In this document: one piece after another, positions 1 to 64,000 of the stretch
Position numbering within the stretch: position 1 is the stretch's first letter
Layout: each line of letters starts with the position of its first letter
Source of the DNA: an uncultured Bacilli bacterium
GTDB taxonomy: Bacteria; Bacillota_I; Bacilli_A; RF39; UBA660
Reading direction: 5' to 3'
Assembly (NCBI GenBank): GCA_944358705.1
Contig: CALVRR010000003.1
Span: 1,106 to 65,105 of the forward strand
DNA length: 64,000 nt
Translations under genes and position numbers: made by a program
Notes under the pieces: generated by a model
The model's input: only the letters and a program-made list of their open reading frames with translations
Told to the model about the DNA's origin: nothing
Database searches by the model: none

Positions 1-1019
1 TTTAAATCTCTCGCTAGGGTTACTGGGTCACAGGAGATATAAATTAAATTTTTCGGTGTGATTTCTAGTAATTTTTTTATTACATTTTTATGTAGTCCAC
101 TTCTTGGAGGATCTATAATTGCAGTATCATATTCTTTTGTTAATTCTGTTGTTAAATCTTCCACTTTTCCTAGTTTATATGTACAATTTGTAGCGTTATT
201 TAATTCTTTGTTATCATTTGCATCCTCTACTGCCTCTTTACAGGATTCTATTCCTAATACTTTGTCTACACATTCATGAATATAAATGCCTATTGTTCCT
301 GTTCCACAGTATAAATCTAGAACATTTTTAGATTTTTTATCTTGGATAATTCGTTTTATTTCTTCATATAATTTTTCTGTAATTACGCTATTTACTTGAA
401 AGAAGGATTTTTCTGATATCTTGTATTTTTTATTACCAATATAAGATATTATATAATTATTTTTATTTGTTGGAGATAATATTTCGTCTGTTTTATTTCC
501 TATTTTTAATATAATATCTTTCTTGGTTTTTGGCTTGATATTTCCTAATTCTTCATTTAATTTATCATTTAATAATAAACACTTTGTTATAGGTGTAATA
601 GTATTACTTTCTTTTTGATAAAGACCTATTTTATTACCATTTGTATGAAGAGTAATTTTATTTCGGTAGTGATATGGTTTGTCATAAACGATTTCTTTTA
701 TTATTTTCGAATCTATTTTAGCAAACTTATTCATTATTTCTTTTACTTTTTCTGTTTTAAATTCGTTTTCTTTTTCAAAAGATAAGTGAGCTAGATTGCA
801 TCCTCCACATTGATTTGTGTATGGGCAAGGAATATCTGTTCGATCTTCGCTTTTTTTTATTATTTTTGTGGTAGTTGCTAAAAAATATTTTTTGGTTTCT
901 TTTATTATCTTTATTTCTACGATTTCTTTTGGTAATGCATTTTCTACAAAACATATTTTATCGTTTATTCTAGTTATTCCACGTCCATAGTGATCTAATT
1001 TTTCAATTTGTACAGTCAA
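1..1019 (-). CDS. 23S rRNA (uracil-5)-methyltransferase, RumA/RlmD family; C-terminus runs off the window edge
   Basis: Absent from the ORF track because it is open at the edge. My minus-strand translation from TTG (1019-1017), preceded by a GAGGTGA RBS, reads LTVQIEKLDHYGRGITRINDKICFVENALPKE (TRAM-like). It also contains CPYTNQCGGCNLAHL (Fe-S Cys cluster), VLDLYCGTGTIG (SAM motif), IIDPPRSG and YISCDP. Confidence 0.8.
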   Translation of the reverse strand, partial: MTVQIEKLDHYGRGITRINDKICFVENALPKEIVEIKIIKETKKYFLATTTKIIKKSEDRTDIPCPYTNQCGGCNLAHLSFEKENEFKTEKVKEIMNKFAKIDSKIIKEIVYDKPYHYRNKITLHTNGNKIGLYQKESNTITPITKCLLLNDKLNEELGNIKPKTKKDIILKIGNKTDEILSPTNKNNYIISYIGNKKYKISEKSFFQVNSVITEKLYEEIKRIIQDKKSKNVLDLYCGTGTIGIYIHECVDKVLGIESCKEAVEDANDNKELNNATNCTYKLGKVEDLTTELTKEYDTAIIDPPRSGLHKNVIKKLLEITPKNLIYISCDPVTLARDL

Positions 1020-1044
1020 ATTTCTCACCTCTATTTCATTATAA

Positions 1045-1074
1045 CACATACTTTTTATAAAATATAACATACTA
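1045..1074 (+). promoter_or_regulatory. Candidate forespore (sigma-G/F-like) promoter for the gerA-type gene
   Basis: ACATA (1045-1049), an 18-nt spacer, then CATACTA (1068-1074), about 15 nt before the ATG at 1089. This resembles the GHATR-N17/18-CATnnTA pattern known for sigma-G. The first -35 base is mismatched. Confidence 0.25.
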
Positions 1075-1088
1075 ATATTGGTGATCGT

Positions 1089-2489
1089 ATGTTTTTAATA
1101 CAAAGAATAAAAAATGCCATTTCTGTTTCGAAAGATTATAAAATAAAAAAAGTTCATGTATCTAATACTTATGTACATTTGGTTTTTAATGAGGTATTAT
1201 GTAATACTTCTATGATTAATGATTTTATTTTAAGAGAATTGGTGGCATTAAATAAAAAAGAATTGAAGCGATTGGAAAGTGAGATTCCAGCGGCTAATAT
1301 TATACCGATTGAAGAGAAAGATATCTTTTCGTTTGTTAATCAGGGATTTGTTGCTTTAATTTATAAGAATAAAATTTATGCCATTGAAGTTCGAGCTATT
1401 TTAGATCGTGGAGTTACATCTGTTCAAAGTGAGTTGTCTATTACTGGTCCGAAAGATAGTTTTACAGAAAATTTTAATTCTAATTTAGGTCTTATTCGTA
1501 GAAGAATTAAAACTACGAAATTGGAATCTCGTGACATGGAGATTGGACGTTATACCAAAACACGAGTTACTGTTTTATCTATGAAGGGAATTGTGAAAGA
1601 TGAGTTGGTGGATAAAATATGTCAACAGTTAAAGAAAATTAACATTGATGGGATAATTGATTCTAGTTATTTAAAGTCTTATTTGGAAGGTGATCATACT
1701 TTATTTCCAACGGTTATGATGAGTGAACGACCAGATCGTGCTTCTATGGCTCTTTTGGAAGGAAAAGTAGTAATTATTACGGATTTAAGTCCTTATGCTT
1801 TGATATTGCCTAGTTTTTTTATTGATTATTTTCATACGGTAGATGATTATTATCAGAAAAATAGTAATACTACTTTTATTCGTGTAATTCGAGTGATTGC
1901 TTTTTTTGTTGCGATTTTTTTACCGGCAATTTATATTGCGGTTACGACGAGAAATTATGATTTGGTTCCTTACCGACTCCTGCTTATTTTAAAAGCTGGA
2001 CGTACGTTTGTTCCTTTTGCAGCTTATATTGAGGCTTTGTTTATGATTATCGCTTTTGAAATTTTAAAAGAGTCTGATATTCGGATGTCAGCAACGACAG
2101 GTAGTGCGATATCTATTCTTGGTGGACTTATTTTAGGAGATGCGGCGGTCAGTGCGGGGATTGTTTCTCCTATTATGATTATTATTATTGCGATATCTTC
2201 GATTGCAGCTTTGATTTTTCCATCAAATGAACTTGTAAATGCTATTCGTTTTTATAAAATTAGTATTTTGCTTTTGTCTGCATTTTTTGGTATTTATGGT
2301 GTTTTAGTGGGAGCTATTTTCTTATTTTATAAACTTATTTCTATGAAAAGTTTTGGGTTTTCTTATTTATCCCCTCTTTATCCTTTGGATAAGAATGAAT
2401 GGAGAGATTCTTTCCTTCGAAAAGAAGAAAAAATAAAGAAAAGAAATTCGTATATTACGGATAATGTTGTTCGTGGGAGGAATTTATGA
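1089..2489 (+). CDS. Spore germination protein, GerA/GerKA family (receptor A subunit)
   Basis: 466 aa. The soluble N-terminal domain has ITGPKDSFTENFNSNLGLIRRRIK and the C-terminal part has multiple TM helices (AIFLPAIYIAVT, GGLILGDAAVSAGIVSP). This layout is typical of GerAA-type proteins. A GGTGA RBS precedes the ATG. Confidence 0.85.
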   Translation: MFLIQRIKNAISVSKDYKIKKVHVSNTYVHLVFNEVLCNTSMINDFILRELVALNKKELKRLESEIPAANIIPIEEKDIFSFVNQGFVALIYKNKIYAIEVRAILDRGVTSVQSELSITGPKDSFTENFNSNLGLIRRRIKTTKLESRDMEIGRYTKTRVTVLSMKGIVKDELVDKICQQLKKINIDGIIDSSYLKSYLEGDHTLFPTVMMSERPDRASMALLEGKVVIITDLSPYALILPSFFIDYFHTVDDYYQKNSNTTFIRVIRVIAFFVAIFLPAIYIAVTTRNYDLVPYRLLLILKAGRTFVPFAAYIEALFMIIAFEILKESDIRMSATTGSAISILGGLILGDAAVSAGIVSPIMIIIIAISSIAALIFPSNELVNAIRFYKISILLLSAFFGIYGVLVGAIFLFYKLISMKSFGFSYLSPLYPLDKNEWRDSFLRKEEKIKKRNSYITDNVVRGRNL

Positions 2490-2899
2490 AAATAATTAAA
2501 ACGATTGTTGTTTTCTTTTTGTTGCTTTTACCAGTTATTATTTTTGGGAATCCCCAATATGTAGAATTAAATGACTTAGCTATTATTCGTGGTGTTGGAG
2601 TTTCCTGTGGTGAAGAGATAAACTTGTATTTTCAAGAAATCATTCCTATTAAAGGAGATAGTGGTATTAATTACGAGTATGAATATTATCAAAGCGATGG
2701 CAATAATCTAGAAAATGCATTTCATAAACTGAATCTTAAAACAAAAAAGAAACTTTATTTATCTAAGGTAAAGTTTCTTGTTAGCGATTGTAAAAAAAGC
2801 GATTTTATTTTAAAGCAGTTTGATTTCAAACGTGAAGATATTCATATTTATCACGTAAAGAATCAAGTTTTTGAAAAAGTGAAAGATACTAAGATGTAG
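2486..2899 (+). CDS. Short Ger(x)C-like protein (N-terminal region only, no lipobox Cys)
   Basis: 137 aa with a 4-nt overlap on the A subunit. A signal-like N-terminus is followed by YVELNDLAIIRGVGV, resembling the conserved start of GerxC lipoproteins (CW..ELEDLAIV.GIGID). It has FGNPQ in place of the lipobox Cys and is about one third of normal length. Confidence 0.45.
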   Translation: MKIIKTIVVFFLLLLPVIIFGNPQYVELNDLAIIRGVGVSCGEEINLYFQEIIPIKGDSGINYEYEYYQSDGNNLENAFHKLNLKTKKKLYLSKVKFLVSDCKKSDFILKQFDFKREDIHIYHVKNQVFEKVKDTKM

Positions 2900-3386
2900 T
2901 TGTTTCAGTACAATTAAAGTTTCTGTTTGCAAAATATAATTTTTGTTCTATCTTTTGCTCATTAAAATAATTTTTTTGTAGATTTTTTTCTTCTTTATTT
3001 TCCTTAATCGTTTTGTTTGTAATTGTAACCGTCGTAGTACCTTCATTTTCTTTTATGTCTATATCTTTTAGTGTTTTGAAATAAGCTAATTCTTTTGATG
3101 GGGTTAAATCCTCTTCTTCGGTTGTTTGATTCGTATTAGTTGATAGTTTATAAATAATTTTTGTGTATTTTATTTTTGAATCAATATAGCGAATTTCCAC
3201 GGTTTCCGAAATTTTTTCCGTATGGTAATCTTTTGTACAATTGATGGTGGTGATGTTTCCTTGGTCTTCTCCTATTACTGTTTTTTGCTTTGGAAAAAAC
3301 GCTCTAAAAACTGGAGGTAGTATGATTAGTAAACTTAATATAACAATAATAATATAGGCTTTAATTATATTTTTTTCTGTTTTCAT
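2889..3386 (-). CDS. Hypothetical membrane-anchored protein
   Basis: Track ORF 2889..3473. I prefer the internal start MKTEKNIIKAYIIIVILSLLIILPP, which follows an AAAGGAG RBS. One N-terminal TM helix, then a Thr/Lys/Glu-rich domain. Confidence 0.5.
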   Translation of the reverse strand: MKTEKNIIKAYIIIVILSLLIILPPVFRAFFPKQKTVIGEDQGNITTINCTKDYHTEKISETVEIRYIDSKIKYTKIIYKLSTNTNQTTEEEDLTPSKELAYFKTLKDIDIKENEGTTTVTITNKTIKENKEEKNLQKNYFNEQKIEQKLYFANRNFNCTETTTS

Positions 3387-3726
3387 TTTGAACTCCTTTG
3401 GTTTCTTTATATTTATTCCATGTAAAAATGGAAATGATACAAGGAATGATTGGTAATAAAATCCACAAAACAATTCCTATTTTTGTATCGGAAAATCCAC
3501 GATATTTTTTTAATAGAATAAGTTCATTTATCGATAGACATAGTGCGTATATAAAATAAGTAGTAAAAAGAATTCCTAAAGATTTTACTATTTGTAGAGT
3601 CTTTTTATAGTTATTGTATTTTTTATTTAGAAAACAGTTAAGTATTCGTATTGCTATTACTATACTTAATGGAATTAGAATAAAAAATAGGATGTATTTA
3701 TATACTTTTATATCTATATAATTCAT
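3361..3726 (-). CDS. Hypothetical small integral membrane protein
   Basis: 121 aa with three hydrophobic segments. It overlaps the start of the downstream gene by about 26 nt. Confidence 0.5.
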   Translation of the reverse strand: MNYIDIKVYKYILFFILIPLSIVIAIRILNCFLNKKYNNYKKTLQIVKSLGILFTTYFIYALCLSINELILLKKYRGFSDTKIGIVLWILLPIIPCIISIFTWNKYKETKGVQNENRKKYN

Positions 3727-3773
3727 ATTCTTACTCCTTATTGTAATTTATCATATTTTTTTTCATTTCGCAA

Positions 3774-4340
3774 TTATTCTATGGTGATTTGTAAAAACTT
3801 TGCTAAAGCAAGAGCCTGGGTTTCATTGACGATTAAACCTTTCATACTAGGGATATCTATTTTTATGTGATTGATATTGCAAGTTCTGATATCTATTTTT
3901 TCAAGATTCGTTTCAAATACATCGATTCCTTCTAGATTACAATTTTCAAATTGTAATTTTTTTTGATTCATTTTATAAAAGGAAGCTTCTTTTAGATTAC
4001 AGTTTTTAAAAGTTACTTTGTCTAACTCTGCCATAGAAAAAGTAGCGTAAGATAAATTGCAGTCTATAAATTCTACTTCTTTTAAAAAGGCATTTGAAAA
4101 ATTTGTTCCTAGAAAGGAGCTGTTTTCGAAAGTTGTCTTATAGAAGCTTTGGTTTGCTAGATTTATATTTGCAAAAACACTATTTTTTATTTTACTATTA
4201 TTTATTTCTAGATAATTAAACGTTGTATTTTGAAAGTCTACTTTATTTAGAGTACTATTTGTAATTTCTAATTCTTCAAAGTTTTCGTTTATTTCTGTGT
4301 CTTCTATGGTTTGATTTTTATAATTTTCTATTTTTGTCAT
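3774..4340 (-). CDS. Pentapeptide-repeat protein
   Basis: 188 aa made of continuous A(D/N)LxX-type pentapeptides (NSVFANINLANQSFYKTTFENSSFLGTNFSNAFLKEVEFIDCNLSYATF...). Confidence 0.8.
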   Translation of the reverse strand: MTKIENYKNQTIEDTEINENFEELEITNSTLNKVDFQNTTFNYLEINNSKIKNSVFANINLANQSFYKTTFENSSFLGTNFSNAFLKEVEFIDCNLSYATFSMAELDKVTFKNCNLKEASFYKMNQKKLQFENCNLEGIDVFETNLEKIDIRTCNINHIKIDIPSMKGLIVNETQALALAKFLQITIE

Positions 4341-4341
4341 T

Positions 4342-4926
4342 TTATTTTCCTTCTATTTCTATTCCTTTTTCAATAGTTTTTCTTTTTTTACCATTTTCAT
4401 AGGCATTTTTAAAAGTGATAGGAATTCCTTTATTATTATCGGGATCAATTCCTAATTGTACTTGAAAATGGATGTGTGGTCCTTGTGTATTACCACTGTT
4501 TCCTACTTTTCCTAAGATTTCCCCTTCTTTTACTAAATCTCCTTGTTTTACTAGAAAACTGTCCTTTTCAAAATGGCAAATGGTACTATATTCTCCATTG
4601 TTATGTTTTATAATAATATAATTTCCCTTGGCATCGTCACAATCACAAATAATTTTTCTGTCTTCTGTAATATGAGTATTTTCATATTTATTTACTAGTA
4701 CTACTACCCAGCCATCGGCAGGAGCGTAGACATTTTCTAAAAAGGAATAGTAATTTTCATTTTTTGTTACGTCATTATGATATGGTAGATTGTTTTTTCT
4801 TATTTCAAAATCATATGCGTATCTTTGACCGATGATATTCCATGAATGAGAATTTTTTCTTTTGGTTCCGCCATATTCTACATACCATTTTCCTTTGAAT
4901 GGTAATATATATCTATTCTTACTCAT
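4342..4926 (-). CDS. M23 (LytM-type) metallopeptidase domain protein
   Basis: GNSGNTQGPHIHFQV is the HxH zinc motif. The upstream Y.YDF and APADG segments fit the M23 fold. I see no N-terminal signal peptide. Confidence 0.75.
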   Translation of the reverse strand: MSKNRYILPFKGKWYVEYGGTKRKNSHSWNIIGQRYAYDFEIRKNNLPYHNDVTKNENYYSFLENVYAPADGWVVVLVNKYENTHITEDRKIICDCDDAKGNYIIIKHNNGEYSTICHFEKDSFLVKQGDLVKEGEILGKVGNSGNTQGPHIHFQVQLGIDPDNNKGIPITFKNAYENGKKRKTIEKGIEIEGK

Positions 4927-5137
4927 GGCGTTTTAACCTCTCCATTTTTTCTCTTAATTGATTACGACGATTTTTTTCTTGTTCTTCTTCTGGAACGTAT
5001 GAGTCTTTCTCTTTGGAAAATAGTAATCCTTCATGGATAGCAAAAGGAAAGTCCTGTTTTTTTACCGTTATTTTTTCTTTGGTTTCTATGTTTTCAGCAA
5101 TTACTAAATTTCCTTCAATTTTATCAATAGCATACAT
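4919..5137 (-). CDS. DUF3006-like small protein
   Basis: 72 aa. MYAIDKIEGNLVIAENIETKEKITVKKQDFP..IHEGLLF is the typical DUF3006 pattern. It sits immediately downstream of an MBL hydrolase, which is the usual partner. Confidence 0.6.
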   Translation of the reverse strand: MYAIDKIEGNLVIAENIETKEKITVKKQDFPFAIHEGLLFSKEKDSYVPEEEQEKNRRNQLREKMERLKRHE

Positions 5138-5145
5138 TCTATCAC

Positions 5146-6051
5146 CTACCCGTTTGTATCTGTTCTTTTTGTGTTTATTTCGATATTGGTTCCATCCGTA
5201 ATCATTTCTATGGTTTGATCTTCATCGGTACGATACGTTGTTATATTATGGGATGCTAATGTGTTTAAGACTGTGTTATGAGGATGCTCGTATTGATTGT
5301 TTTTTCCTACGGATATTACTGCATAGGTTGGGTTTACTAAATTTAGAAACTCTTCGTTGGTTGCGGTTGAAGAACCATGATGTCCTACTTTTAATACCGT
5401 ACTTTCTAAATCTTTTCTATCTAAATTTTCCTCTACTTTGGTTGAGGCATCACCAGTTAGTAAAAAACTTACATTTTGATAAGTTACTTTTAATACAATG
5501 GATGTGTCATTTAAGTCTGTTTCGTCATCTTTACCTACATATAATACTTTTATGTTTGTATCTCCTAATTTAAATGTGTCATTTTTGCTTGGAATGGTTA
5601 AAGCTACGTTTTTATTTTCTAAAGCATCTAAAACATCTTCGAAAGTCTTTGTTGTGGTTACAACATCTGGCATATAGAAATTTTCAATATTAAAATTATT
5701 TATAATATCATCTAACCCTCCAATATGATCTTCATGTGGATGAGTTCCTATAACATATTTAAAATCTGTAATTTTCTCTTCTTTAAAGTAAGTTGCTAAT
5801 TTTGGACCATCTTCATTATTTCCAGCGTCTACTAGCATATATTGACCTTCATTTTCTATTAGAATGGAATCTGCCTGTCCTACGTCTAGAAAAGTTACTT
5901 CTAGTCTGTTTTCTGCAGTAACTGGAGCTTCTTCTACTCTTTGATTAATATTTTTCTCTGATTCTTTTATGGGATAGTTTTCAAATAGATAGAAAATTCC
6001 AGCTATAATGATGATTACTAAAGTCGTTATTAATTTTTTCTTTTTTCTCAT
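5146..6051 (-). CDS. Membrane-anchored MBL-fold metallo-hydrolase (ComEC C-terminal-domain-like)
   Basis: N-terminal TM helix, FLDVGQADSILI, and HPHEDHIGG (HxHxDH motif). VGHHGS lies near the C-terminus. Confidence 0.8.
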   Translation of the reverse strand: MRKKKKLITTLVIIIIAGIFYLFENYPIKESEKNINQRVEEAPVTAENRLEVTFLDVGQADSILIENEGQYMLVDAGNNEDGPKLATYFKEEKITDFKYVIGTHPHEDHIGGLDDIINNFNIENFYMPDVVTTTKTFEDVLDALENKNVALTIPSKNDTFKLGDTNIKVLYVGKDDETDLNDTSIVLKVTYQNVSFLLTGDASTKVEENLDRKDLESTVLKVGHHGSSTATNEEFLNLVNPTYAVISVGKNNQYEHPHNTVLNTLASHNITTYRTDEDQTIEMITDGTNIEINTKRTDTNG

Positions 6052-6174
6052 AATCTTACCTCTATTCTATTTTAATCATATCATATTTTTTTATGATTGA
6101 TAAGTAGTAATCCTACGATTCGTAGGGTGTATTTTTTCTTACTTTGTCTTACACTGATTATGAGGAGGAATATT

Positions 6175-6411
6175 ATGGTAAAAAAATATTTCCATTTATT
6201 TATTACTAAATATTATCTTTTATTTATTTCTTTATATTATGTACTGTTTAATTTTCTTTTTGTTACCGAGTTTCAAGTAAGTGGGATTTTGTATGTCATT
6301 TTTTTCATTTTTCTATTAGTCATAACTATAGTTGTATTATCTTTTTCTATGGATACAATGAGGTTTAAAATTCCTGTTTTTCTTTTCTTTTCCGAAGATG
6401 GATGTGATTGA
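6175..6411 (+). CDS. Hypothetical small membrane protein
   Basis: Internal start MVKKYFHLF follows a GAGGAGG RBS within track ORF 6097..6411. Two hydrophobic helices. No homology recognised. Confidence 0.3.
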   Translation: MVKKYFHLFITKYYLLFISLYYVLFNFLFVTEFQVSGILYVIFFIFLLVITIVVLSFSMDTMRFKIPVFLFFSEDGCD

Positions 6412-6643
6412 TGAAAATAGTCATTATTATTGTGGTGATTATGAAATATATCAGTATACGGCTGGAATTTTTGATTCTACCCATTATAAAGTTAGTAAAA
6501 GGTATGAGATTCTTTCTTTTTCTCCAGTAATTGAAATTGTTTATCGTAAAACTATTAGTGATGAGGTGAGAGATTATTATACTGTTTTTCATGATTCTTG
6601 TATTTTAGTGAAAGAGGATTCTTATAGAGAAAAAAAGAATTAA
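6398..6643 (+). CDS. Hypothetical protein
   Basis: 81 aa, overlapping the preceding ORF by 14 nt. This could be the second half of a frameshifted gene. No motif recognised. Confidence 0.3.
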   Translation: MDVIDENSHYYCGDYEIYQYTAGIFDSTHYKVSKRYEILSFSPVIEIVYRKTISDEVRDYYTVFHDSCILVKEDSYREKKN

Positions 6644-6646
6644 TCA

Positions 6647-7747
6647 TTAATTCTTTTTGTTTGGTTGTTTTACTTTTACTTGATTTTTCTTTTTGTTTGC
6701 GAAAAGTGTAAGGGCTTCTTTTCTTGGTTCTAGTTCTAATTCTAGATATTTTAAATATCCTTTTATGTTATGAGAAGATGGTATCGATATTCCCTTTGTT
6801 TGTGCCCATTCTTCAATGGCTGGAAAGGCTTGATTTTCTAGATAATACCAATGATTATCTTCTTTATTTAACATGAAGTCTATTCCACATAGTACTCCGA
6901 TTTCTCTGTGACAGTTTTCCATAATGTTTTTGCAAACATCGAATACTTCTTCTGGGACTTTTGGATTGGTTGGGTCTATTCCGTGTTCTTTTAATATTTT
7001 TGTTTTTTCCTCCGAATATCTTGGTTGGCAAAAAGAAATGTTTTCTCCTCCGGAATAATAATTAAACATTTTCTTGGCATTTAAGAAGTATTTGGAATCA
7101 GGATTTAGGAAAACTTGTTCTAATAATCCTGATGTATCACTTTTTGTGGTTCTTGCGGAATATTTTAGACTTGCTCCTAAGATATCTCCAGAGGCAGCAA
7201 CTAACACTCTTAAATAAGTATTATATTTACTTGGTGTTTCTAAATATTGTTGAAAGATGGAACAGTCTAGTGCATGCTGATATTTGGGATTTTTATGATA
7301 TTGTTCGTAAAATGATTTTATTATGTCTAGCTGTTGTTGTTCTTCAATTAAAAATTTATCTTCTCCACCATTGGTTAATTCGTTTTTAAATACCGCTGGA
7401 AAAAAGGGATGATTAAAGTAATCGGGTATTCTTAAAGAATATGGATAATGAAAGTTGCTACCGGCACCTTCTTTTATTTTTTGATCAAACCTTTTTTTAT
7501 ATTCGCTGATATCGATTTGTTCTTTGCAAATAGCGGTATCATCCATTATTAAGCAAATAGTATTATCATCGATTTCATCTTTTTCATAAGTAATTTCATA
7601 TCCTTCTTCTTGTAATTTTTGAATAAAATTTGTTCTGATTTTAGTAATATATTTTTTTGCTTGTAAGTATTCTATTTGGTTTGTTATTGGATAAAGACAA
7701 GTTTCTCCTGTTACCCAGGTTTTTTCGATATATACTTTTTGTCCCAT
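6647..7747 (-). CDS. Hypothetical protein, ATP-grasp-like
   Basis: 366 aa. The segments PAVFKNELTNGGEDKFLI, QQYLE, YLRVLVAASGDILGASL and GIDFMLNKEDNHWYYLENQAFPAIE follow the order and style of ATP-grasp nucleotide-binding strands. The assignment was made by eye only. Confidence 0.45.
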   Translation of the reverse strand: MGQKVYIEKTWVTGETCLYPITNQIEYLQAKKYITKIRTNFIQKLQEEGYEITYEKDEIDDNTICLIMDDTAICKEQIDISEYKKRFDQKIKEGAGSNFHYPYSLRIPDYFNHPFFPAVFKNELTNGGEDKFLIEEQQQLDIIKSFYEQYHKNPKYQHALDCSIFQQYLETPSKYNTYLRVLVAASGDILGASLKYSARTTKSDTSGLLEQVFLNPDSKYFLNAKKMFNYYSGGENISFCQPRYSEEKTKILKEHGIDPTNPKVPEEVFDVCKNIMENCHREIGVLCGIDFMLNKEDNHWYYLENQAFPAIEEWAQTKGISIPSSHNIKGYLKYLELELEPRKEALTLFANKKKNQVKVKQPNKKN

Positions 7748-7771
7748 GAAAAATTCCCCCCTATATTATAT

Positions 7772-8509
7772 TTAATTTCCTAGTGCATAGCCCCCATTGA
7801 TATTAATTATTTGTCCTGTAATGAAGTTTGCTTTGTCTGATGCTAAAAATGCTACTAATTCTGCTACTTCTTCTGGGTCTCCTAATCGTCCCATTGGTGT
7901 ATTTTCGCATACCCAGGATATTAGTTCTTCTCCAGCACTGGTTGTCATATCGGTTGCAATGTTTCCAGGAGAAACTGCATTTACGGTAATATTTGGTGCA
8001 AATTCCTTGGCTAAAGATTTTGTCATGTTAATTACTGCTGCTTTTGCTGCTCCATAAGCTAATACCCCTGCGGCACCATTTTCTCCTACGGTTGATGCTA
8101 TATTTACAATATGTGTTACTTTTTCTTTATTTAGCAGTGGCTTTAAATAGTTGATACAGTTATGTACGCCTTTTACATTAATATCTAAGGTTTTATTGAA
8201 ATTTTCTTCACTAATTTTATCCCAGTTTCCAGGACGAAGAATTGCTCCAGCATTATTTACTAATACGTCAATACAATCGTATTTCTCACTAATTTTTTCA
8301 GCCATCTTTTTTACTTCTTCTCCATTTGATACATCGGCTTTGATTATTATTCCCTTGGTATACTTATTCACTTTTTTTAGCGTGTCTTTTGCATCACTTT
8401 CACTTTGATTATAATTAATTACTACTTCGTATCCTTCTTCGGCAAGTTTTATGGCAATGCTTTTGCCTATTCCTCTACTTGCTCCTGTTACTACTGCTAC
8501 TTTTTTCAT
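7772..8509 (-). CDS. Short-chain dehydrogenase/reductase (FabG-like)
   Basis: VVTGASRGIGKSIA (TGxxxGxG), NNAG, and YGAAKAA (YxxxK). Confidence 0.85.
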   Translation of the reverse strand: MKKVAVVTGASRGIGKSIAIKLAEEGYEVVINYNQSESDAKDTLKKVNKYTKGIIIKADVSNGEEVKKMAEKISEKYDCIDVLVNNAGAILRPGNWDKISEENFNKTLDINVKGVHNCINYLKPLLNKEKVTHIVNIASTVGENGAAGVLAYGAAKAAVINMTKSLAKEFAPNITVNAVSPGNIATDMTTSAGEELISWVCENTPMGRLGDPEEVAELVAFLASDKANFITGQIININGGYALGN

Positions 8510-8526
8510 ATTTTTCTCCTTTTTTA

Positions 8527-9561
8527 TTATTCTTTGGTTGCTGATTCTAGCAATCTTATTGTTTTATTATCGAAGTCTACTTCCACTTCTATTCCTAATG
8601 GAATGATGCCTGTTGGATAGGCATGCCCTATATTAATGTTATAAAGTACTGGTAAATCTTCTTTGTGATATTCTTTTAATACCTTCTTATATACTTCTTT
8701 ATATTCTTCATAATATTTTTCTTCTTGCGGCTTTCCAATAATAATTCCTTTTATTTCATCTAATATTCCTTCTGCTCCTAGATTTCTTAAATAGTATGTT
8801 AAATAGTTTGGTGGTAGTTTATCTTCACTGGTTTCTATTAATAATATTTTATCTTTCCATTCCTCTTGTTTGGGCCAAATAGTTGTTCCAATTATCATAG
8901 GAAATACATCGATACAGCCTCCTAAAATTTTTCCAGTGATTTTTCCTGTTCCTTGCAATACTTCATATCCATGCTCTTCTTTGGTTAAGATCTTCTCTAT
9001 GTTTTTATTTTCTTCTTTCCATGGGATAAAATCTTTTGACCAAGTAGGACTTGATTTTATTTCTAGGTTTTTCGAATCTTTAAAAAGAATATTTTTTACA
9101 GCTTCTTTGGTATAATCAAACATTTTTACATATTCTCCAAATTCACACATTACGGATGGACCATAGAATGATATTAAACCTGCTTTATTCATCATGAAAT
9201 GATTTACAGTGGTATCGGAATATCCCATAAATATTTTAGGATTTTCTCTAATTATTTTAAAATCGATGTATGGCAATATGCGTATTGTGTCTTCTCCACC
9301 GATAGCACAAAATATAGCTTTTATTGTTTCATCCTGGAAAGCTGACATTAAATCTTTTGCACGTAATTCTGGATGTTCATATACAAATTCTGTTCCTTTT
9401 AAGGCGTTAGGCATAGGAATTACTTCAAGACCAAAATCATTTTCTAATCTTTCTTTTGCAATATAATATTTATGAATAAGATTTTTATCACCTAGTCCTC
9501 CCCAGGATAGGCTAACAATAGCGATTTTGTCATTTGTATTTAATTTTTTTGGCTTTAACAT
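8527..9561 (-). CDS. S66 family LD-carboxypeptidase (MccF-like)
   Basis: IAIVSLSWG, FCAIGGEDTIR, GYSDTT (nucleophile Ser elbow), and INIGHAYP near the C-terminus. Start chosen at MLKPKKL after an AAAGGAG RBS; the track ORF begins 7 codons earlier. Confidence 0.75.
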   Translation of the reverse strand: MLKPKKLNTNDKIAIVSLSWGGLGDKNLIHKYYIAKERLENDFGLEVIPMPNALKGTEFVYEHPELRAKDLMSAFQDETIKAIFCAIGGEDTIRILPYIDFKIIRENPKIFMGYSDTTVNHFMMNKAGLISFYGPSVMCEFGEYVKMFDYTKEAVKNILFKDSKNLEIKSSPTWSKDFIPWKEENKNIEKILTKEEHGYEVLQGTGKITGKILGGCIDVFPMIIGTTIWPKQEEWKDKILLIETSEDKLPPNYLTYYLRNLGAEGILDEIKGIIIGKPQEEKYYEEYKEVYKKVLKEYHKEDLPVLYNINIGHAYPTGIIPLGIEVEVDFDNKTIRLLESATKE

Positions 9562-9615
9562 ATTTTCTCCTTTTTTTCGCATAATATTATGAATTCTATA
9601 GTTTTATGTCTTATT

Positions 9616-10071
9616 TCATTTATTTCGAACTAAATCAATAATTGGGAAAATTAGTTGATAAATAAGTATTATTAAATAGATTTCCTCAACGGGAAAATTA
9701 GAAATATAACCCCAGTTTACTTTTAAAAGCATTGTAAATATTATTGCTATGAATTCAATAATGATAAATATGCAAAATAGAATAATAAAGATGATTATAT
9801 ACTTCTTATTGTTTTGATGAAGATTTTTTAAATCCTGTTTTAAATATTCTTGCCAGAAAAAAGTATAAGATAATATAAAAATTGATATACATATTATAAA
9901 TATTAAAATATTTATTTCATATATACCTTTACTAAATAAACCTTCACTTATCCCTGCTTTTTTAGTATTGAAAAATGATAAATTAAATATTATAAAACTA
10001 ATTATATTAAATATTAACATATGGAGAATTGTCTTAAAAACAATTTTTATTCCTTCTTTTTGCTTTAACAT
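9616..10071 (-). CDS. Hypothetical integral membrane protein
   Basis: 151 aa with four hydrophobic helices and an AAAGGAG RBS. Confidence 0.55.
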   Translation of the reverse strand: MLKQKEGIKIVFKTILHMLIFNIISFIIFNLSFFNTKKAGISEGLFSKGIYEINILIFIICISIFILSYTFFWQEYLKQDLKNLHQNNKKYIIIFIILFCIFIIIEFIAIIFTMLLKVNWGYISNFPVEEIYLIILIYQLIFPIIDLVRNK

Positions 10072-10082
10072 ATTTTCTCCTT

Positions 10083-11819
10083 TTATACTTGTAGGTCTTT
10101 TTCATATAAGTTTTTATAAAACTCTGATGTTTTTAATAATTTTTTATGTGTTCCTTCGGCAATGATTTTTCCATCATCTACGACAAATATTTTATCACAA
10201 TCAATTACTGTAGATAATCTATGAGCAACAATCAATATTGTATATTCTCCTTGTAAGTTAGCAATGGCTTTTTGTATTTCGCTTTGAGTTTCATTATCTA
10301 GCGCACTAGTTGCTTCATCAAATAAAATGATTTCTGTTTCTGTTAATAGAGCTCTAGCAATCGCTAGTCGTTGTTTTTGACCTCCAGATAAGATTACCCC
10401 GTTTTCTCCTACTAGGGTATCATATTGTTCTGGTAAAGACATAATGTATTCATCAATGCATGCCAATTTACAAGCGTTTCTAATTTCTTCCATCGTAGCG
10501 TTACTTTTTGCAAGTTTTAGATTTTCTTTTATAGTAAAATTAAAAATATATGGATTTTGTGTAATGATTGACATATTATTTCTTATCGTATTACGATTTA
10601 AATCATTAATATTATTATGATCTAATTCTATTTTTCCAGAATCAATATGATATAGTCTAGAGATTAAATTAAATATTGTTGTTTTTCCAGAGCCACTTTT
10701 TCCAACAAATGCTACCTTTTTGTTTGGCTCTATTTCGAATGACATATTTTTAATAATCTTATTATCTGGTTGATAAGAGAAATTTACGTTTTCAAATTTA
10801 ATATTTCCATTTAATTTTTTTATTTCTTTTGTACCAAATTTTTCTTTTTCAAAAGTATTGTCTTCTATTACCTCGTAGATTCTATCTGAAGCTACTGTAA
10901 ATTTTTTGTTATATTCTAATAGTTGAGCAATACCCATTAGTAGATTCTTTACTTTTGTTTGATAATTATAAATAATTACAAATGTTGGTATTGTTAATAA
11001 GTTTTTACTATATAAGAAGCATCCAAGGATGATGAAAAGGAAGTCTGTAATTGCTCTCATATTATTTTCAAAATAGGTGTAAAGGCCTCTAATACGTAAT
11101 GCTTTTACTTCTTCGTTTGATGTTTCTATGATTCTTTTTGATGTTTGATTTAAGATTGTATTTGAGGCATTTAATGCTTTAATATCTCTAATTTCCCTTA
11201 CTAGTTCACTGGTAAGTCCTGTTTTCTTTTCTTGTAGTTTCTTTACTTTTCTTTCTACTTGATATTGTTTATTAAGACGTTTTTGCATTATTAAGAATAT
11301 ACTTAAGGAAGTGATTATTGCATAGATAAATAAATATTTATTTAATATTAATATGGTAACTAATACTCCTATGTTTGATATTACATAAGAGGTCCAGTAA
11401 GTATATTCCATAAACATGGCGGAAATGTCCTGGGTATCTTTGTTTAATCTATCAATAAATAGGCCAGATCCTGCTTTATCTATTTCTTTTACTTCTAATT
11501 TTAGTGTTTCTCTAGCAATGGCTATTTGTAAATTTACTAATGTTTTCTGATATATTTTTTGATATAAGAAAAATTTAAAATAATACATAATATATAAAAC
11601 AATTTCTATTCCAAAAACTGCTAGTGCCGATAGAATTAATTGGTTGATTGCTTTATCTGTGATATCTAGAATAATTTGTGCGGTAAATAATGGAATAATT
11701 GCTCCAATAATTCCTTCGATAACACTTACTGTTGCATATCCTATTAAATTCTTTTTACATCCTTTTATATAGTGCCATGTTTTCTTTATATTTTTCCATA
11801 AATTGGACTTTTTCTTCAT
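10083..11819 (-). CDS. ABC exporter, fused permease/ATPase (type I, MsbA/LmrA-like)
   Basis: Six-TM N-terminal half, then GKSGSGKTT (Walker A), LSGGQKQRLAIARAL (signature) and ILFDEATSALD (Walker B). Start taken at MKKKSNLW after GGAGGAAG. Confidence 0.85.
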   Translation of the reverse strand: MKKKSNLWKNIKKTWHYIKGCKKNLIGYATVSVIEGIIGAIIPLFTAQIILDITDKAINQLILSALAVFGIEIVLYIMYYFKFFLYQKIYQKTLVNLQIAIARETLKLEVKEIDKAGSGLFIDRLNKDTQDISAMFMEYTYWTSYVISNIGVLVTILILNKYLFIYAIITSLSIFLIMQKRLNKQYQVERKVKKLQEKKTGLTSELVREIRDIKALNASNTILNQTSKRIIETSNEEVKALRIRGLYTYFENNMRAITDFLFIILGCFLYSKNLLTIPTFVIIYNYQTKVKNLLMGIAQLLEYNKKFTVASDRIYEVIEDNTFEKEKFGTKEIKKLNGNIKFENVNFSYQPDNKIIKNMSFEIEPNKKVAFVGKSGSGKTTIFNLISRLYHIDSGKIELDHNNINDLNRNTIRNNMSIITQNPYIFNFTIKENLKLAKSNATMEEIRNACKLACIDEYIMSLPEQYDTLVGENGVILSGGQKQRLAIARALLTETEIILFDEATSALDNETQSEIQKAIANLQGEYTILIVAHRLSTVIDCDKIFVVDDGKIIAEGTHKKLLKTSEFYKNLYEKDLQV

Positions 11820-11857
11820 ACTACTTCCTCCAAAACATTTCCATTGTAGCATATTTT

Positions 11858-13606
11858 CTATTCTTTTTCTATTAATTGGAATAGTAAATCGATATCTTTT
11901 TGTAGTATTTGAAAGCCTTGGTCGATTATTTTTGAATCAGAAAAATCGATATGTAGAAGTTTTATTAACTCTAGTGAATAATTACTACTACCACTAGATA
12001 AGAAATTAATATATTCTTCTTTGGTTAAGGCGCTGTCATAGAAAATTGAATTTACTACAGTACTTGCCATTAATAATCCAGTTGCGTATTTGTAAGGGTA
12101 ATAACAAAAACGATATAAGTGTCCTATCTTTGCCCAACTAATACTTTCTACATCATCATATTTTATATCTTCTCCATAATATTTTTTTATTACATTTATA
12201 TATCTATTTGATAATATATCTGTAGATAGATTCTTTTTTTCTTTTATACTATATAATTCTTGTTCTAGTTCTGTATACATGGTTTGTTTAAAGACAGAAG
12301 TAATATAGTTTTCTATTTCTTTACTTAAATAAAATATTTTTTCTTCTTTTGTTTTGGCGTTTTCTAATAGGTAATGATTTAGTAATATTTCGTTTACAAT
12401 AGATGCTATTTCACCGATAAATATCGTACTATCTTCATAAAAGTAAGTTTGTTTTTTCATAGAAAAGTAATAATTTACGATGTGTCCTAATTCATGAATT
12501 AAGTTTTTTATATCTATATAGGATCCTTTAAAATTTAAGAAGGAATAAGTGTGCCAAGAAAAGATTAGTCCTTGATACTTATTTTCTTCTACCTCAGCGT
12601 CAATATGTCCGTCTAATAGTATATCAACTACTTTTAAATATTCTTTTCCTAACGGTTTTAAAGCTTCTTTTATGATATCTATACTTTCTTCTAATGTATA
12701 TTTTTTTGTTGTTTTAAAGTCTAATGGAACATTTAAATCGTATAGATGAGGAGATTTTTCATTTAAAAGAGAAGTTTTTATTTTAAAATACTTTTGGATA
12801 AGAGGAATGTTTTTATTTACAGAATTAATTAATGTGTTAATTACTTGTTTATCGATATTTTCTTCAAATAATTCTTGCTCTAAAACAGAAGAATAATTTT
12901 TAATTTTGGCATTTTCTATTCTATATTGATAAATTGTATCTAAGATGTCAGCAAACGCTTCTTTTTTCTCTTGATAGGTTTCATTAATACTTAGATATGC
13001 CTCTTTTCTTGTGTTTTTATCTCTTGATTGTAAGTATTTAACATAGTTTATTGGTGTTAATTCTATTTTCTTATTATTAATTATTATCTCTTTATATTTC
13101 ATATTTTGAATGAAAGAATTGTAGTCGGTAATTTTTTTGTTGATGCTATTGTTATTTTCTTTTACGATTTTATTTTTTTCTTCTGGAATATTATGTTCTT
13201 GCATACGGAATAAGTTTTTTAAATAAAACTCATGTTTTTTTAATGGTTCTAGTTTCTTTAAGCATTCTATTACTTTTTCTTTTCCAAGCTTTAATATTTT
13301 TTCATCTATCCATTGTAATTTTAAATCCACTTCATTATTAAACTCTTCTACTTTTGTTTTCAGAATAAGTGTATTGTTATCATTTACATTTTTATAATAC
13401 CTAAGAGAGCCATATATTAGTATTTTGTTACTTTCTTCTTTTATTTGTTCTTTTTCTTCTAGTAATTTTAATAAAAGAGTTGCATTTAAATCTTTATTTT
13501 TCTCTTGATTTAGAGTATGAAGTCTTTGGTTGATTTTTTCTATTTTTTTATCCAATGTTTTTTCATCTTTGATTAATGTTGTTAAATCCCAGTATAATTT
13601 TTTCAT
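11858..13606 (-). CDS. pepF: M3B oligoendopeptidase F-like metallopeptidase
   Basis: 582 aa. HELGHIV (HExxH) is followed by FIGEIASIVNE, the downstream Glu ligand region typical of PepF. Confidence 0.75.
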   Translation of the reverse strand: MKKLYWDLTTLIKDEKTLDKKIEKINQRLHTLNQEKNKDLNATLLLKLLEEKEQIKEESNKILIYGSLRYYKNVNDNNTLILKTKVEEFNNEVDLKLQWIDEKILKLGKEKVIECLKKLEPLKKHEFYLKNLFRMQEHNIPEEKNKIVKENNNSINKKITDYNSFIQNMKYKEIIINNKKIELTPINYVKYLQSRDKNTRKEAYLSINETYQEKKEAFADILDTIYQYRIENAKIKNYSSVLEQELFEENIDKQVINTLINSVNKNIPLIQKYFKIKTSLLNEKSPHLYDLNVPLDFKTTKKYTLEESIDIIKEALKPLGKEYLKVVDILLDGHIDAEVEENKYQGLIFSWHTYSFLNFKGSYIDIKNLIHELGHIVNYYFSMKKQTYFYEDSTIFIGEIASIVNEILLNHYLLENAKTKEEKIFYLSKEIENYITSVFKQTMYTELEQELYSIKEKKNLSTDILSNRYINVIKKYYGEDIKYDDVESISWAKIGHLYRFCYYPYKYATGLLMASTVVNSIFYDSALTKEEYINFLSSGSSNYSLELIKLLHIDFSDSKIIDQGFQILQKDIDLLFQLIEKE

Positions 13607-13812
13607 TTTTTCTCCTAAAAACTTTATTTTTACTAATTTTGGTTATTTATCGTATTTTTTCTGTTCTTTCTTTTGTCATATTGTTCTTCTTTTTATTATA
13701 ACACTATATTATTTTTTCTTATATCTTCTTGTATTAATTTTTAATTTTAAATAGGAGTTTTATCATCTACGAGTAGTACTTGTTCTTTTCCTTGTATAAT
13801 ATCTTTTTTATT

Positions 13813-15057
13813 TTATCCAATTCTATTTTTATTGATTTTTTGAAGTTTTTTTTGATTGAATTCTTTTGTATATTTTTGAAATGTTGGATAAGATAAGTCT
13901 AATATAATATTTCGTAATATATCTTCGCATTTTTGATAGGTGGAAAGAAATTGTTCTTCAATTGGTAAACACTCTCTTTTTTTTACATCTTGTTCAATGG
14001 TTGCTATTACGGTTCTTATACTTTCTTCTGGTACTTTGTCTGTTACTAATGGAATCAAGCCTAACATGTAATCTTGATAAGTTTTTATTCTTGCTTGTTC
14101 ATCTTTTTTTCTCTCTTGCATAAAATATGGTGTTTCGGAATGCAATATTCCAGGAACTTCTATCATTTCCTTACAGTGTTCTTTTCGCCATTTTATAATT
14201 TCTGGTGGAAGATTTCGATAAGATTGATGTAGATATGTTTGACTTACCTCTTCTATTAACTTTTGAAAATCCTCTATATATTGTTCGTCTGTTATTTCCT
14301 TCTTATCTACAAAATAATATTCTGGTTCTAATCTAGTTTGATCCACAGAATGCTGTGGTAGTACACCTAAAGACAATAAAACAATGTCAGTTGCAGTAGA
14401 AGCATTGTCATTAAAAAGAAATACTTTTCTATCTCCTATATTTTCTATAGTACTAGAATCTAATGTTTGATATAACGATTCATTTATAATTAAAATGGCA
14501 TCCTCATCTATTTTCATTTCACTATCATGTAAATCAAAAAATGTGTCAACAGGATTTATTAGGACAAGTCTTGAATCAGTAATTCTATTTTTTAGTGGTT
14601 CCATGATAATAAAATCACCATTATCAAAAATATGGTTGTTGCTGCAAAAGTTATATACGTTCGATGCTAAACCGTTTATAGAGAAATGTTTTGTATCTCG
14701 GTACCAGTAAGATACTAGTTTATTTTTTTCGATACTATTTTGTTCTACTTCACCACCGAAATCAATATTTTCATATCCTTTCATGTTAAATTCTTTTAAG
14801 CCAAGAATAAAATAAAAAGGATTTCTGATAAGGTGATAACAATTTCTATGATCTATAGGAAAGTATGTCATATTCCTGGGAATATTTTTTTCTTTGGTAA
14901 TTCGAATTAGATATAAGTCATCCATGGTTAAAGGTTTAGGATTGACATTTTTTTCATGAATAATATATTTTTTTATTATTTTTATATCCTCTTTTGAAAA
15001 TGTAATTTTATAGGTATTCTTTTTTACTGTAGATATATATTGATCAATAAATGCCAT
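13813..15057 (-). CDS. Hypothetical protein
   Basis: 414-aa clean ORF with a GGAG RBS. No motif recognised. Confidence 0.55.
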   Translation of the reverse strand: MAFIDQYISTVKKNTYKITFSKEDIKIIKKYIIHEKNVNPKPLTMDDLYLIRITKEKNIPRNMTYFPIDHRNCYHLIRNPFYFILGLKEFNMKGYENIDFGGEVEQNSIEKNKLVSYWYRDTKHFSINGLASNVYNFCSNNHIFDNGDFIIMEPLKNRITDSRLVLINPVDTFFDLHDSEMKIDEDAILIINESLYQTLDSSTIENIGDRKVFLFNDNASTATDIVLLSLGVLPQHSVDQTRLEPEYYFVDKKEITDEQYIEDFQKLIEEVSQTYLHQSYRNLPPEIIKWRKEHCKEMIEVPGILHSETPYFMQERKKDEQARIKTYQDYMLGLIPLVTDKVPEESIRTVIATIEQDVKKRECLPIEEQFLSTYQKCEDILRNIILDLSYPTFQKYTKEFNQKKLQKINKNRIG

Positions 15058-15172
15058 TTTTTTCTCCTTTTTTATTGCTGTTTTTTTTGTTTATTAGTTT
15101 AATCCTTTTTTCTTTTTGTTTCAAGAAAAAACACCAAATTGTTGGTTTTTGGTGTTATATTATTTTTATTTT

Positions 15173-15697
15173 TTATTCATTTGTTTTACATTCGTATGTT
15201 TTTTGTGAACATTTTATATTTTTATCTTTTCCTTCTATGTATATATATCCATTTTTTATATCTACAATCGAAGCGTTATATACAACTATTTGTGAGGATA
15301 AATCCTTCTTTGTTGTTTCTTCACCTTTTAACGTATATTCGTATACGGTTCCTCCAGAACATCTGATGATATATAATTTATTATTATAAAAATAGTTGTA
15401 TTTTTCCGATTTATAATCAGCCGAATTATTGCAAGAACTAAACGAGTCAATTAATATATAATCATTTTCTCCTACTTCATAGAAAAGACCGTTAATAATT
15501 TCCTCACTATTTTTCGGTGTAATGTCAGTTACGATATATGTTTCTTTTTGGTTATTATCATTGTAAAAAGAATAACTCATTGATGATGTATCCTTGTTTA
15601 ATAAATCATAATGCTCAAATCCTTCATATTTATCTTGTTTATTACATCCACAAAGACATAAAAGGCATATTATTGCTGGAATTAAAAACTTTTTCAT
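15173..15697 (-). CDS. Lipoprotein, function unknown
   Basis: MKKFLIPAIICLLCLCGCNK: signal peptide with an L-C-G-C lipobox. Confidence 0.7.
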   Translation of the reverse strand: MKKFLIPAIICLLCLCGCNKQDKYEGFEHYDLLNKDTSSMSYSFYNDNNQKETYIVTDITPKNSEEIINGLFYEVGENDYILIDSFSSCNNSADYKSEKYNYFYNNKLYIIRCSGGTVYEYTLKGEETTKKDLSSQIVVYNASIVDIKNGYIYIEGKDKNIKCSQKTYECKTNE

Positions 15698-15734
15698 ATT
15701 CTCACCTATTGGATTTTTTTATTATCTATATATT

Positions 15735-16121
15735 TTATACTGTGCTGTTTCTTTTTATCCTCATTTTTCCCTTCTTATTTAGATTTAGAGTTTCAAAAAA
15801 GATATTTAACATTTGGTCAGGGTCTGAAACCATTTCCATTTTTTCATAATAGGAAACTAAATGTTTAATAGCACCCTCTACTTGGTGAAATTCTTGATAA
15901 CCAAATTTAGAAGCTCTATCTACCGTGTAAAACTTATATGTTGCTTTATTATCTTCAATTTTTTCTTCAAGGCATACTTCTCCCATACCATAATTAAGCT
16001 CTTCTCCTAAATGAGGCAAAATATATATTTCGGTTTCTTCTGTTAATCTTTTATAAATTGTGTTGGTATTTTCTGTAGTAAAATATCTTTCTTGGGTTGC
16101 TCTTTCTGATATTTTATTCAT
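15735..16121 (-). CDS. Hypothetical protein
   Basis: 128 aa with an AAGGAG RBS. No motif recognised. Confidence 0.5.
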   Translation of the reverse strand: MNKISERATQERYFTTENTNTIYKRLTEETEIYILPHLGEELNYGMGEVCLEEKIEDNKATYKFYTVDRASKFGYQEFHQVEGAIKHLVSYYEKMEMVSDPDQMLNIFFETLNLNKKGKMRIKRNSTV

Positions 16122-16212
16122 AGAACATTCTCCTTTCTTTGGTGTTATATTAACACAAAGAGTAATAAATTACAATGAGTGTTTATTATGGGATATAAGA
16201 CTATTAATTTTT

Positions 16213-17706
16213 TTAATTATGTACTTTCTTTTTTTGTTTTTTTTCAAAGGCTTTTTCAATTCCTAAATATTTTGTTGCATTTTCGATATTAAAATTTATT
16301 AAGTTTTCGGTTATAAAAATCATTTTTTCTGGTATATTTGAATCTTCTTTTTCTAATAGGGAATCTGCTAGATAACTATCTATTAGATATTGATATCCAT
16401 TTATGACTAGTAAACCATATTGTACAATTCCTGATATATAGGTATCACATTTTTTTGCTACAGTTTCTTCGTATGTTTCCTTTTGGACTACTGGAAAATC
16501 TAATTCTGTTAGTGGTTTTCCGTTCTCTTTAAAACATTCTTCTAAAATACTTCTTGCTTGTTGTACTGCTTCGGTTGTCTTTCTTAATAGATTTACTTTA
16601 TCCTCCATTTTTATTGGCCCTTTATTATTAAATCTACAGATATCAATAAAAAACTCTATTAAGTTTTTATAAATATCTAGGTTTCCTTCGTTTCTATCTC
16701 TTACTACTTCATTTATTATGTTTTCATCATATCCTATATTAATTAAATAAAGTGCCGCTACTCTTTCATAATAGATAGGAGGAAACTCTATTATAGAAAA
16801 TAGTGGAATTCCTTTTTGATAAGATATGTAATGTGTAAATTCATGAACTAAATTAATAAATGTATTTATTGTGCCGTCGTTGGATACTTTTATTTTTCTT
16901 ATTCCGTCTTCATCCACAAAAACTTTAGAATTGTTAATGTTTCCTTCTTCCTCTTCATAGATTATTCTATTTTCTGCTTTTAGAGTTGTATATATTTTTT
17001 TCCATTCTTTTGGTGCTTTAATTTCTTCTAAAAATCCTAAAAATAGTGTTTCTAGTTTACTTGCAGAAAGTGTTTCCATAGGAAAGCTGGATTTGGGTCT
17101 AGAAATAATGTAGTCTAAATTTTTTTCAGTCATTTTAGAAACGATTTTATCGATATTGTTATAGAAGGAAAAATCATATTCTTTTAAAAAGTTAGAGGCA
17201 ATTTCTAATAGATAATTGTATGTTTTGAATCTTTGGGTTTCTTTTAACCAATGAAAGATGGTTTCTTTATTATCTCGGTATTTTAGGAAATGAGATAATT
17301 CATCAAAGTCTTTTTCTTTATCAAAATATTTGCAACTGATTAAAAACCATAGAGTATCTTCTGTTATATTTTCATTTAATGGTACTAATGTCATCTCTCT
17401 TTCTTGTTGTTGCCTTATTAGTAGTTGAATATATAGAGCTGGTAATAAGTCTGGAATTTCTAGAGAGGATGCGAAGTCTTTGTCGTTTAAAAATGTTTTT
17501 AGACGATTATCAAAGAATTCGTCAAAAGCTGAGACGTTTATAGTATTTTCTTGATGATAATCCTTCTTATTTGTAAGATAAATTGTGGTGTTTTTATAAT
17601 CTGCAAATAACAATTGGTTTAATTCTATGATTTTTGCAATTCTATTTATATCTGTTATAGTATCATCATATTGTATTTTTAATTCGTTAATATTTATTGT
17701 ATTCAT
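16213..17706 (-). CDS. Hypothetical HExxH metallopeptidase-like protein (distant M3/PepF-like)
   Basis: LVHEFTHYISYQKGIPLFSIIEFPPIYYE has HExxH plus a downstream Glu in M3-like spacing. Start chosen at MNTININ (GAAAGGAA RBS), 21 codons inside the track ORF. Confidence 0.5.
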   Translation of the reverse strand: MNTININELKIQYDDTITDINRIAKIIELNQLLFADYKNTTIYLTNKKDYHQENTINVSAFDEFFDNRLKTFLNDKDFASSLEIPDLLPALYIQLLIRQQQEREMTLVPLNENITEDTLWFLISCKYFDKEKDFDELSHFLKYRDNKETIFHWLKETQRFKTYNYLLEIASNFLKEYDFSFYNNIDKIVSKMTEKNLDYIISRPKSSFPMETLSASKLETLFLGFLEEIKAPKEWKKIYTTLKAENRIIYEEEEGNINNSKVFVDEDGIRKIKVSNDGTINTFINLVHEFTHYISYQKGIPLFSIIEFPPIYYERVAALYLINIGYDENIINEVVRDRNEGNLDIYKNLIEFFIDICRFNNKGPIKMEDKVNLLRKTTEAVQQARSILEECFKENGKPLTELDFPVVQKETYEETVAKKCDTYISGIVQYGLLVINGYQYLIDSYLADSLLEKEDSNIPEKMIFITENLINFNIENATKYLGIEKAFEKKQKKKVHN

Positions 17707-18069
17707 AGTAGTTCCTTTCTGTTTTCTTATTATACTTCTTTTTTTAGTTTTTTCAATATTAAAAACCAATCCTTTTTATGGATTGATTTTTATTTTGTAT
17801 TATGAATTTCAGATATTTTTTTTAATATCATATCTACACAGTTATCAAATATTTTATCTAATTCATTTTTACTATATAATTTATAATTATGAGAAAAGAT
17901 TAATTCATTAAATTTTAATTTATTGAACTTAACAAACTTATTATTTAAGTAATTTATTCTATCATCCACTAATTCATCACTAATAAATCCATTTTTTAAA
18001 TACTTGATATTATCTTTTATTATTATACTATTCCTTGGTAAGTCTACTTTATTTTCTTTAAATAAATAC

Positions 18070-19437
18070 TTAGAACATCATTCTTTCTATTATATAATAT
18101 GGAATTTCATCAATATTTATAGTTGTCTGTTCCATTGTATCTCTGTTTCTTAACGTGACAGTGTTGTTTTCTAATGTATTATCGTCAATTGTAATACAAT
18201 AAGGTGTTCCTATCGCATCTTGCCTTCTGTATCTTTTACCAATTGTAGAAGTTTCATCGATAGTGCACATAAAATAACTATTTAGTTTATTGTAAATCTC
18301 ATGTGCTTTCTCGCTATGAATTTTTTTTATCAATGGAAGAACTGCTACTTTAAATGGAGCTAATGCGGGATGAAGTTTTAATACGTCTCTTATACTTCCG
18401 TCATCCAAAATTTCTTTTTTTAAAGCATCACATAAGAATACAAGCATCATTCTTCCTACACCAGCGGCAGTTTCTAAAATATATGGTATATATTTCTCGT
18501 TTGTTTCAGGATCTAAATAACTTAAATCTTTACCTGAAAATTTAGAATGTTGTGTTAAATCATAATTCGTTCTATTATGTATTCCCCATAATTCATCCCA
18601 ACCTGTTGGAAAGTTATATTGGATATCTGTTGCTGCACTTGCATAGAAAACTAATTTGTCATGGTCTTTAAATCTTAAATTTTCTGGATTTACTCCTAAA
18701 TCAGTTAAGAATTTCATTGATTGTTCCTTATTAAAATTAAATATTGCTTCATCTTCTCCAGGCTTACAAAAAGTTTGTAATTCCATTTGTTCAAATTCAA
18801 TAGTTCTAAATAAGAAATTACCAGGTGTTACCTCGTTTCTAAAACTTTTACCAACTTGAGCAATAGTAAATGGTAATTTTTCTCTAGCTGTTCTTAAAAC
18901 ATTTTGAAAATTAATATATTCTCCCTGACAAGTTTCAGGTCTTAAATATATTTCCATTTTTTGGTCACTAATTGTACCTCTATATGTTTTAAACATTAAG
19001 TCAAATTCTCTTAAATCAGTAAAATTACTTTTACCACAATTAGGACACTTAATATTTTCTTTTATATATTTATTCATTTCTTCATAAGTCATTAAATCTG
19101 GATTAACATCTGGAGCAACGGATGAGATAAGGTTGTCAGCTCTATATCTCTTTTTACATTCTTTACAATCAACTTGTGGATCATTAAATGATTTTGCATG
19201 ACCTGAAGCTTCCCAAACTTTAGGATTCATTATAATACCACAATCTATTTCGTAAGAATTATCTCTTTGTTGAACAAATCTTTTTCTCCAACAATCCTTA
19301 ATATTGTTAATCATTCTACTTCCTAAAGGTCCAAAATCCCATGTATTAGCAAAACCACCATAAATTTCACTTCCTGGATAAATAAATCCATATTGTTTAC
19401 AATAACTAGAAACCTGTTCCATTGTTAATTTTTCCAT
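18070..19437 (-). CDS. glyQS: Glycine--tRNA ligase (homodimeric GlyQS type)
   Basis: MEKLTMEQVSSYCKQYGFIYPGSEIYGGFANTWDFGPLG, FRNEVTPGNFLFRTIEFEQMELQ and the GVGRMML class II motifs. The start is the Met after the GAGGAG RBS. Confidence 0.9.
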   Translation of the reverse strand: MEKLTMEQVSSYCKQYGFIYPGSEIYGGFANTWDFGPLGSRMINNIKDCWRKRFVQQRDNSYEIDCGIIMNPKVWEASGHAKSFNDPQVDCKECKKRYRADNLISSVAPDVNPDLMTYEEMNKYIKENIKCPNCGKSNFTDLREFDLMFKTYRGTISDQKMEIYLRPETCQGEYINFQNVLRTAREKLPFTIAQVGKSFRNEVTPGNFLFRTIEFEQMELQTFCKPGEDEAIFNFNKEQSMKFLTDLGVNPENLRFKDHDKLVFYASAATDIQYNFPTGWDELWGIHNRTNYDLTQHSKFSGKDLSYLDPETNEKYIPYILETAAGVGRMMLVFLCDALKKEILDDGSIRDVLKLHPALAPFKVAVLPLIKKIHSEKAHEIYNKLNSYFMCTIDETSTIGKRYRRQDAIGTPYCITIDDNTLENNTVTLRNRDTMEQTTINIDEIPYYIIERMMF

Positions 19438-19460
19438 CTTAATCATCTCCTCATAAAAGC

Positions 19461-19580
19461 AAAAAGAGAACAAATTTGTATGGGCGTATTATAACGCTGT
19501 TCCACCATACTTTGTTCTCTTTGGTTTGTATATAGCTGTTAGGTTGCCAAGCCCGTCATTGCTTTTTAAAAATTAACTAC
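19461..19580 (-). promoter_or_regulatory. T-box-like glycine leader with terminator hairpin
   Basis: Minus strand: AAAGAGAACAAA-GTATGG-TGGAACA-GCG-ttataata-CGC-CCATAC-aaa-TTTGTTCTCTTTTTGC. Helix / 7-nt bulge UGGAACA / helix matches the canonical T-box antiterminator. UGGA would pair with the UCCA end of tRNA-Gly. GGC-A is present upstream (19545-19548). ATGGTGGAACAGCG matches 11 of 14 positions of the T-box consensus AGGGUGGUACCGCG. Confidence 0.6.
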
Positions 19581-19584
19581 TTAA

Positions 19585-19613
19585 ATTATATTTGTTTAGC
19601 GTAATATTGTCAA
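19585..19613 (-). promoter_or_regulatory. Sigma-A promoter of the glyQS leader
   Basis: Minus strand TTGACA (19613-19608), a 17-nt spacer, then TATAAT (19590-19585). Both hexamers are perfect. Confidence 0.65.
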
Positions 19614-19700
19614 GTACTGTAAAATTTATATACGAATTTAAAAGTATATGTTATTTAGTTCAATATTCTTATTTATAAAATATATAGTAATATTTATTTG

Positions 19701-19756
19701 AAATAAAGAGTTCGAACCTTCGTAAAATAAGTTTTGGTTTGATATCAATTTGGCGC
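19701..19756 (-). repeat. Degenerate copy C of the tRNA-Thr 3' end plus downstream sequence (att-like remnant)
   Basis: In tRNA sense: GCGCCAAATTGATATC...GGTTCGAACTCTTTATTTC, versus the authentic GGCACCAGATTGATAGG...CTCGAACTTTTTATTCGAG at 23941-23989. Confidence 0.5.
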
Positions 19757-19872
19757 TTTTTAGGAAGTTATCTACAACTTCTCATAAAATAGAGATTCAT
19801 ACAATATTTGCATTAATTTCTTAATATAAATAACCAAATAAAGTAAAAATTAGTACTAAATTTACGCTACTT

Positions 19873-20217
19873 TTATATACTTCTTTTAATTAATTCTTTT
19901 TGAAACGTTCCTGTTTTTTCTTCACTTGTATATATTTCATTAATAAATTGGTTTAATGGAATATATACTAATATATATTGATTAGTTCTAAATTTATTTA
20001 TCAATTCTTGATTTTCCTCATAATATTGCCTTATTTTTGATTGATTTATTCTGATTTTTTCTTCTTCTGACTTTTTATTATTTTTTTCATACAATTCAAT
20101 ATTTGGCCATTTAATACCACTGTATTTTATATCGTCAGGCTTTATTTGTGCCATCATAAAGTGAACTACATCAAATCTTGAGTATGAAAAAGTTCCATCA
20201 TTAATGTTTTCAATCAT
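19873..20217 (-). CDS. Hypothetical protein (114 aa)
   Basis: The track ORF starts at a TTG. I take the ATG (MIENINDG) 24 nt after the stop of the upstream ORF. No motif recognised. Confidence 0.4.
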   Translation of the reverse strand: MIENINDGTFSYSRFDVVHFMMAQIKPDDIKYSGIKWPNIELYEKNNKKSEEEKIRINQSKIRQYYEENQELINKFRTNQYILVYIPLNQFINEIYTSEEKTGTFQKELIKRSI

Positions 20218-20240
20218 TGCGACTTCTAACAAATCTGGTT

Positions 20241-20591
20241 TTATTTTTCACTTGTAAATCCATCAACCTCGTTGTTTTCATTTTCATTTACTACTTTTTC
20301 GCTATCAAATGTCAAATAAACTCCTTCTCCTAAATATTCCCTTATGTTTTTTGAATTAATAACTCTTGAGTATAATTCATTGTCAGAAAGTTGCATTTGA
20401 TTATTTTTTATTTTATTGTATACAATATTAAAATCAATTAAAAGTGCAATTGTACCATGAAAACCTTCTGAAAAAAATACTTTTTTTCTATTATCACCAA
20501 TTAATCTAGAATTTCGTCCACAAGAAGGAACTATACCTTCAGTATAAACTCTTTCTATTGTGTTAATTGATGTTGATCTAAAACATTTCAT
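20241..20591 (-). CDS. Hypothetical protein (116 aa), possible Tpt1/KptA-like ADP-ribosyltransferase-fold lobe
   Basis: Start at MKCFRSTS after an AGGGGGAA RBS. FRSTSINTIERVYTEGIVPS....KKVFFSEG....EGVYLTFDSEKV parallels KptA segments LYHGTS..FLDEI..GL....YVHLS....NGVWLTSTV. The comparison is by eye only. Confidence 0.4.
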   Translation of the reverse strand: MKCFRSTSINTIERVYTEGIVPSCGRNSRLIGDNRKKVFFSEGFHGTIALLIDFNIVYNKIKNNQMQLSDNELYSRVINSKNIREYLGEGVYLTFDSEKVVNENENNEVDGFTSEK

Positions 20592-20840
20592 GATACTATT
20601 CCCCCTGTTTGTTTGATTCTTATAAAAAACTTTTTCTATTTTTAATAAACTATCTCTTAAAATCATCATAGGCTATTCATAAGTTTCATGCTCTTTGAAT
20701 AATTTAATATTCTCTAATCTTATTATTTTGTAACTAAATATTTCATTCTATTTATCTCCTAAGTATTTTGACACAAGTATCAAAAATACCTGTTGGTATA
20801 AAAAATACCAGTATCATTAACTGGTATTAATATATATTAA

Positions 20841-20887
20841 GTTCGAAAAAGTTCGAACAGATTTCCCAATGGTGCCCGAAAGAGAGA
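20841..20887 (-). repeat. Copy B of the tRNA-Thr 3' end plus terminator hairpin (att-like)
   Basis: In tRNA sense: CTTTCGGGCACCATTGGGAAATCTGTTCGAACTTTTTCGAAC, versus the authentic CTTTCGGCACCAGATTGATAGGAAACTCGAACTTTTTATTCGAG. Confidence 0.6.
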
Positions 20888-20905
20888 AGTACAGCAACTC
20901 TTTGA

Positions 20906-20944
20906 GCAAAAGAAATAGTCAGTAATAATTTATTAACTGACTAT
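20906..20944 (-). terminator. Rho-independent terminator after ORF 20960..21754
   Basis: Minus strand: ATAGTCAGT-ttaataaattatt-ACTGACTAT followed by TTCTTTTG. Confidence 0.55.
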
Positions 20945-20959
20945 AGTATATCATAAAAT

Positions 20960-21754
20960 CTACAAATCTATTATCATTTTTGCAAATTTTTTCATACTTC
21001 TTCTTTGTTCTTGCTCTAGTTCAGTTCTTTGAGCGCTTGATAATGATACATTGTCTCTTACATGATCATAATATAAATTTTTTACTTGAAGAGAAGATGA
21101 AGGATATATTTCTCCTTCAGACCAACCATCTTTATATAGAGAATGCTTTGACATTTTAAAAGTCAAATAAGTTGATAAATCATTAGCTTTAGATATTTTC
21201 TCATTTAGTTCTCCAATATTATATACAGTAGGAGTTATTAAACGAATAATGTCTTCCTTTGAAATATTACCACTTCCATCCAATTGAATATCAAGTTCAG
21301 TAATTAAATCTTGAATAGATATAGTATCTCTATTTCCAATTTTTTCTATAACATTTAATAGTAAAAGAGCTTTATTTCTTACAATATTTGAATATCTATT
21401 AAAGTATTCTAAAGTATATGGTTCAAAATAATATCTTCCAGCACTTATGCCATCAACAAATTCTTGTGAAGAGGCTTCTATATCTTCATCAGTCCATTTG
21501 GCAATATTACCACTTCTTTTAGGTTTTGGGCTTTCGATTCTCTCCTTTAATTCTAGGTCTTCCTCTTCCCACTTTTTTTCTAAAAACTCTGTTATTTGCT
21601 CTTTAGTAACAACAACTTGAGCACTATTAACTGTATTTTTAATATCATCAAAATTAGTACCAAAAATATTTTCTAAAATTGTTATGATAAATTTAGAATC
21701 ATAATATTGATTATCTGCACTTTCAAAATATGAATCAAAGTTTAAACTTTCCAT
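20960..21754 (-). CDS. Hypothetical protein (264 aa) of the mobilizable element
   Basis: Clean ORF with a GAGGTGG RBS. No motif recognised. Confidence 0.55.
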   Translation of the reverse strand: MESLNFDSYFESADNQYYDSKFIITILENIFGTNFDDIKNTVNSAQVVVTKEQITEFLEKKWEEEDLELKERIESPKPKRSGNIAKWTDEDIEASSQEFVDGISAGRYYFEPYTLEYFNRYSNIVRNKALLLLNVIEKIGNRDTISIQDLITELDIQLDGSGNISKEDIIRLITPTVYNIGELNEKISKANDLSTYLTFKMSKHSLYKDGWSEGEIYPSSSLQVKNLYYDHVRDNVSLSSAQRTELEQEQRRSMKKFAKMIIDL

Positions 21755-21927
21755 ATAAAATCCACCTCTGTTTGTAAATATTATACACTATTTATACACT
21801 ATTTATTATTATTTTAAAATAGCAGAAGGAAAATTTTTTTCTATTCTGCTATCACACGTTCATTGATGATGTCAATGTGCAAGTGTGTTTACTAAATTGA
21901 CACCATTTAGTATTTAAGGACTACGAA

Positions 21928-23145
21928 TTAAAAAATATTGTAGTCCTTTTCTTCAATCATTTCTTTTTCTTTAGATGTATCTTTTGTAATATAAGTAATA
22001 TCAGAATCGTTATATAAGTTGTTATCATAACAATCTTTGATTTGAGTTATAACTATATCTTTTTCTTTGTCTTTTCCAAACAATAAAATGTTTCTAAAAA
22101 TATCTTTTAATGCTTGTAAGAATTGGATAATAAAGTTTTTAAATGAGGAATAATCATTTTCTAATTTATTAACTTTGTTTGTCAAATAGTTTATTTGTGC
22201 ATCTTTCCCGTCATTGACTGCTAATAGTGCCTTATAGTATTTAATCTCTTGTTGTAGTTCTTTATATAATCCTTCACTTTTTGAAACTTTATTAATTGCT
22301 TCTTTAGCTTGTTTTAAGTAATCCATTAAATATAAGTAAGTATCATAATCAAATACCACTTTATGATTAAATATCTTTTTTGCTTCACTTTTCATAGTTT
22401 TAAGGAGATTATTATATTCACGATTCATTTTATATTTTGTGTTATCTAAATTCTTATCTAACATACGAGTAATACCCTTTAATTGTTTAGGTGTTAAGTT
22501 TTTAATACCTGTATTTTTTTCTCCTTGTTCTATCTCAAATCCTTTATTTCTTAATCTTTCATAATATTTATCTTGTAGCTTAGACAAGTGGGTGCTACTC
22601 TTGATATATTCTTTTTTAGTTATACAATATTTTTCACTATTGATTCTTTTATCAAACTTTTTAATAAGAGGAACAACTACAATATGAATATGAGGAGTTG
22701 TTTCATCCATGTGTAGAGTAGCATGAATAACTTGTTCTTTTTTATAGCCTAAATCTTCATAAACAAATTTTAAGGTTTCTTCTGCCCATATCATTATTTC
22801 TTCTTTACTTAACTTATCAAAAAAATCCGTATCACTTGTAAATAACATTTCATCTGCAACAACACTTTTTGAATCATTTACCATTTGATAAAAACTTTTC
22901 TTTCTATCAGATCTCATATTTTCTTGTCTTTTATTGTATTCCTCTCTGTAATCCTTAGTAATATCATAAAATTTTTCAGTGTACTTTTTATCACATTTAA
23001 CAAGTTCAATATTATTGATAGTATCTTCTTTTCTAATATTTGGATTAGATTTATAAGATTCTTTTGTTCTTTGGTTATGAGAGCCAATTTGAGATAAATC
23101 ACTTAAAGTATTAATACCCTTGCATCTAAATATGGCACAACTCAT
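21928..23145 (-). CDS. mob: MobV-family (Mob/Pre) relaxase
   Basis: The N-terminus MSCAIFRCKGINTLSDLSQIGSHNQR resembles the MobV start MSYAV.R..K.....L.G...HN.R. HMDETTPHIHIVVVP is the HxDE...PHxH motif. The C-terminal half is coiled-coil-like. Start follows AAAGGAGG. Confidence 0.85.
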   Translation of the reverse strand: MSCAIFRCKGINTLSDLSQIGSHNQRTKESYKSNPNIRKEDTINNIELVKCDKKYTEKFYDITKDYREEYNKRQENMRSDRKKSFYQMVNDSKSVVADEMLFTSDTDFFDKLSKEEIMIWAEETLKFVYEDLGYKKEQVIHATLHMDETTPHIHIVVVPLIKKFDKRINSEKYCITKKEYIKSSTHLSKLQDKYYERLRNKGFEIEQGEKNTGIKNLTPKQLKGITRMLDKNLDNTKYKMNREYNNLLKTMKSEAKKIFNHKVVFDYDTYLYLMDYLKQAKEAINKVSKSEGLYKELQQEIKYYKALLAVNDGKDAQINYLTNKVNKLENDYSSFKNFIIQFLQALKDIFRNILLFGKDKEKDIVITQIKDCYDNNLYNDSDITYITKDTSKEKEMIEEKDYNIF

Positions 23146-23896
23146 TTTTAGCCTCCTTTGCCTTACCAATACGACTTAAGATTGCACTTTCCATATCTAG
23201 TGTTATAACACCTAATCTTAATGTTTTATCATCATATCTTTTTGAGTCAGATAAAACAATTAATCTTAATACTTTTTCATAATCTCCATGAGGAATAAAA
23301 CCAACATATTCTAACTTATCATCTGCTTCAATTTCATAATAATTTAGTTTTAGCTTATCATTTTTAATAGTATCTTGAAGTTTATCAAAATATTCTTGTG
23401 CTTCTTCATGTGTTTTACCTTCATGATTCATAGCTATTTTAGAACCATCAGAATCTTCAAAAACACTCCAATTACAAGGAACACCATATTCATTATGAAA
23501 GTTCACTAAATCAGCTAGAAAACTCTTCCTGTATTCAATATACTTTAATTCTGTGTGATCTCCAACTTTATTAACCTCAACATTATCAATATAGGTAGCA
23601 ATAATTTGCTTCATTTCCTCTCTTGGAGCATTTGTTAAACTTAGGATATTTTCCATCAATTTGTCAGGATAGATGAGTTCATCAATCTTCTTGGTACCCT
23701 CTAAAACTAATAAATCATTAGTAGTGAAATTAAAATTCTCATAAGCAATGTTAGTTCCTCTGATATTAATAATACTTCCTTGTTTAATAATAGGCTTAAC
23801 ACAAGCAAATCTACATATCATTTCAATCCTTTTTAAAACTTCCTTATCAAATTCTAATTCCTTAACAACATCCATACTCATCACTTCCATTCTCAA
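23126..23896 (-). CDS. Hypothetical protein (about 250 aa) of the mobilizable element
   Basis: Clean ORF overlapping the mob start by about 20 nt. The true start is probably one of the Met codons at residues 6 or 8 (GGAAGTGA RBS). No motif recognised. Confidence 0.55.
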   Translation of the reverse strand: MRMEVMSMDVVKELEFDKEVLKRIEMICRFACVKPIIKQGSIINIRGTNIAYENFNFTTNDLLVLEGTKKIDELIYPDKLMENILSLTNAPREEMKQIIATYIDNVEVNKVGDHTELKYIEYRKSFLADLVNFHNEYGVPCNWSVFEDSDGSKIAMNHEGKTHEEAQEYFDKLQDTIKNDKLKLNYYEIEADDKLEYVGFIPHGDYEKVLRLIVLSDSKRYDDKTLRLGVITLDMESAILSRIGKAKEAKNELCHI

Positions 23897-23940
23897 ATAA
23901 CAAAAAAACTAGACAATACTTCTAGTTAATATTTATTACT

Positions 23941-23989
23941 CTCGAATAAAAAGTTCGAGTTTCCTATCAATCTGGTGCCGAAAGACAGA
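23941..23989 (-). repeat. Copy A: authentic tRNA-Thr 3' end plus downstream terminator hairpin (reference for copies B and C)
   Basis: TGGTGCCGAAAGACAGA is the complement of the tRNA 3' end. CTCGAA-taaaaag-TTCGAG hairpin lies at 23941-23959. Confidence 0.6.
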
Positions 23990-24046
23990 ATTGAACTGTC
24001 CGCTGATCCTTACCAAGGATCTGTTTTACCACTAAACTATATCGGC
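23973..24046 (-). tRNA. tRNA-Thr (anticodon GGU)
   Basis: Hand-folded, 74 nt. Acceptor GCCGATA/TTTCGGC with one mismatch. D arm GTTT-AGTGGTA-AAAC. Anticodon arm GATCC-TTGGTAA-GGATC. T arm GACAG-TTCAATT-CTGTC. Discriminator A and encoded CCA. Confidence 0.9.
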
Positions 24047-24093
24047 AGATAAGAGTATTCTATCATATAATGAATACTATTTCAATAACAATA

Positions 24094-24168
24094 TGGTGTT
24101 CAAGACGGGAATCGAACCCGTATCATCTCCGTCGGAGGAAGAGATTCTATCCGTTGAACTACTTGAAC
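24094..24168 (-). tRNA. tRNA-Arg (anticodon CCG)
   Basis: Hand-folded, 75 nt. Acceptor GTTCAAG/CTTGAAC. D arm GTTC-AACGGATA-GAAT. Anticodon arm TCTTC-CTCCGAC-GGAGA. T arm ACGGG-TTCGATT-CCCGT. Discriminator A and encoded CCA. Confidence 0.9.
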
Positions 24169-24177
24169 GTTTTGGAA

Positions 24178-24732
24178 TTACTCACATTTCATTCCAAATT
24201 TTTCTGTAAATTCTAACCAGTCGTCTAGCTTTACTTTGCCATTTTTAATGACATTATCTTCTTCGCCTTCAATATCTAATAATTTGTCTATATCTATTTT
24301 ACCATAATTTATTACAGTGTCACTAGTAACACTATTGTCTGTTCTTTTTACTGTATTATCATAGTATTTTAGACCTTCATAATTTTTATAGATTCCTTTA
24401 TAAGCATTTTCATATTCATCTAAGGTTTCCTGATTATCAGTTACTACTTGTTCCGTTGAGTGTAATATTTGGATATATTCTCCTTGATAATAAACTTCAT
24501 AATCTAGATTTACATCAATATCACTTCCAGCATCCGCTTCTCTAGTACAGGTTAATTTACTCATTCCTTCGGTTTGGCTCTCTGGTACTTCTATTTTATT
24601 GTTTATGGATGGTTCACTAGTTTTCTTTTCTTGAATTTTTTTCGTTGTTGTTTCATTTTCCTTTCCACATCCAGCTAATAATAAAATTGCAATTAACAGT
24701 AAAGCAATCTTACCTATCTTTTTGGGATTCAT
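24178..24732 (-). CDS. Lipoprotein (possibly YehR/DUF1307-like)
   Basis: MNPKKIGKIALLLIAILLLAGCGKE carries a lipobox. The mature domain is about 150 aa. Confidence 0.65.
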   Translation of the reverse strand: MNPKKIGKIALLLIAILLLAGCGKENETTTKKIQEKKTSEPSINNKIEVPESQTEGMSKLTCTREADAGSDIDVNLDYEVYYQGEYIQILHSTEQVVTDNQETLDEYENAYKGIYKNYEGLKYYDNTVKRTDNSVTSDTVINYGKIDIDKLLDIEGEEDNVIKNGKVKLDDWLEFTEKFGMKCE

Positions 24733-25252
24733 CTTTTTTTTCCTCCTGTTCTTTGATATATTTTAATATTTGTTTTTGATTTTTCAAAATGGAATTCATT
24801 TGATCGTGTAGAGATTCTAGTATTAATTCGCTTTTTAAGTCTGTTCGGTAGTCATTTTGGTTTCGAAGGCTGTCTTTTTCTGCTTGACGATTTTGACTCA
24901 TCATGATGATTGGTGCTTGTAGTGCAGCAATACATGATAAAACTAAGTTTAATAATATAAATGGATAAGGATCAATTGCCTCCTCACTACTTAGAATAAA
25001 AGTATTTAGCCCAATCCAACCTAATAAAAATATGATGAATAAAATGATAAATGTCCAACTACCAGCAATTTCACTTAATTTATCGGCAAAATGATCTCCC
25101 TTGGTCATTTTTGCTTCTTCTTGTTTGTCTACATCAATCGCAATTGGTTGATCAATTAATAAATTTAATAATTCTTCTTCATCTTGTTCTTCTAATTCGT
25201 TATTTCTTAATAACATTTTTACGATATCTTTTTTTGTTCTTCTTCTTTCCAT
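24710..25252 (-). CDS. DUF1003-family membrane protein
   Basis: ADKLSEIAGSWTFII, DPYPFILLNLVLSCIAALQAPIIMMSQNRQ and a C-terminal coiled coil. This is a typical DUF1003 layout. Confidence 0.7.
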   Translation of the reverse strand: MERRRTKKDIVKMLLRNNELEEQDEEELLNLLIDQPIAIDVDKQEEAKMTKGDHFADKLSEIAGSWTFIILFIIFLLGWIGLNTFILSSEEAIDPYPFILLNLVLSCIAALQAPIIMMSQNRQAEKDSLRNQNDYRTDLKSELILESLHDQMNSILKNQKQILKYIKEQEEKKDESQKDR

Positions 25253-25305
25253 TTTTCATCACCTTTTAGTATATCATTCTTTTTTTATTATTACTACCTT
25301 TCTTT

Positions 25306-26157
25306 TTATATGAATTTATTTATTTCTTTTAAACACTCTTCGATAGATTCTTCATCTTTACTATTTAGAAAACCGTGAGAGGCAAATTTTATATTTACGT
25401 ATTTTATGGAAATTTTGTCTTTTTTTCGTTTATTGTAGAACTCTTTTCCTTCATCTCGTAATGGGTCAAGGTCCCCCGTAATCATTAATGTTTTTGGAAA
25501 ATTATTCTTTATTTTTTCTTGTAATGGAGATTTGTATGTAGTTTTATCTATAAATTTCTTTTTAAAAGTTAATAAATGTTTTACTGTTAATAAATCTAAT
25601 TTATTGTTTTGTTCTATAGATGGGAATTGGTCTATGTTTTCAAAAGAAAGATTCAGAGCTGGATATAGCAAAATTAACTTTTCTATTGGAAGATTTTTTT
25701 CTCCCATACTTATATTTGCTAGTATACTTGCTCCAATGGAATCTCCCATTAGAATAATATTTTCTTTTTTTATTTCTATTCTTTCTAACCCTTGATATAA
25801 ATATTCTATAGTTTCATAACACTCTTTTAGTGTTTCTTCATATTTTGTTTTTAATTCATAATCTAGAGCGATTAATAGAGAGTTCGTTTCTTTTACTATT
25901 TCTGAACATACTTCTGTATAGTTTTTTCTTCCATTGGTTATCCAAGTTTGTCCATGAATATAAATTATAATTTTATCTATTTTTGATATTTTCTTGGGAT
26001 AAAAAATTCTTAAAGGGATTAGATTTTCTTGAATTATTATTTTATAGTTTGATATATTTTTCTTAGAAATTGTTGGATGTAATATTTCATATATTGTACG
26101 ATATAATTTATAAGTATCTTCGGTACCGAAGTCGTCTATTTTTGTTTTTAGATTCAT
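25306..26157 (-). CDS. Alpha/beta hydrolase (family IV / HSL-like esterase)
   Basis: IYIHGQTW (oxyanion region), GDSIGAS (nucleophile elbow), DPLRDEG and HGF. Confidence 0.75.
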   Translation of the reverse strand: MNLKTKIDDFGTEDTYKLYRTIYEILHPTISKKNISNYKIIIQENLIPLRIFYPKKISKIDKIIIYIHGQTWITNGRKNYTEVCSEIVKETNSLLIALDYELKTKYEETLKECYETIEYLYQGLERIEIKKENIILMGDSIGASILANISMGEKNLPIEKLILLYPALNLSFENIDQFPSIEQNNKLDLLTVKHLLTFKKKFIDKTTYKSPLQEKIKNNFPKTLMITGDLDPLRDEGKEFYNKRKKDKISIKYVNIKFASHGFLNSKDEESIEECLKEINKFI

Positions 26158-26180
26158 AGTATCACCAAATTTATAATAAC

Positions 26181-26215
26181 ATAAAAAGAAAGTTCCTATG
26201 GATAGAACTTTCTTT
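26181..26215 (-). terminator. Rho-independent terminator after the acyltransferase gene
   Basis: AAAGAAAGTTC-ctatggata-GAACTTTCTTT has an 11-bp stem. On the minus strand it is followed by TTTTAT. Confidence 0.6.
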
Positions 26216-26223
26216 ATTTGACA

Positions 26224-26832
26224 CTATTTACCACTGTTTTTTAAGTTTTCCTTCATTAAATTACTTACGATTTCTTCTAATTTTTTATTTTCTACTTCTA
26301 ACTCTTCTGTAATTTTATAGGGTTTTCCAAAACGAATTGTTAAATTTTTACTTCGAAATTTGTAATCTCCAGTTAGTCCAAAGGGAACGATATAAGCGTT
26401 TGTCTTTTTGGCCATAGATACGGCTCCAAATTTAAATGGTAATAAAAATTTTGTTGTTTTATTTCTCGTTCCTTCGGGGAAAAGTCCTAAAGCAAAACCA
26501 TTATTTAATACTTCTAATGCTTTCTTAGTTGCATTTTCGTCTTTTTTACTACGATCTACTGGAATACAACCGGCGAGTTTGAAAAACCAGGCCATTTTAC
26601 CATCAAAATATTCTTTTTTAGCCATATAATGAATTGGTCTTTTGGTAGAAATAATAGCAAGGCATTGGTCATATAAATGTTTATGATTTCCAACAATTAG
26701 AATAGGACCTTCTTTTGGAATATTTTCTTTTCCTATAATTTTTGGTGTGTAGTAGAATTTAAAGATAGGAGCTAATATAGGTTTTAATATTCGATAGAAA
26801 ATCATTTTGTCTTTATTTTTCATTTCTGACAT
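26224..26832 (-). CDS. 1-acyl-sn-glycerol-3-phosphate acyltransferase family (PlsC-like)
   Basis: VGNHKHLYD (HX4D) and FPEGTRNK. The start is uncertain (Met at 26832, 26823 or 26805) because the ORF overlaps the end of the upstream ligase gene. Confidence 0.7.
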   Translation of the reverse strand: MSEMKNKDKMIFYRILKPILAPIFKFYYTPKIIGKENIPKEGPILIVGNHKHLYDQCLAIISTKRPIHYMAKKEYFDGKMAWFFKLAGCIPVDRSKKDENATKKALEVLNNGFALGLFPEGTRNKTTKFLLPFKFGAVSMAKKTNAYIVPFGLTGDYKFRSKNLTIRFGKPYKITEELEVENKKLEEIVSNLMKENLKNSGK

Positions 26833-28555
26833 TCTTTCTATGTTCACTGTTTTCTTCCTGTAATTTTTTGAAATCGATTTTTCCAATTAATGTTTTTGGT
26901 AGAGATTTTCTATATTCAAACTCATATGGTATTGCATAACTGGCTAGATTTTTTTTACAGTGGTCTTTTATACTTTTTCGAATAGTTATCGGATTATATC
27001 CATTTTTTAAAACAATATAAGCCTTTGGTACTTCTATTTTATATGGATGAGGAATTCCTATAACTGTACATTTCATTACTGCAGGATGCTCTTCTATTAT
27101 TTGTTCTACATAGGCAGGATAGATATTATAACCGCTAGAGATAATCATTCGTTTAATTCTTTGCTTGTAGAATACTACTCCATCTTCATCCATGGTTCCC
27201 ATATCTCCTGTGTGTAACCAAATCATTCCATCTTTATGGATTTGAAGCATTTCGTTTGTTTCTTTTTCGTTATCTAAGTATCCTGCCATTACGGTAGGAC
27301 CACTAATACATATTTCTCCATCTTCTTGATAGGTGACTTCTTCCTGGGTTCCTGGTTTTACAATTTTGATATAATTGCTTGGAAATGGTATTCCAATACT
27401 TCCTGGTTTATTACATTTTCCTATCGCTAACGCAACCGCTGCTAGGGACTCGGTCATTCCATATCCTTGTGATATTTTTACTTTCGCGTGATGATTTTCT
27501 AAGTATACATTGATTTTTCTTTCTAAGGTGCTAGAAAGACTATCTCCCCCACTGATTACGTATTTTAAAGTACTAAGATTTAAATGCTCATTTTTTGTAT
27601 TTATTAAAGCTTCATATAATGTTGGTACACCAAACAATACATTCGGTCTATATTTTTCAATTAATTTATCAAATTTTTTGGCATTAAATTGTGGGATTAG
27701 TATTACTTCACAGCCTAATACTAGAGGGGCATTGATGGATACTCCAAGTCCAAAACCGTGAAAGATTGGCATAATCGCTAATACTTTGGTACCTAGTTCA
27801 ACATCTTTAAAAACTATTTTTGCTTGCTCAGATAAAGCGTTGAAATTTCCATTTGTTAGAATAATTCCTTTAGGACTTCCTGTAGTTCCTCCACTATGTA
27901 AAATTACGGCTGGAGTATCTTTGGTGGTTGCTACTTGGTGTTCTTCTCGGTAGTTTAATCCTTTTCTGATAAAGTCTTTCCAGTAGACATATTCTTCGCT
28001 ACGCTTTGGTTTTTTTATTTTGTATCCTTGTGTGATTTGATATCCAAAATTTAATAGAAATTTCATAGAATCACTTGCGGAAGTTACAATCGTTTTATAT
28101 ACATCCGTTTCTTTGATGACATTTTTTACCTTTTCATAACAAATATCAATCATTATTAACATTACACTATGTGTAGAGTTTAAATATTCTTTTATTTCTT
28201 GCTCTCCGGATAGTGGATGAATCATATTTGTGATTGCTCCAATCTTATTTAAGGCATAAAAAGAAATTAATGCTTCTGGTGTGTTTGGCATACATATTGT
28301 TACTACATCTCCGCGGCGTATTCCTTGACTTTTAAAAGCACTTGCTGCTTGATTTATTTTATAAAATAATTCTTTATAAGTAATTAATTTTCCATAATAG
28401 TTTATGGCGATATTCTTTTCTCTTCCGACACTGCTTTTTTCTAGCATTTCATAGATGGAAATGTCTTCTACTTTTATTTTTCTTTCTTCTTTTTTATAGT
28501 ATTTTGTCCACGGCGTTTTCATCATTTTTTGTTTAATTAGGTTGATAACGTTCAT
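26813..28555 (-). CDS. AMP-dependent acyl-CoA synthetase/ligase (FadD-like)
   Basis: LHSGGTTGSPKG (AMP-binding motif), GYGMTE, TGDMG..DEDG, and a C-terminal PKTLIGKI. Confidence 0.85.
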   Translation of the reverse strand: MNVINLIKQKMMKTPWTKYYKKEERKIKVEDISIYEMLEKSSVGREKNIAINYYGKLITYKELFYKINQAASAFKSQGIRRGDVVTICMPNTPEALISFYALNKIGAITNMIHPLSGEQEIKEYLNSTHSVMLIMIDICYEKVKNVIKETDVYKTIVTSASDSMKFLLNFGYQITQGYKIKKPKRSEEYVYWKDFIRKGLNYREEHQVATTKDTPAVILHSGGTTGSPKGIILTNGNFNALSEQAKIVFKDVELGTKVLAIMPIFHGFGLGVSINAPLVLGCEVILIPQFNAKKFDKLIEKYRPNVLFGVPTLYEALINTKNEHLNLSTLKYVISGGDSLSSTLERKINVYLENHHAKVKISQGYGMTESLAAVALAIGKCNKPGSIGIPFPSNYIKIVKPGTQEEVTYQEDGEICISGPTVMAGYLDNEKETNEMLQIHKDGMIWLHTGDMGTMDEDGVVFYKQRIKRMIISSGYNIYPAYVEQIIEEHPAVMKCTVIGIPHPYKIEVPKAYIVLKNGYNPITIRKSIKDHCKKNLASYAIPYEFEYRKSLPKTLIGKIDFKKLQEENSEHRKNVRNEK

Positions 28556-29127
28556 TTTTCTCCTCCAATTCTTTTTTCAATTGCTTCTCTTAATGATTGG
28601 TTTTCTTTTTCTAAATCTTTTGATATGTTTCTTGGTTTTAGAAACTCTATTGTTACACTAGATGAAAATATTTTATATTCTCCTGTGATTACAAATGGGA
28701 TGATTTTGGTATTTGTTTCATAGGCCATTTTTACCGCTCCTATTTTAAATGGTAATGTTTTGGTTTTCTTTTCTCGGTTAATAGTTCCTTCTGGAAAAAT
28801 ACCTATTACCTTTTTTTCTTTTAGCGTATCTATTGCACTTTCTAAGGCTTGATGATCATGAATTTTACGATTTACTGGTATTGCGCCTACTCCTTTTACT
28901 ATTGGCTTTATAATACCTTTAAATAAGGAATCTTTGGCTAGAAAGTGAACTTGTTTGGGAATAATGGCAATTAACATGATAGGATCTAACCATTTGGTGT
29001 GATTTCCTGCTAGTACATAATTTTCGTTCTTTGCTATGTTTTCTACTCCTTTTATGGTAGGATGAAAAAGAACTTTAAATAGAACTTTTATTATTGGCCT
29101 TATTATTCTATAAAACAATGTATCCAT
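28552..29127 (-). CDS. Acyltransferase, PlsC family
   Basis: AGNHTKWLDP (HX4D) and FPEGTINR. Start taken at MDTLFYRI after AGGTGA. Confidence 0.7.
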   Translation of the reverse strand: MDTLFYRIIRPIIKVLFKVLFHPTIKGVENIAKNENYVLAGNHTKWLDPIMLIAIIPKQVHFLAKDSLFKGIIKPIVKGVGAIPVNRKIHDHQALESAIDTLKEKKVIGIFPEGTINREKKTKTLPFKIGAVKMAYETNTKIIPFVITGEYKIFSSSVTIEFLKPRNISKDLEKENQSLREAIEKRIGGEK

Positions 29128-29188
29128 AGTATCACCTATTATCATTATAGTACAAAATGAAAGAGATTAAAATATTTTATTTTTCTGT

Positions 29189-30124
29189 CTATAAAATAAA
29201 ACTAGTTTCATCTAAAAAGATAATTTCTGTTTGATATTTTAATTCCCTAACTAAGCGAAATAATGCTTCATCTTTTTTCTTGGCTTCTATCATAATATCG
29301 ATATCTTGTTTTGTTTTTTTTAATATTTTTAAAAAGTCTATAAATTCGTTACAGTTAATATAGTCGTTATGAGAACGCATTTCTTTTTTTGTTTTTTTCT
29401 TAGGAGAAGAAAAATGCATCTTGGGAGTCGTGGTCCAAGTCTTTACTATTTTTGGTAATAGCTCTTCTATTCTTTTTGTGGATGGGTTACAAATATGATG
29501 ATGATAATCTAATATGACTGGTATTTTTAAGTGGTCTGCTAGATATAGGCAGTCTTCTATGGTAAAGGATTTATCATCGTTTTCAATTGCAATTACTTTT
29601 TGTATTTCCTTTGGTAATTTTTTGAAATTGTTAATAAATCTTGTTAGAGATTTTTCTTTTCCAAATTCCATACTTCCGACATGTATTACTAATATGGGGT
29701 TTTTGATTTTTAAATATTTTAATAGATTGTAGTGATATTTTAATATTTCTATACTGCCATCTACTACTTTCTTTTTCGTACTATTTATTACACAATATTC
29801 TCCTGGATGAAAGTCTACCCTCATCTTTTTTTCTTGAATAATCTGGGCTATTTTTTGATATTCTTGTTGATAAGGGGTAAAATAATCTAGTGTTACTTCT
29901 TCTTTTGTTGCTAAAGGGATTAAATTTGAACTAATTCTAAAGAAATGGATATTATTTTTATTGTTATAGATTAGTAATTTTTGTAAATGAAAAAGGTTAG
30001 AACGTATTATTTGTTCTAACTTTTTATTGTCTTGTTCTTCTTTATATTTTGTATAGGGATAGGTACTAGAAGAAGTACCTATTATGGTTTCACTAATACA
30101 GGCGTAGCCTAGTCGTATTTTCAT
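29189..30124 (-). CDS. uvsE: UV damage endonuclease (UvdE/UvsE)
   Basis: MKIRLGYACIS, FFRISSNLIPLA, HPGEY, VIHVGS and LDYHHH are characteristic UVDE TIM-barrel motifs. Start follows GGTGA. Confidence 0.8.
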   Translation of the reverse strand: MKIRLGYACISETIIGTSSSTYPYTKYKEEQDNKKLEQIIRSNLFHLQKLLIYNNKNNIHFFRISSNLIPLATKEEVTLDYFTPYQQEYQKIAQIIQEKKMRVDFHPGEYCVINSTKKKVVDGSIEILKYHYNLLKYLKIKNPILVIHVGSMEFGKEKSLTRFINNFKKLPKEIQKVIAIENDDKSFTIEDCLYLADHLKIPVILDYHHHICNPSTKRIEELLPKIVKTWTTTPKMHFSSPKKKTKKEMRSHNDYINCNEFIDFLKILKKTKQDIDIMIEAKKKDEALFRLVRELKYQTEIIFLDETSFIL

Positions 30125-30154
30125 ATTATCACCAGTATTAGTATTTCCCATATT

Positions 30155-30670
30155 TTATCGATATAATCCTTTTTCATAGGCTTTTTCATAAGCTTTTTTA
30201 TCTTTTTCTTGGTAATATTTGATTGCTAGAGCTACCATAATTCTATCTGGATAAGTATTTTCAATTTGAGTTATTTCTTCTCTTGTTAATTTATAACCAC
30301 TAATAAAGCGAATTATGGCATTTTCCGGACGTGTTAACATATGATTTATAATTTCTTCTCTAGACATTATATGATCTATTCTAATTTTAGAAGTTGCTGT
30401 TAGGTTATCATAACCATAATAATTAAAGGGATCGCTAAAAGTTAAAATATCTCCTAATGCCGTTACTGTTGCAATACAAATATCTTCTTCTAAACCATTT
30501 ACATAAGCTAAAGTATCTTCTAAATAAGGAGTAAAATGAAAACCAGTTCCGTTTACTCCTTTAGTTAAAATGGTTGTTTCTGGTAGAGAATAGGTTTTTC
30601 CTTCTTTAAATTTCATTCCATATTGATTGGTCATGTCTTTATTTAATGATTTAAAACCACTTCTTGTCAT
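30155..30670 (-). CDS. Hypothetical protein (171 aa)
   Basis: Clean ORF with a GAGGTAG RBS, packed tightly between nadK and uvsE. No catalytic motif recognised. Confidence 0.5.
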   Translation of the reverse strand: MTRSGFKSLNKDMTNQYGMKFKEGKTYSLPETTILTKGVNGTGFHFTPYLEDTLAYVNGLEEDICIATVTALGDILTFSDPFNYYGYDNLTATSKIRIDHIMSREEIINHMLTRPENAIIRFISGYKLTREEITQIENTYPDRIMVALAIKYYQEKDKKAYEKAYEKGLYR

Positions 30671-30672
30671 TT

Positions 30673-31461
30673 CTACCTCACAAATTTATCATTAATCTTT
30701 TTAACAAAATTATATTCTTTCATTCGAAATACGGAAATTTCTCTTTGTTGAAAAACGGATAATTTTTCTACTTTTGGATAGATGATATTATCTCCGTCGA
30801 TACTTAACATTAAATCTTTTGTTCTGCCTGTTGGTCGTATCGTGATTTCTTTATCGCTAGGTAGGATAACCGAATTTAATAAATTACGATAAGAACGGTT
30901 GTTTAATGGAGCTATTGGAGTTACTTGTAGTGTATGAAAGGTATTATATACAATACTTCCTCCATAACTTAGATTGTAGGCAGTAGAACCGAAGGATGTA
31001 GAAACTAGTAAACCATCTCCTACAAATCTTTCTAATAGTTGTCCATCGACTTCGATATCTAGATTGGCGGTGTTTAGATTGCTATCTCTAACTACTACTT
31101 CATTTAATGCTACGTGTCTAGAACTACTATCTTTCGTAGAGATTACAATTTCTTCCACTCCAATTTGTTCTACTTTATAATCGTTTGTTTGTAAGGCGGA
31201 TATAAAAGAGTCAATTTCATCTACATTTACTTCCTGGGCAAATCCTAATGTCCCAGTATTAATTCCTACGTATAGACATTCTTCATTAAAATTTGCATTT
31301 TTTACCATTCGTAGAAAGGCACCATCCCCACCGATGGCAATTGCTAGATCGTAATTATTTTCTACAATAGAAAGGCCTGCTTCTTGTAATTTTTCTGCTA
31401 CTTTTGAAGCAACATACCTTGATTCATCATTATTATTTACAAATAATCTTACATTTTCCAT
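30673..31461 (-). CDS. nadK: NAD kinase
   Basis: GGDGAFLR (GGDG motif), NTGTLGF, and the ST.FGSTAYNLSYGG region. Confidence 0.9.
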   Translation of the reverse strand: MENVRLFVNNNDESRYVASKVAEKLQEAGLSIVENNYDLAIAIGGDGAFLRMVKNANFNEECLYVGINTGTLGFAQEVNVDEIDSFISALQTNDYKVEQIGVEEIVISTKDSSSRHVALNEVVVRDSNLNTANLDIEVDGQLLERFVGDGLLVSTSFGSTAYNLSYGGSIVYNTFHTLQVTPIAPLNNRSYRNLLNSVILPSDKEITIRPTGRTKDLMLSIDGDNIIYPKVEKLSVFQQREISVFRMKEYNFVKKINDKFVR

Positions 31462-31462
31462 G

Positions 31463-32293
31463 TTACTTTCCTTTATATTTAAATAGTACAGAAGGACGAT
31501 GACCTTCTCCTGTTTTCATTTTCTTTGTTTTTTCTACTTTACTAGCAATGATTCTACGAAAGGCAGGATCTAATAGTTTTTTATTTAGTATTACTTCATA
31601 TACTTGTTGTAATTCCCCTAAGGTAAAGTATTCTGGCATCATATTAAAAACAATATCCGTATAGTTTAATTTGTTTCTTAAACGTTCGATTCCAGCTAAA
31701 ATTACTAAAGCGTGATCAAAGGCAATGTCTTTGTTTTTTTCTTCTACAAAGCGATAACGATCGGTTGTTTTTTCACGTAACTCCTTTTTTATAGCTAAGT
31801 GGATGGTTTCTGTTCCATTATCTAAAGTGATATCCACTATATTATTTTTTTCTTCTAATAATACTACGTCAAACCAAGATGCATTTTTATTTATCATATC
31901 TGTTAGTTTGTTTTTATCTACTAAAGCAATATAAGAAGTAGATACTACTCTAGTTCTAGGATCTCTATCAATTGCATCATAGGTATATAATTGTTCTAAG
32001 TATATGTTTGATAGGTTTGTTTCTCTTTTTAGGACATTTTTAGCACATTCCGCTAATGTTTCAGTCTTAGGATTTAAAAATCCACCTGGTAAACACCATT
32101 TTCCTTTGTATGGAAAATCGTCTCTTTTCACAAGCAAAATACTCATCATTTTCTTACTTGTTTTACGATAATTTGTTTGTTCTTGGTCGGATACACTAAT
32201 TAGTAGAATGTCGGCAGTCATAGATAATTGATCAAATGCCTTTGGGTCATAGTCTTTTAGAAATTCTTCTTCAGTTTTATATTCTTTTTTCAT
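31463..32293 (-). CDS. nrtR: Nudix-related transcriptional regulator of NAD metabolism (NrtR family)
   Basis: The N-terminal Nudix fold has a degenerate Nudix box (WCLPGGFLNPKTETLAECAKNVLKRETNL). The C-terminal winged-helix segment reads FTLGELQQVYEVILNKKLLDPAFRRIIASKV, similar to the NrtR pattern F....Lq..ye.i.g..ld..NFRRk. Confidence 0.7.
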   Translation of the reverse strand: MKKEYKTEEEFLKDYDPKAFDQLSMTADILLISVSDQEQTNYRKTSKKMMSILLVKRDDFPYKGKWCLPGGFLNPKTETLAECAKNVLKRETNLSNIYLEQLYTYDAIDRDPRTRVVSTSYIALVDKNKLTDMINKNASWFDVVLLEEKNNIVDITLDNGTETIHLAIKKELREKTTDRYRFVEEKNKDIAFDHALVILAGIERLRNKLNYTDIVFNMMPEYFTLGELQQVYEVILNKKLLDPAFRRIIASKVEKTKKMKTGEGHRPSVLFKYKGK

Positions 32294-32305
32294 AAAATCA
32301 CCTCT

Positions 32306-32324
32306 TATTTATACTTTGATTATA
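32306..32324 (-). promoter_or_regulatory. Weak candidate operator in front of nrtR
   Basis: TATTTA-TACTTTG-ATTATA lies directly next to the RBS. The position matches the stronger sites, but only 9 of 12 half-site positions match. Confidence 0.25.
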
Positions 32325-32394
32325 ACATATATTAAGAAAAAAATAATTATTATTTATTTTTCTTCTATATTTTTTTGTTAAATAAAATTTCAAG

Positions 32395-32871
32395 TTATGA
32401 TTTTATAATTGTTAAAAGCATTTCAATTATTTTATCGATGACGTGGTCTTTATTTAATTTTCTACTTTCTTTGTGTACTTCCATTTTTTCTTGATAATAC
32501 TTATCTTTTTCTTTGTCATAAATACTAATATAGACCACATTATCTTTCCCTACAGGGTTGGCTGGATCTTGTCTATTTAGTTGCCCTGTGATTCCTACTC
32601 CGTAGTCACTATTTGCAAACTTCGTTATGTTTTTACTCATTTCATCGGCAGTTTCTTGACTATATACGGTATATTTGTCAATTACTTCACTAGATACTCC
32701 CATTTTAATTTTATATTCATTTGAGTAAGTAACAGCACTAAATTTTAATATTTCACTCGCTCCTTCACAATTCGTAATGGCGTTCGCTACTCCTCCTCCA
32801 GTACATGACTCCATAGTAGCAATTGTTTTTCTTTGTTCTTGCAAAATATGTATAATCTCTTTAAAATCCAT
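32395..32871 (-). CDS. pncC: NMN amidohydrolase, CinA C-terminal domain type (PncC)
   Basis: ATMESCTGGGVANAIT is the signature of the CinA/PncC deamidase domain. 158 aa, stand-alone. Confidence 0.8.
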   Translation of the reverse strand: MDFKEIIHILQEQRKTIATMESCTGGGVANAITNCEGASEILKFSAVTYSNEYKIKMGVSSEVIDKYTVYSQETADEMSKNITKFANSDYGVGITGQLNRQDPANPVGKDNVVYISIYDKEKDKYYQEKMEVHKESRKLNKDHVIDKIIEMLLTIIKS

Positions 32872-32883
32872 TTTTTATTCTCC

Positions 32884-33453
32884 TTATCTTGTTTTCATAT
32901 ATTTTTTGATATCACATCTATCTATTTGTAATTCTTCATTAATATCAATAAAAGGAACACTTTCTAAATTACTACCTAATTTATTTAAAACAATATCAAT
33001 AGCACAATCTTTTTCTTTATAAAATTCTACCGAAGAAAAGACTTTGTCCTTATCTGGTATTTTAATTCCAATTACAGTATCTAGGCTTATTTCGTCTTTT
33101 ACTTGATATTCATCTTCATAAGGTGAGAAACGCTTACCAGGAAACAGTCTCGATAATTTGCGCCCTAATTCATAATTATAATCTTCTATATACTTCGTAT
33201 TATTTACTGGAATTCCAGCAAAGATAAAAGCATAAGAAGAAGAAATAAACCTTTTATAAGAACTATTCCATACTGATTCTTCTCTTTTTGATAAAGAAAT
33301 ATAATCTAGTCCATTCCAAGTAGGATGATTCAGTTTCTGATATCCTTGTTTTCTTCTAGAAAGAATGGAACCAGCATTTAAAATATCATCTAATTTTTCC
33401 AGTTGCATACGATGATAAAACCAGTCTGGATTAATAACTATTTTCTTAATCAT
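32884..33453 (-). CDS. Hypothetical protein (189 aa), possible H-Y-E-type ADP-ribosyltransferase / Tpt1-DarT-like fold
   Basis: WFYHRMQLEKLDDILNAGSILS resembles the a-Y-H-x-T....L..IL..G.L start of DarT and KptA. DYISLS resembles YVHLS. EDEYQVKDEISLDTVIGIKIP resembles the catalytic-Glu strand. By eye only. Confidence 0.35.
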   Translation of the reverse strand: MIKKIVINPDWFYHRMQLEKLDDILNAGSILSRRKQGYQKLNHPTWNGLDYISLSKREESVWNSSYKRFISSSYAFIFAGIPVNNTKYIEDYNYELGRKLSRLFPGKRFSPYEDEYQVKDEISLDTVIGIKIPDKDKVFSSVEFYKEKDCAIDIVLNKLGSNLESVPFIDINEELQIDRCDIKKYMKTR

Positions 33454-33593
33454 CTTGTTTTCCTAATATCATCTACTTTTATTCTGTACTTTTTCAGATA
33501 AAATTATTTAACATTTCATAAAATATAGATGAACCTTTCTATTAATTTTGATACTTATTCATATGCTTCTTGTTATACTTTAGCATAAACTTA

Positions 33594-34499
33594 TTATTTT
33601 AGCAAAACTTTCTTGCCGAAACCTGCTGTTACTTTATTGTCTGATGTATATACTAATTGTGTTGTATAAGGGCATTCACAATCCTTTATCATTCTAGCAT
33701 AATATTCTACTAATTTATGATGTTTTGTTAAATAAATACCATCTACACATTCACAATACTCTCTACTATAAAAATGATGCCCAGGGAAGAAATTATCATC
33801 CAGATGAGAAAATAAATCGTTAAAATTAATAAATTCTTTTTCTGCATAAGAATTACATTTCATTAATGAGACAAAACCTGTTTTATATACACCTATATCT
33901 CCTACATATGTTAACATGTTTTTAATCTCTTCTAAGGAATTGATTCCACTTTTCATAATCATCGTATTTATATTAATAATTTTTTTATCTGTTAGGCTTT
34001 GCCCTAAATCAATGATATCATTTGTTGTTGCAATCTTTTTAGAATGAAAAATACTTTCGTTTTTTCTGTCATCATAGTGATGTCTAGAGATATGAATGCT
34101 TTCTAATTTATTTACTTTATCATAGTTTTTCAATTCTCTACAATGATATCCATTAGTGGATATCGCCACTTCCATATCTTCATCTATTTTATAAATTAAA
34201 TCTAATACTTGAAATAGTTTCGTAGGATTTGTCATTGGTTCCCCACCGGTAATACTAATACCATGAAGTATATCTTTTTCTTTTAGATAACTGATGACAA
34301 AAGCTAGTTTTTCTAGATCTATCGTTCCAAAATCCTTACTTTGGCTATTAGCGCAAAACTTGCAGTTGGCAAAACATTGGTCTGTTAGTTTTATATATAG
34401 TCTTAAAGTTGGTTTTGTTTTTCTTAGTTTGGTTGGGCTATCTGAACAATAATAATCTTTTACTGGTAATTCTTCATCAAAGATTTTTATTCTTTCCAT
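33594..34499 (-). CDS. Radical SAM enzyme of unknown specificity
   Basis: LTDQCFANCKFCAN (CxxxCxxC), ITGGEP, and C-terminal CEC...(25 aa)...CEC. ATG at 34499 follows the AGAGGTGG RBS; the track ORF starts at a TTG 9 nt upstream. Confidence 0.8.
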   Translation of the reverse strand: MERIKIFDEELPVKDYYCSDSPTKLRKTKPTLRLYIKLTDQCFANCKFCANSQSKDFGTIDLEKLAFVISYLKEKDILHGISITGGEPMTNPTKLFQVLDLIYKIDEDMEVAISTNGYHCRELKNYDKVNKLESIHISRHHYDDRKNESIFHSKKIATTNDIIDLGQSLTDKKIININTMIMKSGINSLEEIKNMLTYVGDIGVYKTGFVSLMKCNSYAEKEFINFNDLFSHLDDNFFPGHHFYSREYCECVDGIYLTKHHKLVEYYARMIKDCECPYTTQLVYTSDNKVTAGFGKKVLLK

Positions 34500-34501
34500 A
34501 T

Positions 34502-34888
34502 TTAACAACCACCTCTATACGTACTCCTTTGTCCGCTACAACCAGTAGACCAATAAGATGGTTCATATGATGATCTGCAAGGATCACTGTGGTAGTGATG
34601 ATAGTGAATGGTTTCTTGTTCTCTTTTTACCTTTTTCTTAGGTTTATCTGAAGTAGTATTTTCTAATAAAGCACTGATATCACAACTTCCTAGTTTTTCT
34701 TTTATCGTTAGTAATTCATCCGTGCAATCAATCACTTGATCTAGGTCACTTAATGTATTATCATCTGCCATTTTTGTTAAATCTAAATAACTTCTAAATT
34801 GCTTTAAGTTCCTTTTTGTTTCTTCTTTTTGAGTACTTTGACTTATGATTTTTCCTACAAAATCAATTAAATCTTGTCTTTCAAACAT
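34502..34888 (-). CDS. 128-aa protein with a His/Tyr/Cys/Gly/Ser-rich C-terminal tail (candidate radical SAM substrate)
   Basis: Helical, charged N-terminal region of about 90 aa, then a KPKKKVKRE linker. The tail is IHYHHYHSDPCRSSYEPSYWSTGCSGQRSTYRGGC and ends on Cys. Its stop codon is 2 nt from the radical SAM ATG. AAGGAG RBS. Confidence 0.6.
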   Translation of the reverse strand: MFERQDLIDFVGKIISQSTQKEETKRNLKQFRSYLDLTKMADDNTLSDLDQVIDCTDELLTIKEKLGSCDISALLENTTSDKPKKKVKREQETIHYHHYHSDPCRSSYEPSYWSTGCSGQRSTYRGGC

Positions 34889-34890
34889 AA

Positions 34891-35898
34891 TTATTCTCCT
34901 TTTAATAATTTATTTACATATTCTTTTGCTTTTTCATAACGTTCTTCGTAATTTCCTGTAATTGTTTCGTATTTAATGTGATTTTCTTTTAATATTTGTT
35001 TTAATATCTTATTATTTTCTTTTCTTACTTCGTCTTTTCCATAAGTTCTTGTGCCATCTTGTACCCAGGCGACATCTGGTTCTAGAAATAGATATAAATC
35101 ATAATTATTTAAATTAGAAATACTAGTGGCGATAGTTTCAAAATCTTTTTCACTTTGTTCTTTAAAGCCTAGTTTGTAATAATATAATGTAATTAATGAA
35201 TCGGTGTCGATAAATAGAATTTTATTAGCATGTTCTAAAGCAATCTTTTCATCTTGTTTATGCTGAAAAAGTATTTCAAAGTAGTGATACTTTTGCATAT
35301 TATCAATTCCACCTGCTTCATCACAGATATATCTTCCTGCTTCTTCTACATGCGTAGTGTTATATGCTTTTGCTAGATTTCTAACTAGTGTTGTTTTACC
35401 ACAACTTTCTGTACCAATGATGCATACTTTTTTTGTATAATATTTCCTTACACATGCTGGAAGATAATCAAAATATTTATATGGATTTTGTCTAATTTCT
35501 GTTGAAGATATATTAATTTCTTCTCTATCAAAATAGATAACTTTACTTTCATTATATAGATTTTCCCATAGGTTTTGATTTTTATAATCACTTCCTGCAA
35601 ATACTACGTCTATTTTTCTTCCTATATATTTTTTTACATCTTGTACTCCTTGTTCCCAGTCATATGTTTCTTTATTTAAGTTCTTTGAATAGATTGGAAA
35701 TACTTCTACATTTTCCATATCTTGAGTAATATTTTTTAGCCACGTGATTCTGGTTTTTTCGTCTATTTCTTTTGGATCATCACTGATACTTATTGGAATA
35801 TATAGTTTTTTGCATTGATTCTTTGCCATGATGATATCGTTTACATGACCTAAGTGTAGAGGATTAAATGTTCCTCCATACATTCCTATTTCATACAT
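34891..35898 (-). CDS. nadR: Bifunctional NMN adenylyltransferase / ribosylnicotinamide kinase (NadR-type, no HTH)
   Basis: GGTFNPLHLGH (nucleotidyltransferase HxGH) and GTESCGKTTL (P-loop of the RNK domain). Confidence 0.8.
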   Translation of the reverse strand: MYEIGMYGGTFNPLHLGHVNDIIMAKNQCKKLYIPISISDDPKEIDEKTRITWLKNITQDMENVEVFPIYSKNLNKETYDWEQGVQDVKKYIGRKIDVVFAGSDYKNQNLWENLYNESKVIYFDREEINISSTEIRQNPYKYFDYLPACVRKYYTKKVCIIGTESCGKTTLVRNLAKAYNTTHVEEAGRYICDEAGGIDNMQKYHYFEILFQHKQDEKIALEHANKILFIDTDSLITLYYYKLGFKEQSEKDFETIATSISNLNNYDLYLFLEPDVAWVQDGTRTYGKDEVRKENNKILKQILKENHIKYETITGNYEERYEKAKEYVNKLLKGE

Positions 35899-36575
35899 TT
35901 TACATCCTCCTTTGCAATCTTTGACCAGTTATAATAACCATAAAAAGCATTTACTAAATATACTGCCCACATGGTTACCATAATGTAGTCTTTTACGTGC
36001 CACCACATAATTACTGTAATAATATCTATTACTATCCATAGTAGCCATTGTTCTCTATATCTTAATACCATCAATAGATTAGCAACAACAGAGATTACTG
36101 TAGAGGCACTGTCTAGTAAAGGATTTGTACCACCTAAGTGGTTTAATAAGTATTGGTATAGAAAAATACCTATTCCTGTAATTATTAATAAGATAATAGA
36201 ATGCTTTATATTTAACTTCTTTCCTTGTACTTCATCATCTTCTTCCTTGGTATTTTTACTCCATAAATAGTAACCAATGAATTGTAGTGGTAGATAATAG
36301 ATAGCATTTAACATCACTTCTCCATAGTATTTGTGAATCCAAGCAACTATTATATAACCTAGGATGTTGAAGAATCCCCAGAAATACTGACTTCTTTTTC
36401 CCTTTGCACAAAGTACTACACAAAATATTCCAGATATCGCAGCAATCGCATCAATTACTATATAAATTAAACTATCTTCTTTATTTATGATGGCAAAATA
36501 AGTAGTGAAGAGTGTGACTGCTAGAATCATACTCCATTCAAAGACTGAAAACTTTTTAATAGCTTTTAATAGCAT
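35886..36575 (-). CDS. pnuC: Nicotinamide riboside transporter PnuC
   Basis: Seven-TM protein with W-rich motifs (WLLWIVIDIITVIMWW, YGYYNW) typical of PnuC. Start taken at MLLKAIKKF after GGAAAGGAAG. Confidence 0.8.
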   Translation of the reverse strand: MLLKAIKKFSVFEWSMILAVTLFTTYFAIINKEDSLIYIVIDAIAAISGIFCVVLCAKGKRSQYFWGFFNILGYIIVAWIHKYYGEVMLNAIYYLPLQFIGYYLWSKNTKEEDDEVQGKKLNIKHSIILLIITGIGIFLYQYLLNHLGGTNPLLDSASTVISVVANLLMVLRYREQWLLWIVIDIITVIMWWHVKDYIMVTMWAVYLVNAFYGYYNWSKIAKEDVKCMK

Positions 36576-37185
36576 AGAAACACTTCCTTTCCACCTTTTC
36601 TTCATATAAGTGATTTTCTTTTATATATTGATATACTTTTTTATCTAGATATTTTTTGATATTACCTAGTTTTTTCTTTTTTATTTCTTCTCTAATATAA
36701 GTAGAAGATAATGTTTCTTCTTTGATAGAAGTTACGATTATATTTTTTTGATAATTTTTATATTTTTCTAATAATGGTTCTAATTCGTCGGTTGTTCTTT
36801 TAATAACTAAAATTTTATAGTTTTTTAAGATATAGTCTCCTCTTTTCCATTGATCTATATAACTTAAATTATCTGTTCCACAAATAAAGTAAATGTCATC
36901 TTCTGGATATTTCCTTTTGAAATGATCTAGGGTTTCATAGGTATAGACTGGCCTATCTTGTAACTCATACTTACTTAGGGATAAATCTTTTTCATGTTCT
37001 ATCATAAGTGTTAACATTGTATACCTAGTAGTATTTGATTCTAGGTTATTTTTATATTCATATTTTGTTCCTGTTGGTACAAAGATAACTTTATCGACAT
37101 AACCTTGTTTAATTAATTCTTTGGCTATTTCTTTATGCATTTTGTGAGGGGGATTAAAGCTTCCTCCAAAGATTCCTATTTTCAT
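36556..37185 (-). CDS. nadD: Nicotinate-nucleotide adenylyltransferase
   Basis: IGIFGGSFNPPHKMH (GxFxPxHxxH) and ISSTYIR (ISST motif). Overlaps the prs stop by 4 nt. Confidence 0.85.
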   Translation of the reverse strand: MKIGIFGGSFNPPHKMHKEIAKELIKQGYVDKVIFVPTGTKYEYKNNLESNTTRYTMLTLMIEHEKDLSLSKYELQDRPVYTYETLDHFKRKYPEDDIYFICGTDNLSYIDQWKRGDYILKNYKILVIKRTTDELEPLLEKYKNYQKNIIVTSIKEETLSSTYIREEIKKKKLGNIKKYLDKKVYQYIKENHLYEEKVERKCFYAIKSY

Positions 37186-38255
37186 AATCTTTTCTCCTTT
37201 CGTAAGTCTAAAATCTTTTCTTTCCCATTAAATAAAGGTTTTAATGATTCTTTTTCATGTAATGCGTTTATGATATCTGCGATATTTTCAGAACAGTCTA
37301 CGGTATGAAACCATTCTTTTTCTCTGTATTCTTCTGGGATATATGAAAGATTGGTTGTATATAATTTATCAAAATAATGATTTTTATAAGCGTTATTGAA
37401 TTCTTCTATTCCTTCTGTAAATAATGAGAAGGTAGCGATAAAGTATACTTTGTTGGCACCATCTTTTTTTAATCTTTCTCCTACTTCTAACATAGAAGTA
37501 CCACTAGCTATCATATCATCTACGATTAGAATATCTTTTCCTTCTACACTTGGTCCCATATAGGTGTGTTCAATGATTGGATTTTTCCCATTTACTACTT
37601 TCGTTAGATCTCGTCTTTTGTAAAATACTCCTACATTGGTATCTAACATTTCAGCAAAATATCTAGCACGTTCTGTTGCTCCCATGTCTGGACTGATTAC
37701 TAAAATATCTTTTAAATTCTCAGTTTGTAATAAGTCTTCTAAGATTGTGTTTGTAGGGTAAAAATTTTCAAATGGTAAGTTAGGAATGGCATTGGAAATG
37801 GTTGGATCATGGGCATCAAAAGTAACGATATGATCTACTCCTAATCTTTCTAATTCTTGTAAAGCTATGGCACAATCTGCGGATTCTCTTCCTTTTCGTT
37901 TGTGTTGTCTTGATTGATATAGCAATGGCATAATTACTGTTACTTTTTCAGAATATCCAGAGATTGCAGAAATTGTTCTTTTAATATCTTGAAAATGTTC
38001 ATCTGGTGCCATATGATGAGTAAATCCATGCATATTATAAGTAATTCCGTAATTACCAACATCGGCTAGTAAATATATATCTTTTTCTCTAATACTATCT
38101 TCTATTTTTACTTTTCCTTCTCCGTTAGAAAATCTGCTGGCAGTAATATTTACTATATAATCGGTATTTTCTTTTTTCTTGTTTTTTAATTTTATATTTA
38201 CTTTTTCTCCTAGCTCTTTTATATTGTCCAATACTATTAATTTTAAATTATTCAT
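37182..38255 (-). CDS. prs: Ribose-phosphate pyrophosphokinase paralog (long form)
   Basis: RFSNGE, DAHD, ILIVDDMIASGTS (PRPP-binding loop). 357 aa with an insertion (NYGITYNMHGFTHHMAPDEHF). Confidence 0.75.
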   Translation of the reverse strand: MNNLKLIVLDNIKELGEKVNIKLKNKKKENTDYIVNITASRFSNGEGKVKIEDSIREKDIYLLADVGNYGITYNMHGFTHHMAPDEHFQDIKRTISAISGYSEKVTVIMPLLYQSRQHKRKGRESADCAIALQELERLGVDHIVTFDAHDPTISNAIPNLPFENFYPTNTILEDLLQTENLKDILVISPDMGATERARYFAEMLDTNVGVFYKRRDLTKVVNGKNPIIEHTYMGPSVEGKDILIVDDMIASGTSMLEVGERLKKDGANKVYFIATFSLFTEGIEEFNNAYKNHYFDKLYTTNLSYIPEEYREKEWFHTVDCSENIADIINALHEKESLKPLFNGKEKILDLRKEKRL

Positions 38256-38267
38256 ACTATCACCTCT

Positions 38268-38286
38268 TATTAATATTTTGTTAATA
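38268..38286 (-). promoter_or_regulatory. Operator-like palindrome (candidate NrtR box) next to the prs RBS
   Basis: TATTAA-TATTTTG-TTAATA, immediately upstream of the GAGGTGA RBS. Confidence 0.5.
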
Positions 38287-38306
38287 TCTTTGTTTAAAAA
38301 AATATG

Positions 38307-38711
38307 TTATCTTCTAAATTCCTTTACTTGTTTTTTGGCTTCTATTTTTATTCCATTACAGTAGGATTTCTCTTTGCATCTTTCTGATGGTCCCCAACCT
38401 GTCCAGGTGGTATCGATTCCATTATCTATCCATAGTTTCTTTACTTGATAACCTTGTTCTTCTAATAAATCTTTAAAAATTCCTTGGTATTCCTCATAAG
38501 GTATATTTCTTTTTATTGGTATTTCGGTTCCTAAAAGAGAAGCTGTTCCAGAAAGTTCTATGGTTGTTACTGCTGCGGTGTGTTCCCCTGTATAGTAACT
38601 TACTTGCTCTTTTGATGTCTTCATTTTTACAGTTCCATTGATACCTTCTTTTCTTTTGTAATAATCCGTTAAAATATTTTCTACTTGTGTTTTATTTAAT
38701 GTCATTTCCAT
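38307..38711 (-). CDS. Hypothetical protein (134 aa), first gene of the prs-nadD-pnuC-nadR transcription unit
   Basis: Clean ORF with a GAGAGGAG RBS. No motif recognised. Preceded by a promoter and two operator-like boxes. Confidence 0.55.
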   Translation of the reverse strand: MEMTLNKTQVENILTDYYKRKEGINGTVKMKTSKEQVSYYTGEHTAAVTTIELSGTASLLGTEIPIKRNIPYEEYQGIFKDLLEEQGYQVKKLWIDNGIDTTWTGWGPSERCKEKSYCNGIKIEAKKQVKEFRR

Positions 38712-38727
38712 AGTTACTCTCCTCTCT

Positions 38728-38746
38728 TATTACTTTTTTGTTAATA
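38728..38746 (-). promoter_or_regulatory. Operator-like palindrome next to the RBS of ORF 38307..38711
   Basis: TATTAC-TTTTTTG-TTAATA. Confidence 0.45.
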
Positions 38747-38782
38747 ACATATTCTGTAAGTAATACAGATTTTCCCATCTGT

Positions 38783-38818
38783 TATTAACATTATATTAAT
38801 ATCTATTTCTTTTGTCAA
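38783..38818 (-). promoter_or_regulatory. Sigma-A promoter with an overlapping operator-like palindrome
   Basis: Minus strand TTGACA (38818-38813), 17 nt, TATAAT (38795-38790). TATTAA-CATTATA-TTAATA (38783-38801) covers the -10. The roughly 44-bp cassette is almost identical to 45362-45405. Confidence 0.6.
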
Positions 38819-38914
38819 CCTTTTTTTCGTTTTTTTCAAACTTTTTCTTTAGAAAAAAATTATAAATTGTTAAACTATATGTTATAATATCTTTCCAAAA
38901 GGAGCTGTTTTGAT

Positions 38915-39421
38915 ATGAGTGAGTTTTATGATTATTTTAGTAAACAAAGAATAAAACCCTCTAGTATTCATAGAAGTGATTATCATCCTAGTATTGCAAA
39001 TTCTAGTATTGGATTATTATCTAGAAGTTTTGATACCGATATTAGTTCTTCTTTTCTTTCTTTTGATGTTGTTTTGAATGATACTTTAGAACGAATTGGT
39101 AATATTGGTTTTCACGATTCTAGCTTTGAGGAGCTGTTTTATGGTGGAAATGTAGATTATGCTATTTATGATAGATTTCAAAAACAAGGATATGGGACAC
39201 AAAGTTTAGCACTTTTAAAAGAATTGTTGCGAGATAATTCTTACGCTATAAAAAATGGTTTACTTATATCTACTCTTCCAGAAAATATTTACTCTCAGAG
39301 AGTTGCTATTAAAAATGGTGGAGTTTTGGTTTATGAGGGACAAGTACCAGAAGATAATTTGCTTTATCAACTAGATCATGTTAAAGAAGTGAAAGTTTAT
39401 CAGATTCAGATGAAAAAGTAA
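38915..39421 (+). CDS. GNAT-family N-acetyltransferase
   Basis: YAIYDRFQKQGYGTQSLALL has a Q/RxxGxG/A-like acetyl-CoA loop. 168 aa, AAGGAG RBS, divergent from the NAD operon. Confidence 0.65.
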   Translation: MSEFYDYFSKQRIKPSSIHRSDYHPSIANSSIGLLSRSFDTDISSSFLSFDVVLNDTLERIGNIGFHDSSFEELFYGGNVDYAIYDRFQKQGYGTQSLALLKELLRDNSYAIKNGLLISTLPENIYSQRVAIKNGGVLVYEGQVPEDNLLYQLDHVKEVKVYQIQMKK

Positions 39422-39425
39422 CTCG

Positions 39426-40478
39426 TTATTTTTGAGTTACTTTTTCTTTTGTGATATATTTTTTGAATCTTTGTTTTGCCCTATCCATATCAAAGTTACC
39501 ATCAAAATAAGGATTCCATGAATAATAATCGAAGTTTTCTTGTAATTTTTTTCTATCGTGATTTGGATACAATTTTCCATCTACGGTATAGTCGATAATG
39601 ATGTTGGTAGCAGTAATTACTTCTTTTTCTCTTAATTCATGTAATAGTTCTACTGCTTGATTGGTTGCAGCTACATTTCTATTCATTGCTTTTAATAATT
39701 CTTCATCAAAGCTTTGTACCGGACAGTGAACAATATCTAATAAATGGTTATTTGCTAGTTCTAATAATTCTTCTCTACATTGAATTAAATTCTGTGGTTC
39801 TATATTACGTATAGATATTTCTTTGTTACATTCTTTTGCAATCTTACACCAAGCTTTTACTTGAGATACCGTAGGACTATCAGAAGTTAGTACAACGTGT
39901 TCATGATTTAAAAATTCTTCTATCTGCTCTTCTGGTATCCTTTCATAATTATCTCCTCTTGTATGACGAATGGTACAATACTTACATTTTCCATGGCATC
40001 CTGCTCCTATTTTTAATGGATAATAATTTCGAAATAAGTTTCCGTCTTTTAAATTATCTTTGGATTCTTCAAAATCTGGGACCCAGAATGGTTTTTCGTA
40101 ATGAACTAAACTTCTATCCTCCAACTCCTGTCCTACTATTCTAACTACATCTAATCTTTTGATATAATCTGGTAGAGGAATATCCATTCTTTGTGCAAGG
40201 CAACCACCCATGAAAATATCTTTTCCTGTTTTTTCATGCAATTTCTTCGCTACTTCTAAGTCGTTTAGGACTGCTAAATCGGTTACTTGACAACCTAATA
40301 CTACAACACTATCCGCACTATTTACATCGTTTGTAAATCTATCTTTATATTTGTTGGCAAAAGATAACATATCACTCCATACTGACATACAAGCTGCACT
40401 TGTTGCATAAATTTTTCCTTTTAAGTCTTCTTCTTGGTAAAGAATACCTTCACCAAATTTATTATTTACTTTTTTCAT
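39426..40478 (-). CDS. Radical SAM protein with a methylthiotransferase-like N-terminal domain, no TRAM domain
   Basis: The N-terminal Cys triad context (SAACMS, VLGCQV, GGCLAQ) resembles the MiaB/RimO UPF0004 domain. GAGCHGKCKYCTIRHTRG is the CxxxCxxC site. 350 aa, ending without a TRAM-like tail. Confidence 0.65.
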   Translation of the reverse strand: MKKVNNKFGEGILYQEEDLKGKIYATSAACMSVWSDMLSFANKYKDRFTNDVNSADSVVVLGCQVTDLAVLNDLEVAKKLHEKTGKDIFMGGCLAQRMDIPLPDYIKRLDVVRIVGQELEDRSLVHYEKPFWVPDFEESKDNLKDGNLFRNYYPLKIGAGCHGKCKYCTIRHTRGDNYERIPEEQIEEFLNHEHVVLTSDSPTVSQVKAWCKIAKECNKEISIRNIEPQNLIQCREELLELANNHLLDIVHCPVQSFDEELLKAMNRNVAATNQAVELLHELREKEVITATNIIIDYTVDGKLYPNHDRKKLQENFDYYSWNPYFDGNFDMDRAKQRFKKYITKEKVTQK

Positions 40479-40492
40479 ATTACTCTCCTTCT

Positions 40493-40511
40493 TATTAATA
40501 TTATGTTAATA
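40493..40511 (-). promoter_or_regulatory. Operator-like palindrome next to the RBS of the MTTase-like radical SAM gene
   Basis: TATTAA-TATTATG-TTAATA, directly upstream of AAGGAGAG. Confidence 0.5.
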
Positions 40512-40566
40512 TCTTTCTTTGAAATTTTAGAGGATTTCTCCTCTATACTTTTTTCTTCCCCGTTAT

Positions 40567-42501
40567 TTATTCATCTTTTATTTCTTCTAATTCTTTTAAC
40601 CAAGCTTCATAACTAGCATCACTTGGCATACGTAAATCTCCTCTTGGAGATAGGCTAATACTTCCTACTTTAACACCATCTGGAATACAATTTCTCTTAA
40701 ATTGTTGCGTAAAGAAACGTCTGATAAAAACTTTTAACCATTTTTTTATTTCTTCCTTGGAAAAACTATTTTTAAAAGTATGTTTTGCTAACATATATAT
40801 TTTCTTTGGTGTTGCGCCATATCTTAAGAAATGGTATAGGAAAAAGTCATGTAAAACATATGGTCCGATACTTGATTCGGTTTTTTGTAAGATGTTTCCT
40901 GCCTCGTCTGGTGGTAATAATTCTGGAGAAATCGGAGTATCTAATATGTCTTTTAACACTTCTTTTTTCTTACCGTCTGTAGTATCTGCTACCCAGGCAA
41001 CCAGATAACGAACTAAAGTTTTTGGAATTGAAGTGTTTACTGCATACATACTCATGTGATCTCCATTATAAGTACACCAACCTAAAGCAAGTTCAGATAA
41101 GTCTCCTGTACCAATTACTAATCCACCTTCCATATTCGCAACATCCATTAATATTTGTGTACGTTCTCTTGCTTGAATGTTTTCGTAAGTGATACTTCTG
41201 TCATTTTCTGGAAGACCGATATCTTTCATATGAAGAAGAGATGCTTCTTTGATGCTTATCTCTTTTAAAGTAGCTCCGTACTCTTTTACTAAATCTACGG
41301 CATTTTGGTAGGTTCTACCCGTGGTACCAAAACCAGGCATCGTTATCCCTATGATGTCTTTTGTATTTCTTTTTAGTTTTTCAAATGCCTTTACGATTAC
41401 TAAATAAGCTAGTGTAGAGTCTAGACCTCCACTCATACCGATGATACATTTAGGATTACCAAGTTGTATTAATCTTCTAGCAAGAGCACTGGATTGGATT
41501 TCAATGATTTCTTCACATCTTCTACTTCTTTCTAATTCGTTTGATGGAACAAATGGATACTCTTTATATTCTCTTTGCAATTCTTTGATTGTATCAAAAA
41601 CCTCTATTTTTATTGTGTTATATTCCAATTTTTGTGCCATGTTCATATAACTTCTGTTTTTTCTGCGATCATTTGCTAGTTTTAAAACATCGATATCGGC
41701 AGTAATAATATTACTTTCTATCTCGAAACGTTTGTTTTCTGCTAATTTTGATCCATTTTCATAAATCATACTGGCACCACCGAATAATACATCTGAAGTA
41801 GATTCCATAACGCCACTTGATGCGTAAATATAGGCAGAAATTGTTCTAGCAGATTGACTAGATACTAAACTCTTGCGATATTCTTGTTTTCCAATCAGTT
41901 CATTACTACTTGATAAATTAAAGATAATGGTTGCTCCTGCTAAGGTGTGATTGTTACTTGGAGGGGTTACAGTCCATAAATCTTCACAAATATCAATTCC
42001 AAAAGTAATATCTGTTAGGGTTTTATCTTGAAATAATAAATTGGTAGTAATTGGAACGTTCTGACCTAAAATTTCTATTTCGTTATTTTTTAAGTCTTTG
42101 CTAGATGAAAACCATCTAGCTTCATAAAACTCTTGATAATTAGGTATATAAGTCTTTGGAACTATTCCTAAAATTTTACCTTTTTGAATTACTACAGCAC
42201 AGTTAAATAACTGATTATCCTGTTTTATTGGCATTCCTAAAATAGAGATAATGTCTAATTCTTTTGTTTCTTCCAATACTTTTTGTAAAGCTTTTTTGCT
42301 GTCTTCTAATAATTGATCTTGTAAAAATAAATCTCCACATGTATATCCAGTTAAAGAAAGTTCTGGTGTTGTTACGATTGAGGTGTTTAATTTTACGGCT
42401 TCTTTTATTTGTTTAATTATTTCTTCTGCATTTTTTATAGGGTTTGCTAAAGATAATTTATTAACCATAGCTCCTACTCTGACATATCCATATTCTTTCA
42501 T
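40567..42501 (-). CDS. nadE: Glutamine-dependent NAD+ synthetase (CN-hydrolase plus synthetase domains)
   Basis: N-terminal nitrilase-like domain (TPELSLTGY, CEDLW) and the SGGLDST PP-loop. Start taken at MKEYGYVRV after AAAGGAG. Confidence 0.9.
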   Translation of the reverse strand: MKEYGYVRVGAMVNKLSLANPIKNAEEIIKQIKEAVKLNTSIVTTPELSLTGYTCGDLFLQDQLLEDSKKALQKVLEETKELDIISILGMPIKQDNQLFNCAVVIQKGKILGIVPKTYIPNYQEFYEARWFSSSKDLKNNEIEILGQNVPITTNLLFQDKTLTDITFGIDICEDLWTVTPPSNNHTLAGATIIFNLSSSNELIGKQEYRKSLVSSQSARTISAYIYASSGVMESTSDVLFGGASMIYENGSKLAENKRFEIESNIITADIDVLKLANDRRKNRSYMNMAQKLEYNTIKIEVFDTIKELQREYKEYPFVPSNELERSRRCEEIIEIQSSALARRLIQLGNPKCIIGMSGGLDSTLAYLVIVKAFEKLKRNTKDIIGITMPGFGTTGRTYQNAVDLVKEYGATLKEISIKEASLLHMKDIGLPENDRSITYENIQARERTQILMDVANMEGGLVIGTGDLSELALGWCTYNGDHMSMYAVNTSIPKTLVRYLVAWVADTTDGKKKEVLKDILDTPISPELLPPDEAGNILQKTESSIGPYVLHDFFLYHFLRYGATPKKIYMLAKHTFKNSFSKEEIKKWLKVFIRRFFTQQFKRNCIPDGVKVGSISLSPRGDLRMPSDASYEAWLKELEEIKDE

Positions 42502-42527
42502 ACTAATTCTCCTTTTTTTATAGTGTA

Positions 42528-43160
42528 TCAAATTTTTTCTGTTTTTACTAAACCTTTTGCTTTTTCAATGGTAAATTGTGACTGAAGATCTGTAATATAT
42601 CCATTGTTTACTAATTCTATAGCTTCTTCAAAACTACATTCAAAATAACGAATAATTTCATCTTTATCCAAGTTTTGTTCTTTTGTTTTTTCACATTCTA
42701 AGGCAACCATACTGTAGTTATAGGCAGCACTGCATCCTTGATCTTGGTAAAAACTAGCTAATAGTTGCATTTCCTCTGGTACATATCCAGTTTCTTCTTC
42801 TAGTTCTCTTTTTCCTGCAGTTAATGGATCTTCTCCCGTTTCTAAATATCCAGCCGGTAACTCTACACATACCGTTTCTTTCGTGAATACTCTTGGTTGT
42901 ACTACTAATAAAGTATTTCCTTCTTTGGTGATTGGTAAAATAATTGCAGCACTACCATCTTTTCCTCTTTTTACAATTTTTTCTCTTGGAATTATTCTTC
43001 CGTTTTGTAGTTGGCAATTGTAACTTTCTACATTAATAAATCCTTTTCTTTGGATAGGTTCTGTTCCTTGGTATATAAATTTTTCTTTTTGTTTTTCTAA
43101 TTTTATCGTTTGTAATTCTTTTATGTAATCTCTTAATTCTTCAAGTTTTTCCTTGCGCAT
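42528..43160 (-). CDS. Nudix hydrolase, ADP-ribose pyrophosphatase-like
   Basis: ELPAGYLETGEDPLTAGKRELEEETGY matches the Nudix box GX5EX7REUXEEXGU. Confidence 0.75.
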   Translation of the reverse strand: MRKEKLEELRDYIKELQTIKLEKQKEKFIYQGTEPIQRKGFINVESYNCQLQNGRIIPREKIVKRGKDGSAAIILPITKEGNTLLVVQPRVFTKETVCVELPAGYLETGEDPLTAGKRELEEETGYVPEEMQLLASFYQDQGCSAAYNYSMVALECEKTKEQNLDKDEIIRYFECSFEEAIELVNNGYITDLQSQFTIEKAKGLVKTEKI

Positions 43161-44647
43161 TTTATACGTTCCTTTCCTTTTTCTTCTGGTTTATTTTGAG
43201 TATTTTTCATTCTTTCTTCAATTTCATTTTGATGAAACTCTATTAATTCTTGTTTTAACATTCTTAATTTATCAGATAAATCTACATAATATTCATGTGG
43301 TTTTTCAATTCTTGTTACTTCTGGATATAGTGTTTCAAACTCTCTCTCGCAATATTCTTGTTTTTCTTGTAAAGTAGGGTCTTGATATACCAACTCTCCA
43401 TTTATGAAAATTGGTACTAGTAGGCTTCTTACATTGTAATTTGTTAGATTTGTTTTCTTCCATGTTTCTACTGGATGAACTAGAGTATAATGGTCTTTAT
43501 TAATTTGTTCTTCCGCTAAAGTAATAACATCTCCTAAGGCATAACCAGTTTCTTTATCGTAGAAACGATGTACTTTTTTATATCCAGGGTTGATGGTTTT
43601 TATACTATCGTTACTTACTTTGATACGTGGCACTGCTTTTTTGTTTTCTTCTACGGCTACTAATTTATATACTCCGCCAACTCTTTCTTTTGGAGCGGCA
43701 ATATTGTCTCCAGCACCAATGGAATTGATCTGTGCTCCTTGTGTAATTAAATCTCTAATCGTATATTCATCTAAGCCGTTGGATAAACAAATTCCGGTAT
43801 CTTTATAACCTGCGGCATCTAACATTTTTCTTGCTTCTTGAGATAAGTAAGCTAAATCTCCGCTATCGATACGAATACCTTTAAATGGATAGCCATTTGG
43901 TGTTAAATATTCGTTTGCAACTCTAATTGCATTTGGAACACCACTATGTAAAGTGTCATAGGTATCTACTAGGAATACACAGTTATCTGGATTACTTTTT
44001 GCATATTTTAAAAATGCATCGTATTCATCTTCACTTTCAGTTACTAATGAGTGGGCCATTGTTCCCATGACCGGAATATCGTATTGCATACCAGCATAAG
44101 TGTTGGATGTTCCTACGCATCCACCGATATATGCACATTTACTTGCTTCTATTGCGGAATCAATTCCTCTCGCACGTCGTGCTCCAAATTCCATGACTGG
44201 AATTCCTTTTGCTTCGTTCGTGATTCTCTTGGCAGCTGTCGTTACTAATGATCCGTGATTGAAATTAGCAAGTAGTGCGGTTTCTAAGATTTGTGCTGTT
44301 ACGGCATCGGCTTTTACTGTTAATACTGGTTCGTTTGGAAATACTACGGTTCCATCTGGTACGGCATAAATATCTCCTTCAAATTTTAATGTGCTTAAAT
44401 AGTTTAAAAATTCTTCGTTGAACTTTCCTAATTTTCTTAAGTAGTTTAATTCCTCTTCTCCAAAGTGCAAGTTTTTAATATAATTAATTGTTTCGTCTAA
44501 TCCACCACTAATTGTGTACCCACCATTAAATGGGTTGCTACGAAAGAAAATATCAAAGTATACTTGTTCTTCTTTCTTCCCTTCGTTAAAATAAGTTTGA
44601 GCCATTGTTAACTCATAAAAATCTGTCATTAATGTTTTATTTTTCAT
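43133..44647 (-). CDS. pncB: Nicotinate phosphoribosyltransferase
   Basis: LMTDFYELTMAQ, EFGARRA, GTSN and GTMAHS are classic Gram-positive PncB motifs. Confidence 0.9.
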   Translation of the reverse strand: MKNKTLMTDFYELTMAQTYFNEGKKEEQVYFDIFFRSNPFNGGYTISGGLDETINYIKNLHFGEEELNYLRKLGKFNEEFLNYLSTLKFEGDIYAVPDGTVVFPNEPVLTVKADAVTAQILETALLANFNHGSLVTTAAKRITNEAKGIPVMEFGARRARGIDSAIEASKCAYIGGCVGTSNTYAGMQYDIPVMGTMAHSLVTESEDEYDAFLKYAKSNPDNCVFLVDTYDTLHSGVPNAIRVANEYLTPNGYPFKGIRIDSGDLAYLSQEARKMLDAAGYKDTGICLSNGLDEYTIRDLITQGAQINSIGAGDNIAAPKERVGGVYKLVAVEENKKAVPRIKVSNDSIKTINPGYKKVHRFYDKETGYALGDVITLAEEQINKDHYTLVHPVETWKKTNLTNYNVRSLLVPIFINGELVYQDPTLQEKQEYCEREFETLYPEVTRIEKPHEYYVDLSDKLRMLKQELIEFHQNEIEERMKNTQNKPEEKGKERIKCARKNLKN

Positions 44648-44661
44648 AAATATTCTCCTCT

Positions 44662-44680
44662 TCTTAATTATTTGTTAATA
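44662..44680 (-). promoter_or_regulatory. Operator-like palindrome next to the pncB RBS
   Basis: TCTTAA-TTATTTG-TTAATA (one half-site mismatch), directly upstream of GAGGAG. Confidence 0.4.
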
Positions 44681-44696
44681 TCATATTTTAAAAAAA

Positions 44697-45293
44697 TTAA
44701 TTCTTCTTACTTACTAATTTGATTCCTTGCTGCTTCATTAATAATTTTGCAGCTCTTACATATTCGCCTCTTGCTTCTTCGTTGTAGGTGGCGATTGCAT
44801 CTTCATATACTTTAATTTCTACTTCACGATTCCATTGGTCATAAAAATTAGCAAGTCCCATCGCTCCATTTAAATCACAAATATCGGTACAGCAACCCAT
44901 TAATCTGACCTCTTCCACATTTTCTGCTTCGGTTGCTATTTCTCTAAATTTCGGTGCCTCCATAAAACTTGTTGAATTCTTTTCTATTGAAATCGTATCA
45001 TCCATTTCTTCGAATAGCTTTAACTCATCTACTAGTTCTGCTTCCCTTGTACCTTTTACACAATGTTTTGTATCCTCATAACGTTTAAATTCTACTGCGT
45101 TTTTATCATGAGCATCTTTTACGATGATAACGATGAAACCATCATCATGTGCTTCTTTGATAAGTTCTTTTTGTCTTGGAATAATTCTTTTGATGTTTTT
45201 ATCATGTAAAACTCCTTCCTCCAAAAAGCCATTCACCATGTCAACAAGAATTAGCATTCCTTTGTAAACTTTAAGATTTTTCACTTTGTTCAT
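44697..45293 (-). CDS. pncA: Isochorismatase-family hydrolase, probable nicotinamidase
   Basis: LILVDMVNGF (catalytic Asp region), a mid-protein Lys, and GCCTDICD (catalytic Cys). The genomic context is next to pncB. Confidence 0.7.
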   Translation of the reverse strand: MNKVKNLKVYKGMLILVDMVNGFLEEGVLHDKNIKRIIPRQKELIKEAHDDGFIVIIVKDAHDKNAVEFKRYEDTKHCVKGTREAELVDELKLFEEMDDTISIEKNSTSFMEAPKFREIATEAENVEEVRLMGCCTDICDLNGAMGLANFYDQWNREVEIKVYEDAIATYNEEARGEYVRAAKLLMKQQGIKLVSKKN

Positions 45294-45307
45294 AATATCC
45301 CTCCTCT

Positions 45308-45326
45308 TATTTACATTTTATTAATA
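45308..45326 (-). promoter_or_regulatory. Operator-like palindrome next to the pncA RBS
   Basis: TATTTA-CATTTTA-TTAATA. Confidence 0.4.
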
Positions 45327-45365
45327 ACAAAGTTTAAAATTTTACAAGTACTTTTTTTCACTTGT

Positions 45366-45401
45366 TATTAACATTATATTAATAACTATTTCGTTTGTCA
45401 A
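45366..45401 (-). promoter_or_regulatory. Sigma-A promoter with an overlapping operator-like palindrome (pncA-pncB-nudix-nadE unit)
   Basis: TTGACA (45401-45396), 17 nt, TATAAT (45378-45373). TATTAA-CATTATA-TTAATA (45366-45384) covers the -10. Confidence 0.6.
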
Positions 45402-45531
45402 CCTCTTTTTAACATTTTTTTAAAAAGAATTTTATTTTTTAAAGATAGTGCTATTGATATGTGATTTTTTCGAAGAAGAAAACGTGCTATAATAGTTGTA
45501 TATGAAAATGAAGGAGGATGTATGGAAAGAA

Positions 45532-45850
45532 CATCTAATAAATTGGTCAGAGATAATATACCAAATATTATTAAAGAAAATGGTGAAGTTCTTATTACTA
45601 GGATTTTAACGGATGAGGAGTATAAAAAGAATTAGAGAAAAAGTTAGATGAAGAGTTACAAGAAGTATTAGAAGCAACTGGGATGGATCGTATTGAAGAG
45701 TTAGCTGATATGCTAGAAGTCATAAAAGCTTTGGCGAAATTAGAAAATACTAGTTTCTCTGATGTTGTGAAAGTTGCAGAAGAAAAATGTGACAAGCGTG
45801 GTGGCTTCGAAGATAAAATATTTTTAGAAAAAGTAGTTGATAAAAAATAA
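45532..45850 (+). pseudogene. MazG-like all-alpha NTP pyrophosphohydrolase gene interrupted by a frameshift in an A-run
   Basis: Frame 1 reads MERTSNKLVRDNIPNIIKENGEVLITRILTDEEYKKN* (stop at 45633-45635). Frame 2 continues ELEKKLDEELQEVLEATGMDRIEELADMLEVIKALAKLE...KRGGFEDKIFLEKVVDKK. One extra A in the A5 run (45624-45628) would restore a single ORF of about 105 aa. AAGGAGG RBS. Confidence 0.7.
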
Positions 45851-45862
45851 TTTGTTTCAAAC

Positions 45863-45893
45863 AAAAAACCTCACTTAATGTGAGGTTTTCTTA
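45863..45893. terminator. Bidirectional rho-independent terminator between convergent genes
   Basis: AAAAAACCTCAC-ttaat-GTGAGGTTTTC: an 8-bp GC-containing stem flanked by an A-run and a T-run. Confidence 0.7.
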
Positions 45894-45902
45894 ATTTAGT
45901 AA

Positions 45903-46337
45903 TTAATTATTAACTTTTTTTGTTCTTCTTTTTACTAATCCTACTCCACCAATTATCATACTGAATCCTAAGACAGTAAAAACAATTGAACTATCTGCCG
46001 CGGTGTTTGGTACTACAACATTATTTGTTGTACTTTCTTCCGTAGCAGGAGGGATTGTTTCTTCTGTACTTCCTTCTTCTGTTGTGGTAGAAGTATCATT
46101 TTCTTTTGTCTCTTCTGTTGTAGTATTATCTTTACTAGTAGTATCTTCTTCTCTCGTAGTTTCTACATCCAAAGTTGGTTCTTCTTTTTTTGTGTCTTTG
46201 GTCGTTTCTTCGGTATTATTTTTGTTTTCTACTTTTGATACGTCTGGTTCTGTGAATTTATTTACGACTGAAATAATTAATAGACCACCAGCTATGATTA
46301 ATACTAATAGAACAATATAACGAATATAATTTCTCAT
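45903..46337 (-). CDS. Small Thr/Glu-rich surface protein with a sortase-type C-terminal sorting signal (VPNTA variant)
   Basis: N-terminal signal/anchor, then a low-complexity T/E/K-rich region. This is followed by VVPNTAADS, a hydrophobic stretch (IVFTVLGFSMIIGGVGLV) and a KRRTKK tail. Confidence 0.6.
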   Translation of the reverse strand: MRNYIRYIVLLVLIIAGGLLIISVVNKFTEPDVSKVENKNNTEETTKDTKKEEPTLDVETTREEDTTSKDNTTTEETKENDTSTTTEEGSTEETIPPATEESTTNNVVVPNTAADSSIVFTVLGFSMIIGGVGLVKRRTKKVNN

Positions 46338-46394
46338 ACTTCCACCTCTTTTTAATTACTATATTATACTTGTTTTTTATAAAATTGCAAGCAT

Positions 46395-46931
46395 TTACAG
46401 ATTTTTTATTACTTTACAAGGATTTCCTACTGCTAGTACGTTGGAAGGGATATCTTTAGTTACTACACTTCCAGCTCCAATGGTTGTTCCATCTCCGATG
46501 GTTACTCCTGGTAAGATGGTAACATTTCCACCAATCCAGACGTTATTTCCTATTTTTACTGGAATGCCCTTTTCCAAATTTTTGTTTCTTCTTTCAATAT
46601 CTAATGGATGGGTTGCGGCATAAATATTTACATTTGGTCCAATAAAAACATTATCTCCAATGGTGACAGATGCGGTATCTAAAATAGTCAAATTATAATT
46701 GGCGTAGAAGTCTTTACCAATGTTAATAAAATATCCATAATCACAATGAAATGGTTGCTCTATCGTAAAATTTTCTCCAATACTATTTACGATTTTCTTC
46801 ATTAAGTTCCTTCTTTTTTCTAATTCCTCTGGATCTAATAAACTATATTTATGGCAAAGACTTTGTGTATGTATATGTTTTGCTTGCATTTCTTCGTCGT
46901 CTGCTAAATTAATATATTCTTCTTCCTTCAT
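46395..46931 (-). CDS. Hexapeptide-repeat O-acetyltransferase (maltose/galactoside acetyltransferase-like)
   Basis: The N-terminal Mac-like segment (M.A..I......C..Y) is followed by left-handed beta-helix repeats (IGDNVFIGPNVNI, IGNNVWIGGNVTILPGVTIGDGTTIGAGSVV). Confidence 0.8.
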   Translation of the reverse strand: MKEEEYINLADDEEMQAKHIHTQSLCHKYSLLDPEELEKRRNLMKKIVNSIGENFTIEQPFHCDYGYFINIGKDFYANYNLTILDTASVTIGDNVFIGPNVNIYAATHPLDIERRNKNLEKGIPVKIGNNVWIGGNVTILPGVTIGDGTTIGAGSVVTKDIPSNVLAVGNPCKVIKNL

Positions 46932-46987
46932 ATCTTATCCTCCTATCCGTATTATACCAAATAGTTACTGATACTTCTAGTTTCTAT

Positions 46988-48037
46988 TTATTTTTTACTT
47001 TCAGTGATAAGAGTTCTATATATTTCTATACAATCTTTAAAACTTTCTTTTTGTATTTTTTCGTCTTTTTGGTGAGCAGTGATTGGACCTGGTCCTAAAA
47101 TAATAATATTTTTGTCTGGAAAGAAAGAAGCTTCGGTTACATAGTTTAGGCCAATTGCTTTTTTATTTGTTATGGTTTCTATTTGTTTTATTACTTCTTT
47201 TTGGTCTGTTACTACGGCATTCAAATTATTTAATATATTTGCTCTTCCTTGATATTTTTTTGTTAGTTTTTCTATCTTATCTATGATTTTTTTATTATGT
47301 TCTTTCGTGATTGTACGAAAGTCAAAAGTAATTTCACAGGTATCTGGTACCTTATTTATTTCGTTTCCTCCATTTATCTTTGATAAGTTAAATGTAGTAT
47401 ATGGTACTTCGTATAATGATAATTTTTCTTTTCTTAGCTTGCTTGCAAAAGCTTTTAATTCTTTTATAAAATCTAATGCTTTATATAGCGCATTTTCTCC
47501 TAACTCCGGTGTAGATGAATGTGCACTTTTCCCATTAAAAGTAATACTAAATTCAATACATCCTTTATTCGCAATTGCTGGTACTAGGTCTGTTGGTTCT
47601 GGAAATATTAAGGTATCTGGTAAGTCTATATTACTTTTGATGAGTTCGTTGATACCTTTAAAACCAATCTCTTCATCGTAAGTAAAACAAAGCATAGAAG
47701 GAATATCTGTTGGAAGTGTTGTGACTGCTTCTAGTAAAGCAGCGGTTCCTCCCTTCATATCAGATACTCCTAATCCATAATAGTTATCTTTGTCTTCGGT
47801 TAATTTAAGTGCTTCTTTTGTCCAATAAATTGATTGATCTACGGTATCGGTATGACAACAGAAAGCTACTGCTGGGTTACCTCTTTTCGCAATTAACACT
47901 TTTTTCTTACCTTTCCCGATTTCTTGGAAATCAAAGTCTTTATCCTTTAGTAGGTTTTTGATATAAATTCTAATTTTTTCATTTTCTTTATCATTGATTG
48001 TATTTATTTCAATTAGATTTTTTAATATATTACTCAT
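46988..48037 (-). CDS. M20-family metallopeptidase/deacylase (ArgE/DapE-like)
   Basis: CCHTDTV and GVSDMKGG (Asp metal bridge), then EE..F.G. 349 aa. Overlaps the upstream GNAT stop by 1 nt. Confidence 0.8.
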   Translation of the reverse strand: MSNILKNLIEINTINDKENEKIRIYIKNLLKDKDFDFQEIGKGKKKVLIAKRGNPAVAFCCHTDTVDQSIYWTKEALKLTEDKDNYYGLGVSDMKGGTAALLEAVTTLPTDIPSMLCFTYDEEIGFKGINELIKSNIDLPDTLIFPEPTDLVPAIANKGCIEFSITFNGKSAHSSTPELGENALYKALDFIKELKAFASKLRKEKLSLYEVPYTTFNLSKINGGNEINKVPDTCEITFDFRTITKEHNKKIIDKIEKLTKKYQGRANILNNLNAVVTDQKEVIKQIETITNKKAIGLNYVTEASFFPDKNIIILGPGPITAHQKDEKIQKESFKDCIEIYRTLITESKK

Positions 48038-48840
48038 TATCTTTGCCCCTCTTTATTATAGTATGTTTTGGTATAACCTGATTTTTGTAAATCAATGACT
48101 GGGAAGATACGATCGTTCATAGCTCCGGTAGGATCTTCTTGCCAAGTATAGTTTCCGTTATTATTACTGTAGTCTAATCTTAGCCCAATTCCTCTAAACA
48201 GTTTTGAAGAATCGGAAGAATCTAGGTCTGGTCTTGTTGCTAGTAAAGAGATATATTGGTTAATAAAATCTTGTTTTTCTTCGATTGTTAGTTCTGGTAT
48301 TATGATTTTTTCTCCATTCTTTCTCTTTTTTCTATCTTCTTCTTGAACTCTTTCTATGGCACTTTCAAAAGATTCTTTTCTATCTTTTTTGAAGTATCTC
48401 ATAGCATTGGTACGGTAACCTAAAAGATTTTTGTTGCTTTGTAAAGAATTGATTATTTCTTTTCTTACTAATTCACTAGCGATATTTTGACCACGGTATT
48501 CTTTTGATACTCCTATTTCTTCAATATAACGAATTCTTTCTTGACCTTCTGTAATATATTTTTTCTGATCTTCTGGAATCGTATCTGTTGCGATTAAAAA
48601 TCCTACTACTTCATCTTTTATTTCTGGTGTCCAGATGGTTGTATTTGTTTTTACATAATCATCAATTACTTGCCTAGCTGTTTCTTCTGTCCAAGTTTCA
48701 TAAAATGGTTCTCCATTAAAAATATCACAGTAACATCTAGCTAGAGATTCTAGTTGTTTTGGTTCTACTAATTTAATTTTACAATTGTTTTTTATTTGTT
48801 CTTTTAACCATGTATTGTATAAGTTTTTAAAATTTATCAT
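48037..48840 (-). CDS. GNAT-family acetyltransferase-like protein (267 aa)
   Basis: IEEIGVSKEYRGQNIASELV has an RGxxIA acetyl-CoA loop. GGAG RBS. Confidence 0.6.
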   Translation of the reverse strand: MINFKNLYNTWLKEQIKNNCKIKLVEPKQLESLARCYCDIFNGEPFYETWTEETARQVIDDYVKTNTTIWTPEIKDEVVGFLIATDTIPEDQKKYITEGQERIRYIEEIGVSKEYRGQNIASELVRKEIINSLQSNKNLLGYRTNAMRYFKKDRKESFESAIERVQEEDRKKRKNGEKIIIPELTIEEKQDFINQYISLLATRPDLDSSDSSKLFRGIGLRLDYSNNNGNYTWQEDPTGAMNDRIFPVIDLQKSGYTKTYYNKEGQR

Positions 48841-48871
48841 ATTTTTCTCCTTTTAATTTAAATTTTTGTAA

Positions 48872-48902
48872 TAAAAAAGTTATAGACCTTGTGCCTATAA
48901 CC
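48872..48902 (-). terminator. Short terminator/attenuator hairpin about 20 nt upstream of the GNAT RBS
   Basis: Minus strand: GGTTATAG-gcacaaggt-CTATAAC followed by TTTTTTAT. The stem is only 7-8 bp and AT-rich. Confidence 0.4.
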
Positions 48903-48933
48903 TAATATTTTTTTATTATATTTATTTCGAATA

Positions 48934-48974
48934 GGTATCGACACAAGCATCACAAAATTGCCCTTGTCGATACC
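48934..48974 (-). other. Strong imperfect hairpin in the leader RNA
   Basis: Minus strand: GGTATCGACAAGGG-caattttgtgat-GCTTGTGTCGATACC. It begins 7 nt after the stop of the leader ORF and has no U-run. Confidence 0.5.
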
Positions 48975-48980
48975 ACGTTT

Positions 48981-49043
48981 TTAATGTCGTATTAACAAGC
49001 GCATAATTTTATGATGATGATGTCCAAATATTCTATTCATCAT
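48981..49043 (-). CDS. 20-codon leader ORF with four consecutive His codons
   Basis: AAAGGAAC-N7-ATG ATG AAT AGA ATA TTT GGA CAT CAT CAT CAT AAA ATT ATG CGC TTG TTA ATA CGA CAT TAA encodes MMNRIFGHHHHKIMRLLIRH. Confidence 0.35.
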   Translation of the reverse strand: MMNRIFGHHHHKIMRLLIRH

Positions 49044-49072
49044 AATATTCGTTCCTTTCTTTGGTTTCTAAT

Positions 49073-49101
49073 ACTTTATATTATTTTTCTATTTTTGTCA
49101 A
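49073..49101 (-). promoter_or_regulatory. Sigma-A-like promoter for the leader / GNAT-M20-acetyltransferase unit
   Basis: TTGACA (49101-49096), 17 nt, TAAAGT (49078-49073). Confidence 0.45.
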
Positions 49102-49115
49102 GTTCTCTATGAAAA

Positions 49116-49751
49116 CTATTTTTTTATGATTTCTTTTGGGGATGTTTTTGGTTTCTTCTTAAGCTTTGGGAAAGCGATTTCTTGGGATATTAAATCTAGA
49201 TAGTACGTTTCGTCATTTAGAGAAAAATAAGTTGCTGCATTGTTTGCTTGTGCTAATAATTTTTTTGTTGCTTCTAGACTACGATTCATTGTAGTTTCTA
49301 TACGATTGATGTCTTCTTCGGTAATTTGGATGGAATCAGCGTTTTCCTCTTTGCTATGGATAAGTGTAATCTCATATTTTTCTAATAAACGTTCTAATTC
49401 TTGATTCTTTTTTCTTGGGTTTGTTTCTTGTTGTGTAGAATACATTCCGATACATTCCACTATTTTGCAACAATCTAATCCTCTTCTTCTACAAAGTTCT
49501 AACGCTTTTTGGTATATTTCATGATTTTTCTTTGCTCCTTCTAGGACTACATCTAAAAACTCTTCTTTATCTTCTGTGGTTATTGGTGCAATATACATCT
49601 GAGAAGTTGTTGCAATTTTTTTAATATCTATCAAAGCATCTTTCCAATTAGGAATTTGACAAGATAAAAAAATTCCTCTAACGTCTTCATAATCTTTGAA
49701 TTTTTCTAGAACTGTTGTAGGTTCATAAGTTACTTTTTCTTCTCTTTTCAT
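49116..49751 (-). CDS. Hypothetical cytoplasmic protein, paralog of ORF 49782..50408
   Basis: Start taken at MKREEK after GGAGG. It shares colinear segments with its neighbour: ALELCRRRGLDCCKIVECIGMY vs AFELCKKTGITYGNLIRYIEQY, and LERLLEKYEITLI vs LETLLEENKISLL. Confidence 0.5.
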   Translation of the reverse strand: MKREEKVTYEPTTVLEKFKDYEDVRGIFLSCQIPNWKDALIDIKKIATTSQMYIAPITTEDKEEFLDVVLEGAKKNHEIYQKALELCRRRGLDCCKIVECIGMYSTQQETNPRKKNQELERLLEKYEITLIHSKEENADSIQITEEDINRIETTMNRSLEATKKLLAQANNAATYFSLNDETYYLDLISQEIAFPKLKKKPKTSPKEIIKK

Positions 49752-49781
49752 ATTTGCCTCCATAATAAAATTATTTTGTTT

Positions 49782-50408
49782 CTATTTCTTGGCAGGAAGT
49801 GTTTCTTTTCTTATTTGATAATACTTTCCTTTTTGTTCTTTTTTTATAGCAAGCGGAATTTGTATAGAATCAGCAACGGACTCTAGGAAATCATTTGTAT
49901 TTATTTCTTTTAAATAGGTTTCTTTCTTGGATGCCATAGAATTTATTCTTTCTAGTTCTTGATATGTTCTACTATAGGCTATCCCTATTCTATATATATC
50001 TTCTCCTTTGATTTGAATGATAGGACTATCACTCGTATTTAAAAGGGAGATTTTATTTTCTTCTAGTAAAGTTTCTAGCTTTTTTTCTTCTTCCTCTGAA
50101 CAGTTTCCTGGATATTGTTCTATATATCTTATTAAATTCCCATAAGTAATTCCTGTTTTTTTGCATAATTCAAAAGCTCTTTGACATAATAGATAATTGT
50201 TTACAATTCGTTTGTTAAGGGCTTCTAGATTTCCTTCGTAGGAATCTTTGTTTTCCAATACTTCCCTTTCTAATCTAAAATATAGAGAATCAAAAGGGAT
50301 ATAGTCGGTCATATAAATTATTTCTTGTAGTTCTTCATAATCAAGAACGCAGTCCCTTATTTTTTGATGAGGATAAAATTTATCTAATTCATATGTGTCA
50401 AATGTCAT
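49782..50408 (-). CDS. Hypothetical cytoplasmic protein, paralog of ORF 49116..49751
   Basis: Start taken at ATG (MTFDTYEL) after AGAGGTGA. The track start is a GTG inside the RBS. Confidence 0.5.
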   Translation of the reverse strand: MTFDTYELDKFYPHQKIRDCVLDYEELQEIIYMTDYIPFDSLYFRLEREVLENKDSYEGNLEALNKRIVNNYLLCQRAFELCKKTGITYGNLIRYIEQYPGNCSEEEEKKLETLLEENKISLLNTSDSPIIQIKGEDIYRIGIAYSRTYQELERINSMASKKETYLKEINTNDFLESVADSIQIPLAIKKEQKGKYYQIRKETLPAKK

Positions 50409-50424
50409 TTTCTTCACCTCTTAT

Positions 50425-51420
50425 TTATATATTATCATGAAGGGAACTTTTTGGAAAAATAATTTTTACGGTTGTTGATTTTCCTTTCTGACTATCAAGT
50501 GTAATGTTTAGATTGAGTCTTTTACATAGTTTTTTCGATAAATATAATCCCATTCCTGTAGAGTGTTCTTTTTTACGATTACTTCCGGTAAAACCTTTTT
50601 CGAAGACTCTAGGCAAATCACTTTCTTTGATACCACATCCGTTGTCTTTTATTTCTAAAGTGACTTGATTTTTTGATTCATATCCAGTAATTTCTATTTT
50701 CTTTTCTTTTTTGTCCATATATTTGTATGCGTTATTTATAATTTGATTGATAATAAATATTACCCATTTTTCGTCGGTTGCGACAAATAAGTCTAAATTG
50801 TTGGTTTCCACCCGAATTTTCTTTTTTAATAAATAATCTTTGTTTTGCATTAATACTTGGTGAATTATCTCAGATAACTTTATTTTCTTTACAAAATAGT
50901 CTTTTTCAGTTGCTTCACTTCTGGCATAAAATAGTACTTGCTCTACTAAATTATCCATTTTCTTTACTTCTTCTTTTAATTCACTATCCTTTTTATTATC
51001 ACTATATAAAGAAAGAGCTGCAAGCGGAGTTTTTATTTCATGAACAAAACTTTCGATATATTCTTCATAATCTTGATATTTATGTTCTAATTCTGTTATT
51101 TTATCATTCATAGATTTGGTAGCTTTTTTTAAGACATAGTAGTAAGCTTCATTTTCTATATTTTTTGGTTTTTTTAATAGTTCAGAGGCTAAATATTTTT
51201 CTTCTAACTTATCTACTATCTTTTTAATTTCTTTATTTTTCTTTTTAGAAAAGTGATAACTAACTATTATATAAATTATTAGTAATATACAATATAATAT
51301 GAAAGAAAAAATTAAAAAAGTAGTATCCATGTCTAATAGAAACATAGTTACTAATCCAAGTAAAACAAAGGTGGTATACCACAGAATTAACCATATTTTT
51401 TCTTCTATATATTCTAGCAT
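50425..51420 (-). CDS. Intramembrane-sensing histidine kinase (BceS-like)
   Basis: Two N-terminal TM helices with almost no extracellular loop. HEIKTPLAAL (H-box), NAYKY (N-box), DNGCGI and GMGLYL. Confidence 0.8.
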   Translation of the reverse strand: MLEYIEEKIWLILWYTTFVLLGLVTMFLLDMDTTFLIFSFILYCILLIIYIIVSYHFSKKKNKEIKKIVDKLEEKYLASELLKKPKNIENEAYYYVLKKATKSMNDKITELEHKYQDYEEYIESFVHEIKTPLAALSLYSDNKKDSELKEEVKKMDNLVEQVLFYARSEATEKDYFVKKIKLSEIIHQVLMQNKDYLLKKKIRVETNNLDLFVATDEKWVIFIINQIINNAYKYMDKKEKKIEITGYESKNQVTLEIKDNGCGIKESDLPRVFEKGFTGSNRKKEHSTGMGLYLSKKLCKRLNLNITLDSQKGKSTTVKIIFPKSSLHDNI

Positions 51421-52085
51421 CCTAATTTATATCCTTTCTTCCGTATGGTTCTAATAAAGTCTTGTAGGCCTATTTCTTCTAATTTTTTTCGAAGCCTATT
51501 TATATTTACAGTTAATATATTATCATCTAAATAATATTTTTCATTCCATAAGTAATCTAATAATTCTTCTTTAGAAATAATCTTTTCTGGATTTGTAAAA
51601 AAGTAATAAAGTATTCTAAATTCATTTCTTGTAAGCTCTATTGTATTATTTTGATATTTTACAAGAGATAGATGTAAATCTAGAGTAACTCCATTTAATT
51701 TTATTTCCTTATATTGAATTGGGTCTTGTTTTTTCATAATTCTTTTTATTTTTTCTAATAAAATATCTTTATTGTAAGGTTTCGTAATAAAGTCATCCCC
51801 ACCGGATAGAATACTTTTTAATTCATCTTCTTCCTTGGTACAACTGGTAACAAAAATAATAGGTACTGATTCCTTTTCTTTTACTTGTCTACAAATTTCA
51901 AATCCGTTTTGATTTGGTAAATTAATGTCCAATAATACTAAGGCTTTATCTATTTTATTTATTTTTTCTATTAAGTCTTCTTGTATAAAGTCTTCTATTA
52001 ATTCTACTTTATAGTTATTTGTTTCTAATAAAGTTTTTAATTCTTGTCTTATTTTGCTGTCGTCTTCAACAATTAATATTTTCAT
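51414..52085 (-). CDS. OmpR-family response regulator (BceR-like)
   Basis: Receiver domain (ILIVEDD, LLDINLP, KP) plus a winged-helix output domain (LTRNEFRILYYF, VNINRLRKKL). Confidence 0.85.
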   Translation of the reverse strand: MKILIVEDDSKIRQELKTLLETNNYKVELIEDFIQEDLIEKINKIDKALVLLDINLPNQNGFEICRQVKEKESVPIIFVTSCTKEEDELKSILSGGDDFITKPYNKDILLEKIKRIMKKQDPIQYKEIKLNGVTLDLHLSLVKYQNNTIELTRNEFRILYYFFTNPEKIISKEELLDYLWNEKYYLDDNILTVNINRLRKKLEEIGLQDFIRTIRKKGYKLGC

Positions 52086-52125
52086 ATGTCCTCCTAGTTG
52101 ATTTGATATCTATTAGTTTTCTTTA

Positions 52126-52951
52126 TTATACCATATATTTAGATAGTAATTTTTTAAATATTATATAGGAGATAATTGCTCCTGCTAGGTTTAATATAAT
52201 ATCATCAATATTAAACATACCTACATTTAATAATAGTTGTAACAGTTCTTTGATGATGGAAATAGTAAGACAGATTACTATAAGTTTTTTATTTTTTAGT
52301 TTTTGGAAATAAAATTGATAAAAATAAACCTAATGGTATAAATAGTATTATATCTAAGATTAAGTAATTAAATACATAGTAAAGTCCTTGGGATTTTGTT
52401 AATAAAAGAGTTATAGTTTCTATGATTGAAGTGAATGGAATTATGTTAGATTTTATATTTAATTCTGGATAAATTGTACCTGTTGTTAGTTTTGTATAAA
52501 ATATGGTTGATAGTAAAAATACAATATATAAAATAAATAGTATCCAAGTTACTTCTTTTTTTAATTTTTGATTGTTTTCTTTTTTTATAAATAATAAATA
52601 TGCTATTAGTAAAAATATTGATCCTATAAAGATATAATCTGTTCTAAAACAAGATATCATTAGAGAAAAACAAATAATTATTATAGGCATTAAAAGGCAT
52701 AATACAATGATTATTTTATCAGCTATACTTAAACCTTCTTTGTGTTCTTCTCCAGATAATACATCTGATATACTTAACCCTAATATATTACTTAAGTCTT
52801 GTAATAGAGAGATATCTGGTGCTCCTAGTCCTCTTTCCCATTTAGAAATCGCTCTATCCGTGATATGAAGTTTGTCTGCTAGTTCTTGTTGAGTCATGTT
52901 TTTTTCTAACCTTTTCTTTTTTATTAATAGTCCTACTTTTTTACAATCCAT
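52126..52951 (-). pseudogene. XRE-HTH / VanZ-domain membrane protein, VanZ domain split by a frameshift in an A-run
   Basis: The intact ORF 52289..52951 contains HTH (MTQQELADKLHITDRAISKWERG), TM helices and the VanZ N-half (NIIPFTSI, ILDIILFIPLG), and ends ...FPKTKK*. A different frame continues LIVICLTISIIKELLQLLLNVGMFNIDDIILNLAGAIISYIIF (VanZ C-half), stopping at 52126. The junction lies in AAAAAATAAAAAAC. Confidence 0.55.
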
Positions 52952-53022
52952 AGTATCACCTCTTATCCAAAGTATAACTTATCTTTTTATCTTTTTGCAC
53001 CAAACGATACGTTGAGTGTATG

Positions 53023-53043
53023 AAAAAAACTCCTTGAGGAGTT
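53023..53043 (-). terminator. Rho-independent terminator overlapping the permease stop codon
   Basis: Minus strand: AACTCC-tcaa-GGAGTT followed by TTTTTTT. Confidence 0.55.
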
Positions 53044-55051
53044 ATTCTTCAATATTATTTTTAAATGTTATATAGGTTGCGATATAGTAGATTCCATAAA
53101 TGATTGCAAAAATTCCTATAGTTATTAGAATAGAAGTTAAATAGTTCATGTTGGCACTAGTTATTGCATAAAATAGTCGGTTGATTGAGAAAGATGTTGC
53201 AATCGCAATAATGATTGGATATAGTGCTGGGAATAAGAAATTACAAGTAATTTGTTTTCTTATTGTTTTTTTGATATTTTTCTCTTCTACTCCTAGTTTT
53301 TTTAATAGTTTATATTGATATTTATTTTTATTCGAATCACTTAGAGTTTGGATTGATAAAATTGTACCTACTACCGTGATAAAAATAATACTAACATATA
53401 ATAAAGAGAACGAAAATATAGTCATGGCTGTTTTGTTGGATGACTCATAATATCCTCTTACTGTTACCGGGAAATAAACAAAATAAGAGTCACCATCTTT
53501 AAATTCATAATATCCTAGTTTTTCTAGTTTTGTATTGTCTGATTCTGTCGTTTCTTCTTTTGTATCGAAGGCATAAAGTTCTGTTACTACTTGCATGTTT
53601 TTCGCAATATTATCTGGTATTACTATTAAAAAGCTATTTCCTGTTGACCAACCTAGACGAAAGTTTTCTATGGTTGTACTTTTTAATGATAACTTCTTGC
53701 CATTGATTGTAATATCGTCTTTTTCTTTTTCAATTTCTTTTAAATATTTTTGAACAGTTTTATCTCCAGTTACAAAGTATTCGTTTTCTTTTAGATGAAT
53801 CGGTTTTTCTCCTAACATTTCTAATAATTTATTATAGTCTGATGCTTTTAAATAAGTATCATAGTCATATAAACCATTATTGCCGATGTCTTTAATATGT
53901 TTTGCTACTTGATGATTTTGGAGTGTTAGAATTTGATAGTGTAATTCCTCTTCTATTTCATAGTTTTCATGGATGTAATCGATATATTCCCATGCTTTCT
54001 TTCTATTATCTTGTTTTCCTGTCCAACTTTCTTCAACGTCGCTATACATTCCTTCTACTAGAATATCGTATGGCGCTTGTTGTTCTATATTATTTTCAAA
54101 AGCATCTTTCATGATAAATGACATATTCATACAGACTAAAGTTAAAGTAATTAATAAAGATAATGTTCCTAAAGTAAAACCAATGGTTCTTGACTTTGCT
54201 TCAAAGTTTTTCGCAACAAATAAATTATCTTTACTATATTTCATTTTTCTTCTTTTATTAATAAATGCTAGAATAAAATCTCCTAATGTGAAGGTAATTC
54301 CATAAATACTGATAATTAATAATAGAATTGATATTCCTAAATAACTAACCATACTAGGGTCATTTGAAATTATAAATGCATAATCACATAGATATAGCCC
54401 TAATATTCCTAAGATAACAAAAATAATAAATAAAATATTTCTATATTTCTTCCTCTTCCATATTTTTTCTTCGTTTTTCTTCTCTAAATATAATAAGTCA
54501 TGAATTTTCATTTTCTTCATTCTTCTACTACTTCTAAATAAAGTAAATAGATAAATTAATATGAAATATAATGTTGATAAAAGTACTGGTGTTAAAGTTA
54601 TGGATAATTTTATTTTATATGGCATTTCAAATAAGTTCATAACAACTGCGGAAATGATATTTCCTAATACTGTACCGACAAAGAAGGATATGACAAAAGA
54701 AATTAATCCTAATACAATGTTTTCCGATAGGAACATTTTATTGATATCTTTCTTTTCTATCCCTAATAACATGTAGGTACCAAATTCTTTACTTCTTTTT
54801 TCAAACATAAATTTCATAGTATAGTTAATTAACCAAGCTATTACAAAAACAATAATACAACTAACAAAAATAATTGCATACTTTAAATTTTCCATCATTT
54901 CTGATAACTGTGTAATATCACTAGAGAAGGATACAAAATTAAAGGCAAAGATAAGAGAGAATGCCATGACTACCGTTATGATATAGATTAGATAGTCTTT
55001 TAAACTTCTTTTTACGTTACGAATCGCTAATTTACTTAACACTTGCAACAT
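53042..55051 (-). CDS. BceB-type ABC permease (FtsX-domain, 10 TM, large extracellular domain)
   Basis: About 669 aa. The N-terminus MLQVLSKLAIRNVKRS is typical. Two FtsX-like 4-TM blocks are separated by a soluble domain of about 200 aa. Overlaps the ATPase stop. Confidence 0.85.
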   Translation of the reverse strand: MLQVLSKLAIRNVKRSLKDYLIYIITVVMAFSLIFAFNFVSFSSDITQLSEMMENLKYAIIFVSCIIVFVIAWLINYTMKFMFEKRSKEFGTYMLLGIEKKDINKMFLSENIVLGLISFVISFFVGTVLGNIISAVVMNLFEMPYKIKLSITLTPVLLSTLYFILIYLFTLFRSSRRMKKMKIHDLLYLEKKNEEKIWKRKKYRNILFIIFVILGILGLYLCDYAFIISNDPSMVSYLGISILLLIISIYGITFTLGDFILAFINKRRKMKYSKDNLFVAKNFEAKSRTIGFTLGTLSLLITLTLVCMNMSFIMKDAFENNIEQQAPYDILVEGMYSDVEESWTGKQDNRKKAWEYIDYIHENYEIEEELHYQILTLQNHQVAKHIKDIGNNGLYDYDTYLKASDYNKLLEMLGEKPIHLKENEYFVTGDKTVQKYLKEIEKEKDDITINGKKLSLKSTTIENFRLGWSTGNSFLIVIPDNIAKNMQVVTELYAFDTKEETTESDNTKLEKLGYYEFKDGDSYFVYFPVTVRGYYESSNKTAMTIFSFSLLYVSIIFITVVGTILSIQTLSDSNKNKYQYKLLKKLGVEEKNIKKTIRKQITCNFLFPALYPIIIAIATSFSINRLFYAITSANMNYLTSILITIGIFAIIYGIYYIATYITFKNNIEE

Positions 55052-55811
55052 CCCCACCTAGTAATGTTAAAACATCCAGTATTTCATTAAAGAATTCTTT
55101 TCTAGGCTTTTCACCTCTTCTTATCTCATTAAATATTTTTCCATCTTTTAAAAATAATACTCGTTTACAAAAGCTAGCACTGAAAGAATCATGAGTAACC
55201 ATTAAAATAGTAGCATTTAATTTTTCATTCATCTCGTCCATTGTCTCAAGTAACATTCTACTACTTTTAGAGTCTAGTGCTCCCGTTGGTTCATCGGCAA
55301 GAATTAGTTTCGGTTTGTTAATTAGTGCTCTTGCACAAGCACAACGTTGTTTTTGACCTCCTGATACTTCATATGGATATTTATTTAATATTTCTTCTAT
55401 ACCTAATTTTTCTGCAATATCAGATACTTTCTTATCTACTTTATTTACATCCTCTTTATTAATAATTAAAGCCAGAGAAATATTTTCCGAAATCGTTAAA
55501 GTATCTAAAAGATTAAAGTCTTGAAAAATAAATCCTAGATTTTCTCTTCTAAAACTAGCAAGTTCTTTTTCTTTTAATTCTGTGATGTCTTTTCTATCAA
55601 TAAAAATATGTCCAGAAGTTACTTCATCTATTGTGGAAATACAATTTAAGAGAGTTGTTTTACCGCTACCACTTGCTCCCATGATAGCAACAAATTCTCC
55701 TTCTTCTACCTCTAACGATAAATCATTTACAGCTTTGGTTATATTATTTTTTGTTCCATAATATTTTTTTAGATTTTTTATTTCCAGTGTTTTTGACACT
55801 ATGCATCCCAT
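55032..55811 (-). CDS. BceA-type ABC ATPase
   Basis: GASGSGKTT, SGGQKQRCACARAL and LILADEPTGALD. Highly similar to ORF 62700..63467. The true start may be the GTG (VSKTLEIKNL) 15 nt downstream. Confidence 0.85.
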   Translation of the reverse strand: MGCIVSKTLEIKNLKKYYGTKNNITKAVNDLSLEVEEGEFVAIMGASGSGKTTLLNCISTIDEVTSGHIFIDRKDITELKEKELASFRRENLGFIFQDFNLLDTLTISENISLALIINKEDVNKVDKKVSDIAEKLGIEEILNKYPYEVSGGQKQRCACARALINKPKLILADEPTGALDSKSSRMLLETMDEMNEKLNATILMVTHDSFSASFCKRVLFLKDGKIFNEIRRGEKPRKEFFNEILDVLTLLGGDVASVK

Positions 55812-55941
55812 CCTTTATTTCACTGATTTTTTCTTTTAGAAAAGAACATAAAGAAATCATACCTCCTATTATAATACATGGTACCAATATCATTAATAAT
55901 AGTATGGTAACTTTTAATCCTAATACATTAAAACTTGACAT
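55744..55941 (-). CDS. Possible small single-TM protein upstream of, and overlapping, the ABC ATPase gene
   Basis: A strong AAAGGAGTGA RBS precedes MSSFNVLGLKVTILLLMILVPCIIIGGMISL. The 3' third overlaps the ATPase gene, so the real extent is uncertain. Confidence 0.3.
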   Translation of the reverse strand: MSSFNVLGLKVTILLLMILVPCIIIGGMISLCSFLKEKISEIKDGMHSVKNTGNKKSKKILWNKK

Positions 55942-56093
55942 TATATCACTCCTTTTGTTCCTTTCTTGTTATCAGTATAACAAAGAACTTTTTAAAATAA
56001 CCTTACAGTTTTGTTATATTTCTAGTGATACTATATTTTGTCTTCTTTTTCTATCAAGTTGTGGTTGCTATTGAGTGAGTTTTGGTTGCAAAA

Positions 56094-56122
56094 GAAAAAA
56101 GTCAAAGTTGACTTTTTCTTTT
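56094..56122 (-). terminator. Weak AT-rich terminator after ORF 56130..56831
   Basis: Minus strand: GAAAAAGTC-aacttt-GACTTTTT followed by TCTTTTG. Confidence 0.4.
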
Positions 56123-56129
56123 GTATTAA

Positions 56130-56831
56130 TTACATTGTTTTTCCAGGAGTACTTTCTTTTGCAGCTACATTTTCACCCATCATTCTAGAAAGTTCTGATT
56201 GATTGGCATTCGTTAACGTAGCCATTCCTTTACCACTTTGATAATATGGAACCTTGTCGGATGGATTCATCCAATTTTCTCCAAGAACTAAATGACCGGT
56301 GTTATCTACGAAACAATGAGCTTTATGACATAAATCTTCATAAGTTTGCATTGCTTCTGTTACATTACTATTAGATTCTACTAATTGATTTACATTATTA
56401 TAAGCTTTTTTTACTTCTTGCGGAGAAATATAGTCAATTCCAGCTTCTTCGTATAGAACTTTACGAACGTCATCTTCTGTTATACAACTTGAAAAATCCA
56501 TTCCGCTACAATCGTAGCTACTTGTTAGCTTAGTAACTAGTTCGCTTGCTGGTTTTTTATCTAGATTACCGGCAAGACTACTATCTTTTATTATTGTTAT
56601 ACGTTCATCAATAAAAGTTTGAACACTGTTTGTTGTATATGCTTTTAATATTTCTGGATCATTTATGATTGTTTGGATAGCATCCATTTCTCTTAATACT
56701 TCCGGGGTTTGATTTGATTGCTCCTGATATCCTCTTAAAACATTTTCCCATTTCTGCCTTTCTTCTTGCATTTTTTTATCAAGTGATGCACCTTCTAAGG
56801 AGATATATTCTTTTAAATTTAATTTTTCCAT
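56130..56831 (-). CDS. Hypothetical protein (233 aa)
   Basis: Clean ORF with no signal peptide and no recognised motif. Confidence 0.5.
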   Translation of the reverse strand: MEKLNLKEYISLEGASLDKKMQEERQKWENVLRGYQEQSNQTPEVLREMDAIQTIINDPEILKAYTTNSVQTFIDERITIIKDSSLAGNLDKKPASELVTKLTSSYDCSGMDFSSCITEDDVRKVLYEEAGIDYISPQEVKKAYNNVNQLVESNSNVTEAMQTYEDLCHKAHCFVDNTGHLVLGENWMNPSDKVPYYQSGKGMATLTNANQSELSRMMGENVAAKESTPGKTM

Positions 56832-56910
56832 CTTTCTAATACCTTCTTCCTATCTTCATAAATTTATTATAAAACAGAATATAACTCTATTCAAGCTTAT
56901 TTGACACGCT

Positions 56911-59238
56911 TTACACTTTCTTTCGGATAGTTATTCCGAGGAATCCAAGGATTCCTAAAAGACTAAAGATTGCTCCTAATTTTTTCCAAGGAGCTTCGTA
57001 AATCATTTCGATTTTGTGTTTTCCTTTTGGAATTTTAAAAGTTATACCGTTTTGAATACTTTCCTGATATTTTATTTCTTTACCATCTACTTTTATAGTA
57101 AATCCATTGTCATAAGGAATGGCTACTTCGATATTACTTTCTTCTTCTACGTTAATAGTACCTACTATCTTATCTCCTTTTGTTTTCTTATAATCTATTT
57201 TTATTGGAGTTATTTCTTCTTTTCGGTTCATTAATGATTTTTTTGGTATGGCATATATTTCTATATTTCCTAATTTATAATAGGCTTCCTGGAAAGTAAT
57301 CTCTAATTGTTCTGGTGATATTAATACGTAATGGAATACATAGTTCTTATTATGATATTTCCAGTCTCTGCAAGTTAGTTTATTACTAACATGATTAATG
57401 GTTATTGTTTGATCTTTTTTTTCGTGGTGACATCCTCTATTAAATTTATTTTTGAATGTAATAAATAAAATTTTATCTTCTAAGTTTTCTTTCGGAACTA
57501 CTGTCATCTTGGCATTTTTTCCGGCTCTTATTTTTATTGTGTCTTTTTGATCTTTGGAGATTTCTAGATTTTTTGAGTCTTTTATTTTTAAGTCTACTTC
57601 TTCTAAAATATTTTCTATTGGTATTTCTTTGGTATATTCTGCTATTACATTTTCTGGGTATGGTAATTCATTTATTTCTTTTCTTGTTAAAGTGCCTTTA
57701 CTGGCATAGATGATTGGTAATGCAAATTCATTTTCATATAAATAAAGTTTTCCTTTTTTATCCACTAACTCATAGCCGTCTTTTAATTTATTCGTAGTGA
57801 CAATATATTTTTCTCCCATCATTGCTTCTGAGATAGGGTTTCCTGCTAACGTTAACATCATGTTATTACGATAAATTTGATTGTTTTTTTGTTTTTGTTG
57901 TACCCAGGTTTGGTACTCTTTATTTTGAGTAGAAGCATATACAGATGATTTATATTCTTTCCTTGTATGCACTTTATTTAAGGAAGATGGTCCATAGGTT
58001 TCATTTCCTATTCGATAGAAATCATTGTCTTTCGTAGTTATTTCTTTTACTAGACTTTGATAATCTTTCTCAAAACTACTTTTTACTGTTTCTATTGGTA
58101 TTAGAGCATCGCTAAAGCTTGCACCAATTGTAATTATACAGGTAGAAATAATTAAATAGTATTTTATCTTTTTATGTTTTTTTAGTAATGTTTCCATACT
58201 TATTGCAATTAAAAGTAAAGCAAGTGGTAGGAATGGAATTAAAGATTTCGAATTTACGTATAATGTACCGTTTAAAATATAATTAAATATCGGAAATAGA
58301 AAAATTATGATTAATGATAAAGCTAATAATCTTGTTTCCATTTTTATATCTTTATCAATTATTAATATACCTATTAAGATGAATTCTAATAACGTTAACC
58401 CTGGACCGTAGGCATTGAATAGAAATTTAAAGTTCGGAATGAATAACATCCATGTTTCTAATACTTTGATGGATTCTCCTCTACCTGATAGTAAGGTATA
58501 GGCTGTAGGTAGTAAAAGAATAGCACTTATTAAAATTGATATTATGAATGGGACTGCAAAATTAATTAAAAAATTTATAATTCCTGTTTTATTTTCTTTT
58601 AGATAACTATAGATTCCATAGATAATTAATACTACAATTCCTGCAACACTATAATAAAAGCTTGTAAAGATCATTAATGTAGTACAGATTATCAATAATC
58701 CTGTTTTTTTATTTTTTATAAAGTTATCTACACCAAATAGTCCACCAATTAAAAATGGAAAATAATTAATAAACATGATATGTCGTTTTGCATGATAAAT
58801 GATTGGGGTTGCGAATAAGAAAAGAAGAGATGTTATTATACAAGTAGAGTTTTTGAAATTATGGGATTGTAAAAACTTATAGAAAAGATAAGTAGATGAT
58901 ACTACCATAACAAAACTTGCTCCTATTAAATAATAAATCATAGGTATTCTAGGTAGTAAATAAGATATTAAAATAATAGGATTTAAGAGACCGTAATAAG
59001 AAAAATTATAGATGTTTTGCCCTCCGCCGATATTTAATGCAAAATCTGGTAATAGGTCTTTCGTATCATAAAATAGATTTCTAAAATATTCTGGAAAAAT
59101 ATAATGTTGCATTTCAAAATCTGTTGTTGATGCAAAAAGAAAATTTCCATGCGTTAAAACTAGTGCAATGATAATATAGATTGCACTATATAATAAAATC
59201 ATTAATATGTCGTTTTTATATTTTTGTAATTTCTTCAT
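56911..59238 (-). CDS. YfhO-family polytopic membrane protein (putative glycosyltransferase)
   Basis: 775 aa. The N-terminal segment FASTTDFEMQHYIFPEYFRNLFYDTKDLLPDFALNIGGGQNIYNFSYYGLLNP is typical of YfhO. Many TM helices, a large C-terminal extracytoplasmic domain and a terminal TM. Confidence 0.75.
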   Translation of the reverse strand: MKKLQKYKNDILMILLYSAIYIIIALVLTHGNFLFASTTDFEMQHYIFPEYFRNLFYDTKDLLPDFALNIGGGQNIYNFSYYGLLNPIILISYLLPRIPMIYYLIGASFVMVVSSTYLFYKFLQSHNFKNSTCIITSLLFLFATPIIYHAKRHIMFINYFPFLIGGLFGVDNFIKNKKTGLLIICTTLMIFTSFYYSVAGIVVLIIYGIYSYLKENKTGIINFLINFAVPFIISILISAILLLPTAYTLLSGRGESIKVLETWMLFIPNFKFLFNAYGPGLTLLEFILIGILIIDKDIKMETRLLALSLIIIFLFPIFNYILNGTLYVNSKSLIPFLPLALLLIAISMETLLKKHKKIKYYLIISTCIITIGASFSDALIPIETVKSSFEKDYQSLVKEITTKDNDFYRIGNETYGPSSLNKVHTRKEYKSSVYASTQNKEYQTWVQQKQKNNQIYRNNMMLTLAGNPISEAMMGEKYIVTTNKLKDGYELVDKKGKLYLYENEFALPIIYASKGTLTRKEINELPYPENVIAEYTKEIPIENILEEVDLKIKDSKNLEISKDQKDTIKIRAGKNAKMTVVPKENLEDKILFITFKNKFNRGCHHEKKDQTITINHVSNKLTCRDWKYHNKNYVFHYVLISPEQLEITFQEAYYKLGNIEIYAIPKKSLMNRKEEITPIKIDYKKTKGDKIVGTINVEEESNIEVAIPYDNGFTIKVDGKEIKYQESIQNGITFKIPKGKHKIEMIYEAPWKKLGAIFSLLGILGFLGITIRKKV

Positions 59239-59279
59239 ATTCCTACTGCTTTCTTTAGAATTTGTTTACTAAAATTGTA

Positions 59280-59293
59280 CCCCTCCCCCCCCC
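59280..59293. repeat. Homopolymeric C tract (C4-T-C9; G-run on the coding strand) in the region upstream of the YfhO gene
   Basis: CCCCTCCCCCCCCC, read directly. It is the only long G/C homopolymer I noticed in this AT-rich window. Confidence 0.9.
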
Positions 59294-59420
59294 AACTGAT
59301 TTTTGTCAAGCGGAAATAGGAGTATACCAATTTAAATCCGTTATTAGTATATCCTTTTTTCTTATTTTTATCTACCCAGTTTGAGTTGATTTATGTCAAC
59401 TTGCAGTTGCAGAACTGGAT

Positions 59421-60491
59421 TTAGTCTATAAATGTGTTTTTATAGTTTACTTTTAATAGTTTATCATAGAATATTTTGTTTTTGATTATCAAATAAAATA
59501 TGTTTCCTATATAGAAGAAGAAAACTGTAAGTATTAATAATAAATAAAATATTATTCTTATTTTTTCTTCACCTATGATGGTGCCTAATTGACTTCCTAA
59601 CATCAGTATTTTGTATGGGAAGTAAATATAGTAAAAATATAAAAAATACGGTCTTAGTAAATATTGGTAAGTTCCTTTTGAACTTTCTATTTTTACATTT
59701 AAAAATGCACTTCCTAATGTTTTATTATGAAAAAAATTGGGAATTATTGTAAAATATATTATAAATATTAGGATTGGATGTTTTGTCCCTAAAAAAATAG
59801 TGATTGCTATATAGATTAAAAAATCTAAAATAAAGATTGATATTCTTCTTAATGGTGATACTGTCTTTCCTTTTTCATAAGCCTGTTGTTCTAATTGAAT
59901 TTTTGGTGGAATTCTTTTTTCTAAATCTAACATCCAGAGATACCCTACTACCCCACCCATGGTATTTAGTATTAGATCATCTATATCACATAATCTATAA
60001 GGTTTAGGATAGAGTCCATATAGTCTGGTTAACTGTGTAAATTCAAAGAATGCACTTAATAATAGGCTGGCAAGTATTATTTTTTTTAAAGAATATCCCT
60101 TATAGTATTTTAGAAACATACCAAATGGAACAAATAATAATATATTAAATGCTATTACATAGAATGAAGGATCCAAGATAGCGCTGATATATGTTTTGGG
60201 ATTTCCCAGTATTAAAGGGTTTTCTTTGATTAAGTCTACTATAAAGTGAAATGGTATCATTTGGATCATCCAATCAGGATTGCTTATCACACTATCTTTA
60301 GATGGGAGTGGCAAGATTACTAAAAGGTAGGCACATAGTAAGTAAAATATAAAGCTATAGATAATTAGTGTTTTTAAAGGACTAATGGATGTATATTTAT
60401 GATATTGGTACAGGATAAAAGGCCCTGTAATCAGAAAAGCTAATAGTGGAAATAATATTACTGCAGTTTTTATGGATAAAAGATAAGTCAT
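59421..60491 (-). CDS. VanZ-domain / RDD-like membrane protein fusion
   Basis: VanZ hallmarks are MIPFHFI, NILLFVPFGMFL, FEFTQL and CDIDDLILNTMGGVVGY. The C-terminal half (RRISIFILDFLIYIAI...) looks RDD-like. Confidence 0.7.
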   Translation of the reverse strand: MTYLLSIKTAVILFPLLAFLITGPFILYQYHKYTSISPLKTLIIYSFIFYLLCAYLLVILPLPSKDSVISNPDWMIQMIPFHFIVDLIKENPLILGNPKTYISAILDPSFYVIAFNILLFVPFGMFLKYYKGYSLKKIILASLLLSAFFEFTQLTRLYGLYPKPYRLCDIDDLILNTMGGVVGYLWMLDLEKRIPPKIQLEQQAYEKGKTVSPLRRISIFILDFLIYIAITIFLGTKHPILIFIIYFTIIPNFFHNKTLGSAFLNVKIESSKGTYQYLLRPYFLYFYYIYFPYKILMLGSQLGTIIGEEKIRIIFYLLLILTVFFFYIGNIFYLIIKNKIFYDKLLKVNYKNTFID

Positions 60492-60628
60492 AGAAAAAGG
60501 ACTAGCTATCTAATCCTTTTTTCTTCCTTTTATTATGGCAAGTATTATAAATAAAAGTGCTAAAAGAATTAGTGGTGAGATCATAACGATTGGGTTATTT
60601 ATAAATTCTTGCCAATTTATTTCTAATA

Positions 60629-62713
60629 TCATATTCTTTTTTCCTTAATAATATTTTTACTACAGTAATAAGTAATTAAGAAATATCCACCATAAATTAA
60701 TATTAAGAATAGCATTGTCATGGATACACTCGCTAACATCTCTTCTTTACCGAAGGTTTCTAATATAAATGTACAGAATTTAATTCCGAAGATAGAATGA
60801 ATGATTGCAATTATAAGTGGGAATATAAAGAATATTGCTATTTGTCTAAATAGAGCTTTATTTAATTGTTTGTCTGTTGCTCCTATTCTTCTTAGCATAG
60901 TATATCTTGTGACATTATCAGCACTTTCTGATAGTTCTTTTAATGCAAGTAAGGCTGCACTGGAGATTAAGAAAATGATTCCTAAATATAATCCAATAAA
61001 TGTTATCATGGCACCTAGTCCAACACTTGCATCGTAGATAGCAATTCTTGTAGTACCATCTAGAGTAACATCTGGATATAAGTCGTTTAATTCTGGATTT
61101 ATAAATACTTCTTCTATTTCTTGTTTTGTCTTTTCATCATTTGCTTTATAGTTTGCTACCATGTACTCTTCTTCTAGTCTAGGTGAAGTACTTGATACAT
61201 TAATTACTTCATCTGGTACAACAATTATACCAGCAGTAATATGGTTACTAGACATCTCGATAAAACCATCTTTTACTTCTTTATATTTAGGTGTTAATTC
61301 TTTACCAAAGATAGTTAGTGGTGTTCCTATTTTTAGAGCTTTATTTCTTAATTCTATCATACTCTCATAGTCACCAACAATCATATATTCATCATTATCT
61401 AAACTATATGTCTTGTTGTTAAACATTTTCGCAACCTTATTATACTCACTTAATTTTACGATAATCTCTGGGGAAGTATAGTCTAAGTATGGATACATTT
61501 TCTTCATACTTTCTAATTCTTTACCCATGGTTGTTGCATAAGTTATAGATTCGTCTGTATATAGGTGAAGTGTTGTTTGATCTTTTAAATATTTGTCTTC
61601 ATCAATATTTAATTCTTTTAGAGTCTCAGAAATTGTTTTATAACTAGATTCTATTTGTCCGTCAGTATAGCCATAATCTTCTTGTAGTTCTTTTGGAATA
61701 TTTCTTTTTTTCATTAATTCAATATCCGCTGGTGCTAACTCTTTTAGATTGGCTGTCATGGAGTTTTTAATCGATAGTGAACTGGATAACACACAGATGG
61801 TTACAAATAACATTAAACAAATAATCGTCATGGAAAATACTGTCGTGTTAATCTTACTGCTTATTTGTCTTAGTGTGAAACTATTTAGTCCTTTATAGTA
61901 TACATTTTTCATGGATTGAACAACTTTTAGCATTAATCCTGATAATGACCAGAATAATAAGAAGGTAGAAGTTGCTCCTAAAGCAATAATTATTCCCATA
62001 TCTTGCACTGTTAAGGCATTCGCACCATCTGGTACAGATACTCGGTAATAACAGTATCCTAATATTGTTACTGCTATTAAGAAGATTATGGTACAGATTA
62101 CTGGGTTTTTAATTTTTACTTTTTCTGAACGCTTATTGGCATTAATTAAATCAATTAGTTTACAACGACTAATTTGAATGGTATTAAATATCATCACTAG
62201 TAGGTACATAATACCAAAATAAATGATTGTTTTTATTAAGGCTCCTTTGGAAAAGGTAAAGGCAAAGTTTGTCATGTCCGCTTCAAACATATTCGCAACT
62301 AACAAACTCATTAGTTGGGATAAGATTACTCCTAGTCCTAACCCTACTCCTAAAGATAAAAGACCAATAATAATTGTTTCGATAAATAAAATCATCGATA
62401 TTTTTCTTTTTCCCATACCAAGTGTCATGTATATAGCAAATTCTTTATTTCTTCTTTTAATTAAAAAGCGGGATGCATAAATAATTAAAAAACCTAAAAT
62501 AAACGATACAAATACACTTACTGCCGATAGTGTTTGGGTCATCATTTCAATAATATCGTACGTGGATTTTTTTGTTTGTAATAATACTGTTTGACTATCT
62601 ATGGCATTAAAGACATAGAAAATCGCAACACCTAAAATTAAGGTAAAGAAATAGATTGTATAGTCTTTAAAACTTTTTTTGATGTTTTTTAGGGATAGTT
62701 TACAAAGCATCAT
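60629..62713 (-). CDS. BceB-type ABC permease (second copy)
   Basis: 694 aa. The N-terminus is MMLCKLSLKNIKKSFKD. Two FtsX-type TM blocks flank a large extracellular domain. Overlaps the ATPase stop. Confidence 0.85.
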   Translation of the reverse strand: MMLCKLSLKNIKKSFKDYTIYFFTLILGVAIFYVFNAIDSQTVLLQTKKSTYDIIEMMTQTLSAVSVFVSFILGFLIIYASRFLIKRRNKEFAIYMTLGMGKRKISMILFIETIIIGLLSLGVGLGLGVILSQLMSLLVANMFEADMTNFAFTFSKGALIKTIIYFGIMYLLVMIFNTIQISRCKLIDLINANKRSEKVKIKNPVICTIIFLIAVTILGYCYYRVSVPDGANALTVQDMGIIIALGATSTFLLFWSLSGLMLKVVQSMKNVYYKGLNSFTLRQISSKINTTVFSMTIICLMLFVTICVLSSSLSIKNSMTANLKELAPADIELMKKRNIPKELQEDYGYTDGQIESSYKTISETLKELNIDEDKYLKDQTTLHLYTDESITYATTMGKELESMKKMYPYLDYTSPEIIVKLSEYNKVAKMFNNKTYSLDNDEYMIVGDYESMIELRNKALKIGTPLTIFGKELTPKYKEVKDGFIEMSSNHITAGIIVVPDEVINVSSTSPRLEEEYMVANYKANDEKTKQEIEEVFINPELNDLYPDVTLDGTTRIAIYDASVGLGAMITFIGLYLGIIFLISSAALLALKELSESADNVTRYTMLRRIGATDKQLNKALFRQIAIFFIFPLIIAIIHSIFGIKFCTFILETFGKEEMLASVSMTMLFLILIYGGYFLITYYCSKNIIKEKRI

Positions 62714-63467
62714 TTAAATCCCCTCCAAGTAATGTTACCACGTCAATGATTTTATCAAAGAATTCTTTTCTACTTTGACTTCCTTTTCTAATCTCGTTAA
62801 ATATCTTACCATCTTTGATGAATATTACACGGGTTGCGTAACTTGCGGTAAAGGCATCGTGAGTAACCATTAGAATTGTAGTTTTAAATTCTTCATTTAA
62901 ATGATGAAAACTCTCTAGTAACATTTTTGAGGATTTAGAGTCCAAAGCTCCGGTGGGTTCGTCGGCTAAAACTAATTTCGGATTTGTAATAATTGCTCTT
63001 GCTGATGCGACTCTTTGTTTTTGACCACCACTCATTTGATAAGGGTATTTTTGCAATACGTCTTGGATGTCTAGTTTTCTCGCTACTTCGTTTACTCTTT
63101 TACTAATTTCTCCTACTTTAGTATTTTGGATAGATAAAGCTAAAGCGATATTTTCATAGGCTGTTAAAGTATCTAGAAGATTAAAGTCTTGAAAGATAAA
63201 TCCTAATTCATGACTTCGATATTTATTTAATTTATTTCCTTTTAATTTAGTAATATCTTCTTCGGCTACATAGATATGTCCTGAAGTTACTCTATCAATG
63301 GTTGAAATACAATTTAGAAGAGTTGTTTTACCACTTCCACTTGCTCCCATGATAGCAACAAACTCACCCTCTTCTACTTCAAAAGAAATACCATCAATTG
63401 CTTTTGTTAAATTTGATCTATTTCCATAATATTTTTCAATATTGTCTATTTTTAATATTTTTGACAT
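62700..63467 (-). CDS. BceA-type ABC ATPase (second copy)
   Basis: GASGSGKTT, SGGQKQRVASARAI and LVLADEPTGALD. AAAGGAG RBS. Confidence 0.9.
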   Translation of the reverse strand: MSKILKIDNIEKYYGNRSNLTKAIDGISFEVEEGEFVAIMGASGSGKTTLLNCISTIDRVTSGHIYVAEEDITKLKGNKLNKYRSHELGFIFQDFNLLDTLTAYENIALALSIQNTKVGEISKRVNEVARKLDIQDVLQKYPYQMSGGQKQRVASARAIITNPKLVLADEPTGALDSKSSKMLLESFHHLNEEFKTTILMVTHDAFTASYATRVIFIKDGKIFNEIRKGSQSRKEFFDKIIDVVTLLGGDLNDAL

Positions 63468-63601
63468 ATTCTTTCTCCTTTCTTGTCTTCATTATAGAGT
63501 AACTTATGATAATAGTCGCTATTTTAATATTACAGTATCTTACAATTTTGTAACATTTCTATTATGTAGAAGATACTGGTTTTATAGTAAATAGGAAGAG
63601 A

Positions 63602-64000
63602 TTAAGAATTTTTCTTAACCTCTTTTTCTAATACTTTATAATAATCATTTTTTAAAAAAGATATTTTAACGCATGTAAATTCTTTTTCTTTGGATTTTAT
63701 ACTTACTTTGTGCCCTAGTTTTTTACATAGTCTTTTTACTATATATAATCCCATACCTGTAGAGTTTTTTTCTGTTCTTCCATTACTTCCTGTATAGGTT
63801 TTATCAAATACTCTAGAGAGCTCTTCTTCTTTGATTCCTATCCCATTATCATAGATAGCTAAATCTACCCTATCATGTTCTTCTTTAGCCACTATCTTAA
63901 TATAGGCATTTTTATCTTTACTATATTTAATACTATTATCTATAATTTGATTAATTATAAACTCTAACCATTTTGAATCTGTCAATACCTCTATATTTAC
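63602..64000 (-). CDS. Histidine kinase, C-terminal ATPase domain (N-terminus beyond the window edge)
   Basis: The frame is open to the window edge. NSIKYS (N-box), DNGIGI, GMGLYIVKRLCKKLGH. Similar to the BceS-like kinase at 50425..51420. Confidence 0.8.
   Translation of the reverse strand, partial: VNIEVLTDSKWLEFIINQIIDNSIKYSKDKNAYIKIVAKEEHDRVDLAIYDNGIGIKEEELSRVFDKTYTGSNGRTEKNSTGMGLYIVKRLCKKLGHKVSIKSKEKEFTCVKISFLKNDYYKVLEKEVKKNS

What the first reader, a model, noticed from the sequence alone, without database searches (positions are those of the whole stretch)
19701..23989. Three copies of the tRNA-Thr 3' end plus terminator: tandem accretion of two integrase-less elements
The authentic tRNA-Thr(GGU) 3' end and its downstream hairpin read, in tRNA sense, CTTTCGGCACCAGATTGATAGGAAACTCGAACTTTTTATTCGAG (23941-23989).

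This sequence recurs as CTTTCGGGCACCATTGGGAAATCTGTTCGAACTTTTTCGAAC at 20841-20887. A more degenerate copy, GCGCCAAATTGATATC...GGTTCGAACTCTTTATTTC, lies at 19701-19756.

The repeats delimit two inserts:
- A 3.1-kb segment with a MobV relaxase and two unknown ORFs.
- A 1.1-kb segment with two small ORFs.

Neither segment encodes a recombinase. This looks like successive site-specific integrations at a tRNA attB followed by loss of integrase, or CIME-like cis-mobilizable elements that rely on an integrase supplied in trans. The repeats extend past the tRNA into the terminator hairpin, which is longer than a typical att core.
Basis: partly seen in the sequence, partly recalled or inferred. Interest (0 to 1): 0.65.

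Follow-up and report, generated by a model that had tools for sequence, protein, structure and literature searches.

The report
Two decayed tRNA-end-targeting mobile elements
Just after a threonine tRNA gene lie two broken-down copies of a widespread, apparently undescribed family of small mobilizable elements that carry a large serine recombinase, sit exactly after the CCA end of many different tRNA genes, and stack into arrays.

Summary
The sequences are at the stated coordinates. Copy B is a real match to the tRNA-Thr end. Copy C is not separable from background as a copy of A, but it is a genuine element junction by other criteria.

The repeats are mostly conserved element ends, not simple tRNA-Thr duplications. 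The left end GATTGATAGGAAACTCGAAC plus hairpin abuts the CCA of tRNA-Thr here. In at least 126 other contigs it abuts 13 anticodon classes of tRNA, tmRNA genes, or the right end of a neighbouring element.

Intact relatives read: left end, a 90-aa ORF, a ~620-aa large serine recombinase (LSR), an overlapping MobV relaxase, cargo, and a right end finishing in GCNCCA. LSRs at least 95% identical sit beside different tRNAs.

In the window:
- Element 1 (20870-23972) keeps MobV, an oriT-like repeat and a 264-aa cargo gene. An in-frame deletion fused codon ~45 of the small ORF to LSR codon ~409, leaving a recombinase remnant.
- Element 2 (19751-20869) is a one-gene remnant of a sister type.

Strains 98-99% identical differ at this tRNA. 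Tandem accretion with integrase loss is supported. The integrase was a serine recombinase, not a tRNA-type tyrosine integrase. I found no description of such a family.

The parts
23973..24046 (-). tRNA-Thr(GGU). Its CCA end is the insertion point (the B arm of attL).
   Evidence: ARAGORN and Rfam tRNA at 62.8 bits. Strain L083 diverges from the window exactly after base 23973.
20870..23972 (-). Element 1: a 3103-bp decayed integrative mobilizable element with a type-1 left end.
   Evidence: The left end is identical to that of intact LSR-MobV elements. The right end is homologous to right ends in L112 and L181.
23953..23972 (-). Type-1 left arm GATTGATAGGAAACTCGAAC, the inferred recombinase half-site (P').
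   Evidence: It is found directly after the CCA of 60 tRNA genes, 18 tmRNA genes and 43 element right ends in loci L116-L241. It also occurs in L038, L107-L110, L112 and L114.
23941..23959 (-). Left-end hairpin CTCGAAC-loop-TTCGAG.
   Evidence: Listed by the terminator-like scan. Of 45 unique left-end variants, 31 keep a perfect TCGAG complement with loops of varying length.
23901..23927 (-). Second hairpin followed by a run of seven T. A likely intrinsic terminator that insulates the element from tRNA read-through.
   Evidence: Read from the sequence. Conserved in most intact copies. The function is inferred.
23126..23875 (-). Chimeric 249-aa ORF. Residues 5-44 match the family's 90-aa first ORF. 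Residues 45-249 match residues 409-621 of the large serine recombinase. The deletion junction is near 23738-23746.
   Evidence: BLASTP E = 9e-10 and 9e-48 and tblastn. Homologues P0008, P0012, P0018 and P0019 carry Recombinase and Zn_ribbon_recom domains upstream of the same C-terminus. The ORF itself has no Pfam hit.
21928..23145 (-). MobV relaxase, 405 aa, apparently intact. Its start codon overlaps the stop of the recombinase remnant.
   Evidence: Pfam Mob_Pre E = 4.9e-27. It is 44% identical to mobV of small plasmids. It aligns over residues 14-414 of an intact element's Mob. The overlap is at 23126-23146.
21870..21902 (+). oriT-like inverted repeat TGTCAATGTGCAAGTGTGTTTACTAAATTGACA. It also overlaps a -35-like TTGACA for the 264-aa gene.
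   Evidence: Unique in the window. It resembles the sequence upstream of mobV in plasmids L104-L106. The same motif lies after the left end in relaxase-less mini-elements in L112, L145, L148, L194 and L197. The function is inferred.
20960..21754 (-). 264-aa cargo gene of unknown function.
   Evidence: No curated family matches. There are 165 homologues, and they also occur without MobV in L112-L115 and L136.
20870..20901 (-).
   Evidence: Homologous arms occur in L112 and L181. Eleven of the 13 nt before GCACCA match the tRNA-Thr.
19751..20869 (-). Element 2: a 1119-bp remnant with a type-2 left end, one cargo gene and a right arm.
   Evidence: The left end resembles sequences after tRNA-Thr in L083, L114, L025 and L181. 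In L083 and L114 these are followed by a 90-aa-ORF-like gene and, in L114, a resolvase fragment.
20851..20869 (-). Type-2 left arm TTGGGAAATCTGTTCGAAC. Its hairpin is at 20841-20858 and a terminator at 20800-20828.
19873..20669 (-). Cargo gene of element 2, split here into 142-aa and 119-aa ORFs by a 1-nt deletion in a run of A. It is intact (239 or 265 aa) in other strains.
   Evidence: There are only weak PADLOC SIR2 hits (E = 4e-4).
19751..19781 (-).
   Evidence: Best weight-matrix hit in the window at 21.3. It fits the family consensus AGTTGTAGATAnCTAC..GCNCCA.
19700..19750 (-). Degenerate left-end-like remnant, AATTGATATCAAAC... plus GGTTCGAAC. Either the relic of an older insertion or the ancestral tRNA flank.
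   Evidence: Matches the type-1 arm at 14 of 20 nt. Its status is uncertain.
19585..19613 (-). glyQS promoter (TTGACA, 17 nt, TATAAT). This marks where native DNA resumes.
   Evidence: Matches 12 of 12 consensus positions. GlyRS is at 18070-19437.

Best explanation
The region between tRNA-Thr(GGU) and the glyQS promoter is a tandem array of two decayed members of a family of small integrative mobilizable elements.

An intact member reads, in order:
- a conserved left arm (GATTGATAGGAAACTCGAAC plus hairpin) and a terminator;
- a ~90-aa ORF;
- a ~620-aa large serine recombinase (LSR);
- a MobV relaxase whose start overlaps the LSR stop;
- an oriT-like repeat and cargo;
- a right arm that ends in a tRNA-acceptor-like GCNCCA.

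Inferred mechanism:
- The LSR recombines the circular element's joined right and left arms (attP) with the 3' end of a tRNA or tmRNA gene.
- The crossover lies in or at the encoded CCA, so the tRNA stays intact and only about 3-6 bp are shared at the two junctions.
- A new element can enter again at the tRNA CCA or at the CCA of a resident right arm, and this builds arrays.
- MobV and oriT then let a co-resident conjugative element transfer the excised circle.

In this window:
- Element 1 lost the 3' half of the small ORF and LSR codons 1-408 by an in-frame deletion. The deletion preserves translation into the overlapping mobV.
- Element 2 retains only its arms and one frameshifted cargo gene.
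- Both could now move only if a related LSR acts in trans.

What is shown and what is inferred:
- Shown: the anatomy, the homologies, the distribution of junctions and the strain polymorphism.
- Inferred: that the LSR is the catalyst, where the crossover lies, the oriT function and mobilization in trans.
For: 1. The same left end, 94-100% identical, abuts the CCA of tRNA-Thr(GGU) in the window, L094 and L096. It also abuts tRNA-Thr(CGU) in L107, tRNA-Leu(CAA) in L108-L110 and a non-tRNA right arm in L095.
2. In 126 further contigs, giving 130 junctions, it follows 60 tRNAs of 13 anticodon classes, 18 tmRNA genes and 43 element right arms.
3. Intact copies carry the 90-aa ORF, the LSR and MobV immediately after the left end. 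The LSR has Resolvase, Recombinase and Zn_ribbon_recom domains.
4. LSRs at least 95% identical sit at different targets: Gly-GCC, Gly-TCC and tmRNA; tmRNA, Thr-CGU and Leu-UAG; Gly-GCC and Ala; Arg-UCU and Leu-CAA.
5. The window ORF 23126-23875 is a fusion of the small ORF's N-terminus and the LSR C-terminus.
6. Right arms have a conserved consensus. They delimit complete elements of 4.8-6.8 kb whose outer flanks are unrelated AT-rich sequences.
7. MobV is confirmed. An oriT-like repeat resembles the sequence upstream of mobV in plasmids.
8. The locus is polymorphic. L095 has an extra element joined at GCACCA, and L083 has a sister element at the same tRNA. All ten contigs shown that carry the gene upstream of the tRNAs end at or just past them.
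Against: - No experiment or excised-circle read shows recombination. The LSR's role rests on association.
- No empty site was recovered, so the crossover position is deduced only from what varies and what is constant.
- The metagenome search pattern itself began with CCA, so CCA adjacency in that set is forced. It is independent only in the viral scan and in loci found through proteins. That the CCA belongs to a tRNA was not forced.
- Element 1's right arm resembles the local tRNA-Thr end over about 18 nt. A crossover confined to CCA does not predict this.
- LSRs normally need both attB half-sites, yet the outer flanks seen here look unrelated.
Confidence: 0.8

Rival explanations
1. These are classical tRNA-gene islands. 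Each insert was integrated by a tyrosine integrase whose attP carried a copy of the tRNA-Thr 3' end. That left displaced tRNA fragments (B and C) as direct repeats, and the integrase genes were later deleted.
For: B matches the tRNA-Thr end at 16 of 18 nt with one indel, more than other family right arms do. tRNA genes are the usual targets of tyrosine integrases (PMC4383910).
Against: - No tyrosine integrase or remnant is present in the window elements or in any intact relative examined.
- The left end joins different tRNAs exactly at CCA, and each keeps its own acceptor stem.
- A serine recombinase remnant sits where the integrase should be.
- C shows no specific similarity to the tRNA-Thr (score 1).
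Confidence: 0.08
2. The MobV (Pre, 'plasmid recombination enzyme') relaxase integrated a small mobilizable plasmid by site-specific recombination between its oriT (RSA-like site) and a chromosomal pseudo-site at the tRNA end.
For: Element 1 is plasmid-sized. Its MobV is 44% identical to relaxases of 4-6-kb plasmids. From my own knowledge, Pre proteins of pT181 and pE194 promote RSA-by-RSA recombination.
Against: - The oriT-like repeat is internal (21870-21902), not at either junction.
- The junction sequences are unrelated to it.
- The same junctions bound elements with no relaxase.
- No replication gene was detected.
Confidence: 0.03
3. This is single-strand transposition of the IS200/IS605 kind. 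The element inserts 3' of a short target (NCCA) and is guided by subterminal hairpins at both ends.
For: Insertion is 3' of a fixed short sequence with no target duplication. A hairpin begins 13 nt inside the left end, and a small hairpin lies about 10-13 nt before the right terminus.
Against: - No Y1/HUH transposase is encoded.
- The gene consistently next to the left end is an LSR with an intact catalytic domain.
- The targets are specifically tRNA or tmRNA ends, not any CCA.
Confidence: 0.04
4. The repeats are chance or convergent similarity. They would be short AT-rich terminator hairpins next to a common CACCA, with no mobile-element meaning.
For: The A-to-C alignment score (30) is no better than background (29). 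GTTCGAAC is a simple palindrome.
Against: - A-to-B is a clear outlier.
- The arms are conserved across species next to recombinase and relaxase genes.
- Strains differ precisely at these junctions.
Confidence: 0.03

Closest known systems
Tn4451/Tn4453 mobilizable transposons (TnpX large serine recombinase plus TnpZ Mob/Pre relaxase)
   Same: A small integrative mobilizable element that pairs a large serine recombinase with a MobV-family relaxase and an oriT. It uses multiple target sites and shares only very short repeats at its ends (PMC5704250).
   Different: - The LSR here has no DUF4368. That domain is common in the multi-targeting LSR clade described in PMC10083194, which I take from my own knowledge to include TnpX. 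The LSR here has instead a distinct ~300-aa C-terminus with no Pfam family.
- Only 105 representatives in 1.8 billion proteins match the window's remnant ORF, which is mostly that C-terminus.
- The targets are the CCA ends of tRNA and tmRNA genes, not GA-centred sites resembling the element joint.
- The LSR and mob genes overlap in one operon behind a 90-aa ORF.
Dehalococcoides ssrA genomic islands (DsiB/CcrB-like serine recombinase; PMC3146451)
   Same: Serine-recombinase integrative elements at a tRNA-like gene. They accumulate in tandem downstream of it. Some members lack the integration module and are discussed as cis-mobilizable.
   Different: - Those insert inside the tmRNA T-loop and leave a 20-bp direct repeat at a single target gene.
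- Here the junction is at the CCA end, the shared core is about 3-6 bp, and one LSR lineage uses many tRNAs.
- Those islands carry no relaxase. These carry MobV.
Classical tDNA islands and tycheposons (Islander, PMC4383910; bioRxiv 10.1101/2020.12.28.424599)
   Same: tRNA-proximal integration, arrays of degenerate elements and cargo next to the tRNA, and island growth by repeated insertion.
   Different: - Those use mainly tyrosine integrases, each specific for one tRNA, and their attP carries a tRNA fragment that restores the gene.
[quoted passage not shown]
- Here there is no tRNA fragment at the left junction, and the target tRNA is not fixed.
CIMEs and accretion (cis-mobilizable elements of the ICESt1/ICESt3 type; tandems in Firmicutes, PMC12084326)
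   Same: Element 2 and the relaxase-less mini-elements in other contigs are att-flanked segments with no recombination or transfer genes. They stand in tandem with fuller elements.
   Different: - Element 1 still encodes a relaxase, so it is a decayed integrative mobilizable element (IME) rather than a CIME.
- The att sites are of a serine-recombinase type.
Multi-targeting large serine recombinases (Durrant et al. 2022, PMC10083194)
   Same: Closely related LSRs (clustered at 90% or more) are found at several different target loci.
   Different: - That paper defines targets by protein-coding gene clusters and does not mention tRNA.
- Its multi-targeting clade is marked by DUF4368, which is absent here.
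iOriT-type hitchers (bioRxiv 10.64898/2026.01.13.699239)
   Same: Many family members keep only the arms, the oriT-like repeat and cargo. They would depend on a helper's relaxase and mating pore.
   Different: Those were defined in six nosocomial species with other oriT families. Here the oriT assignment is only by resemblance.

Membership tests
Integrative and mobilizable element (IME) of the serine-recombinase plus MobV kind | Encodes its own integrase or excisionase | tested here: not met
   The window copy retains only LSR residues ~409-621 fused to another ORF. There is no other LSR in the 64 kb. Intact relatives meet this feature.
Integrative and mobilizable element (IME) of the serine-recombinase plus MobV kind | Encodes a relaxase | tested here: met
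   Pfam Mob_Pre E = 4.9e-27. It aligns over the full length of relatives.
Integrative and mobilizable element (IME) of the serine-recombinase plus MobV kind | Carries an oriT | tested here: inconclusive
   The inverted repeat at 21870-21902 contains GTGTGTT and resembles the regions upstream of plasmid mobV genes. Nicking was not tested, and the repeat may also be a promoter-operator.
Integrative and mobilizable element (IME) of the serine-recombinase plus MobV kind | Flanked by att sites, with excision as a circle | tested here: inconclusive
   Conserved left and right arms are present. No circular junction or empty site was observed for this locus.
Large serine recombinase | N-terminal resolvase catalytic domain, then a recombinase domain, a zinc ribbon and a coiled coil | tested here: not met
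   The window ORF has no Pfam hit. These domains are present only in intact relatives.
CIME (cis-mobilizable element) | att-flanked, with no recombination and no conjugation or mobilization genes | tested here: inconclusive
   Element 2 fits: it has two arms and one cargo pseudogene. Element 1 does not fit because it encodes MobV. Whether the arms still function is untested.
Classical tDNA island (tyrosine integrase) | Tyrosine integrase gene on the island | tested here: not met
   None was found in the window elements or in intact relatives.
Classical tDNA island (tyrosine integrase) | Displaced fragment of the target tRNA at the distal end, with the tRNA 3' part supplied by the island | tested here: inconclusive
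   B resembles the tRNA-Thr end. However, the left junction is at CCA for many tRNAs, each with its own acceptor stem. C shows no specific match.
Tn4451/Tn4453 family | TnpX-type LSR. DUF4368 is common in the multi-targeting LSR clade of PMC10083194, and placing TnpX in that clade is my own knowledge. | tested here: not met
   Pfam finds no DUF4368 in the intact LSR.
MobV (MOBV) relaxases | Mob_Pre domain with the HxDE..PHxH motif | tested here: met
   HMDETTPHIH is visible in the translation.
IS200/IS605-like elements | Y1 HUH transposase (TnpA) | tested here: not met
   No such gene is present in the window elements or in relatives.

The most novel reading that the evidence does not exclude
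A lineage of large serine recombinases has evolved to use the 3' end of essentially any tRNA or tmRNA gene with an encoded CCA as its attB. On this reading it recognises a tRNA-like left half-site and tolerates almost any right half-site. The element's own right arm is a tRNA-end mimic or a captured tRNA end. Repeated insertion at the tRNA CCA or at resident right arms then builds integron-like arrays of one-to-few-gene cassettes downstream of tRNA genes in gut Bacilli. Genuine tRNA ends may occasionally serve as surrogate right arms and so capture new cargo.
Probability: 0.4. Interest if true: 0.85.

Novelty: new variant of a known kind. Interest (0 to 1): 0.7.

Why it matters
- tRNA genes are the textbook targets of tyrosine integrases. 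Serine recombinases are said not to specify them (PMC4383910). A serine-recombinase family that lands at the CCA end of many tRNAs would be an exception.
- The tRNA stays intact, because almost nothing is shared or duplicated at the junctions.
- Such a family would explain island growth and cassette-like gene turnover next to tRNA genes in poorly known, uncultured gut Bacilli.
- It would also explain why assemblies of these genomes break at tRNAs.
- It offers a natural LSR with a short, universally present and harmless landing site. That is of interest for genome engineering.
- For this window specifically, it turns two 'integrase-less' segments into datable decay products with a known parent architecture.

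Tried and rejected
- **Ungapped repeat finder.** It did not report the A/B/C repeats because of indels.
- **GlyRS synteny in 80 GTDB genomes.** The closest is only 64% identical and none has a tRNA-Thr upstream, so it gave no help towards an empty site.
- **Exact-protein look-ups.** Queries were GlyRS, the lipoprotein next to the tRNAs, MobV and a downstream 128-aa protein. They gave strain variants but no empty site.
- **Relaxase-mediated integration.** Rejected because the oriT-like site is internal.
- **First reading of the 75-aa N-terminal module.** I first read it as a gene interrupted by an LSR element, from the WDGH and Resolvase fusions P0042 and P0043. This was superseded once intact 89-91-aa ORFs were seen.
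- **IS200/IS605-like transposition.** Considered and set aside.
- **PLSDB.** The 249-aa ORF and the left end gave no match. The LSR is at most 32% identical to plasmid proteins, over its N-terminal half only.
- **Domain and defence libraries.** PHROGs and PADLOC gave nothing useful for the cargo genes.
- **Solved structures.** A PDB sequence search on the 249-aa ORF gave nothing.
- **Structure prediction.** The AlphaFold model of the 249-aa ORF was poor (pLDDT 57) and Foldseek against PDB gave no match at E <= 0.001.
- **Viral-contig scan for the type-2 left end.** No hits.
- **Rfam.** No T-box or other family at E <= 1 in 19300-24200 apart from the tRNAs.
- **Literature.** Five searches found no description of this family. 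The library is not exhaustive.

Full report
**Context.** The window is AT-rich DNA (about 27% GC) from an uncultured member of the Bacilli. The closest GlyRS among 185,579 species representatives is only 64% identical. Read on the minus strand, the locus runs as follows:
- a lipoprotein gene (24178-24732);
- tRNA-Arg(CCG) (24094-24168) and tRNA-Thr(GGU) (23973-24046);
- 4.3 kb holding five ORFs;
- a perfect sigma-70 promoter (19585-19613) and glyQS (18070-19437).

**Checking the observation.**
- A Smith-Waterman scan of the tRNA end plus downstream sequence over both strands of the window ranks B first among non-self hits (45 against a mean of 16). C comes next at 30, but a background site scores 29.
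- All family right ends share a terminal GCACCA. Excluding it, B matches the tRNA-Thr in 11 of the 13 preceding nt. Eighteen other right ends score 0-5 against B's 9, and 0.2% of shuffles reach 9.
- C has no specific resemblance to the tRNA-Thr (score 1).
- So A and B are confirmed as a repeat, while C as a copy of A is not.

**What the ORFs are.**
- The 405-aa protein is a MobV relaxase (Pfam Mob_Pre, 4.9e-27). It is 44% identical to relaxases of 4-6-kb plasmids.
- The ORF upstream of it (23126-23875) has no Pfam hit. Its homologues include 408-431-aa proteins with Recombinase and Zn_ribbon_recom domains ahead of the same C-terminus. Its first ~50 residues recur fused to unrelated domains.
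- The other ORFs have no curated family.

**The left junction is an element end, not a tRNA-Thr flank.**
- Contigs found through those homologues carry the window sequence from 23972 downward at 94% identity. There it follows tRNA-Thr(CGU) (L107) and tRNA-Leu(CAA) (L108-L110), joined exactly at CCA.
A search without the CCA found six viral contigs.
- Of 130 oriented junctions, the 20-mer follows 60 tRNA genes of 13 anticodon classes (Leu, Gly, Thr, Cys, Arg, Phe and Ala), 18 tmRNA genes and 43 non-tRNA sequences. Nine lie at contig edges.
- Caveat: the CCA was part of the main search pattern. Its being a tRNA terminus was not.
- The CCA is also present in the viral set and in most loci found by other routes. 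One junction in L112 ends in GCA instead.
- Each tRNA keeps an acceptor 3' strand complementary to its own 5' end.

**The intact architecture.** Where enough sequence follows, the order is:
- the left arm and hairpin, then a second hairpin with a T-run;
- an 89-91-aa ORF;
- a 592-624-aa protein, then an overlapping 414-437-aa MobV;
- cargo.

The large protein has Resolvase (residues 10-154, with YKRVST), Recombinase (177-262) and Zn_ribbon_recom (276-314). The remaining ~300 residues have no Pfam family.

The window ORF aligns to the small ORF (residues 5-44 to 6-45) and then to LSR residues 409-621 (E = 9e-48). An in-frame deletion near 23738-23746 therefore removed every catalytic and DNA-binding domain. 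The LSR stop and mobV start still overlap (23126-23146), as in intact copies. I infer that this preserves translational coupling into mobV. There is no other LSR in the window.

**Right ends and arrays.**
- The 43 non-tRNA sequences preceding the left arm share a consensus, aaAGTTGTAGATAnCTACgnCnnnnGC(A/T)CCA.
- A weight matrix built from them finds further copies 4.8, 5.3 and 6.8 kb downstream of left ends in L121, L235 and L175. In L121, L175, L242 and L243 the sequences after them are unrelated and AT-rich. In L235 and L148 another left end follows.
- The elements thus have a defined right arm ending in a tRNA-acceptor-like GCNCCA, and they often stand head to tail.
- In the window the matrix's best hit on either strand is 19751-19783, the upstream half of copy C. 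It scores 21.3, against 19.1 for the best opposite-strand hit in about 1 Mb.
- The arm at B is a one-nt-longer variant with homologues in L112 and L181.

**Element 2.**
- The sequence after B's CCA (TTGGGAAATCTGTTCGAAC) recurs after a right arm in L181.
- In diverged form it also follows tRNA-Thr genes in L083, L114 and L025.
- In L083 and L114 it is followed by a small-ORF homologue, and in L114 also by a resolvase fragment.
- I read it as the left arm of a sister (type-2) family.
- Element 2 (19751-20869) is then such an arm, a terminator (20800-20828), one cargo gene broken by a 1-nt deletion and a right arm.
- The 50 nt beyond C resemble a left arm only weakly (14 of 20). They may be an older relic or the native flank.

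**Multi-targeting.** Among 21 intact LSRs, clusters at 95% or more amino-acid identity sit beside different genes: Gly-GCC, Gly-TCC and tmRNA; tmRNA, Thr-CGU and Leu-UAG; Gly-GCC and Ala-UGC; Arg-UCU and Leu-CAA. Everything 5' of CCA, including the discriminator base, follows the tRNA, and everything 3' is constant. Any 2-bp crossover must therefore lie in or at the CCA. This is an inference.

**Transfer module.**
- The inverted repeat at 21870-21902 (TGTCAAT...AGTGTGTT...ATTGACA) is unique in the window. It resembles the sequence just upstream of mobV in three plasmids.
- The same motif lies shortly after the left arm in mini-elements that lack the small ORF, the LSR and MobV. They look like deletion derivatives that keep the arms, the oriT and cargo.
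- The motif also overlaps a TTGACA -35 box for the cargo gene, so a purely regulatory role is not excluded.

**Polymorphism at this locus.**
- Strains L094, L096 and L098 (about 99% identical) share the arrangement.
- L095 matches from 23978 downward. Upstream it carries radical-SAM cargo and a right arm (…TATCTTAACTATCGCACCA) also found in L112, L155 and L177. This is a third element in tandem.
- L083 (98% identical) diverges exactly after the tRNA CCA into a type-2 left arm and the start of a small ORF.
- All ten contigs shown that carry the gene next to the tRNAs end at or just past them. I attribute this to the left arm being a repeat within these metagenomes.
- No empty site was recovered.

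**Comparison with what is known.**
- LSR plus MobV mobilizable elements exist (Tn4451/Tn4453; PMC5704250).
- Serine-recombinase islands stack at the tmRNA gene of Dehalococcoides, but inside the T-loop and with a 20-bp repeat (PMC3146451).
- Multi-targeting LSRs are known, typically with DUF4368 (PMC10083194). That domain is absent here.
- tRNA-proximal arrays of decayed elements are known for tyrosine-integrase systems (bioRxiv 10.1101/2020.12.28.424599).
- Five literature searches found no description of this family. Only 105 representatives in 1.8 billion proteins match the window's remnant ORF, and PLSDB has no close relative.

**Verdict.**
- The repeats are element arms rather than three copies of the tRNA-Thr end. 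The recombinase is a serine enzyme whose remnant is still present.
- The parent family's habit of landing at the CCA end of many tRNAs is the notable point.
- Unexplained: element 1's right arm resembles the local tRNA-Thr over about 18 nt.

Noticed in passing
window 17796-18057: The spacer between the GlyRS stop and the next gene is 262 bp here and in strains L096 and L098, and contains a 59-aa ORF. It is only 75 bp in L094, L095 and L099. This is a small insertion/deletion polymorphism of unknown nature. Its 3' end carries a terminator-like hairpin that also resembles one in L083.
   Followed up: partly
window 19438-19613: The glyQS leader has a perfect TTGACA-17-TATAAT promoter, a T-box-like GGTGGAACAGCG and a terminator-like stem just before the start codon. 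Even so, Rfam reports no T-box at E <= 1.
   Followed up: partly
L095 1-2328: A strain about 99% identical carries an additional tandem element at the same tRNA. Its cargo is two radical-SAM proteins, 84% identical at the DNA level to cargo of a tmRNA-inserted element in L175.
   Followed up: partly
L236-L241, L185, L204, L237: Some junctions have only the last 10-26 nt of a real tRNA (Cys, Gly or Ala) in front of the left arm. Several are in contigs classed as viral. They are probably tRNA fragments displaced by other integrative elements using the same tRNA.
   Followed up: no
window 23126-23146 and intact elements such as L116: The last residues of the recombinase (NELC-x-I) are encoded by the same bases as the conserved MobV N-terminus (MS-x-AIFR). 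This overlap may explain why the 3' end of the recombinase gene survives in decayed copies.
   Followed up: partly
window 20960-21754; L112, L114, L136: The 264-aa cargo protein belongs to a family of at least 165 proteins with no Pfam domain. The family recurs as a cassette in these arrays in several species, always behind the same inverted-repeat and promoter motif.
   Followed up: partly
L181 195-3416: Just after a type-2 left arm lies a different, minus-strand 555-aa serine recombinase (YCRLSRDD type) with neighbouring genes. This suggests nesting of another element inside an array.
   Followed up: no

Follow-up and report, generated by a model that had tools for sequence, protein, structure and literature searches.

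Seven palindromic boxes in a NAD gene cluster of an uncultured gut Bacilli bacterium as probable operators of an NrtR-family repressor

Analysis of a stretch of 64,000 nucleotides from an uncultured Bacilli bacterium (the window) showed that seven palindromes in its NAD gene cluster are real sites and, compared with the rest of the genome, specific to that cluster. Judged from sequence and gene context, they most probably (about 80%) serve as operators for the NrtR repressor that the cluster itself encodes; the switch would then be of a known type, with a box sequence that is new.

A refined palindrome specific to the NAD cluster

A preliminary description of this DNA had reported seven copies of the pattern TATTAA-N7-TTAATA (0 to 1 mismatch allowed), and every one of them was recovered at its position within that limit. 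This loose pattern gave 94 matches in the genome (1.7 Mb, 29% GC), and its count in the window was not significant (9 observed versus 5.3 expected, with 8 of 100 shuffles reaching 9). The matches were nevertheless clustered locally, with 7 in 7.1 kb versus 0.37 expected (Poisson P ~1 × 10−7). Extra positions common to all seven copies defined a longer, 23-bp palindrome, GWTATTAAYAWWWTRTTAATAWS, the consensus of which can also be written TTATTAAYA-N3-TRTTAATAA. The box is palindromic and 21 to 23 bp long, with arm positions that are 75 to 100% complementary (65 unique sites).

A genome-wide PWM scan, of the kind that the preliminary description had proposed, was carried out in leave-one-out form, each site being scored with the matrix from the other six against every position of the 1.7-Mb genome. 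Six sites outranked all remaining genome positions, and the weakest one, at pncB, reached a score of 16.6, which only one other position equaled. The next-best genome matches (18.7 and lower) lay either within coding sequence or at an unrelated gene. These results bear on the objection, raised earlier, that the motif might be equally dense throughout the genome: the loose pattern is indeed common, whereas the refined motif belongs to the cluster alone.

Layout of the cluster and positions of the boxes

The products that had been listed for this region (NadK, NrtR, PncC, NadR, PnuC, NadD, Prs, NadE, a Nudix protein, PncB, and PncA) were all confirmed with Pfam and NCBIfam. Described earlier as one co-directional block, they are not a single transcription unit: a convergent GNAT gene and a terminator separate them into two operons (Table 1). 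The absence of a de novo route was borne out for NadA, which was not found in the genome; because NadA is absent, the bacterium appears to lack de novo NAD synthesis.

Both placements noted earlier for the boxes held up. Five copies end 10 to 17 nt before an ATG and reach into the Shine-Dalgarno sequence, while two contain the TATAAT of promoters that match the sigma-70 consensus TTGACA-17-TATAAT at 12 of 12 positions. Only two such promoters occur in the 17.5-kb region, and both have their TATAAT at the center of an operator.

Table 1. Features of the NAD cluster in window coordinates (promoters, operators, and hairpins are predicted)
Feature	Position	Strand	Remarks
A+T-rich element, CTTTTTAAAAAAATGTTAAAAAG	45405-45427	-	just upstream of P1 -35; PWM score 12.1
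Promoter P1	45373-45401	-	TTGACA-17-TATAAT, 12/12; drives pncA-pncB-nudix-nadE-rSAM350
Operator O1 of P1, GTTATTAATATAATGTTAATAAC	45364-45386	-	center TATAAT = -10 hexamer
Hairpin, ACAAGTG...TACTTGT	45344-45365	-	predicted 5' end of P1 transcript
Operator O2, pncA leader, GTTATTAATAAAATGTAAATAAG	45306-45328	-	58 bp from O1; last bases enter Shine-Dalgarno
Genes listed directly downstream of operators	38307-45293	-	six genes, pncA to unk134
pncA	44697-45293	-	
Operon-internal operator, GATATTAACAAATAATTAAGAAG	44660-44682	-	flush with pncB ribosome-binding site; weakest of seven
pncB	43133-44647	-	
Nudix	42528-43160	-	
nadE	40567-42531	-	
Operon-internal operator	40491-40513	-	flush with ribosome-binding site of MiaB-like radical SAM gene
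rSAM (MiaB-like radical SAM)	39426-40478	-	
Bidirectional terminator hairpin	39412-39446	.	between radical SAM gene (-) and GNAT gene (+); ends operon 1
Promoter P2	38790-38818	-	TTGACA-17-TATAAT, 12/12; drives unk134-prs-nadD-pnuC-nadR and genes beyond
Operator O1 of P2, GATATTAATATAATGTTAATAAC	38781-38803	-	center = -10 hexamer
Hairpin, ACAGAT...ATCTGT	38765-38782	-	predicted 5' end of P2 transcript
Operator O2, leader of 134-aa unknown gene	38726-38748	-	55 bp from O1, flush with ribosome-binding site
unk134	38307-38711	-	
Operon-internal operator	38266-38288	-	flush with prs ribosome-binding site
Rest of operon 2	30673-38255	-	prs, nadD, pnuC, nadR (no HTH), unk128, rSAM304, unk189, pncC, (nrtR), nadK
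"Weak copy" before nrtR, GTTATAATCAAAGTATAAATAAG	32304-32326	-	PWM 9.2; probable extended -10 promoter TGTTATAAT
nrtR, proposed repressor	31463-32293	-	276 aa; Nudix domain (degenerate Nudix box) + NrtR winged-helix domain

Conservation of the boxes and co-occurrence with NrtR

The boxes were compared across 80 related loci with an orthologous NrtR (64 to 95% identity), using a site threshold of at least 18. The motif was present in 65 of these loci, which together held 157 sites versus 0 in reversed-sequence controls, and with no control match in 1.3 Mb it serves as a specific marker. Target genes in the relatives were pncA (59), prs (22), pncB (11), unk134 (10), rSAM (3), and nrtR (3). Distances from site to ATG were bimodal, at about 10 to 17 nt and about 62 to 75 nt, and the O1-O2 spacing was 52 to 57 bp. 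The arrangement of O1 on the promoter is also kept upstream of pncA in the relatives; about one third of them hold an operator in the pncA-pncB spacer, and sites again precede the ortholog of the MiaB-like radical SAM gene. The boxes remained invariant while the -35/-10 spacers, the leaders, and even PncA (down to 25 to 30% identity) diverged.

At the level of whole genomes, with an NrtR ortholog cutoff of at least 65% identity, every one of the 17 relatives' genomes that encode an orthologous NrtR had the strict motif, which was found neither in 9 pncB-bearing genomes without such an ortholog nor in genomes holding only the NrtR paralog. Just two genomes carried the strict motif without a detected ortholog: G006, where two sites lie 7.5 kb apart beside pncB, and G042, with a single isolated match. 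The genomes with distant NrtR orthologs (~50% identity; G041 and G056) showed no clear copy of the box.

Candidate regulators and alternative readings

NAD salvage and biosynthesis genes are repressed through palindromic operators by NiaR (YrxA) in Firmicutes and by NadR in Enterobacteria. The genome contained no match to the 3H domain of NiaR (PF02829), which was detected in the control genomes of B. subtilis and T. maritima. NadR of this bacterium (335 aa) was rejected as the repressor: it has no HTH, residue 6 being already the start of the NMNAT domain, and the enterobacterial NadR box, TGTTTA-N6-TAAACA, is unlike the box described here. NAD+ riboswitches (nadA and pnuC motifs) were ruled out by an Rfam covariance-model search of the region 30000 to 46500, which returned no family above threshold and no NAD-related family even at E values up to 1.

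The cluster-encoded NrtR has the defining architecture of its family, NUDIX (PF00293, residues 52 to 144) plus NrtR_WHD (PF21906, residues 215 to 272). It matched NCBIfam NF050029 at 1.5e-42, which is below the equivalog cutoff, its relatives in the PDB are 5bs6, 3gz5, and 2fml, and its Nudix box reads NVLKRE where REUXEE is expected. The absence of NiaR, of an HTH in NadR, and of a riboswitch in Rfam, together with co-occurrence, positional conservation, and this architecture, lends good support to the earlier proposal that the boxes are NrtR operators.

It is improbable that the boxes are operators of another protein, be it the NrtR paralog (contig C11:38011-38718) or an uncharacterized cluster protein, e.g., the 134-aa family, even though the box is without the canonical NrtR core, the paralog is present in the genome, several ORFs of the cluster could not be assigned to a family, and the 134-aa family often comes right after the promoter. 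Moreover, the motif, nrtR, and the NAD genes travel as one cluster, so that co-occurrence cannot fully separate NrtR from another factor encoded there. The paralog, however, is found in many motif-free genomes (G020-G022, G026, G033, and G036), and its own promoter bears a different palindrome of the canonical type (GTGTAC-N4-GTACGC here, GTGTA-N5-TACAC in relatives). As for the 134-aa family, 65 of the 80 loci have the motif, but BLAST detected this family in only 9 of them, plus some distant homologs; its confident model (pLDDT 88) combines a helix with a long beta-hairpin repeat, contains no HTH, and has no match in the PDB. No DNA-binding family in Pfam or NCBIfam was matched by the uncharacterized cluster proteins.

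More doubtful still is an action in the mRNA, in which those boxes that adjoin a ribosome-binding site would fold into a small A-U hairpin just ahead of the Shine-Dalgarno sequence and affect translation or stability or recruit an RNA-binding protein. The palindrome can fold as RNA too, and the five sites in transcribed DNA stop precisely at the Shine-Dalgarno sequence; the tight distance of 10 to 17 nt to the ATG recurs in relatives. Yet the two best copies sit on a -10 hexamer and for the most part precede the predicted transcription start; the stem would comprise only 6 to 8 A-U pairs and be very weak, and no Rfam family matched. Furthermore, pairing in RNA is not selected, because C-A mismatches at arm positions 9/15 are found in 16 of 65 sites, as independence predicts, and Watson-Crick pairs there amount to only 40%. 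Least credible of all is a nonregulatory origin, by chance A+T-rich matches or by copying of a duplicated promoter/ribosome-binding-site cassette, since, for all the abundance of the loose pattern, its nonsignificant count in the window, and the near identity of the P1 and P2 cassettes in this genome, the refined motif is confined to the cluster and is kept at orthologous positions despite diverging flanks, with no control match.

Proposed mechanism

If the boxes are NrtR operators, an NrtR dimer would bind each box of 21 to 23 bp. At P1 and P2, where the box contains the -10 hexamer, bound NrtR would exclude RNA polymerase, and the second box, 55 to 58 bp downstream and beside the ribosome-binding site, may strengthen repression. 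The three operon-internal boxes (at pncB, the MiaB-like radical SAM gene, and prs) lie in short intergenic spacers and would probably stop read-through; we infer that they act as roadblocks, with cooperative or local-concentration effects as the alternative. By analogy with characterized NrtRs, the repressor may be released by an NAD breakdown product, most likely ADP-ribose, through its catalytically degenerate Nudix domain, and release would turn on niacin/nicotinamide salvage, PRPP supply, NMN/NR uptake, and NAD synthesis.

A bolder version, which we regard as possible though rather unlikely, holds that the internal boxes flush with ribosome-binding sites are deliberate NrtR roadblocks for graded, gene-by-gene control and that the same boxes mark new NAD- or ADP-ribose-linked genes. 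The genes so marked would be those of the 134-aa family, which has no known fold, of the MiaB-like radical SAM enzyme that lacks TRAM, and of a 128-aa protein with its radical SAM partner.

Comparison with known NrtR systems

NrtR regulons of NAD metabolism have been described by Rodionov et al. (2008; PMC2330246), and structures of Shewanella oneidensis NrtR are available (3gz5/3gz6). The present system resembles the published ones in its regulator (Nudix plus winged helix), in the location of nrtR inside the regulated cluster, and in the length and symmetry of the box, published boxes being palindromes of ~21 bp (PMC2330246). Placement next to ribosome-binding sites had been called unusual in the preliminary description; sites that overlap the promoter or lie between promoter and start codon (of pncA/pncB/prs/nadD/nadE-type genes) are normal for NrtR, and only the operon-internal ones stand out. 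Even these have a precedent in the internal site predicted in Clostridium acetobutylicum within the operon #nrtR-pncA-#pncB-nadD-nadE (PMC2330246).

The box differs from most published ones in its core. A GT-N7-AC (TG-N7-CA) core is common to 12 of 18 published NrtR groups and is thus not universal (PMC2330246); here it is missing, and the sequence reads AAC-N5-GTT (...TTAAC-A-N3-T-GTTAA...; positions 9 and 15 hold C and G, and there is no GT at 6-7 or AC at 15-16), so that the box falls with the "dissimilar" NrtR groups of that study. Unlike published regulons, the one proposed here is unusually large and contiguous (two operons, seven boxes), has a fixed pair of O1 on the -10 hexamer and O2 flush with the ribosome-binding site, 52 to 57 bp apart, and leaves nrtR itself without a strong box in this genus.

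In Streptococcus (S. suis and S. sobrinus), NrtR controls the salvage genes pnuC-nadR and pncB, is freed from DNA by ADP-ribose, and recognizes ATA-N-TTTA-N3-TAAAA-N2-ATA at 1 to 2 sites per genome (PMC6800001, PMC12735969). That repressor shares with ours its occurrence in Firmicutes, a degenerate, probably inactive Nudix box, and an A+T-rich palindromic operator, but the box sequence is different and the sites here number seven; the box of Mycobacterium NrtR differs in sequence as well (PMC2330246, PMC6800001).

The host belongs to an uncultured gut Bacilli lineage whose relatives are titled Candidatus Onthousia. It is part of a large clade of uncultured Bacilli from animal and human guts, which appear to be niacin/NR auxotrophs, given the absence of NadA. 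For this clade our data provide a testable NrtR operator consensus and regulon, and they would widen the known diversity of NrtR boxes by a variant without the usual core. As a marker, the box flags unknown genes as candidates for a link to NAD, among them the 134-aa family and the MiaB-like radical SAM enzyme, and the fixed two-operator promoters with their operon-internal boxes provide a clean setting in which to test whether a Nudix-type regulator can repress by roadblock. None of this alters the view of NAD regulation in general.

Further elements near the promoters

A weaker operator copy had also been claimed upstream of nrtR. That reading calls for correction: 32 genome positions reach at least its low PWM score (Table 1), and the element is kept across relatives as TGTTATAAT... 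and not as the operator consensus. It is probably an extended -10 promoter, and at most a very weak operator, nrtR having no good operator in this genus. The A+T-rich element upstream of P1 may be an UP element or else a third operator that has degenerated, at 41 bp from O1; many relatives show a similar ...AATGTTAAAAAG-N3-4-TTGACA, with a spacing class of 40 to 42 bp. The hairpin of the P1 leader recurs in 33 of 42 related leaders, with stem sequences that differ but compensate.

A 23-bp palindrome recurs in the NAD-salvage cluster

All seven copies of TATTAA-N7-TTAATA reported in the preliminary description were recovered at their positions in the cluster, every gene of which lies on the minus strand. 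This loose pattern was not significant alone, with 9 matches in the window versus 5.3 expected and 94 matches genome-wide (1.70 Mb, 29% GC), and it was dropped as evidence for that reason and replaced by leave-one-out scoring with a 23-bp PWM; the clustering of the loose matches, 7 within 7.1 kb versus 0.37 expected, had P ~1e-7. Beyond the loose pattern, the seven sites share a G at −2, Y-A and T-R within the N7, and A-A-S on the 3′ side. Each site was scored with a symmetrised matrix built from the other six, and in the genome-wide scan six of the seven scored above all other genome positions, while the pncB box, the weakest, had its leave-one-out score equalled by one other position. The matrix was trained on sites of this genome, a circularity eased by leave-one-out scoring and by the independent genomes described below. 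The two next-best hits were judged to be chance matches rather than additional regulon members, one lying within a coding region (C19:12395) and the other preceding an unrelated membrane protein (C2:15713).

Features of the cluster. Box sequences are in sense orientation; O1, box on a promoter −10; O2, downstream box flush with the ribosome-binding site (RBS); unk, unassigned ORF (length in aa); rSAM, radical SAM gene.
Feature	Position	Strand	Sequence or content
O1-P1 box			GTTATTAATATAATGTTAATAAC
O2-pncA box			GTTATTAATAAAATGTAAATAAG
pncB box			GATATTAACAAATAATTAAGAAG
rSAM350 box			GATATTAACATAATATTAATAAG
O1-P2 box			GATATTAATATAATGTTAATAAC
O2-unk134 box			GTTATTAACAAAAAAGTAATAAG
prs box			GATATTAACAAAATATTAATAAG
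Operon 1			P1/O1, hairpin, O2, pncA, box, pncB-nudix-nadE, box, rSAM350, terminator
Operon 2			P2/O1, hairpin, O2, unk134, box, prs-nadD-pnuC-nadR-unk128-rSAM304-unk189-pncC-nrtR-nadK
Bidirectional terminator	39412-39446		
Weak copy ahead of nrtR	32304-32326	−	reads as conserved extended −10 promoter (TGTTATAAT), short leader
Promoter cassettes	38779-38822; 45362-45405		
A+T-rich element	45405-45427	−	CTTTTTAAAAAAATGTTAAAAAG
5′ hairpins	45344-45365; 38765-38782	−	
T-run/A-run	38289-38300; 44683-44695		TTTTTTTAAAA...
Hairpin before rSAM350 box	40528-40545		TAGAGGAGAAATCCTCTA
unk134	38307-38711	−	
rSAM350	39426-40478	−	
unk128 with rSAM304	33594-34888	−	
unk189	32884-33453	−	

The cluster comprises two operons

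Pfam and NCBIfam searches confirmed the gene list of the preliminary description (NadK, NrtR, PncC, NadR, PnuC, NadD, Prs, NadE, Nudix, PncB, and PncA). NrtR carries Nudix and NrtR_WHD domains, NadR has NMNAT and kinase domains and no HTH, NadE is glutamine dependent, and the Nudix protein is NudE/AdpP-like; the cluster also encodes two radical SAM proteins, and three of its ORFs fall in no family. The genes had been described as one co-directional block, which proved to be two operons divided by a convergent GNAT gene and a bidirectional terminator. As for the de novo pathway (nadABC), described as missing, the search covered NadA only, of NadA, NadB, and NadC, and its absence from the genome fits that claim. 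In a promoter scan of 17.5 kb, a perfect TTGACA-17-TATAAT occurred only twice (P1 and P2), and in both cases the TATAAT formed the operator centre.

The box is conserved together with the cluster NrtR

Orthologs of the cluster NrtR with at least 65% identity were found in 17 of 60 relatives' genomes, mostly MAGs; 16 belong to the same genus (79-95% identity) and one to another genus of the family (65%). The strict motif TATTAAYAWWWTRTTAATA was present in all 17, and a reversed-pattern control gave 0-1 matches per genome. Nine genomes with PncB but without a cluster-type NrtR contained zero copies, and only two genomes without a detected ortholog had the motif. One of them, G042, has a single isolated match; the other, G006, is a MAG of 89% completeness with two sites 7.5 kb apart beside pncB, and its nrtR was probably lost in assembly. 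The NrtR copies of ~50% identity in two genomes of another family (G041 and G056) showed no clear palindrome of this kind, and the box is therefore specific to the clade of at least 64% NrtR identity.

A wider scan of GTDB genomes yielded 80 loci with an NrtR 64-95% identical, all from uncultured gut MAGs labelled Bacilli or Mollicutes, Candidatus Onthousia among them. Sites scoring at least 18 were found in 65 of these loci (157 sites in 1.3 Mb versus 0 in reversed sequence), and the nearest downstream genes were pncA (59), prs (22), pncB (11), the unk134 family (10, plus distant homologs), rSAM350 (3), and nrtR (3). Box-to-ATG distances were bimodal, at ~62-75 nt for the promoter type and ~10-17 nt for the RBS-flush type; promoter-type sites always had the box on the −10 of TTGACA-N17-TATAAT, and O1-O2 centre-to-centre spacing clustered at 52-57 bp. 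Spacers, leaders, and even PncA (as low as 25-30% identity) have diverged around boxes that stay invariant, a case of classical phylogenetic footprinting.

In G019 (contig C10), the NrtR is 95% identical to the cluster NrtR and PncB only ~50% identical; G006 (C49) has the same divergent PncB, and the operators are still present in both. This suggests replacement of the salvage genes while the control design stayed the same.

Cluster NrtR is the predicted regulator

Among the cluster proteins, a DNA-binding domain was recognised only in NrtR, whose structural relatives are of the NrtR family (AraR 5bs6, SoNrtR 3gz5/3gz6, and 2fml). Its Nudix box is degenerate (NVLKRE in place of REUXEE), like that of "remnant" NrtRs such as the one of S. 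suis (PMC6800001). A second NrtR of this genome (C11:38011-38718, ~33% identical) was considered as the binder of the box; however, this paralog is widespread in genomes without the motif, and its own promoter bears a different palindrome of the canonical GT-N7-AC type, GTGTAC-N4-GTACGC here, between −35 and −10, and GTGTA-N5-TACAC in two relatives (L023 and L024). The paralog likely governs a separate regulon. Thymidine kinase and AAA-type ATPase genes are its neighbours, and upstream lies a sirtuin-like gene. NiaR and NadR were rejected, since the genome has no NiaR and its NadR has no DNA-binding domain. On these grounds, and given its co-occurrence with the cluster NrtR, we assign the TATTAAC box to this protein as predicted operators with a probability of about 0.8, in support of the original proposal.

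Published NrtR boxes are 21-bp palindromes of lineage-dependent sequence, and a GT-N7-AC core is common to 12 of 18 NrtR groups and missing in six (PMC2330246); the Streptococcus box is ATA-N-TTTA-N3-TAAAA-N2-ATA and the Mycobacterium box GTTTTCGA-N7-TCGAAAAC (PMC6800001). The box found here shares this geometry, but its sequence differs and lacks the GT-N7-AC core. A literature search with the box sequence returned only unrelated GUIDE-seq tag matches and no paper with this box; the comparison with other NrtR boxes covered those given in the two papers cited. The RBS-adjacent placement had been called unusual, yet NrtR sites on promoters or between promoter and start codon are normal; for operon-internal sites, the precedent is one predicted in C. 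acetobutylicum (PMC2330246). The lineage is unstudied, the multi-operator layout is somewhat elaborate, and some regulon members are uncharacterised.

A conceivable alternative is that the RBS-flush copies act as folded mRNA and not as DNA. This reading was rejected, since at the variable arm positions 9/15 C-A mismatches occur at the frequency that independence predicts (16/65) and Watson-Crick pairs in only 40% of sites, revealing no selection for pairing; moreover, the best copies coincide with the −10 and lie for the most part ahead of the predicted start, and an Rfam search found no NAD riboswitch or other RNA family. DNA operators are thus the preferred reading of the boxes. In RBS-type sites, the right arm is slightly more degenerate, with G rather than C at position 23, an effect of the overlap between box and Shine-Dalgarno sequence.

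What is shown is the box architecture and its conservation. By analogy with published systems (PMC2330246, PMC6800001, PMC12735969), an NrtR dimer on O1 would occlude the −10, O2 and the internal boxes would reinforce repression or stop read-through, and ADP-ribose or a related NAD metabolite would free the repressor from the box. The internal pncB box occurs in only about a third of relatives, pncB elsewhere following pncA without a spacer, and the internal boxes are therefore an optional layer. In many relatives prs has its own O1 and O2; here it has an O2-type box only, with unk134 interposed. Internal boxes may be remnants of formerly independent promoter regions, and we would put roadblock action at them at somewhat below even odds.

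The element upstream of nrtR

The weaker operator copy previously placed before nrtR did not hold up: its PWM score of 9.2 is reached or exceeded at 32 genome positions. Across relatives the element is kept as TGTTATAATCAAnnTATAAATAAGAGGTG, not towards the operator consensus, and it is read as an extended −10 promoter followed by a short leader. Because of this conservation and the low score, nrtR in this genus is probably transcribed both by read-through from P2 and from a promoter of its own that is weakly regulated or unregulated. More distant relatives (L082, L083, and L085) carry a full O1-type box at nrtR. The extended −10 element resembles a decayed operator.

Uncharacterised genes and accessory elements

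The unk134 family (118-139 aa) recurs at the first position after the NrtR O1/O2 promoter, with homologs at L051, L054, L068, L072, L078, L095, L099, L112, L125, and other loci. It has no Pfam or NCBIfam match; its AlphaFold model (pLDDT 88, confident) consists of two helix plus long beta-hairpin units, for which a fold search gave no PDB match at E ≤0.001. The MiaB/RimO-like radical SAM protein rSAM350 has its own box and lacks a TRAM domain, and the MiaB-like gene is present in 11 of 80 related loci. Also inside the predicted NrtR-controlled operons are a 128-aa protein coupled to the second radical SAM enzyme and the unassigned 189-aa protein.

Within the genome, the P1 and P2 cassettes match almost completely, −35/−10 spacer included, while this spacer varies from genome to genome; the pattern suggests concerted evolution or recent duplication. 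Just 5′ of the P1 −35, 41 bp from O1, lies an A+T-rich element, kept as ...AATGTTAAAAAG ahead of TTGACA in many relatives; it represents an UP element or, alternatively, a weak third operator. A hairpin of 5-7 bp directly follows O1 at the predicted transcript 5′ end, also in leaders L049-L128; its stems vary among genomes yet stay paired (ACAAGT/ACTTGT, ACAGAT/ATCTGT, ACAGAA/TTCTGT, and AAGAG/CTCTT), z is below −1.5 in 33 of 42 unique leaders, and it is probably a 5′-terminal stabilising stem-loop. Upstream of RBS-type boxes there is usually a T-run and then an A-run (also in L031-L048), with no hairpin before it. A G+C-containing hairpin, with no U-tail in the sense direction, separates the nadE stop codon from the rSAM350 box and may be a processing or stability element.

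Follow-up and report, generated by a model that had tools for sequence, protein, structure and literature searches.

A conserved pair of a Cys-terminated helical protein and a radical SAM enzyme of predicted MoaA-like fold in PnuC/NadR-type NAD salvage loci of gut bacteria and jumbo phages

In a window of 64,000 nucleotides from an uncultured Bacilli bacterium, the whole stretch of DNA considered here, an NAD salvage operon encodes a 128-aa protein that terminates on Cys (hereafter, X) and a 301-aa radical SAM enzyme (rSAM), which are best explained as a cognate pair, made of a Cys-terminated helical scaffold protein and an rSAM with a MoaA-type fold. The pairing of X with the rSAM and the terminal Cys of X are general across the family, and the pair is linked to pnuC/nadR and stands under an operator shared with other NAD genes. 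Tentatively, and with slightly less than even confidence, we favor the reading in which X is a substrate or carrier and the rSAM its maturase, with a chemistry occurring at the C-terminal Cys, the pair being accessory to PnuC/NadR salvage. No description of the pair was found in the literature searched on radical SAM enzymes associated with NadR, PnuC, NrtR, DUF2201, or STM4011.

The gene arrangement reported in the initial annotation was borne out by translation and by public gene calls. In particular, the TAA of nadR is followed after 2 nt by the ATG of X, and the TAA of X is followed after 2 nt by the ATG of the rSAM (34499); the 128-aa and 301-aa genes were recovered identically in independent public gene calls of four contigs. 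The ribosome-binding site said to lie inside the tail codons of X is also present, a Shine-Dalgarno-like AGAGGTGG sitting within the Y-R-G-G codons of the tail, whose translation is IHYHHYHSDPCRSSYEPSYWSTGCSGQRSTYRGGC. The list of open reading frames also gives a TTG start at 34508 for the rSAM; since the homologues among the matches listed are nearly all 300 to 310 aa long, and mostly 301, we take the ATG at 34499 as the start. The operon runs in the order unk134-prs-nadD-pnuC-nadR-X-rSAM, and all loci of the clade have X and the rSAM between nadR and pncC/nrtR/nadK. The features of the region are as follows, with the basis of each in brackets.

30673..31461, minus strand: NAD kinase (PF01513 and PF20143 in public gene calls)
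31463..32293, minus strand: NrtR-type regulator, Nudix plus NrtR winged helix (PF21906, PF00293)
32395..32871, minus strand: CinA/PncC-type NMN deamidase domain (PF02464, E = 1.8e-30)
32884..33453, minus strand: 189-aa orphan ORF; sister lineages have an ADP-ribosylglycohydrolase in this place (no family)
33594..34499, minus strand: 301-aa rSAM of an uncurated family (only PF04055 and PF13353 in Pfam)
33747..33755, minus strand: CxC of the rSAM, C249-E-C251, candidate auxiliary-cluster ligands (invariant in alignments A4 and A8)
34074..34088, minus strand: S-R-H-H-Y signature motif of the rSAM (translation)
34353..34376, minus strand: CxxxCxxC radical SAM cluster motif CFANCKFC, C42/C46/C49 (translation; invariant in alignments A4 and A8)
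34446..34448, minus strand: Cys18 of the rSAM, candidate auxiliary-cluster ligand (invariant in bacterial and phage members)
34502..34888, minus strand: gene X, 128 aa, Cys-ended, candidate substrate or carrier (ORF and sequence)
34505..34609, minus strand: predicted disordered tail of X, IHYHHYH...STGCSGQRSTYRGGC, Cys128 last (translation; pLDDT <50)
34652..34879, minus strand: predicted helical N-terminal domain of X, residues 4 to 79, presumed docking module (AF2)
34891..35898, minus strand: nadR, NMN adenylyltransferase plus ribosylnicotinamide kinase, no HTH (NF005988, PF13521, PF01467)
35886..36605, minus strand: pnuC, nicotinamide riboside transporter (TIGR01528, PF04973)
36556..37185, minus strand: nadD-like adenylyltransferase (PF01467 in public gene calls; synteny)
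37182..38255, minus strand: prs, PRPP synthetase (Pribosyltran_N, Pribosyltran, and Pribosyl_synth domains)
38307..38711, minus strand: gene for a 134-aa protein without a family match, first in the operon (conserved synteny)
38739..38818, minus strand: promoter TTGACA-17-TATAAT, then 11-bp palindromic boxes TGTTAATAACA and TGTTATTAACA (sequence)
43133-44647: pncB, downstream of the second operator copy
44697-45293: pncA, downstream of the second operator copy
45319..45400, minus strand: second promoter plus operator copy, upstream of pncA/pncB (sequence)

The assignment of the salvage genes is supported by scores above the respective cut-offs for NadR (NF005988, 212.7 bits; cut-off, 201) and PnuC (TIGR01528, 154.9 bits; cut-off, 42), and in many loci prs or nadD is preceded by a homologue of the 134-aa protein. 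The promoter of the operon matches at 12 of 12 positions and, together with its operator, is near-identical to that of pncA-pncB, which bears out the operator-like boxes mentioned in the initial annotation; at least 17 related loci have the same boxes ahead of the operon. A search of the operon leader with Rfam returned no riboswitch or other element, no terminator-like site was seen inside the operon, and the boxes do not fit the GT-N7-AC core published for NrtR sites. The MiaB-like rSAM of the window (39426-40478) was discarded as a partner, as it adjoins the rSAM in locus L005 only.

Downstream of the rSAM, the content is variable. The 189-aa ORF could not be assigned to a family with Pfam, NCBIfam, PHROGs, or the PDB; it occupies the same position in at least 21 public contigs and, being unconserved outside the species, was ruled out as a component of the system. 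At that position, L001 encodes an ADP-ribosylglycohydrolase (PF03747, E = 3e-35), and the same enzyme is found immediately downstream of the rSAM in L001/L002, L050-L054, L013, L014, and L021, i.e., in at least two sub-clades. The cluster moreover encodes an NrtR regulator, and the effector of NrtR is ADP-ribose (PMC2330246). These elements would suit a reading in which X, through its Ser/Arg/Cys/Tyr-rich tail, mainly accepts ADP-ribosylation, serving as an ADP-ribose buffer or signal for NrtR, the neighboring glycohydrolase would undo the modification, and the rSAM would be secondary. We deem this scarcely probable: no ADP-ribosyltransferase was identified, nor does the 189-aa ORF belong to a detectable family, the glycohydrolase is missing from most loci, and both the obligatory rSAM and the terminal Cys would be left unexplained.

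The initial annotation had proposed X and the rSAM as a pair from a single locus. In each of the 17 genome loci where the upstream sequence could be read, an ORF precedes the rSAM, at distances of -1 to +14 nt; the pair loci become 18 if a 26-nt remnant in L010 is counted. Of 82 related loci whose flanks were long enough, 72 have a Cys-ended ORF (55 to 210 aa) beside the rSAM, against a background of 2 ORFs ending in Cys out of 188. The pairing persists down to ~26% rSAM identity, and the Cys-terminal partner adjoins the rSAM in 11/11 IMG/VR viral contigs. The use of S-R-H-H-Y as a search pattern led to the recovery of 80 metagenome loci. The window itself presents the marks of the family, with the N-terminal Cys, CxxxCxxC, SRHHY, and CxC in the rSAM, a same-strand Cys-ended ORF, and pnuC/nadR nearby. 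Far beyond the clade of the window and into phages, the small ORF is kept beside the rSAM together with its tail and, most of all, the Cys at its end.

X belongs to no family in Pfam or NCBIfam, its predicted fold has no match in the PDB (best E-value, 4.7), and searches with PADLOC and PHROGs gave nothing specific to X or to the rSAM. The helical region described at first is supported by the AF2 model, which places helices at residues 4 to 17, 21 to 38, 43 to 66, and 71 to 79 (pLDDT of ~74 to 88 for residues 1 to 70 and ~59 for residues 71 to 80), followed by disorder at residues 79 to 128. Residues F10, L35, T38, K63, and D70 are conserved, and C117 and C128 are invariant within the clade of the window. 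Among 74 homologues of 120 to 156 aa, Cys is the last residue in 70, the remaining 4 being truncated. Distant versions, of 72 to 99 aa, have a single Cys, located at the very end (...GRC, ...SRC, or ...GGC) of a tail that is highly charged and helical and from which the His/Tyr motifs are missing. According to the alignment of the type I and type II profiles of X with hhalign (probability, 76%; E = 2e-5), the N-terminal domains of the two types are homologous. Of the His/Tyr/Cys tail reported in the initial annotation, the universal feature is one C-terminal Cys; the His/Tyr motif, like the presence of several Cys residues, is a lineage-specific decoration.

The residues ahead of the terminal Cys differ (GRC, SRC, WRC, AHC, and SSC), with Arg as the usual one. 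Since the Arg codon at this position may be either AGR or CGN, both being in use, the Arg is selected at the protein level. The embedded ribosome-binding site was ruled out as the sole cause of the Arg/Gly residues before the Cys, given the frequent CGN codons; it partly explains the AGGAG-type codons found there. Read-through or selenocysteine insertion past the terminal Cys was also ruled out, most loci stopping with TAA or TAG.

As for the genomic context, the expectation that the pair stays linked to nadR/pnuC was confirmed in close, distant, and viral loci, with pnuC or nadR occurring within a few kilobases in 32/38, 16/31, and 9/11 of them, respectively. The pnuC-nadR-X-rSAM module is found in gut Bacilli, in Clostridia-like contigs, and in jumbo phages, and the same gene order as in the window occurs in viral contigs of 16 to 483 kb and in huge phages of >600 kb. 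The synteny of the type I loci is partly inherited, because all of them come from one Bacilli lineage. In a sub-group at 40 to 55% identity to the window rSAM, NAD genes are near the pair in 0/8 loci, the neighbors being instead of two kinds, HemN-like rSAMs and histidine/aromatic ammonia-lyases; therefore, the chemistry is not intrinsically tied to NAD. Some bacterial cassettes have an LRR protein, a metallopeptidase-VWA protein, and a MoxR ATPase beside the pair.

In Enterobacteriaceae phages, PnuC and NadR alone rebuild NAD in the NARP3 pathway, which in 2026 was experimentally shown to act as an anti-defense pathway (PMC13464706). Adjacent pnuC and HTH-less nadR genes, carried by phages and devoted to the salvage of NAD from nicotinamide riboside, are features common to NARP3 and to the loci described here; different from these, in which four genes are present, NARP3 is a two-gene module without an rSAM or a Cys-terminal protein (PMC13464706). 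Because PnuC and NadR suffice in those phages (PMC13464706), X and the rSAM are dispensable for the core reaction, which counts against the favored reading. The pair could also be regarded as a conflict or counter-defense module, to which the LRR, metallopeptidase-VWA, and MoxR ATPase proteins would belong in some bacteria, and which would ride along with NARP3-like pnuC-nadR and guard or restore NAD in phage-host conflict, perhaps by neutralizing NADase effectors or their products. Its presence beside pnuC-nadR in jumbo and huge phages, the demonstrated anti-defense function of PnuC-NadR, the resemblance of the MoxR-VWA-peptidase neighbors to predicted conflict systems, and the variable gene 3' of the rSAM, encoding either an ADP-ribosylglycohydrolase or an orphan ORF, speak for this possibility. 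We nevertheless judge it quite unlikely, considering that in the lineage of the window the pair resides in a housekeeping operon regulated like pncA-pncB, with no defense island, and that PADLOC yields only a generic similarity to the viperin core.

The rSAM, called an orphan in the initial annotation, falls indeed outside the characterized families, since all its NCBIfam matches are far under the cut-offs; the best one is MoaA (TIGR02666), with 59.5 bits against a cut-off of 284, in a context of NAD genes. Its family comprises 267 representative clusters at E < 1e-10. The CFANCKFC, GGEP, and CEC motifs first noted, like the tail of X, are exact by translation. From gut Bacilli through phages, C18, CxxxCxxC, SRHH, and CxC are invariant (alignments A4 and A8); in alignment A8, S138, R139, H140, and H141 do not vary, and the invariant Cys residues outside the core are three only. 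The auxiliary-cluster site initially read in a CEC-x25-CEC arrangement needs revision: the real separation is 22 residues, and the first CxC (C249/C251) is invariant, whereas the second CEC is restricted to the close clade. Cys18 and the CxC are candidate ligands of an auxiliary cluster. In the AF2 model (pLDDT, 78), the fold is predicted to be MoaA/viperin/YydG-like, Foldseek giving MoaA as the best match (TM, 0.66), followed by viperin (0.6) and EpeE (~0.48), while a search of viral folds in BFVD returned generic rSAM matches only. The occurrence among the closest structures of YydG/EpeE, a peptide-modifying rSAM, supports the peptide reading; that the closest folds, MoaA and viperin, act on nucleoside triphosphates and not on peptides counts against it. 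The genes of KVP40-type phages labeled moaA/nifB/pqqE were discarded as relatives of the rSAM, as no homology was detectable.

X and the rSAM do not form a system of the sacti/ranthipeptide, PQQ, or mycofactocin type, the known examples cited at first, as SPASM, RRE/PqqD, and the precursor motifs of those systems are lacking. SPASM/twitch was not found in the rSAM with Pfam and NCBIfam, the SPASM-family NCBIfam models matching its core only (residues ~30 to 165) with 17 to 24 bits against cut-offs of 225 to 625, and no RRE/PqqD-like domain was found in the rSAM or in the neighboring genes. In particular, the rSAM scores 19.8 bits with the PqqE model TIGR02109 (cut-off, 381), no PqqB/C/D genes are present at the locus, and the E-x3-Y context of PqqA is missing from the tail of X; moreover, no MftC model is among the best 25 NCBIfam matches of the rSAM, and MftA ends in ...GVY, whereas X ends in Cys. 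The likeness to PqqA/PqqE and MftA/MftC lies in a ribosomal product encoded directly upstream of the rSAM, an expected C-terminal chemistry, a probably intracellular product, and a metabolic rather than antibiotic context. Different from both systems, neither SPASM nor a recognition protein of the PqqD/MftB kind is present, X is folded and has 70 to 150 aa, compared to peptides of 20 to 30 aa, and the key residue is the terminal Cys instead of Glu/Tyr (PQQ) or Val-Tyr (mycofactocin).

The formation of thioethers by rSAM enzymes on Cys-containing cores is well established, and the long leader-like domain followed by a Cys-rich repeat tail in X would also suit an ordinary secreted RiPP, such as a sacti/ranthipeptide-like antimicrobial or signal, in which case the location in an NAD operon would be incidental. 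This appears very improbable when one considers an rSAM without a SPASM/twitch signature or an RRE, a window operon without an exporter, leader peptidase, protease, or transporter, distant X versions that have one Cys each and whose helical tail is highly charged, and a linkage to pnuC/nadR that is repeated in unrelated hosts and phages. Among the best matches of the rSAM are also YydG/EpeE (TIGR04078, 30 bits; cut-off, 300) and HxsC of the His-Xaa-Ser system (TIGR03977, 45.5 bits; cut-off, 267.9), which are small non-SPASM rSAMs acting on or paired with ribosomal peptides, and the His/Tyr-x-Ser triads in the X tail of the window recall the HxsC system; no HxsB, HxsD, or second SPASM rSAM is encoded near the pair. 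The scores with glycyl-radical activases are 29 bits for TIGR02493 (cut-off, 232) and 30 to 36 bits for NrdG (126 to 131), and, compared to a GrcA-like partner with its RVxG glycyl-radical motif, X has no conserved Gly motif.

MoaA acts on GTP and viperin on CTP, and both bind the triphosphate through several basic residues. Since the fold of the rSAM is closest to these enzymes, it is possible, although doubtful, that its substrate is a pyridine/adenine nucleotide or nucleoside (NAD, NMN, NR, or ADP-ribose) and that X is a partner, whose C-terminal thiol would be an H-atom or electron donor, a sulfur donor, or the covalent carrier of a nucleotide intermediate. MoaA and viperin are the top matches in both structure and profile and are similar in size, the pVip model of PADLOC matches the rSAM with E = 3e-12 (over the core only, and in a window without a defense context), the pair is invariably sited among nucleotide-handling genes, and the ADP-ribosylglycohydrolase adjoins the rSAM in several lineages. 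Furthermore, a recycled thiol partner would remove a problem of stoichiometric cost that counts against the favored reading, as one 128-aa protein per turnover is costly for NAD-like amounts, and HypE, a carrier ending in the Cys of ...PRIC, is a precedent for such an arrangement. Conversely, R139 is the sole invariant Arg of the rSAM, compared to the several basic residues of MoaA and viperin, and neither the C-terminal GG tail of MoaA nor the basic pocket of viperin was identified in it; the scores are far under the cut-offs of the MoaA and viperin models (for the latter, NF038283, prokaryotic viperin, 36.9 bits; cut-off, 180); and the sub-group at 40 to 55% identity retains the pair without an NAD gene nearby. 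As in MoaA, a three-Cys auxiliary cluster may be held by the rSAM family, but the candidate Cys residues are elsewhere, i.e., the N-terminal Cys and the CxC, and, different from MoaA and viperin, the rSAM has an obligate protein partner.

By analogy, X may be compared to pearlins, LysW, and HypE, in which the last residue of a small protein sits on a flexible tail and is converted there by enzymes. In the pearlin system TglA/TglHI, which leads to 3-thiaglutamate, a C-terminal Cys is carried on a small protein and a peptidase releases the product (PMC9303977). Some distant cassettes also carry a DUF2201 metallopeptidase, which may represent a further likeness to pearlins and could release the modified C terminus. 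However, the Cys of X is genetically encoded and not added by a tRNA-dependent ligase as in pearlins, the modifier is an rSAM instead of a DUF692 or HypF-type enzyme, and sequence homology is lacking.

In the reading that we favor, with X as the substrate and the rSAM as its maturase, the role of substrate is deduced from co-occurrence. The helical N-terminal domain of X would dock on the rSAM, doing the job of a leader peptide, as suggested by the lack of an RRE domain in the rSAM, and the disordered tail would deliver the C-terminal Cys to the active site, where it may bind the open iron of an auxiliary Fe-S cluster, for which Cys18 and the CxC would be the other ligands. The 5'-deoxyadenosyl radical would then bring about the modification of the terminal Cys or of a neighboring residue, with oxidative decarboxylation, or linkage to an upstream Tyr/Ser (thioether or crosslink), as candidates; in the clade of the window, the SYSSSCGG-like repeats may be additional modification sites. 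The product is probably intracellular, because the operon encodes no exporter or leader peptidase. Both the ligation of the cluster and the type of chemistry, as well as the role in NAD metabolism, are thus put forward conditionally. Since the pair resides in an operon of the NAD regulon and keeps the company of PnuC/NadR in distant bacteria and jumbo phages, we take it as a putative accessory of the salvage from nicotinamide riboside to NAD, which would provide a factor, borne on a protein or derived from a peptide, or else a radical step needed by the nicotinamide riboside route. A bolder hypothesis, which we hold to be unlikely, is that the pair performs a novel radical reaction within pyridine-nucleotide salvage and that the four-gene set of jumbo phages is an upgraded NARP3, by which pnuC-nadR-X-rSAM would rebuild NAD under the attack of host NADases. 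In that case, X and the rSAM might make a Cys-derived, protein-borne cofactor, or else the swinging thiol of X might be a catalytic carrier by which either a product of NAD breakdown or a precursor that has been imported is turned into a substrate of NadR.

Salvage by PnuC and NadR is regarded as a complete two-protein route. X and the rSAM are lodged in this route in gut Bacilli, Clostridia-like bacteria, and jumbo phages, and the conservation there of an rSAM with a Cys-terminated protein therefore points to an unrecognized element of NAD supply, be it a step, a cofactor, or a layer of control, which would act under anaerobic or conflict conditions. Furthermore, the proposed architecture of enzyme and substrate, which combines a helical scaffold that is folded and one Cys at the C terminus with the lack of both SPASM and RRE, is new and would widen the known protein and peptide chemistry of radical SAM enzymes.

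Both genes lie directly downstream of nadR:

34891-35898, minus strand: nadR, with the stop codon TAA
34502-34888, minus strand: X, a 128-aa Cys-ended protein; its ATG lies 2 bases past the nadR TAA, and its own stop is TAA
33594-34499, minus strand: rSAM, a 301-aa radical SAM protein; its ATG, at 34499, lies 2 bases past the X TAA

The tail of X and the CFANCKFC, GGEP and CEC motifs of rSAM quoted in the initial annotation were all exact on translation, while the spacing of the two CEC motifs, claimed to be 25 residues, measures 22. The Shine-Dalgarno-like stretch AGAGGTGG lies inside the Tyr-Arg-Gly-Gly codons of X, and the same two genes appear in public gene calls from independent contigs. 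The AlphaFold2 prediction for X (48 homologues) presents a helical bundle at residues 4 to 79 and a disordered tail at residues 79 to 128.

Both proteins are outside known families. X has no match in Pfam, NCBIfam, PADLOC, PHROGs or the PDB fold library, and the Pfam matches of rSAM are the generic PF04055 and PF13353 only. Among the NCBIfam models, rSAM remains far under the cut-offs for MoaA, its best hit (59.5, cut-off 284), the tungsten-cofactor maturase (50.7, cut-off 380), HxsC (45.5, cut-off 268), viperin (36.9, cut-off 180), YydG (30, cut-off 300) and PqqE (19.8, cut-off 381). Its predicted structure (pLDDT 78) most resembles MoaA (TM 0.66), with viperin in second place and the peptide epimerase EpeE/YydG in third, and the same three groups head the profile search of PDB sequences (E of about 1e-15). 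The structural kinship with MoaA and viperin favors the main rival explanation, which we consider possible but doubtful, namely, that the substrate of rSAM is a nucleotide and that X supplies a thiol or carries an intermediate. Neither a SPASM nor an RRE domain is present in rSAM; the helical domain of X may act as the docking element in place of the latter. A plain secreted RiPP appears very improbable.

Across bacterial and phage rSAMs, the invariant residues are Cys18, C42/C46/C49, G85, E87, T115, S138-R139-H140-H141, N147, F151, G208, C249-x-C251, Y267 and G293. The first of the two CEC motifs noted initially is invariant as CxC, whereas the second (residues 274 to 276) is confined to the close clade. 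Three of the invariant Cys residues lie apart from the SAM cluster, a number that would suit an auxiliary [4Fe-4S] cluster in which one iron stays open, as in MoaA.

Homologues of rSAM number several hundred, almost all of about 301 aa, in gut metagenome-assembled genomes labeled Bacilli or Tenericutes, including "Ca. Faecimonas" and "Ca. Coprovivens" (Bacilli incertae sedis). In all species-representative genome loci with a readable upstream region, the rSAM start is preceded, at a spacing of -1 to +14 nt, by an open reading frame (ORF) of 116 to 148 aa. A profile search with the X-type ORFs retrieved 74 proteins of 120 to 156 aa, 70 of which end in Cys, the other 4 being truncated. Their tails are rich in Ser, Gly and Tyr, with two to five copies of a PSYSSSCGG-like unit and a [Y/S/T]-R-x(0-2)-C terminus; the KHYxHY motif of the X tail is common among them but not universal. 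The wider rSAM family comprises 267 clusters at E<1e-10, with full-length identities of 25 to 42% (exhaustive phmmer search), and at its distant metagenomic loci we again found a small helical Cys-ended protein (72 to 99 aa) with a charged helical tail, where the sole Cys is the last residue (...GRC, ...SRC, ...DRC, ...WRC or ...GGC). The N-terminal domains of close and distant X align colinearly in profile-profile comparison (probability 76%, E = 2e-5). Among the 82 loci with 450 nt or more of upstream sequence, 72 have a Cys-ended ORF near rSAM (up to 2.6 kb before it or 1.5 kb after it), against a background of 2/188 for unrelated ORFs of the same loci. The terminal Cys usually follows an Arg, whose AGR codons often serve also as the ribosome-binding site of the next gene; since CGN codons are likewise used, this Arg is selected at the protein level. 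The conserved feature of X is its final residue. Because the terminal Cys, free and borne on a flexible tail, is universal, position specific and always beside one rSAM family, we judge the likeliest reading, still a tentative one, to be that rSAM acts with X as its substrate or carrier, the chemistry taking place at this Cys.

The window's gene order is unk134 (a protein of unknown function), prs, nadD, pnuC, nadR, X, rSAM, a 189-aa orphan ORF, pncC/CinA, nrtR and nadK. Two near-identical promoter-operator units were recognized:

38739-38818: ahead of unk134, driving unk134-prs-nadD-pnuC-nadR-X-rSAM; a perfect TTGACA-17-TATAAT promoter followed by two boxes
45319-45400: ahead of pncA-pncB, which it drives; near-identical promoter and boxes

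The boxes of the first unit are two 11-bp palindromes, TGTTAATAACA and TGTTATTAACA, downstream of the promoter. Both units share the layout TTGACAAA.GAAATAG.TATTAATATAATGTTAATAACA, with the second box TGTTATTAACA about 30 to 35 nt further on, and at least 17 related loci have the box ahead of the operon as well. The scan of 32200-39000, which covers the operon, revealed no terminator-like site, and no Rfam riboswitch matched in the operon leader. The sequence of the box misfits the published NrtR GT-N7-AC core. Conservation of the unk134 gene (38307-38711, minus strand; 134 aa) extends to many related loci, where it precedes prs or nadD, and a UvdE-type UV-damage endonuclease and a DUF7666 protein (29189-30670, minus strand) follow nadK in conserved synteny. 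A truncated MiaB-like radical SAM protein at 39426-40478 (minus strand; UPF0004 and radical SAM, without TRAM) has a homologue directly after rSAM in one related locus, L005, and nowhere else. The sole Rfam matches in the window are two tRNA genes (23976-24168, minus strand).

In 18/18 close genome loci, X-rSAM lies between nadR (or nadD) and pncC/nrtR/nadK, a constant placement around which prs, nadK and nrtR shift. Distant relatives (29 to 36% identity, on contigs of 41 to 56% GC) adjoin pnuC-nadR(-nudix) in varying orders. Within the fetched flanks, pnuC or nadR occurs in 32 of 38 loci at 55% rSAM identity or more, in none of the 8 at 40 to 55%, and in 16 of 31 below 40%. All four genes (pnuC, nadR, X and rSAM) occur together in two huge phage genomes, LR745206, which has exactly the window's order, and LR756502, and a targeted scan of IMG/VR yielded 11 viral contigs (16 to 483 kb) with rSAM, all with a Cys-ended ORF beside it, 9 with nadR and 8 with pnuC. 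A role of the pair in conflict or counter-defense is, in our view, unlikely. A 182-kb viral contig (loci L101 and L115) holds a 233-aa homing-endonuclease-like ORF between X and rSAM (L101, 7286-7987); there and in L103, a TonB-dependent-receptor-like gene ahead of pnuC suggests hosts in Bacteroidota.

Some relatives carry additional genes, as follows:

L059, L069, L070, L077 and L078 (e.g., L069, 3766-8372): distant bacterial five-gene cassette of X, an LRR_5 protein, rSAM, a DUF2201 metallopeptidase-VWA protein and a MoxR-like AAA ATPase, often followed by pnuC-nadR
L027, 1141-2424, and L083, 3701-4996: a HemN/STM4012-like radical SAM gene between X and rSAM
L001, 6940-7821: an ADP-ribosylglycohydrolase (PF03747) directly downstream of rSAM
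window, 32884-33453, minus strand: the 189-aa orphan ORF, family undetected, in the slot that the ADP-ribosylglycohydrolase takes in sister strains

The DUF2201 metallopeptidase could release a modified C terminus. Just upstream of the cassette, L059 also has an ATP-grasp gene of the Ter-operon biosynthetic type (PF15632; 1940-3588) and a HAD-like gene. The 737-aa protein P0207 is a natural fusion of rSAM with the HemN/STM4012-like enzyme, and in a third group an aromatic/histidine ammonia-lyase follows rSAM; none of the LRR_5/DUF2201/MoxR, second radical SAM or ammonia-lyase genes is in the window. The ADP-ribosylglycohydrolase (E = 3e-35) follows rSAM directly in "Ca. Faecimonas"-like strains and at least one further subclade (also L002, L013, L014, L021 and L050 to L054), and a 43-aa remnant of it is left in L012 and L044. 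By eye, R15, S53-L-S55 and E112-D-E114 of the 189-aa ORF are spaced as R...S-x-S...E-x-E, a pattern that may recall ADP-ribosyltransferases. That X is an ADP-ribose acceptor is the least probable of the explanations weighed.

X-rSAM is repeatedly linked to pnuC/nadR, in phages as well as in at least two bacterial lineages, and this linkage, with the operator in common, points to a functional tie of the pair to the salvage of nicotinamide riboside to NAD. PnuC and a NadR lacking the HTH domain were recently shown to form the phage NAD reconstitution pathway NARP3 (PMC13464706); NARP3 as published consists of two genes, with no mention of a radical SAM enzyme or a cysteine-terminated protein (PMC13464706). 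No description of the pair was found in curated models or in the literature searched. Radical SAM enzymes with a ribosomal partner are a known kind of system; what is new here is the architecture, together with the NAD-salvage/NARP3 context.
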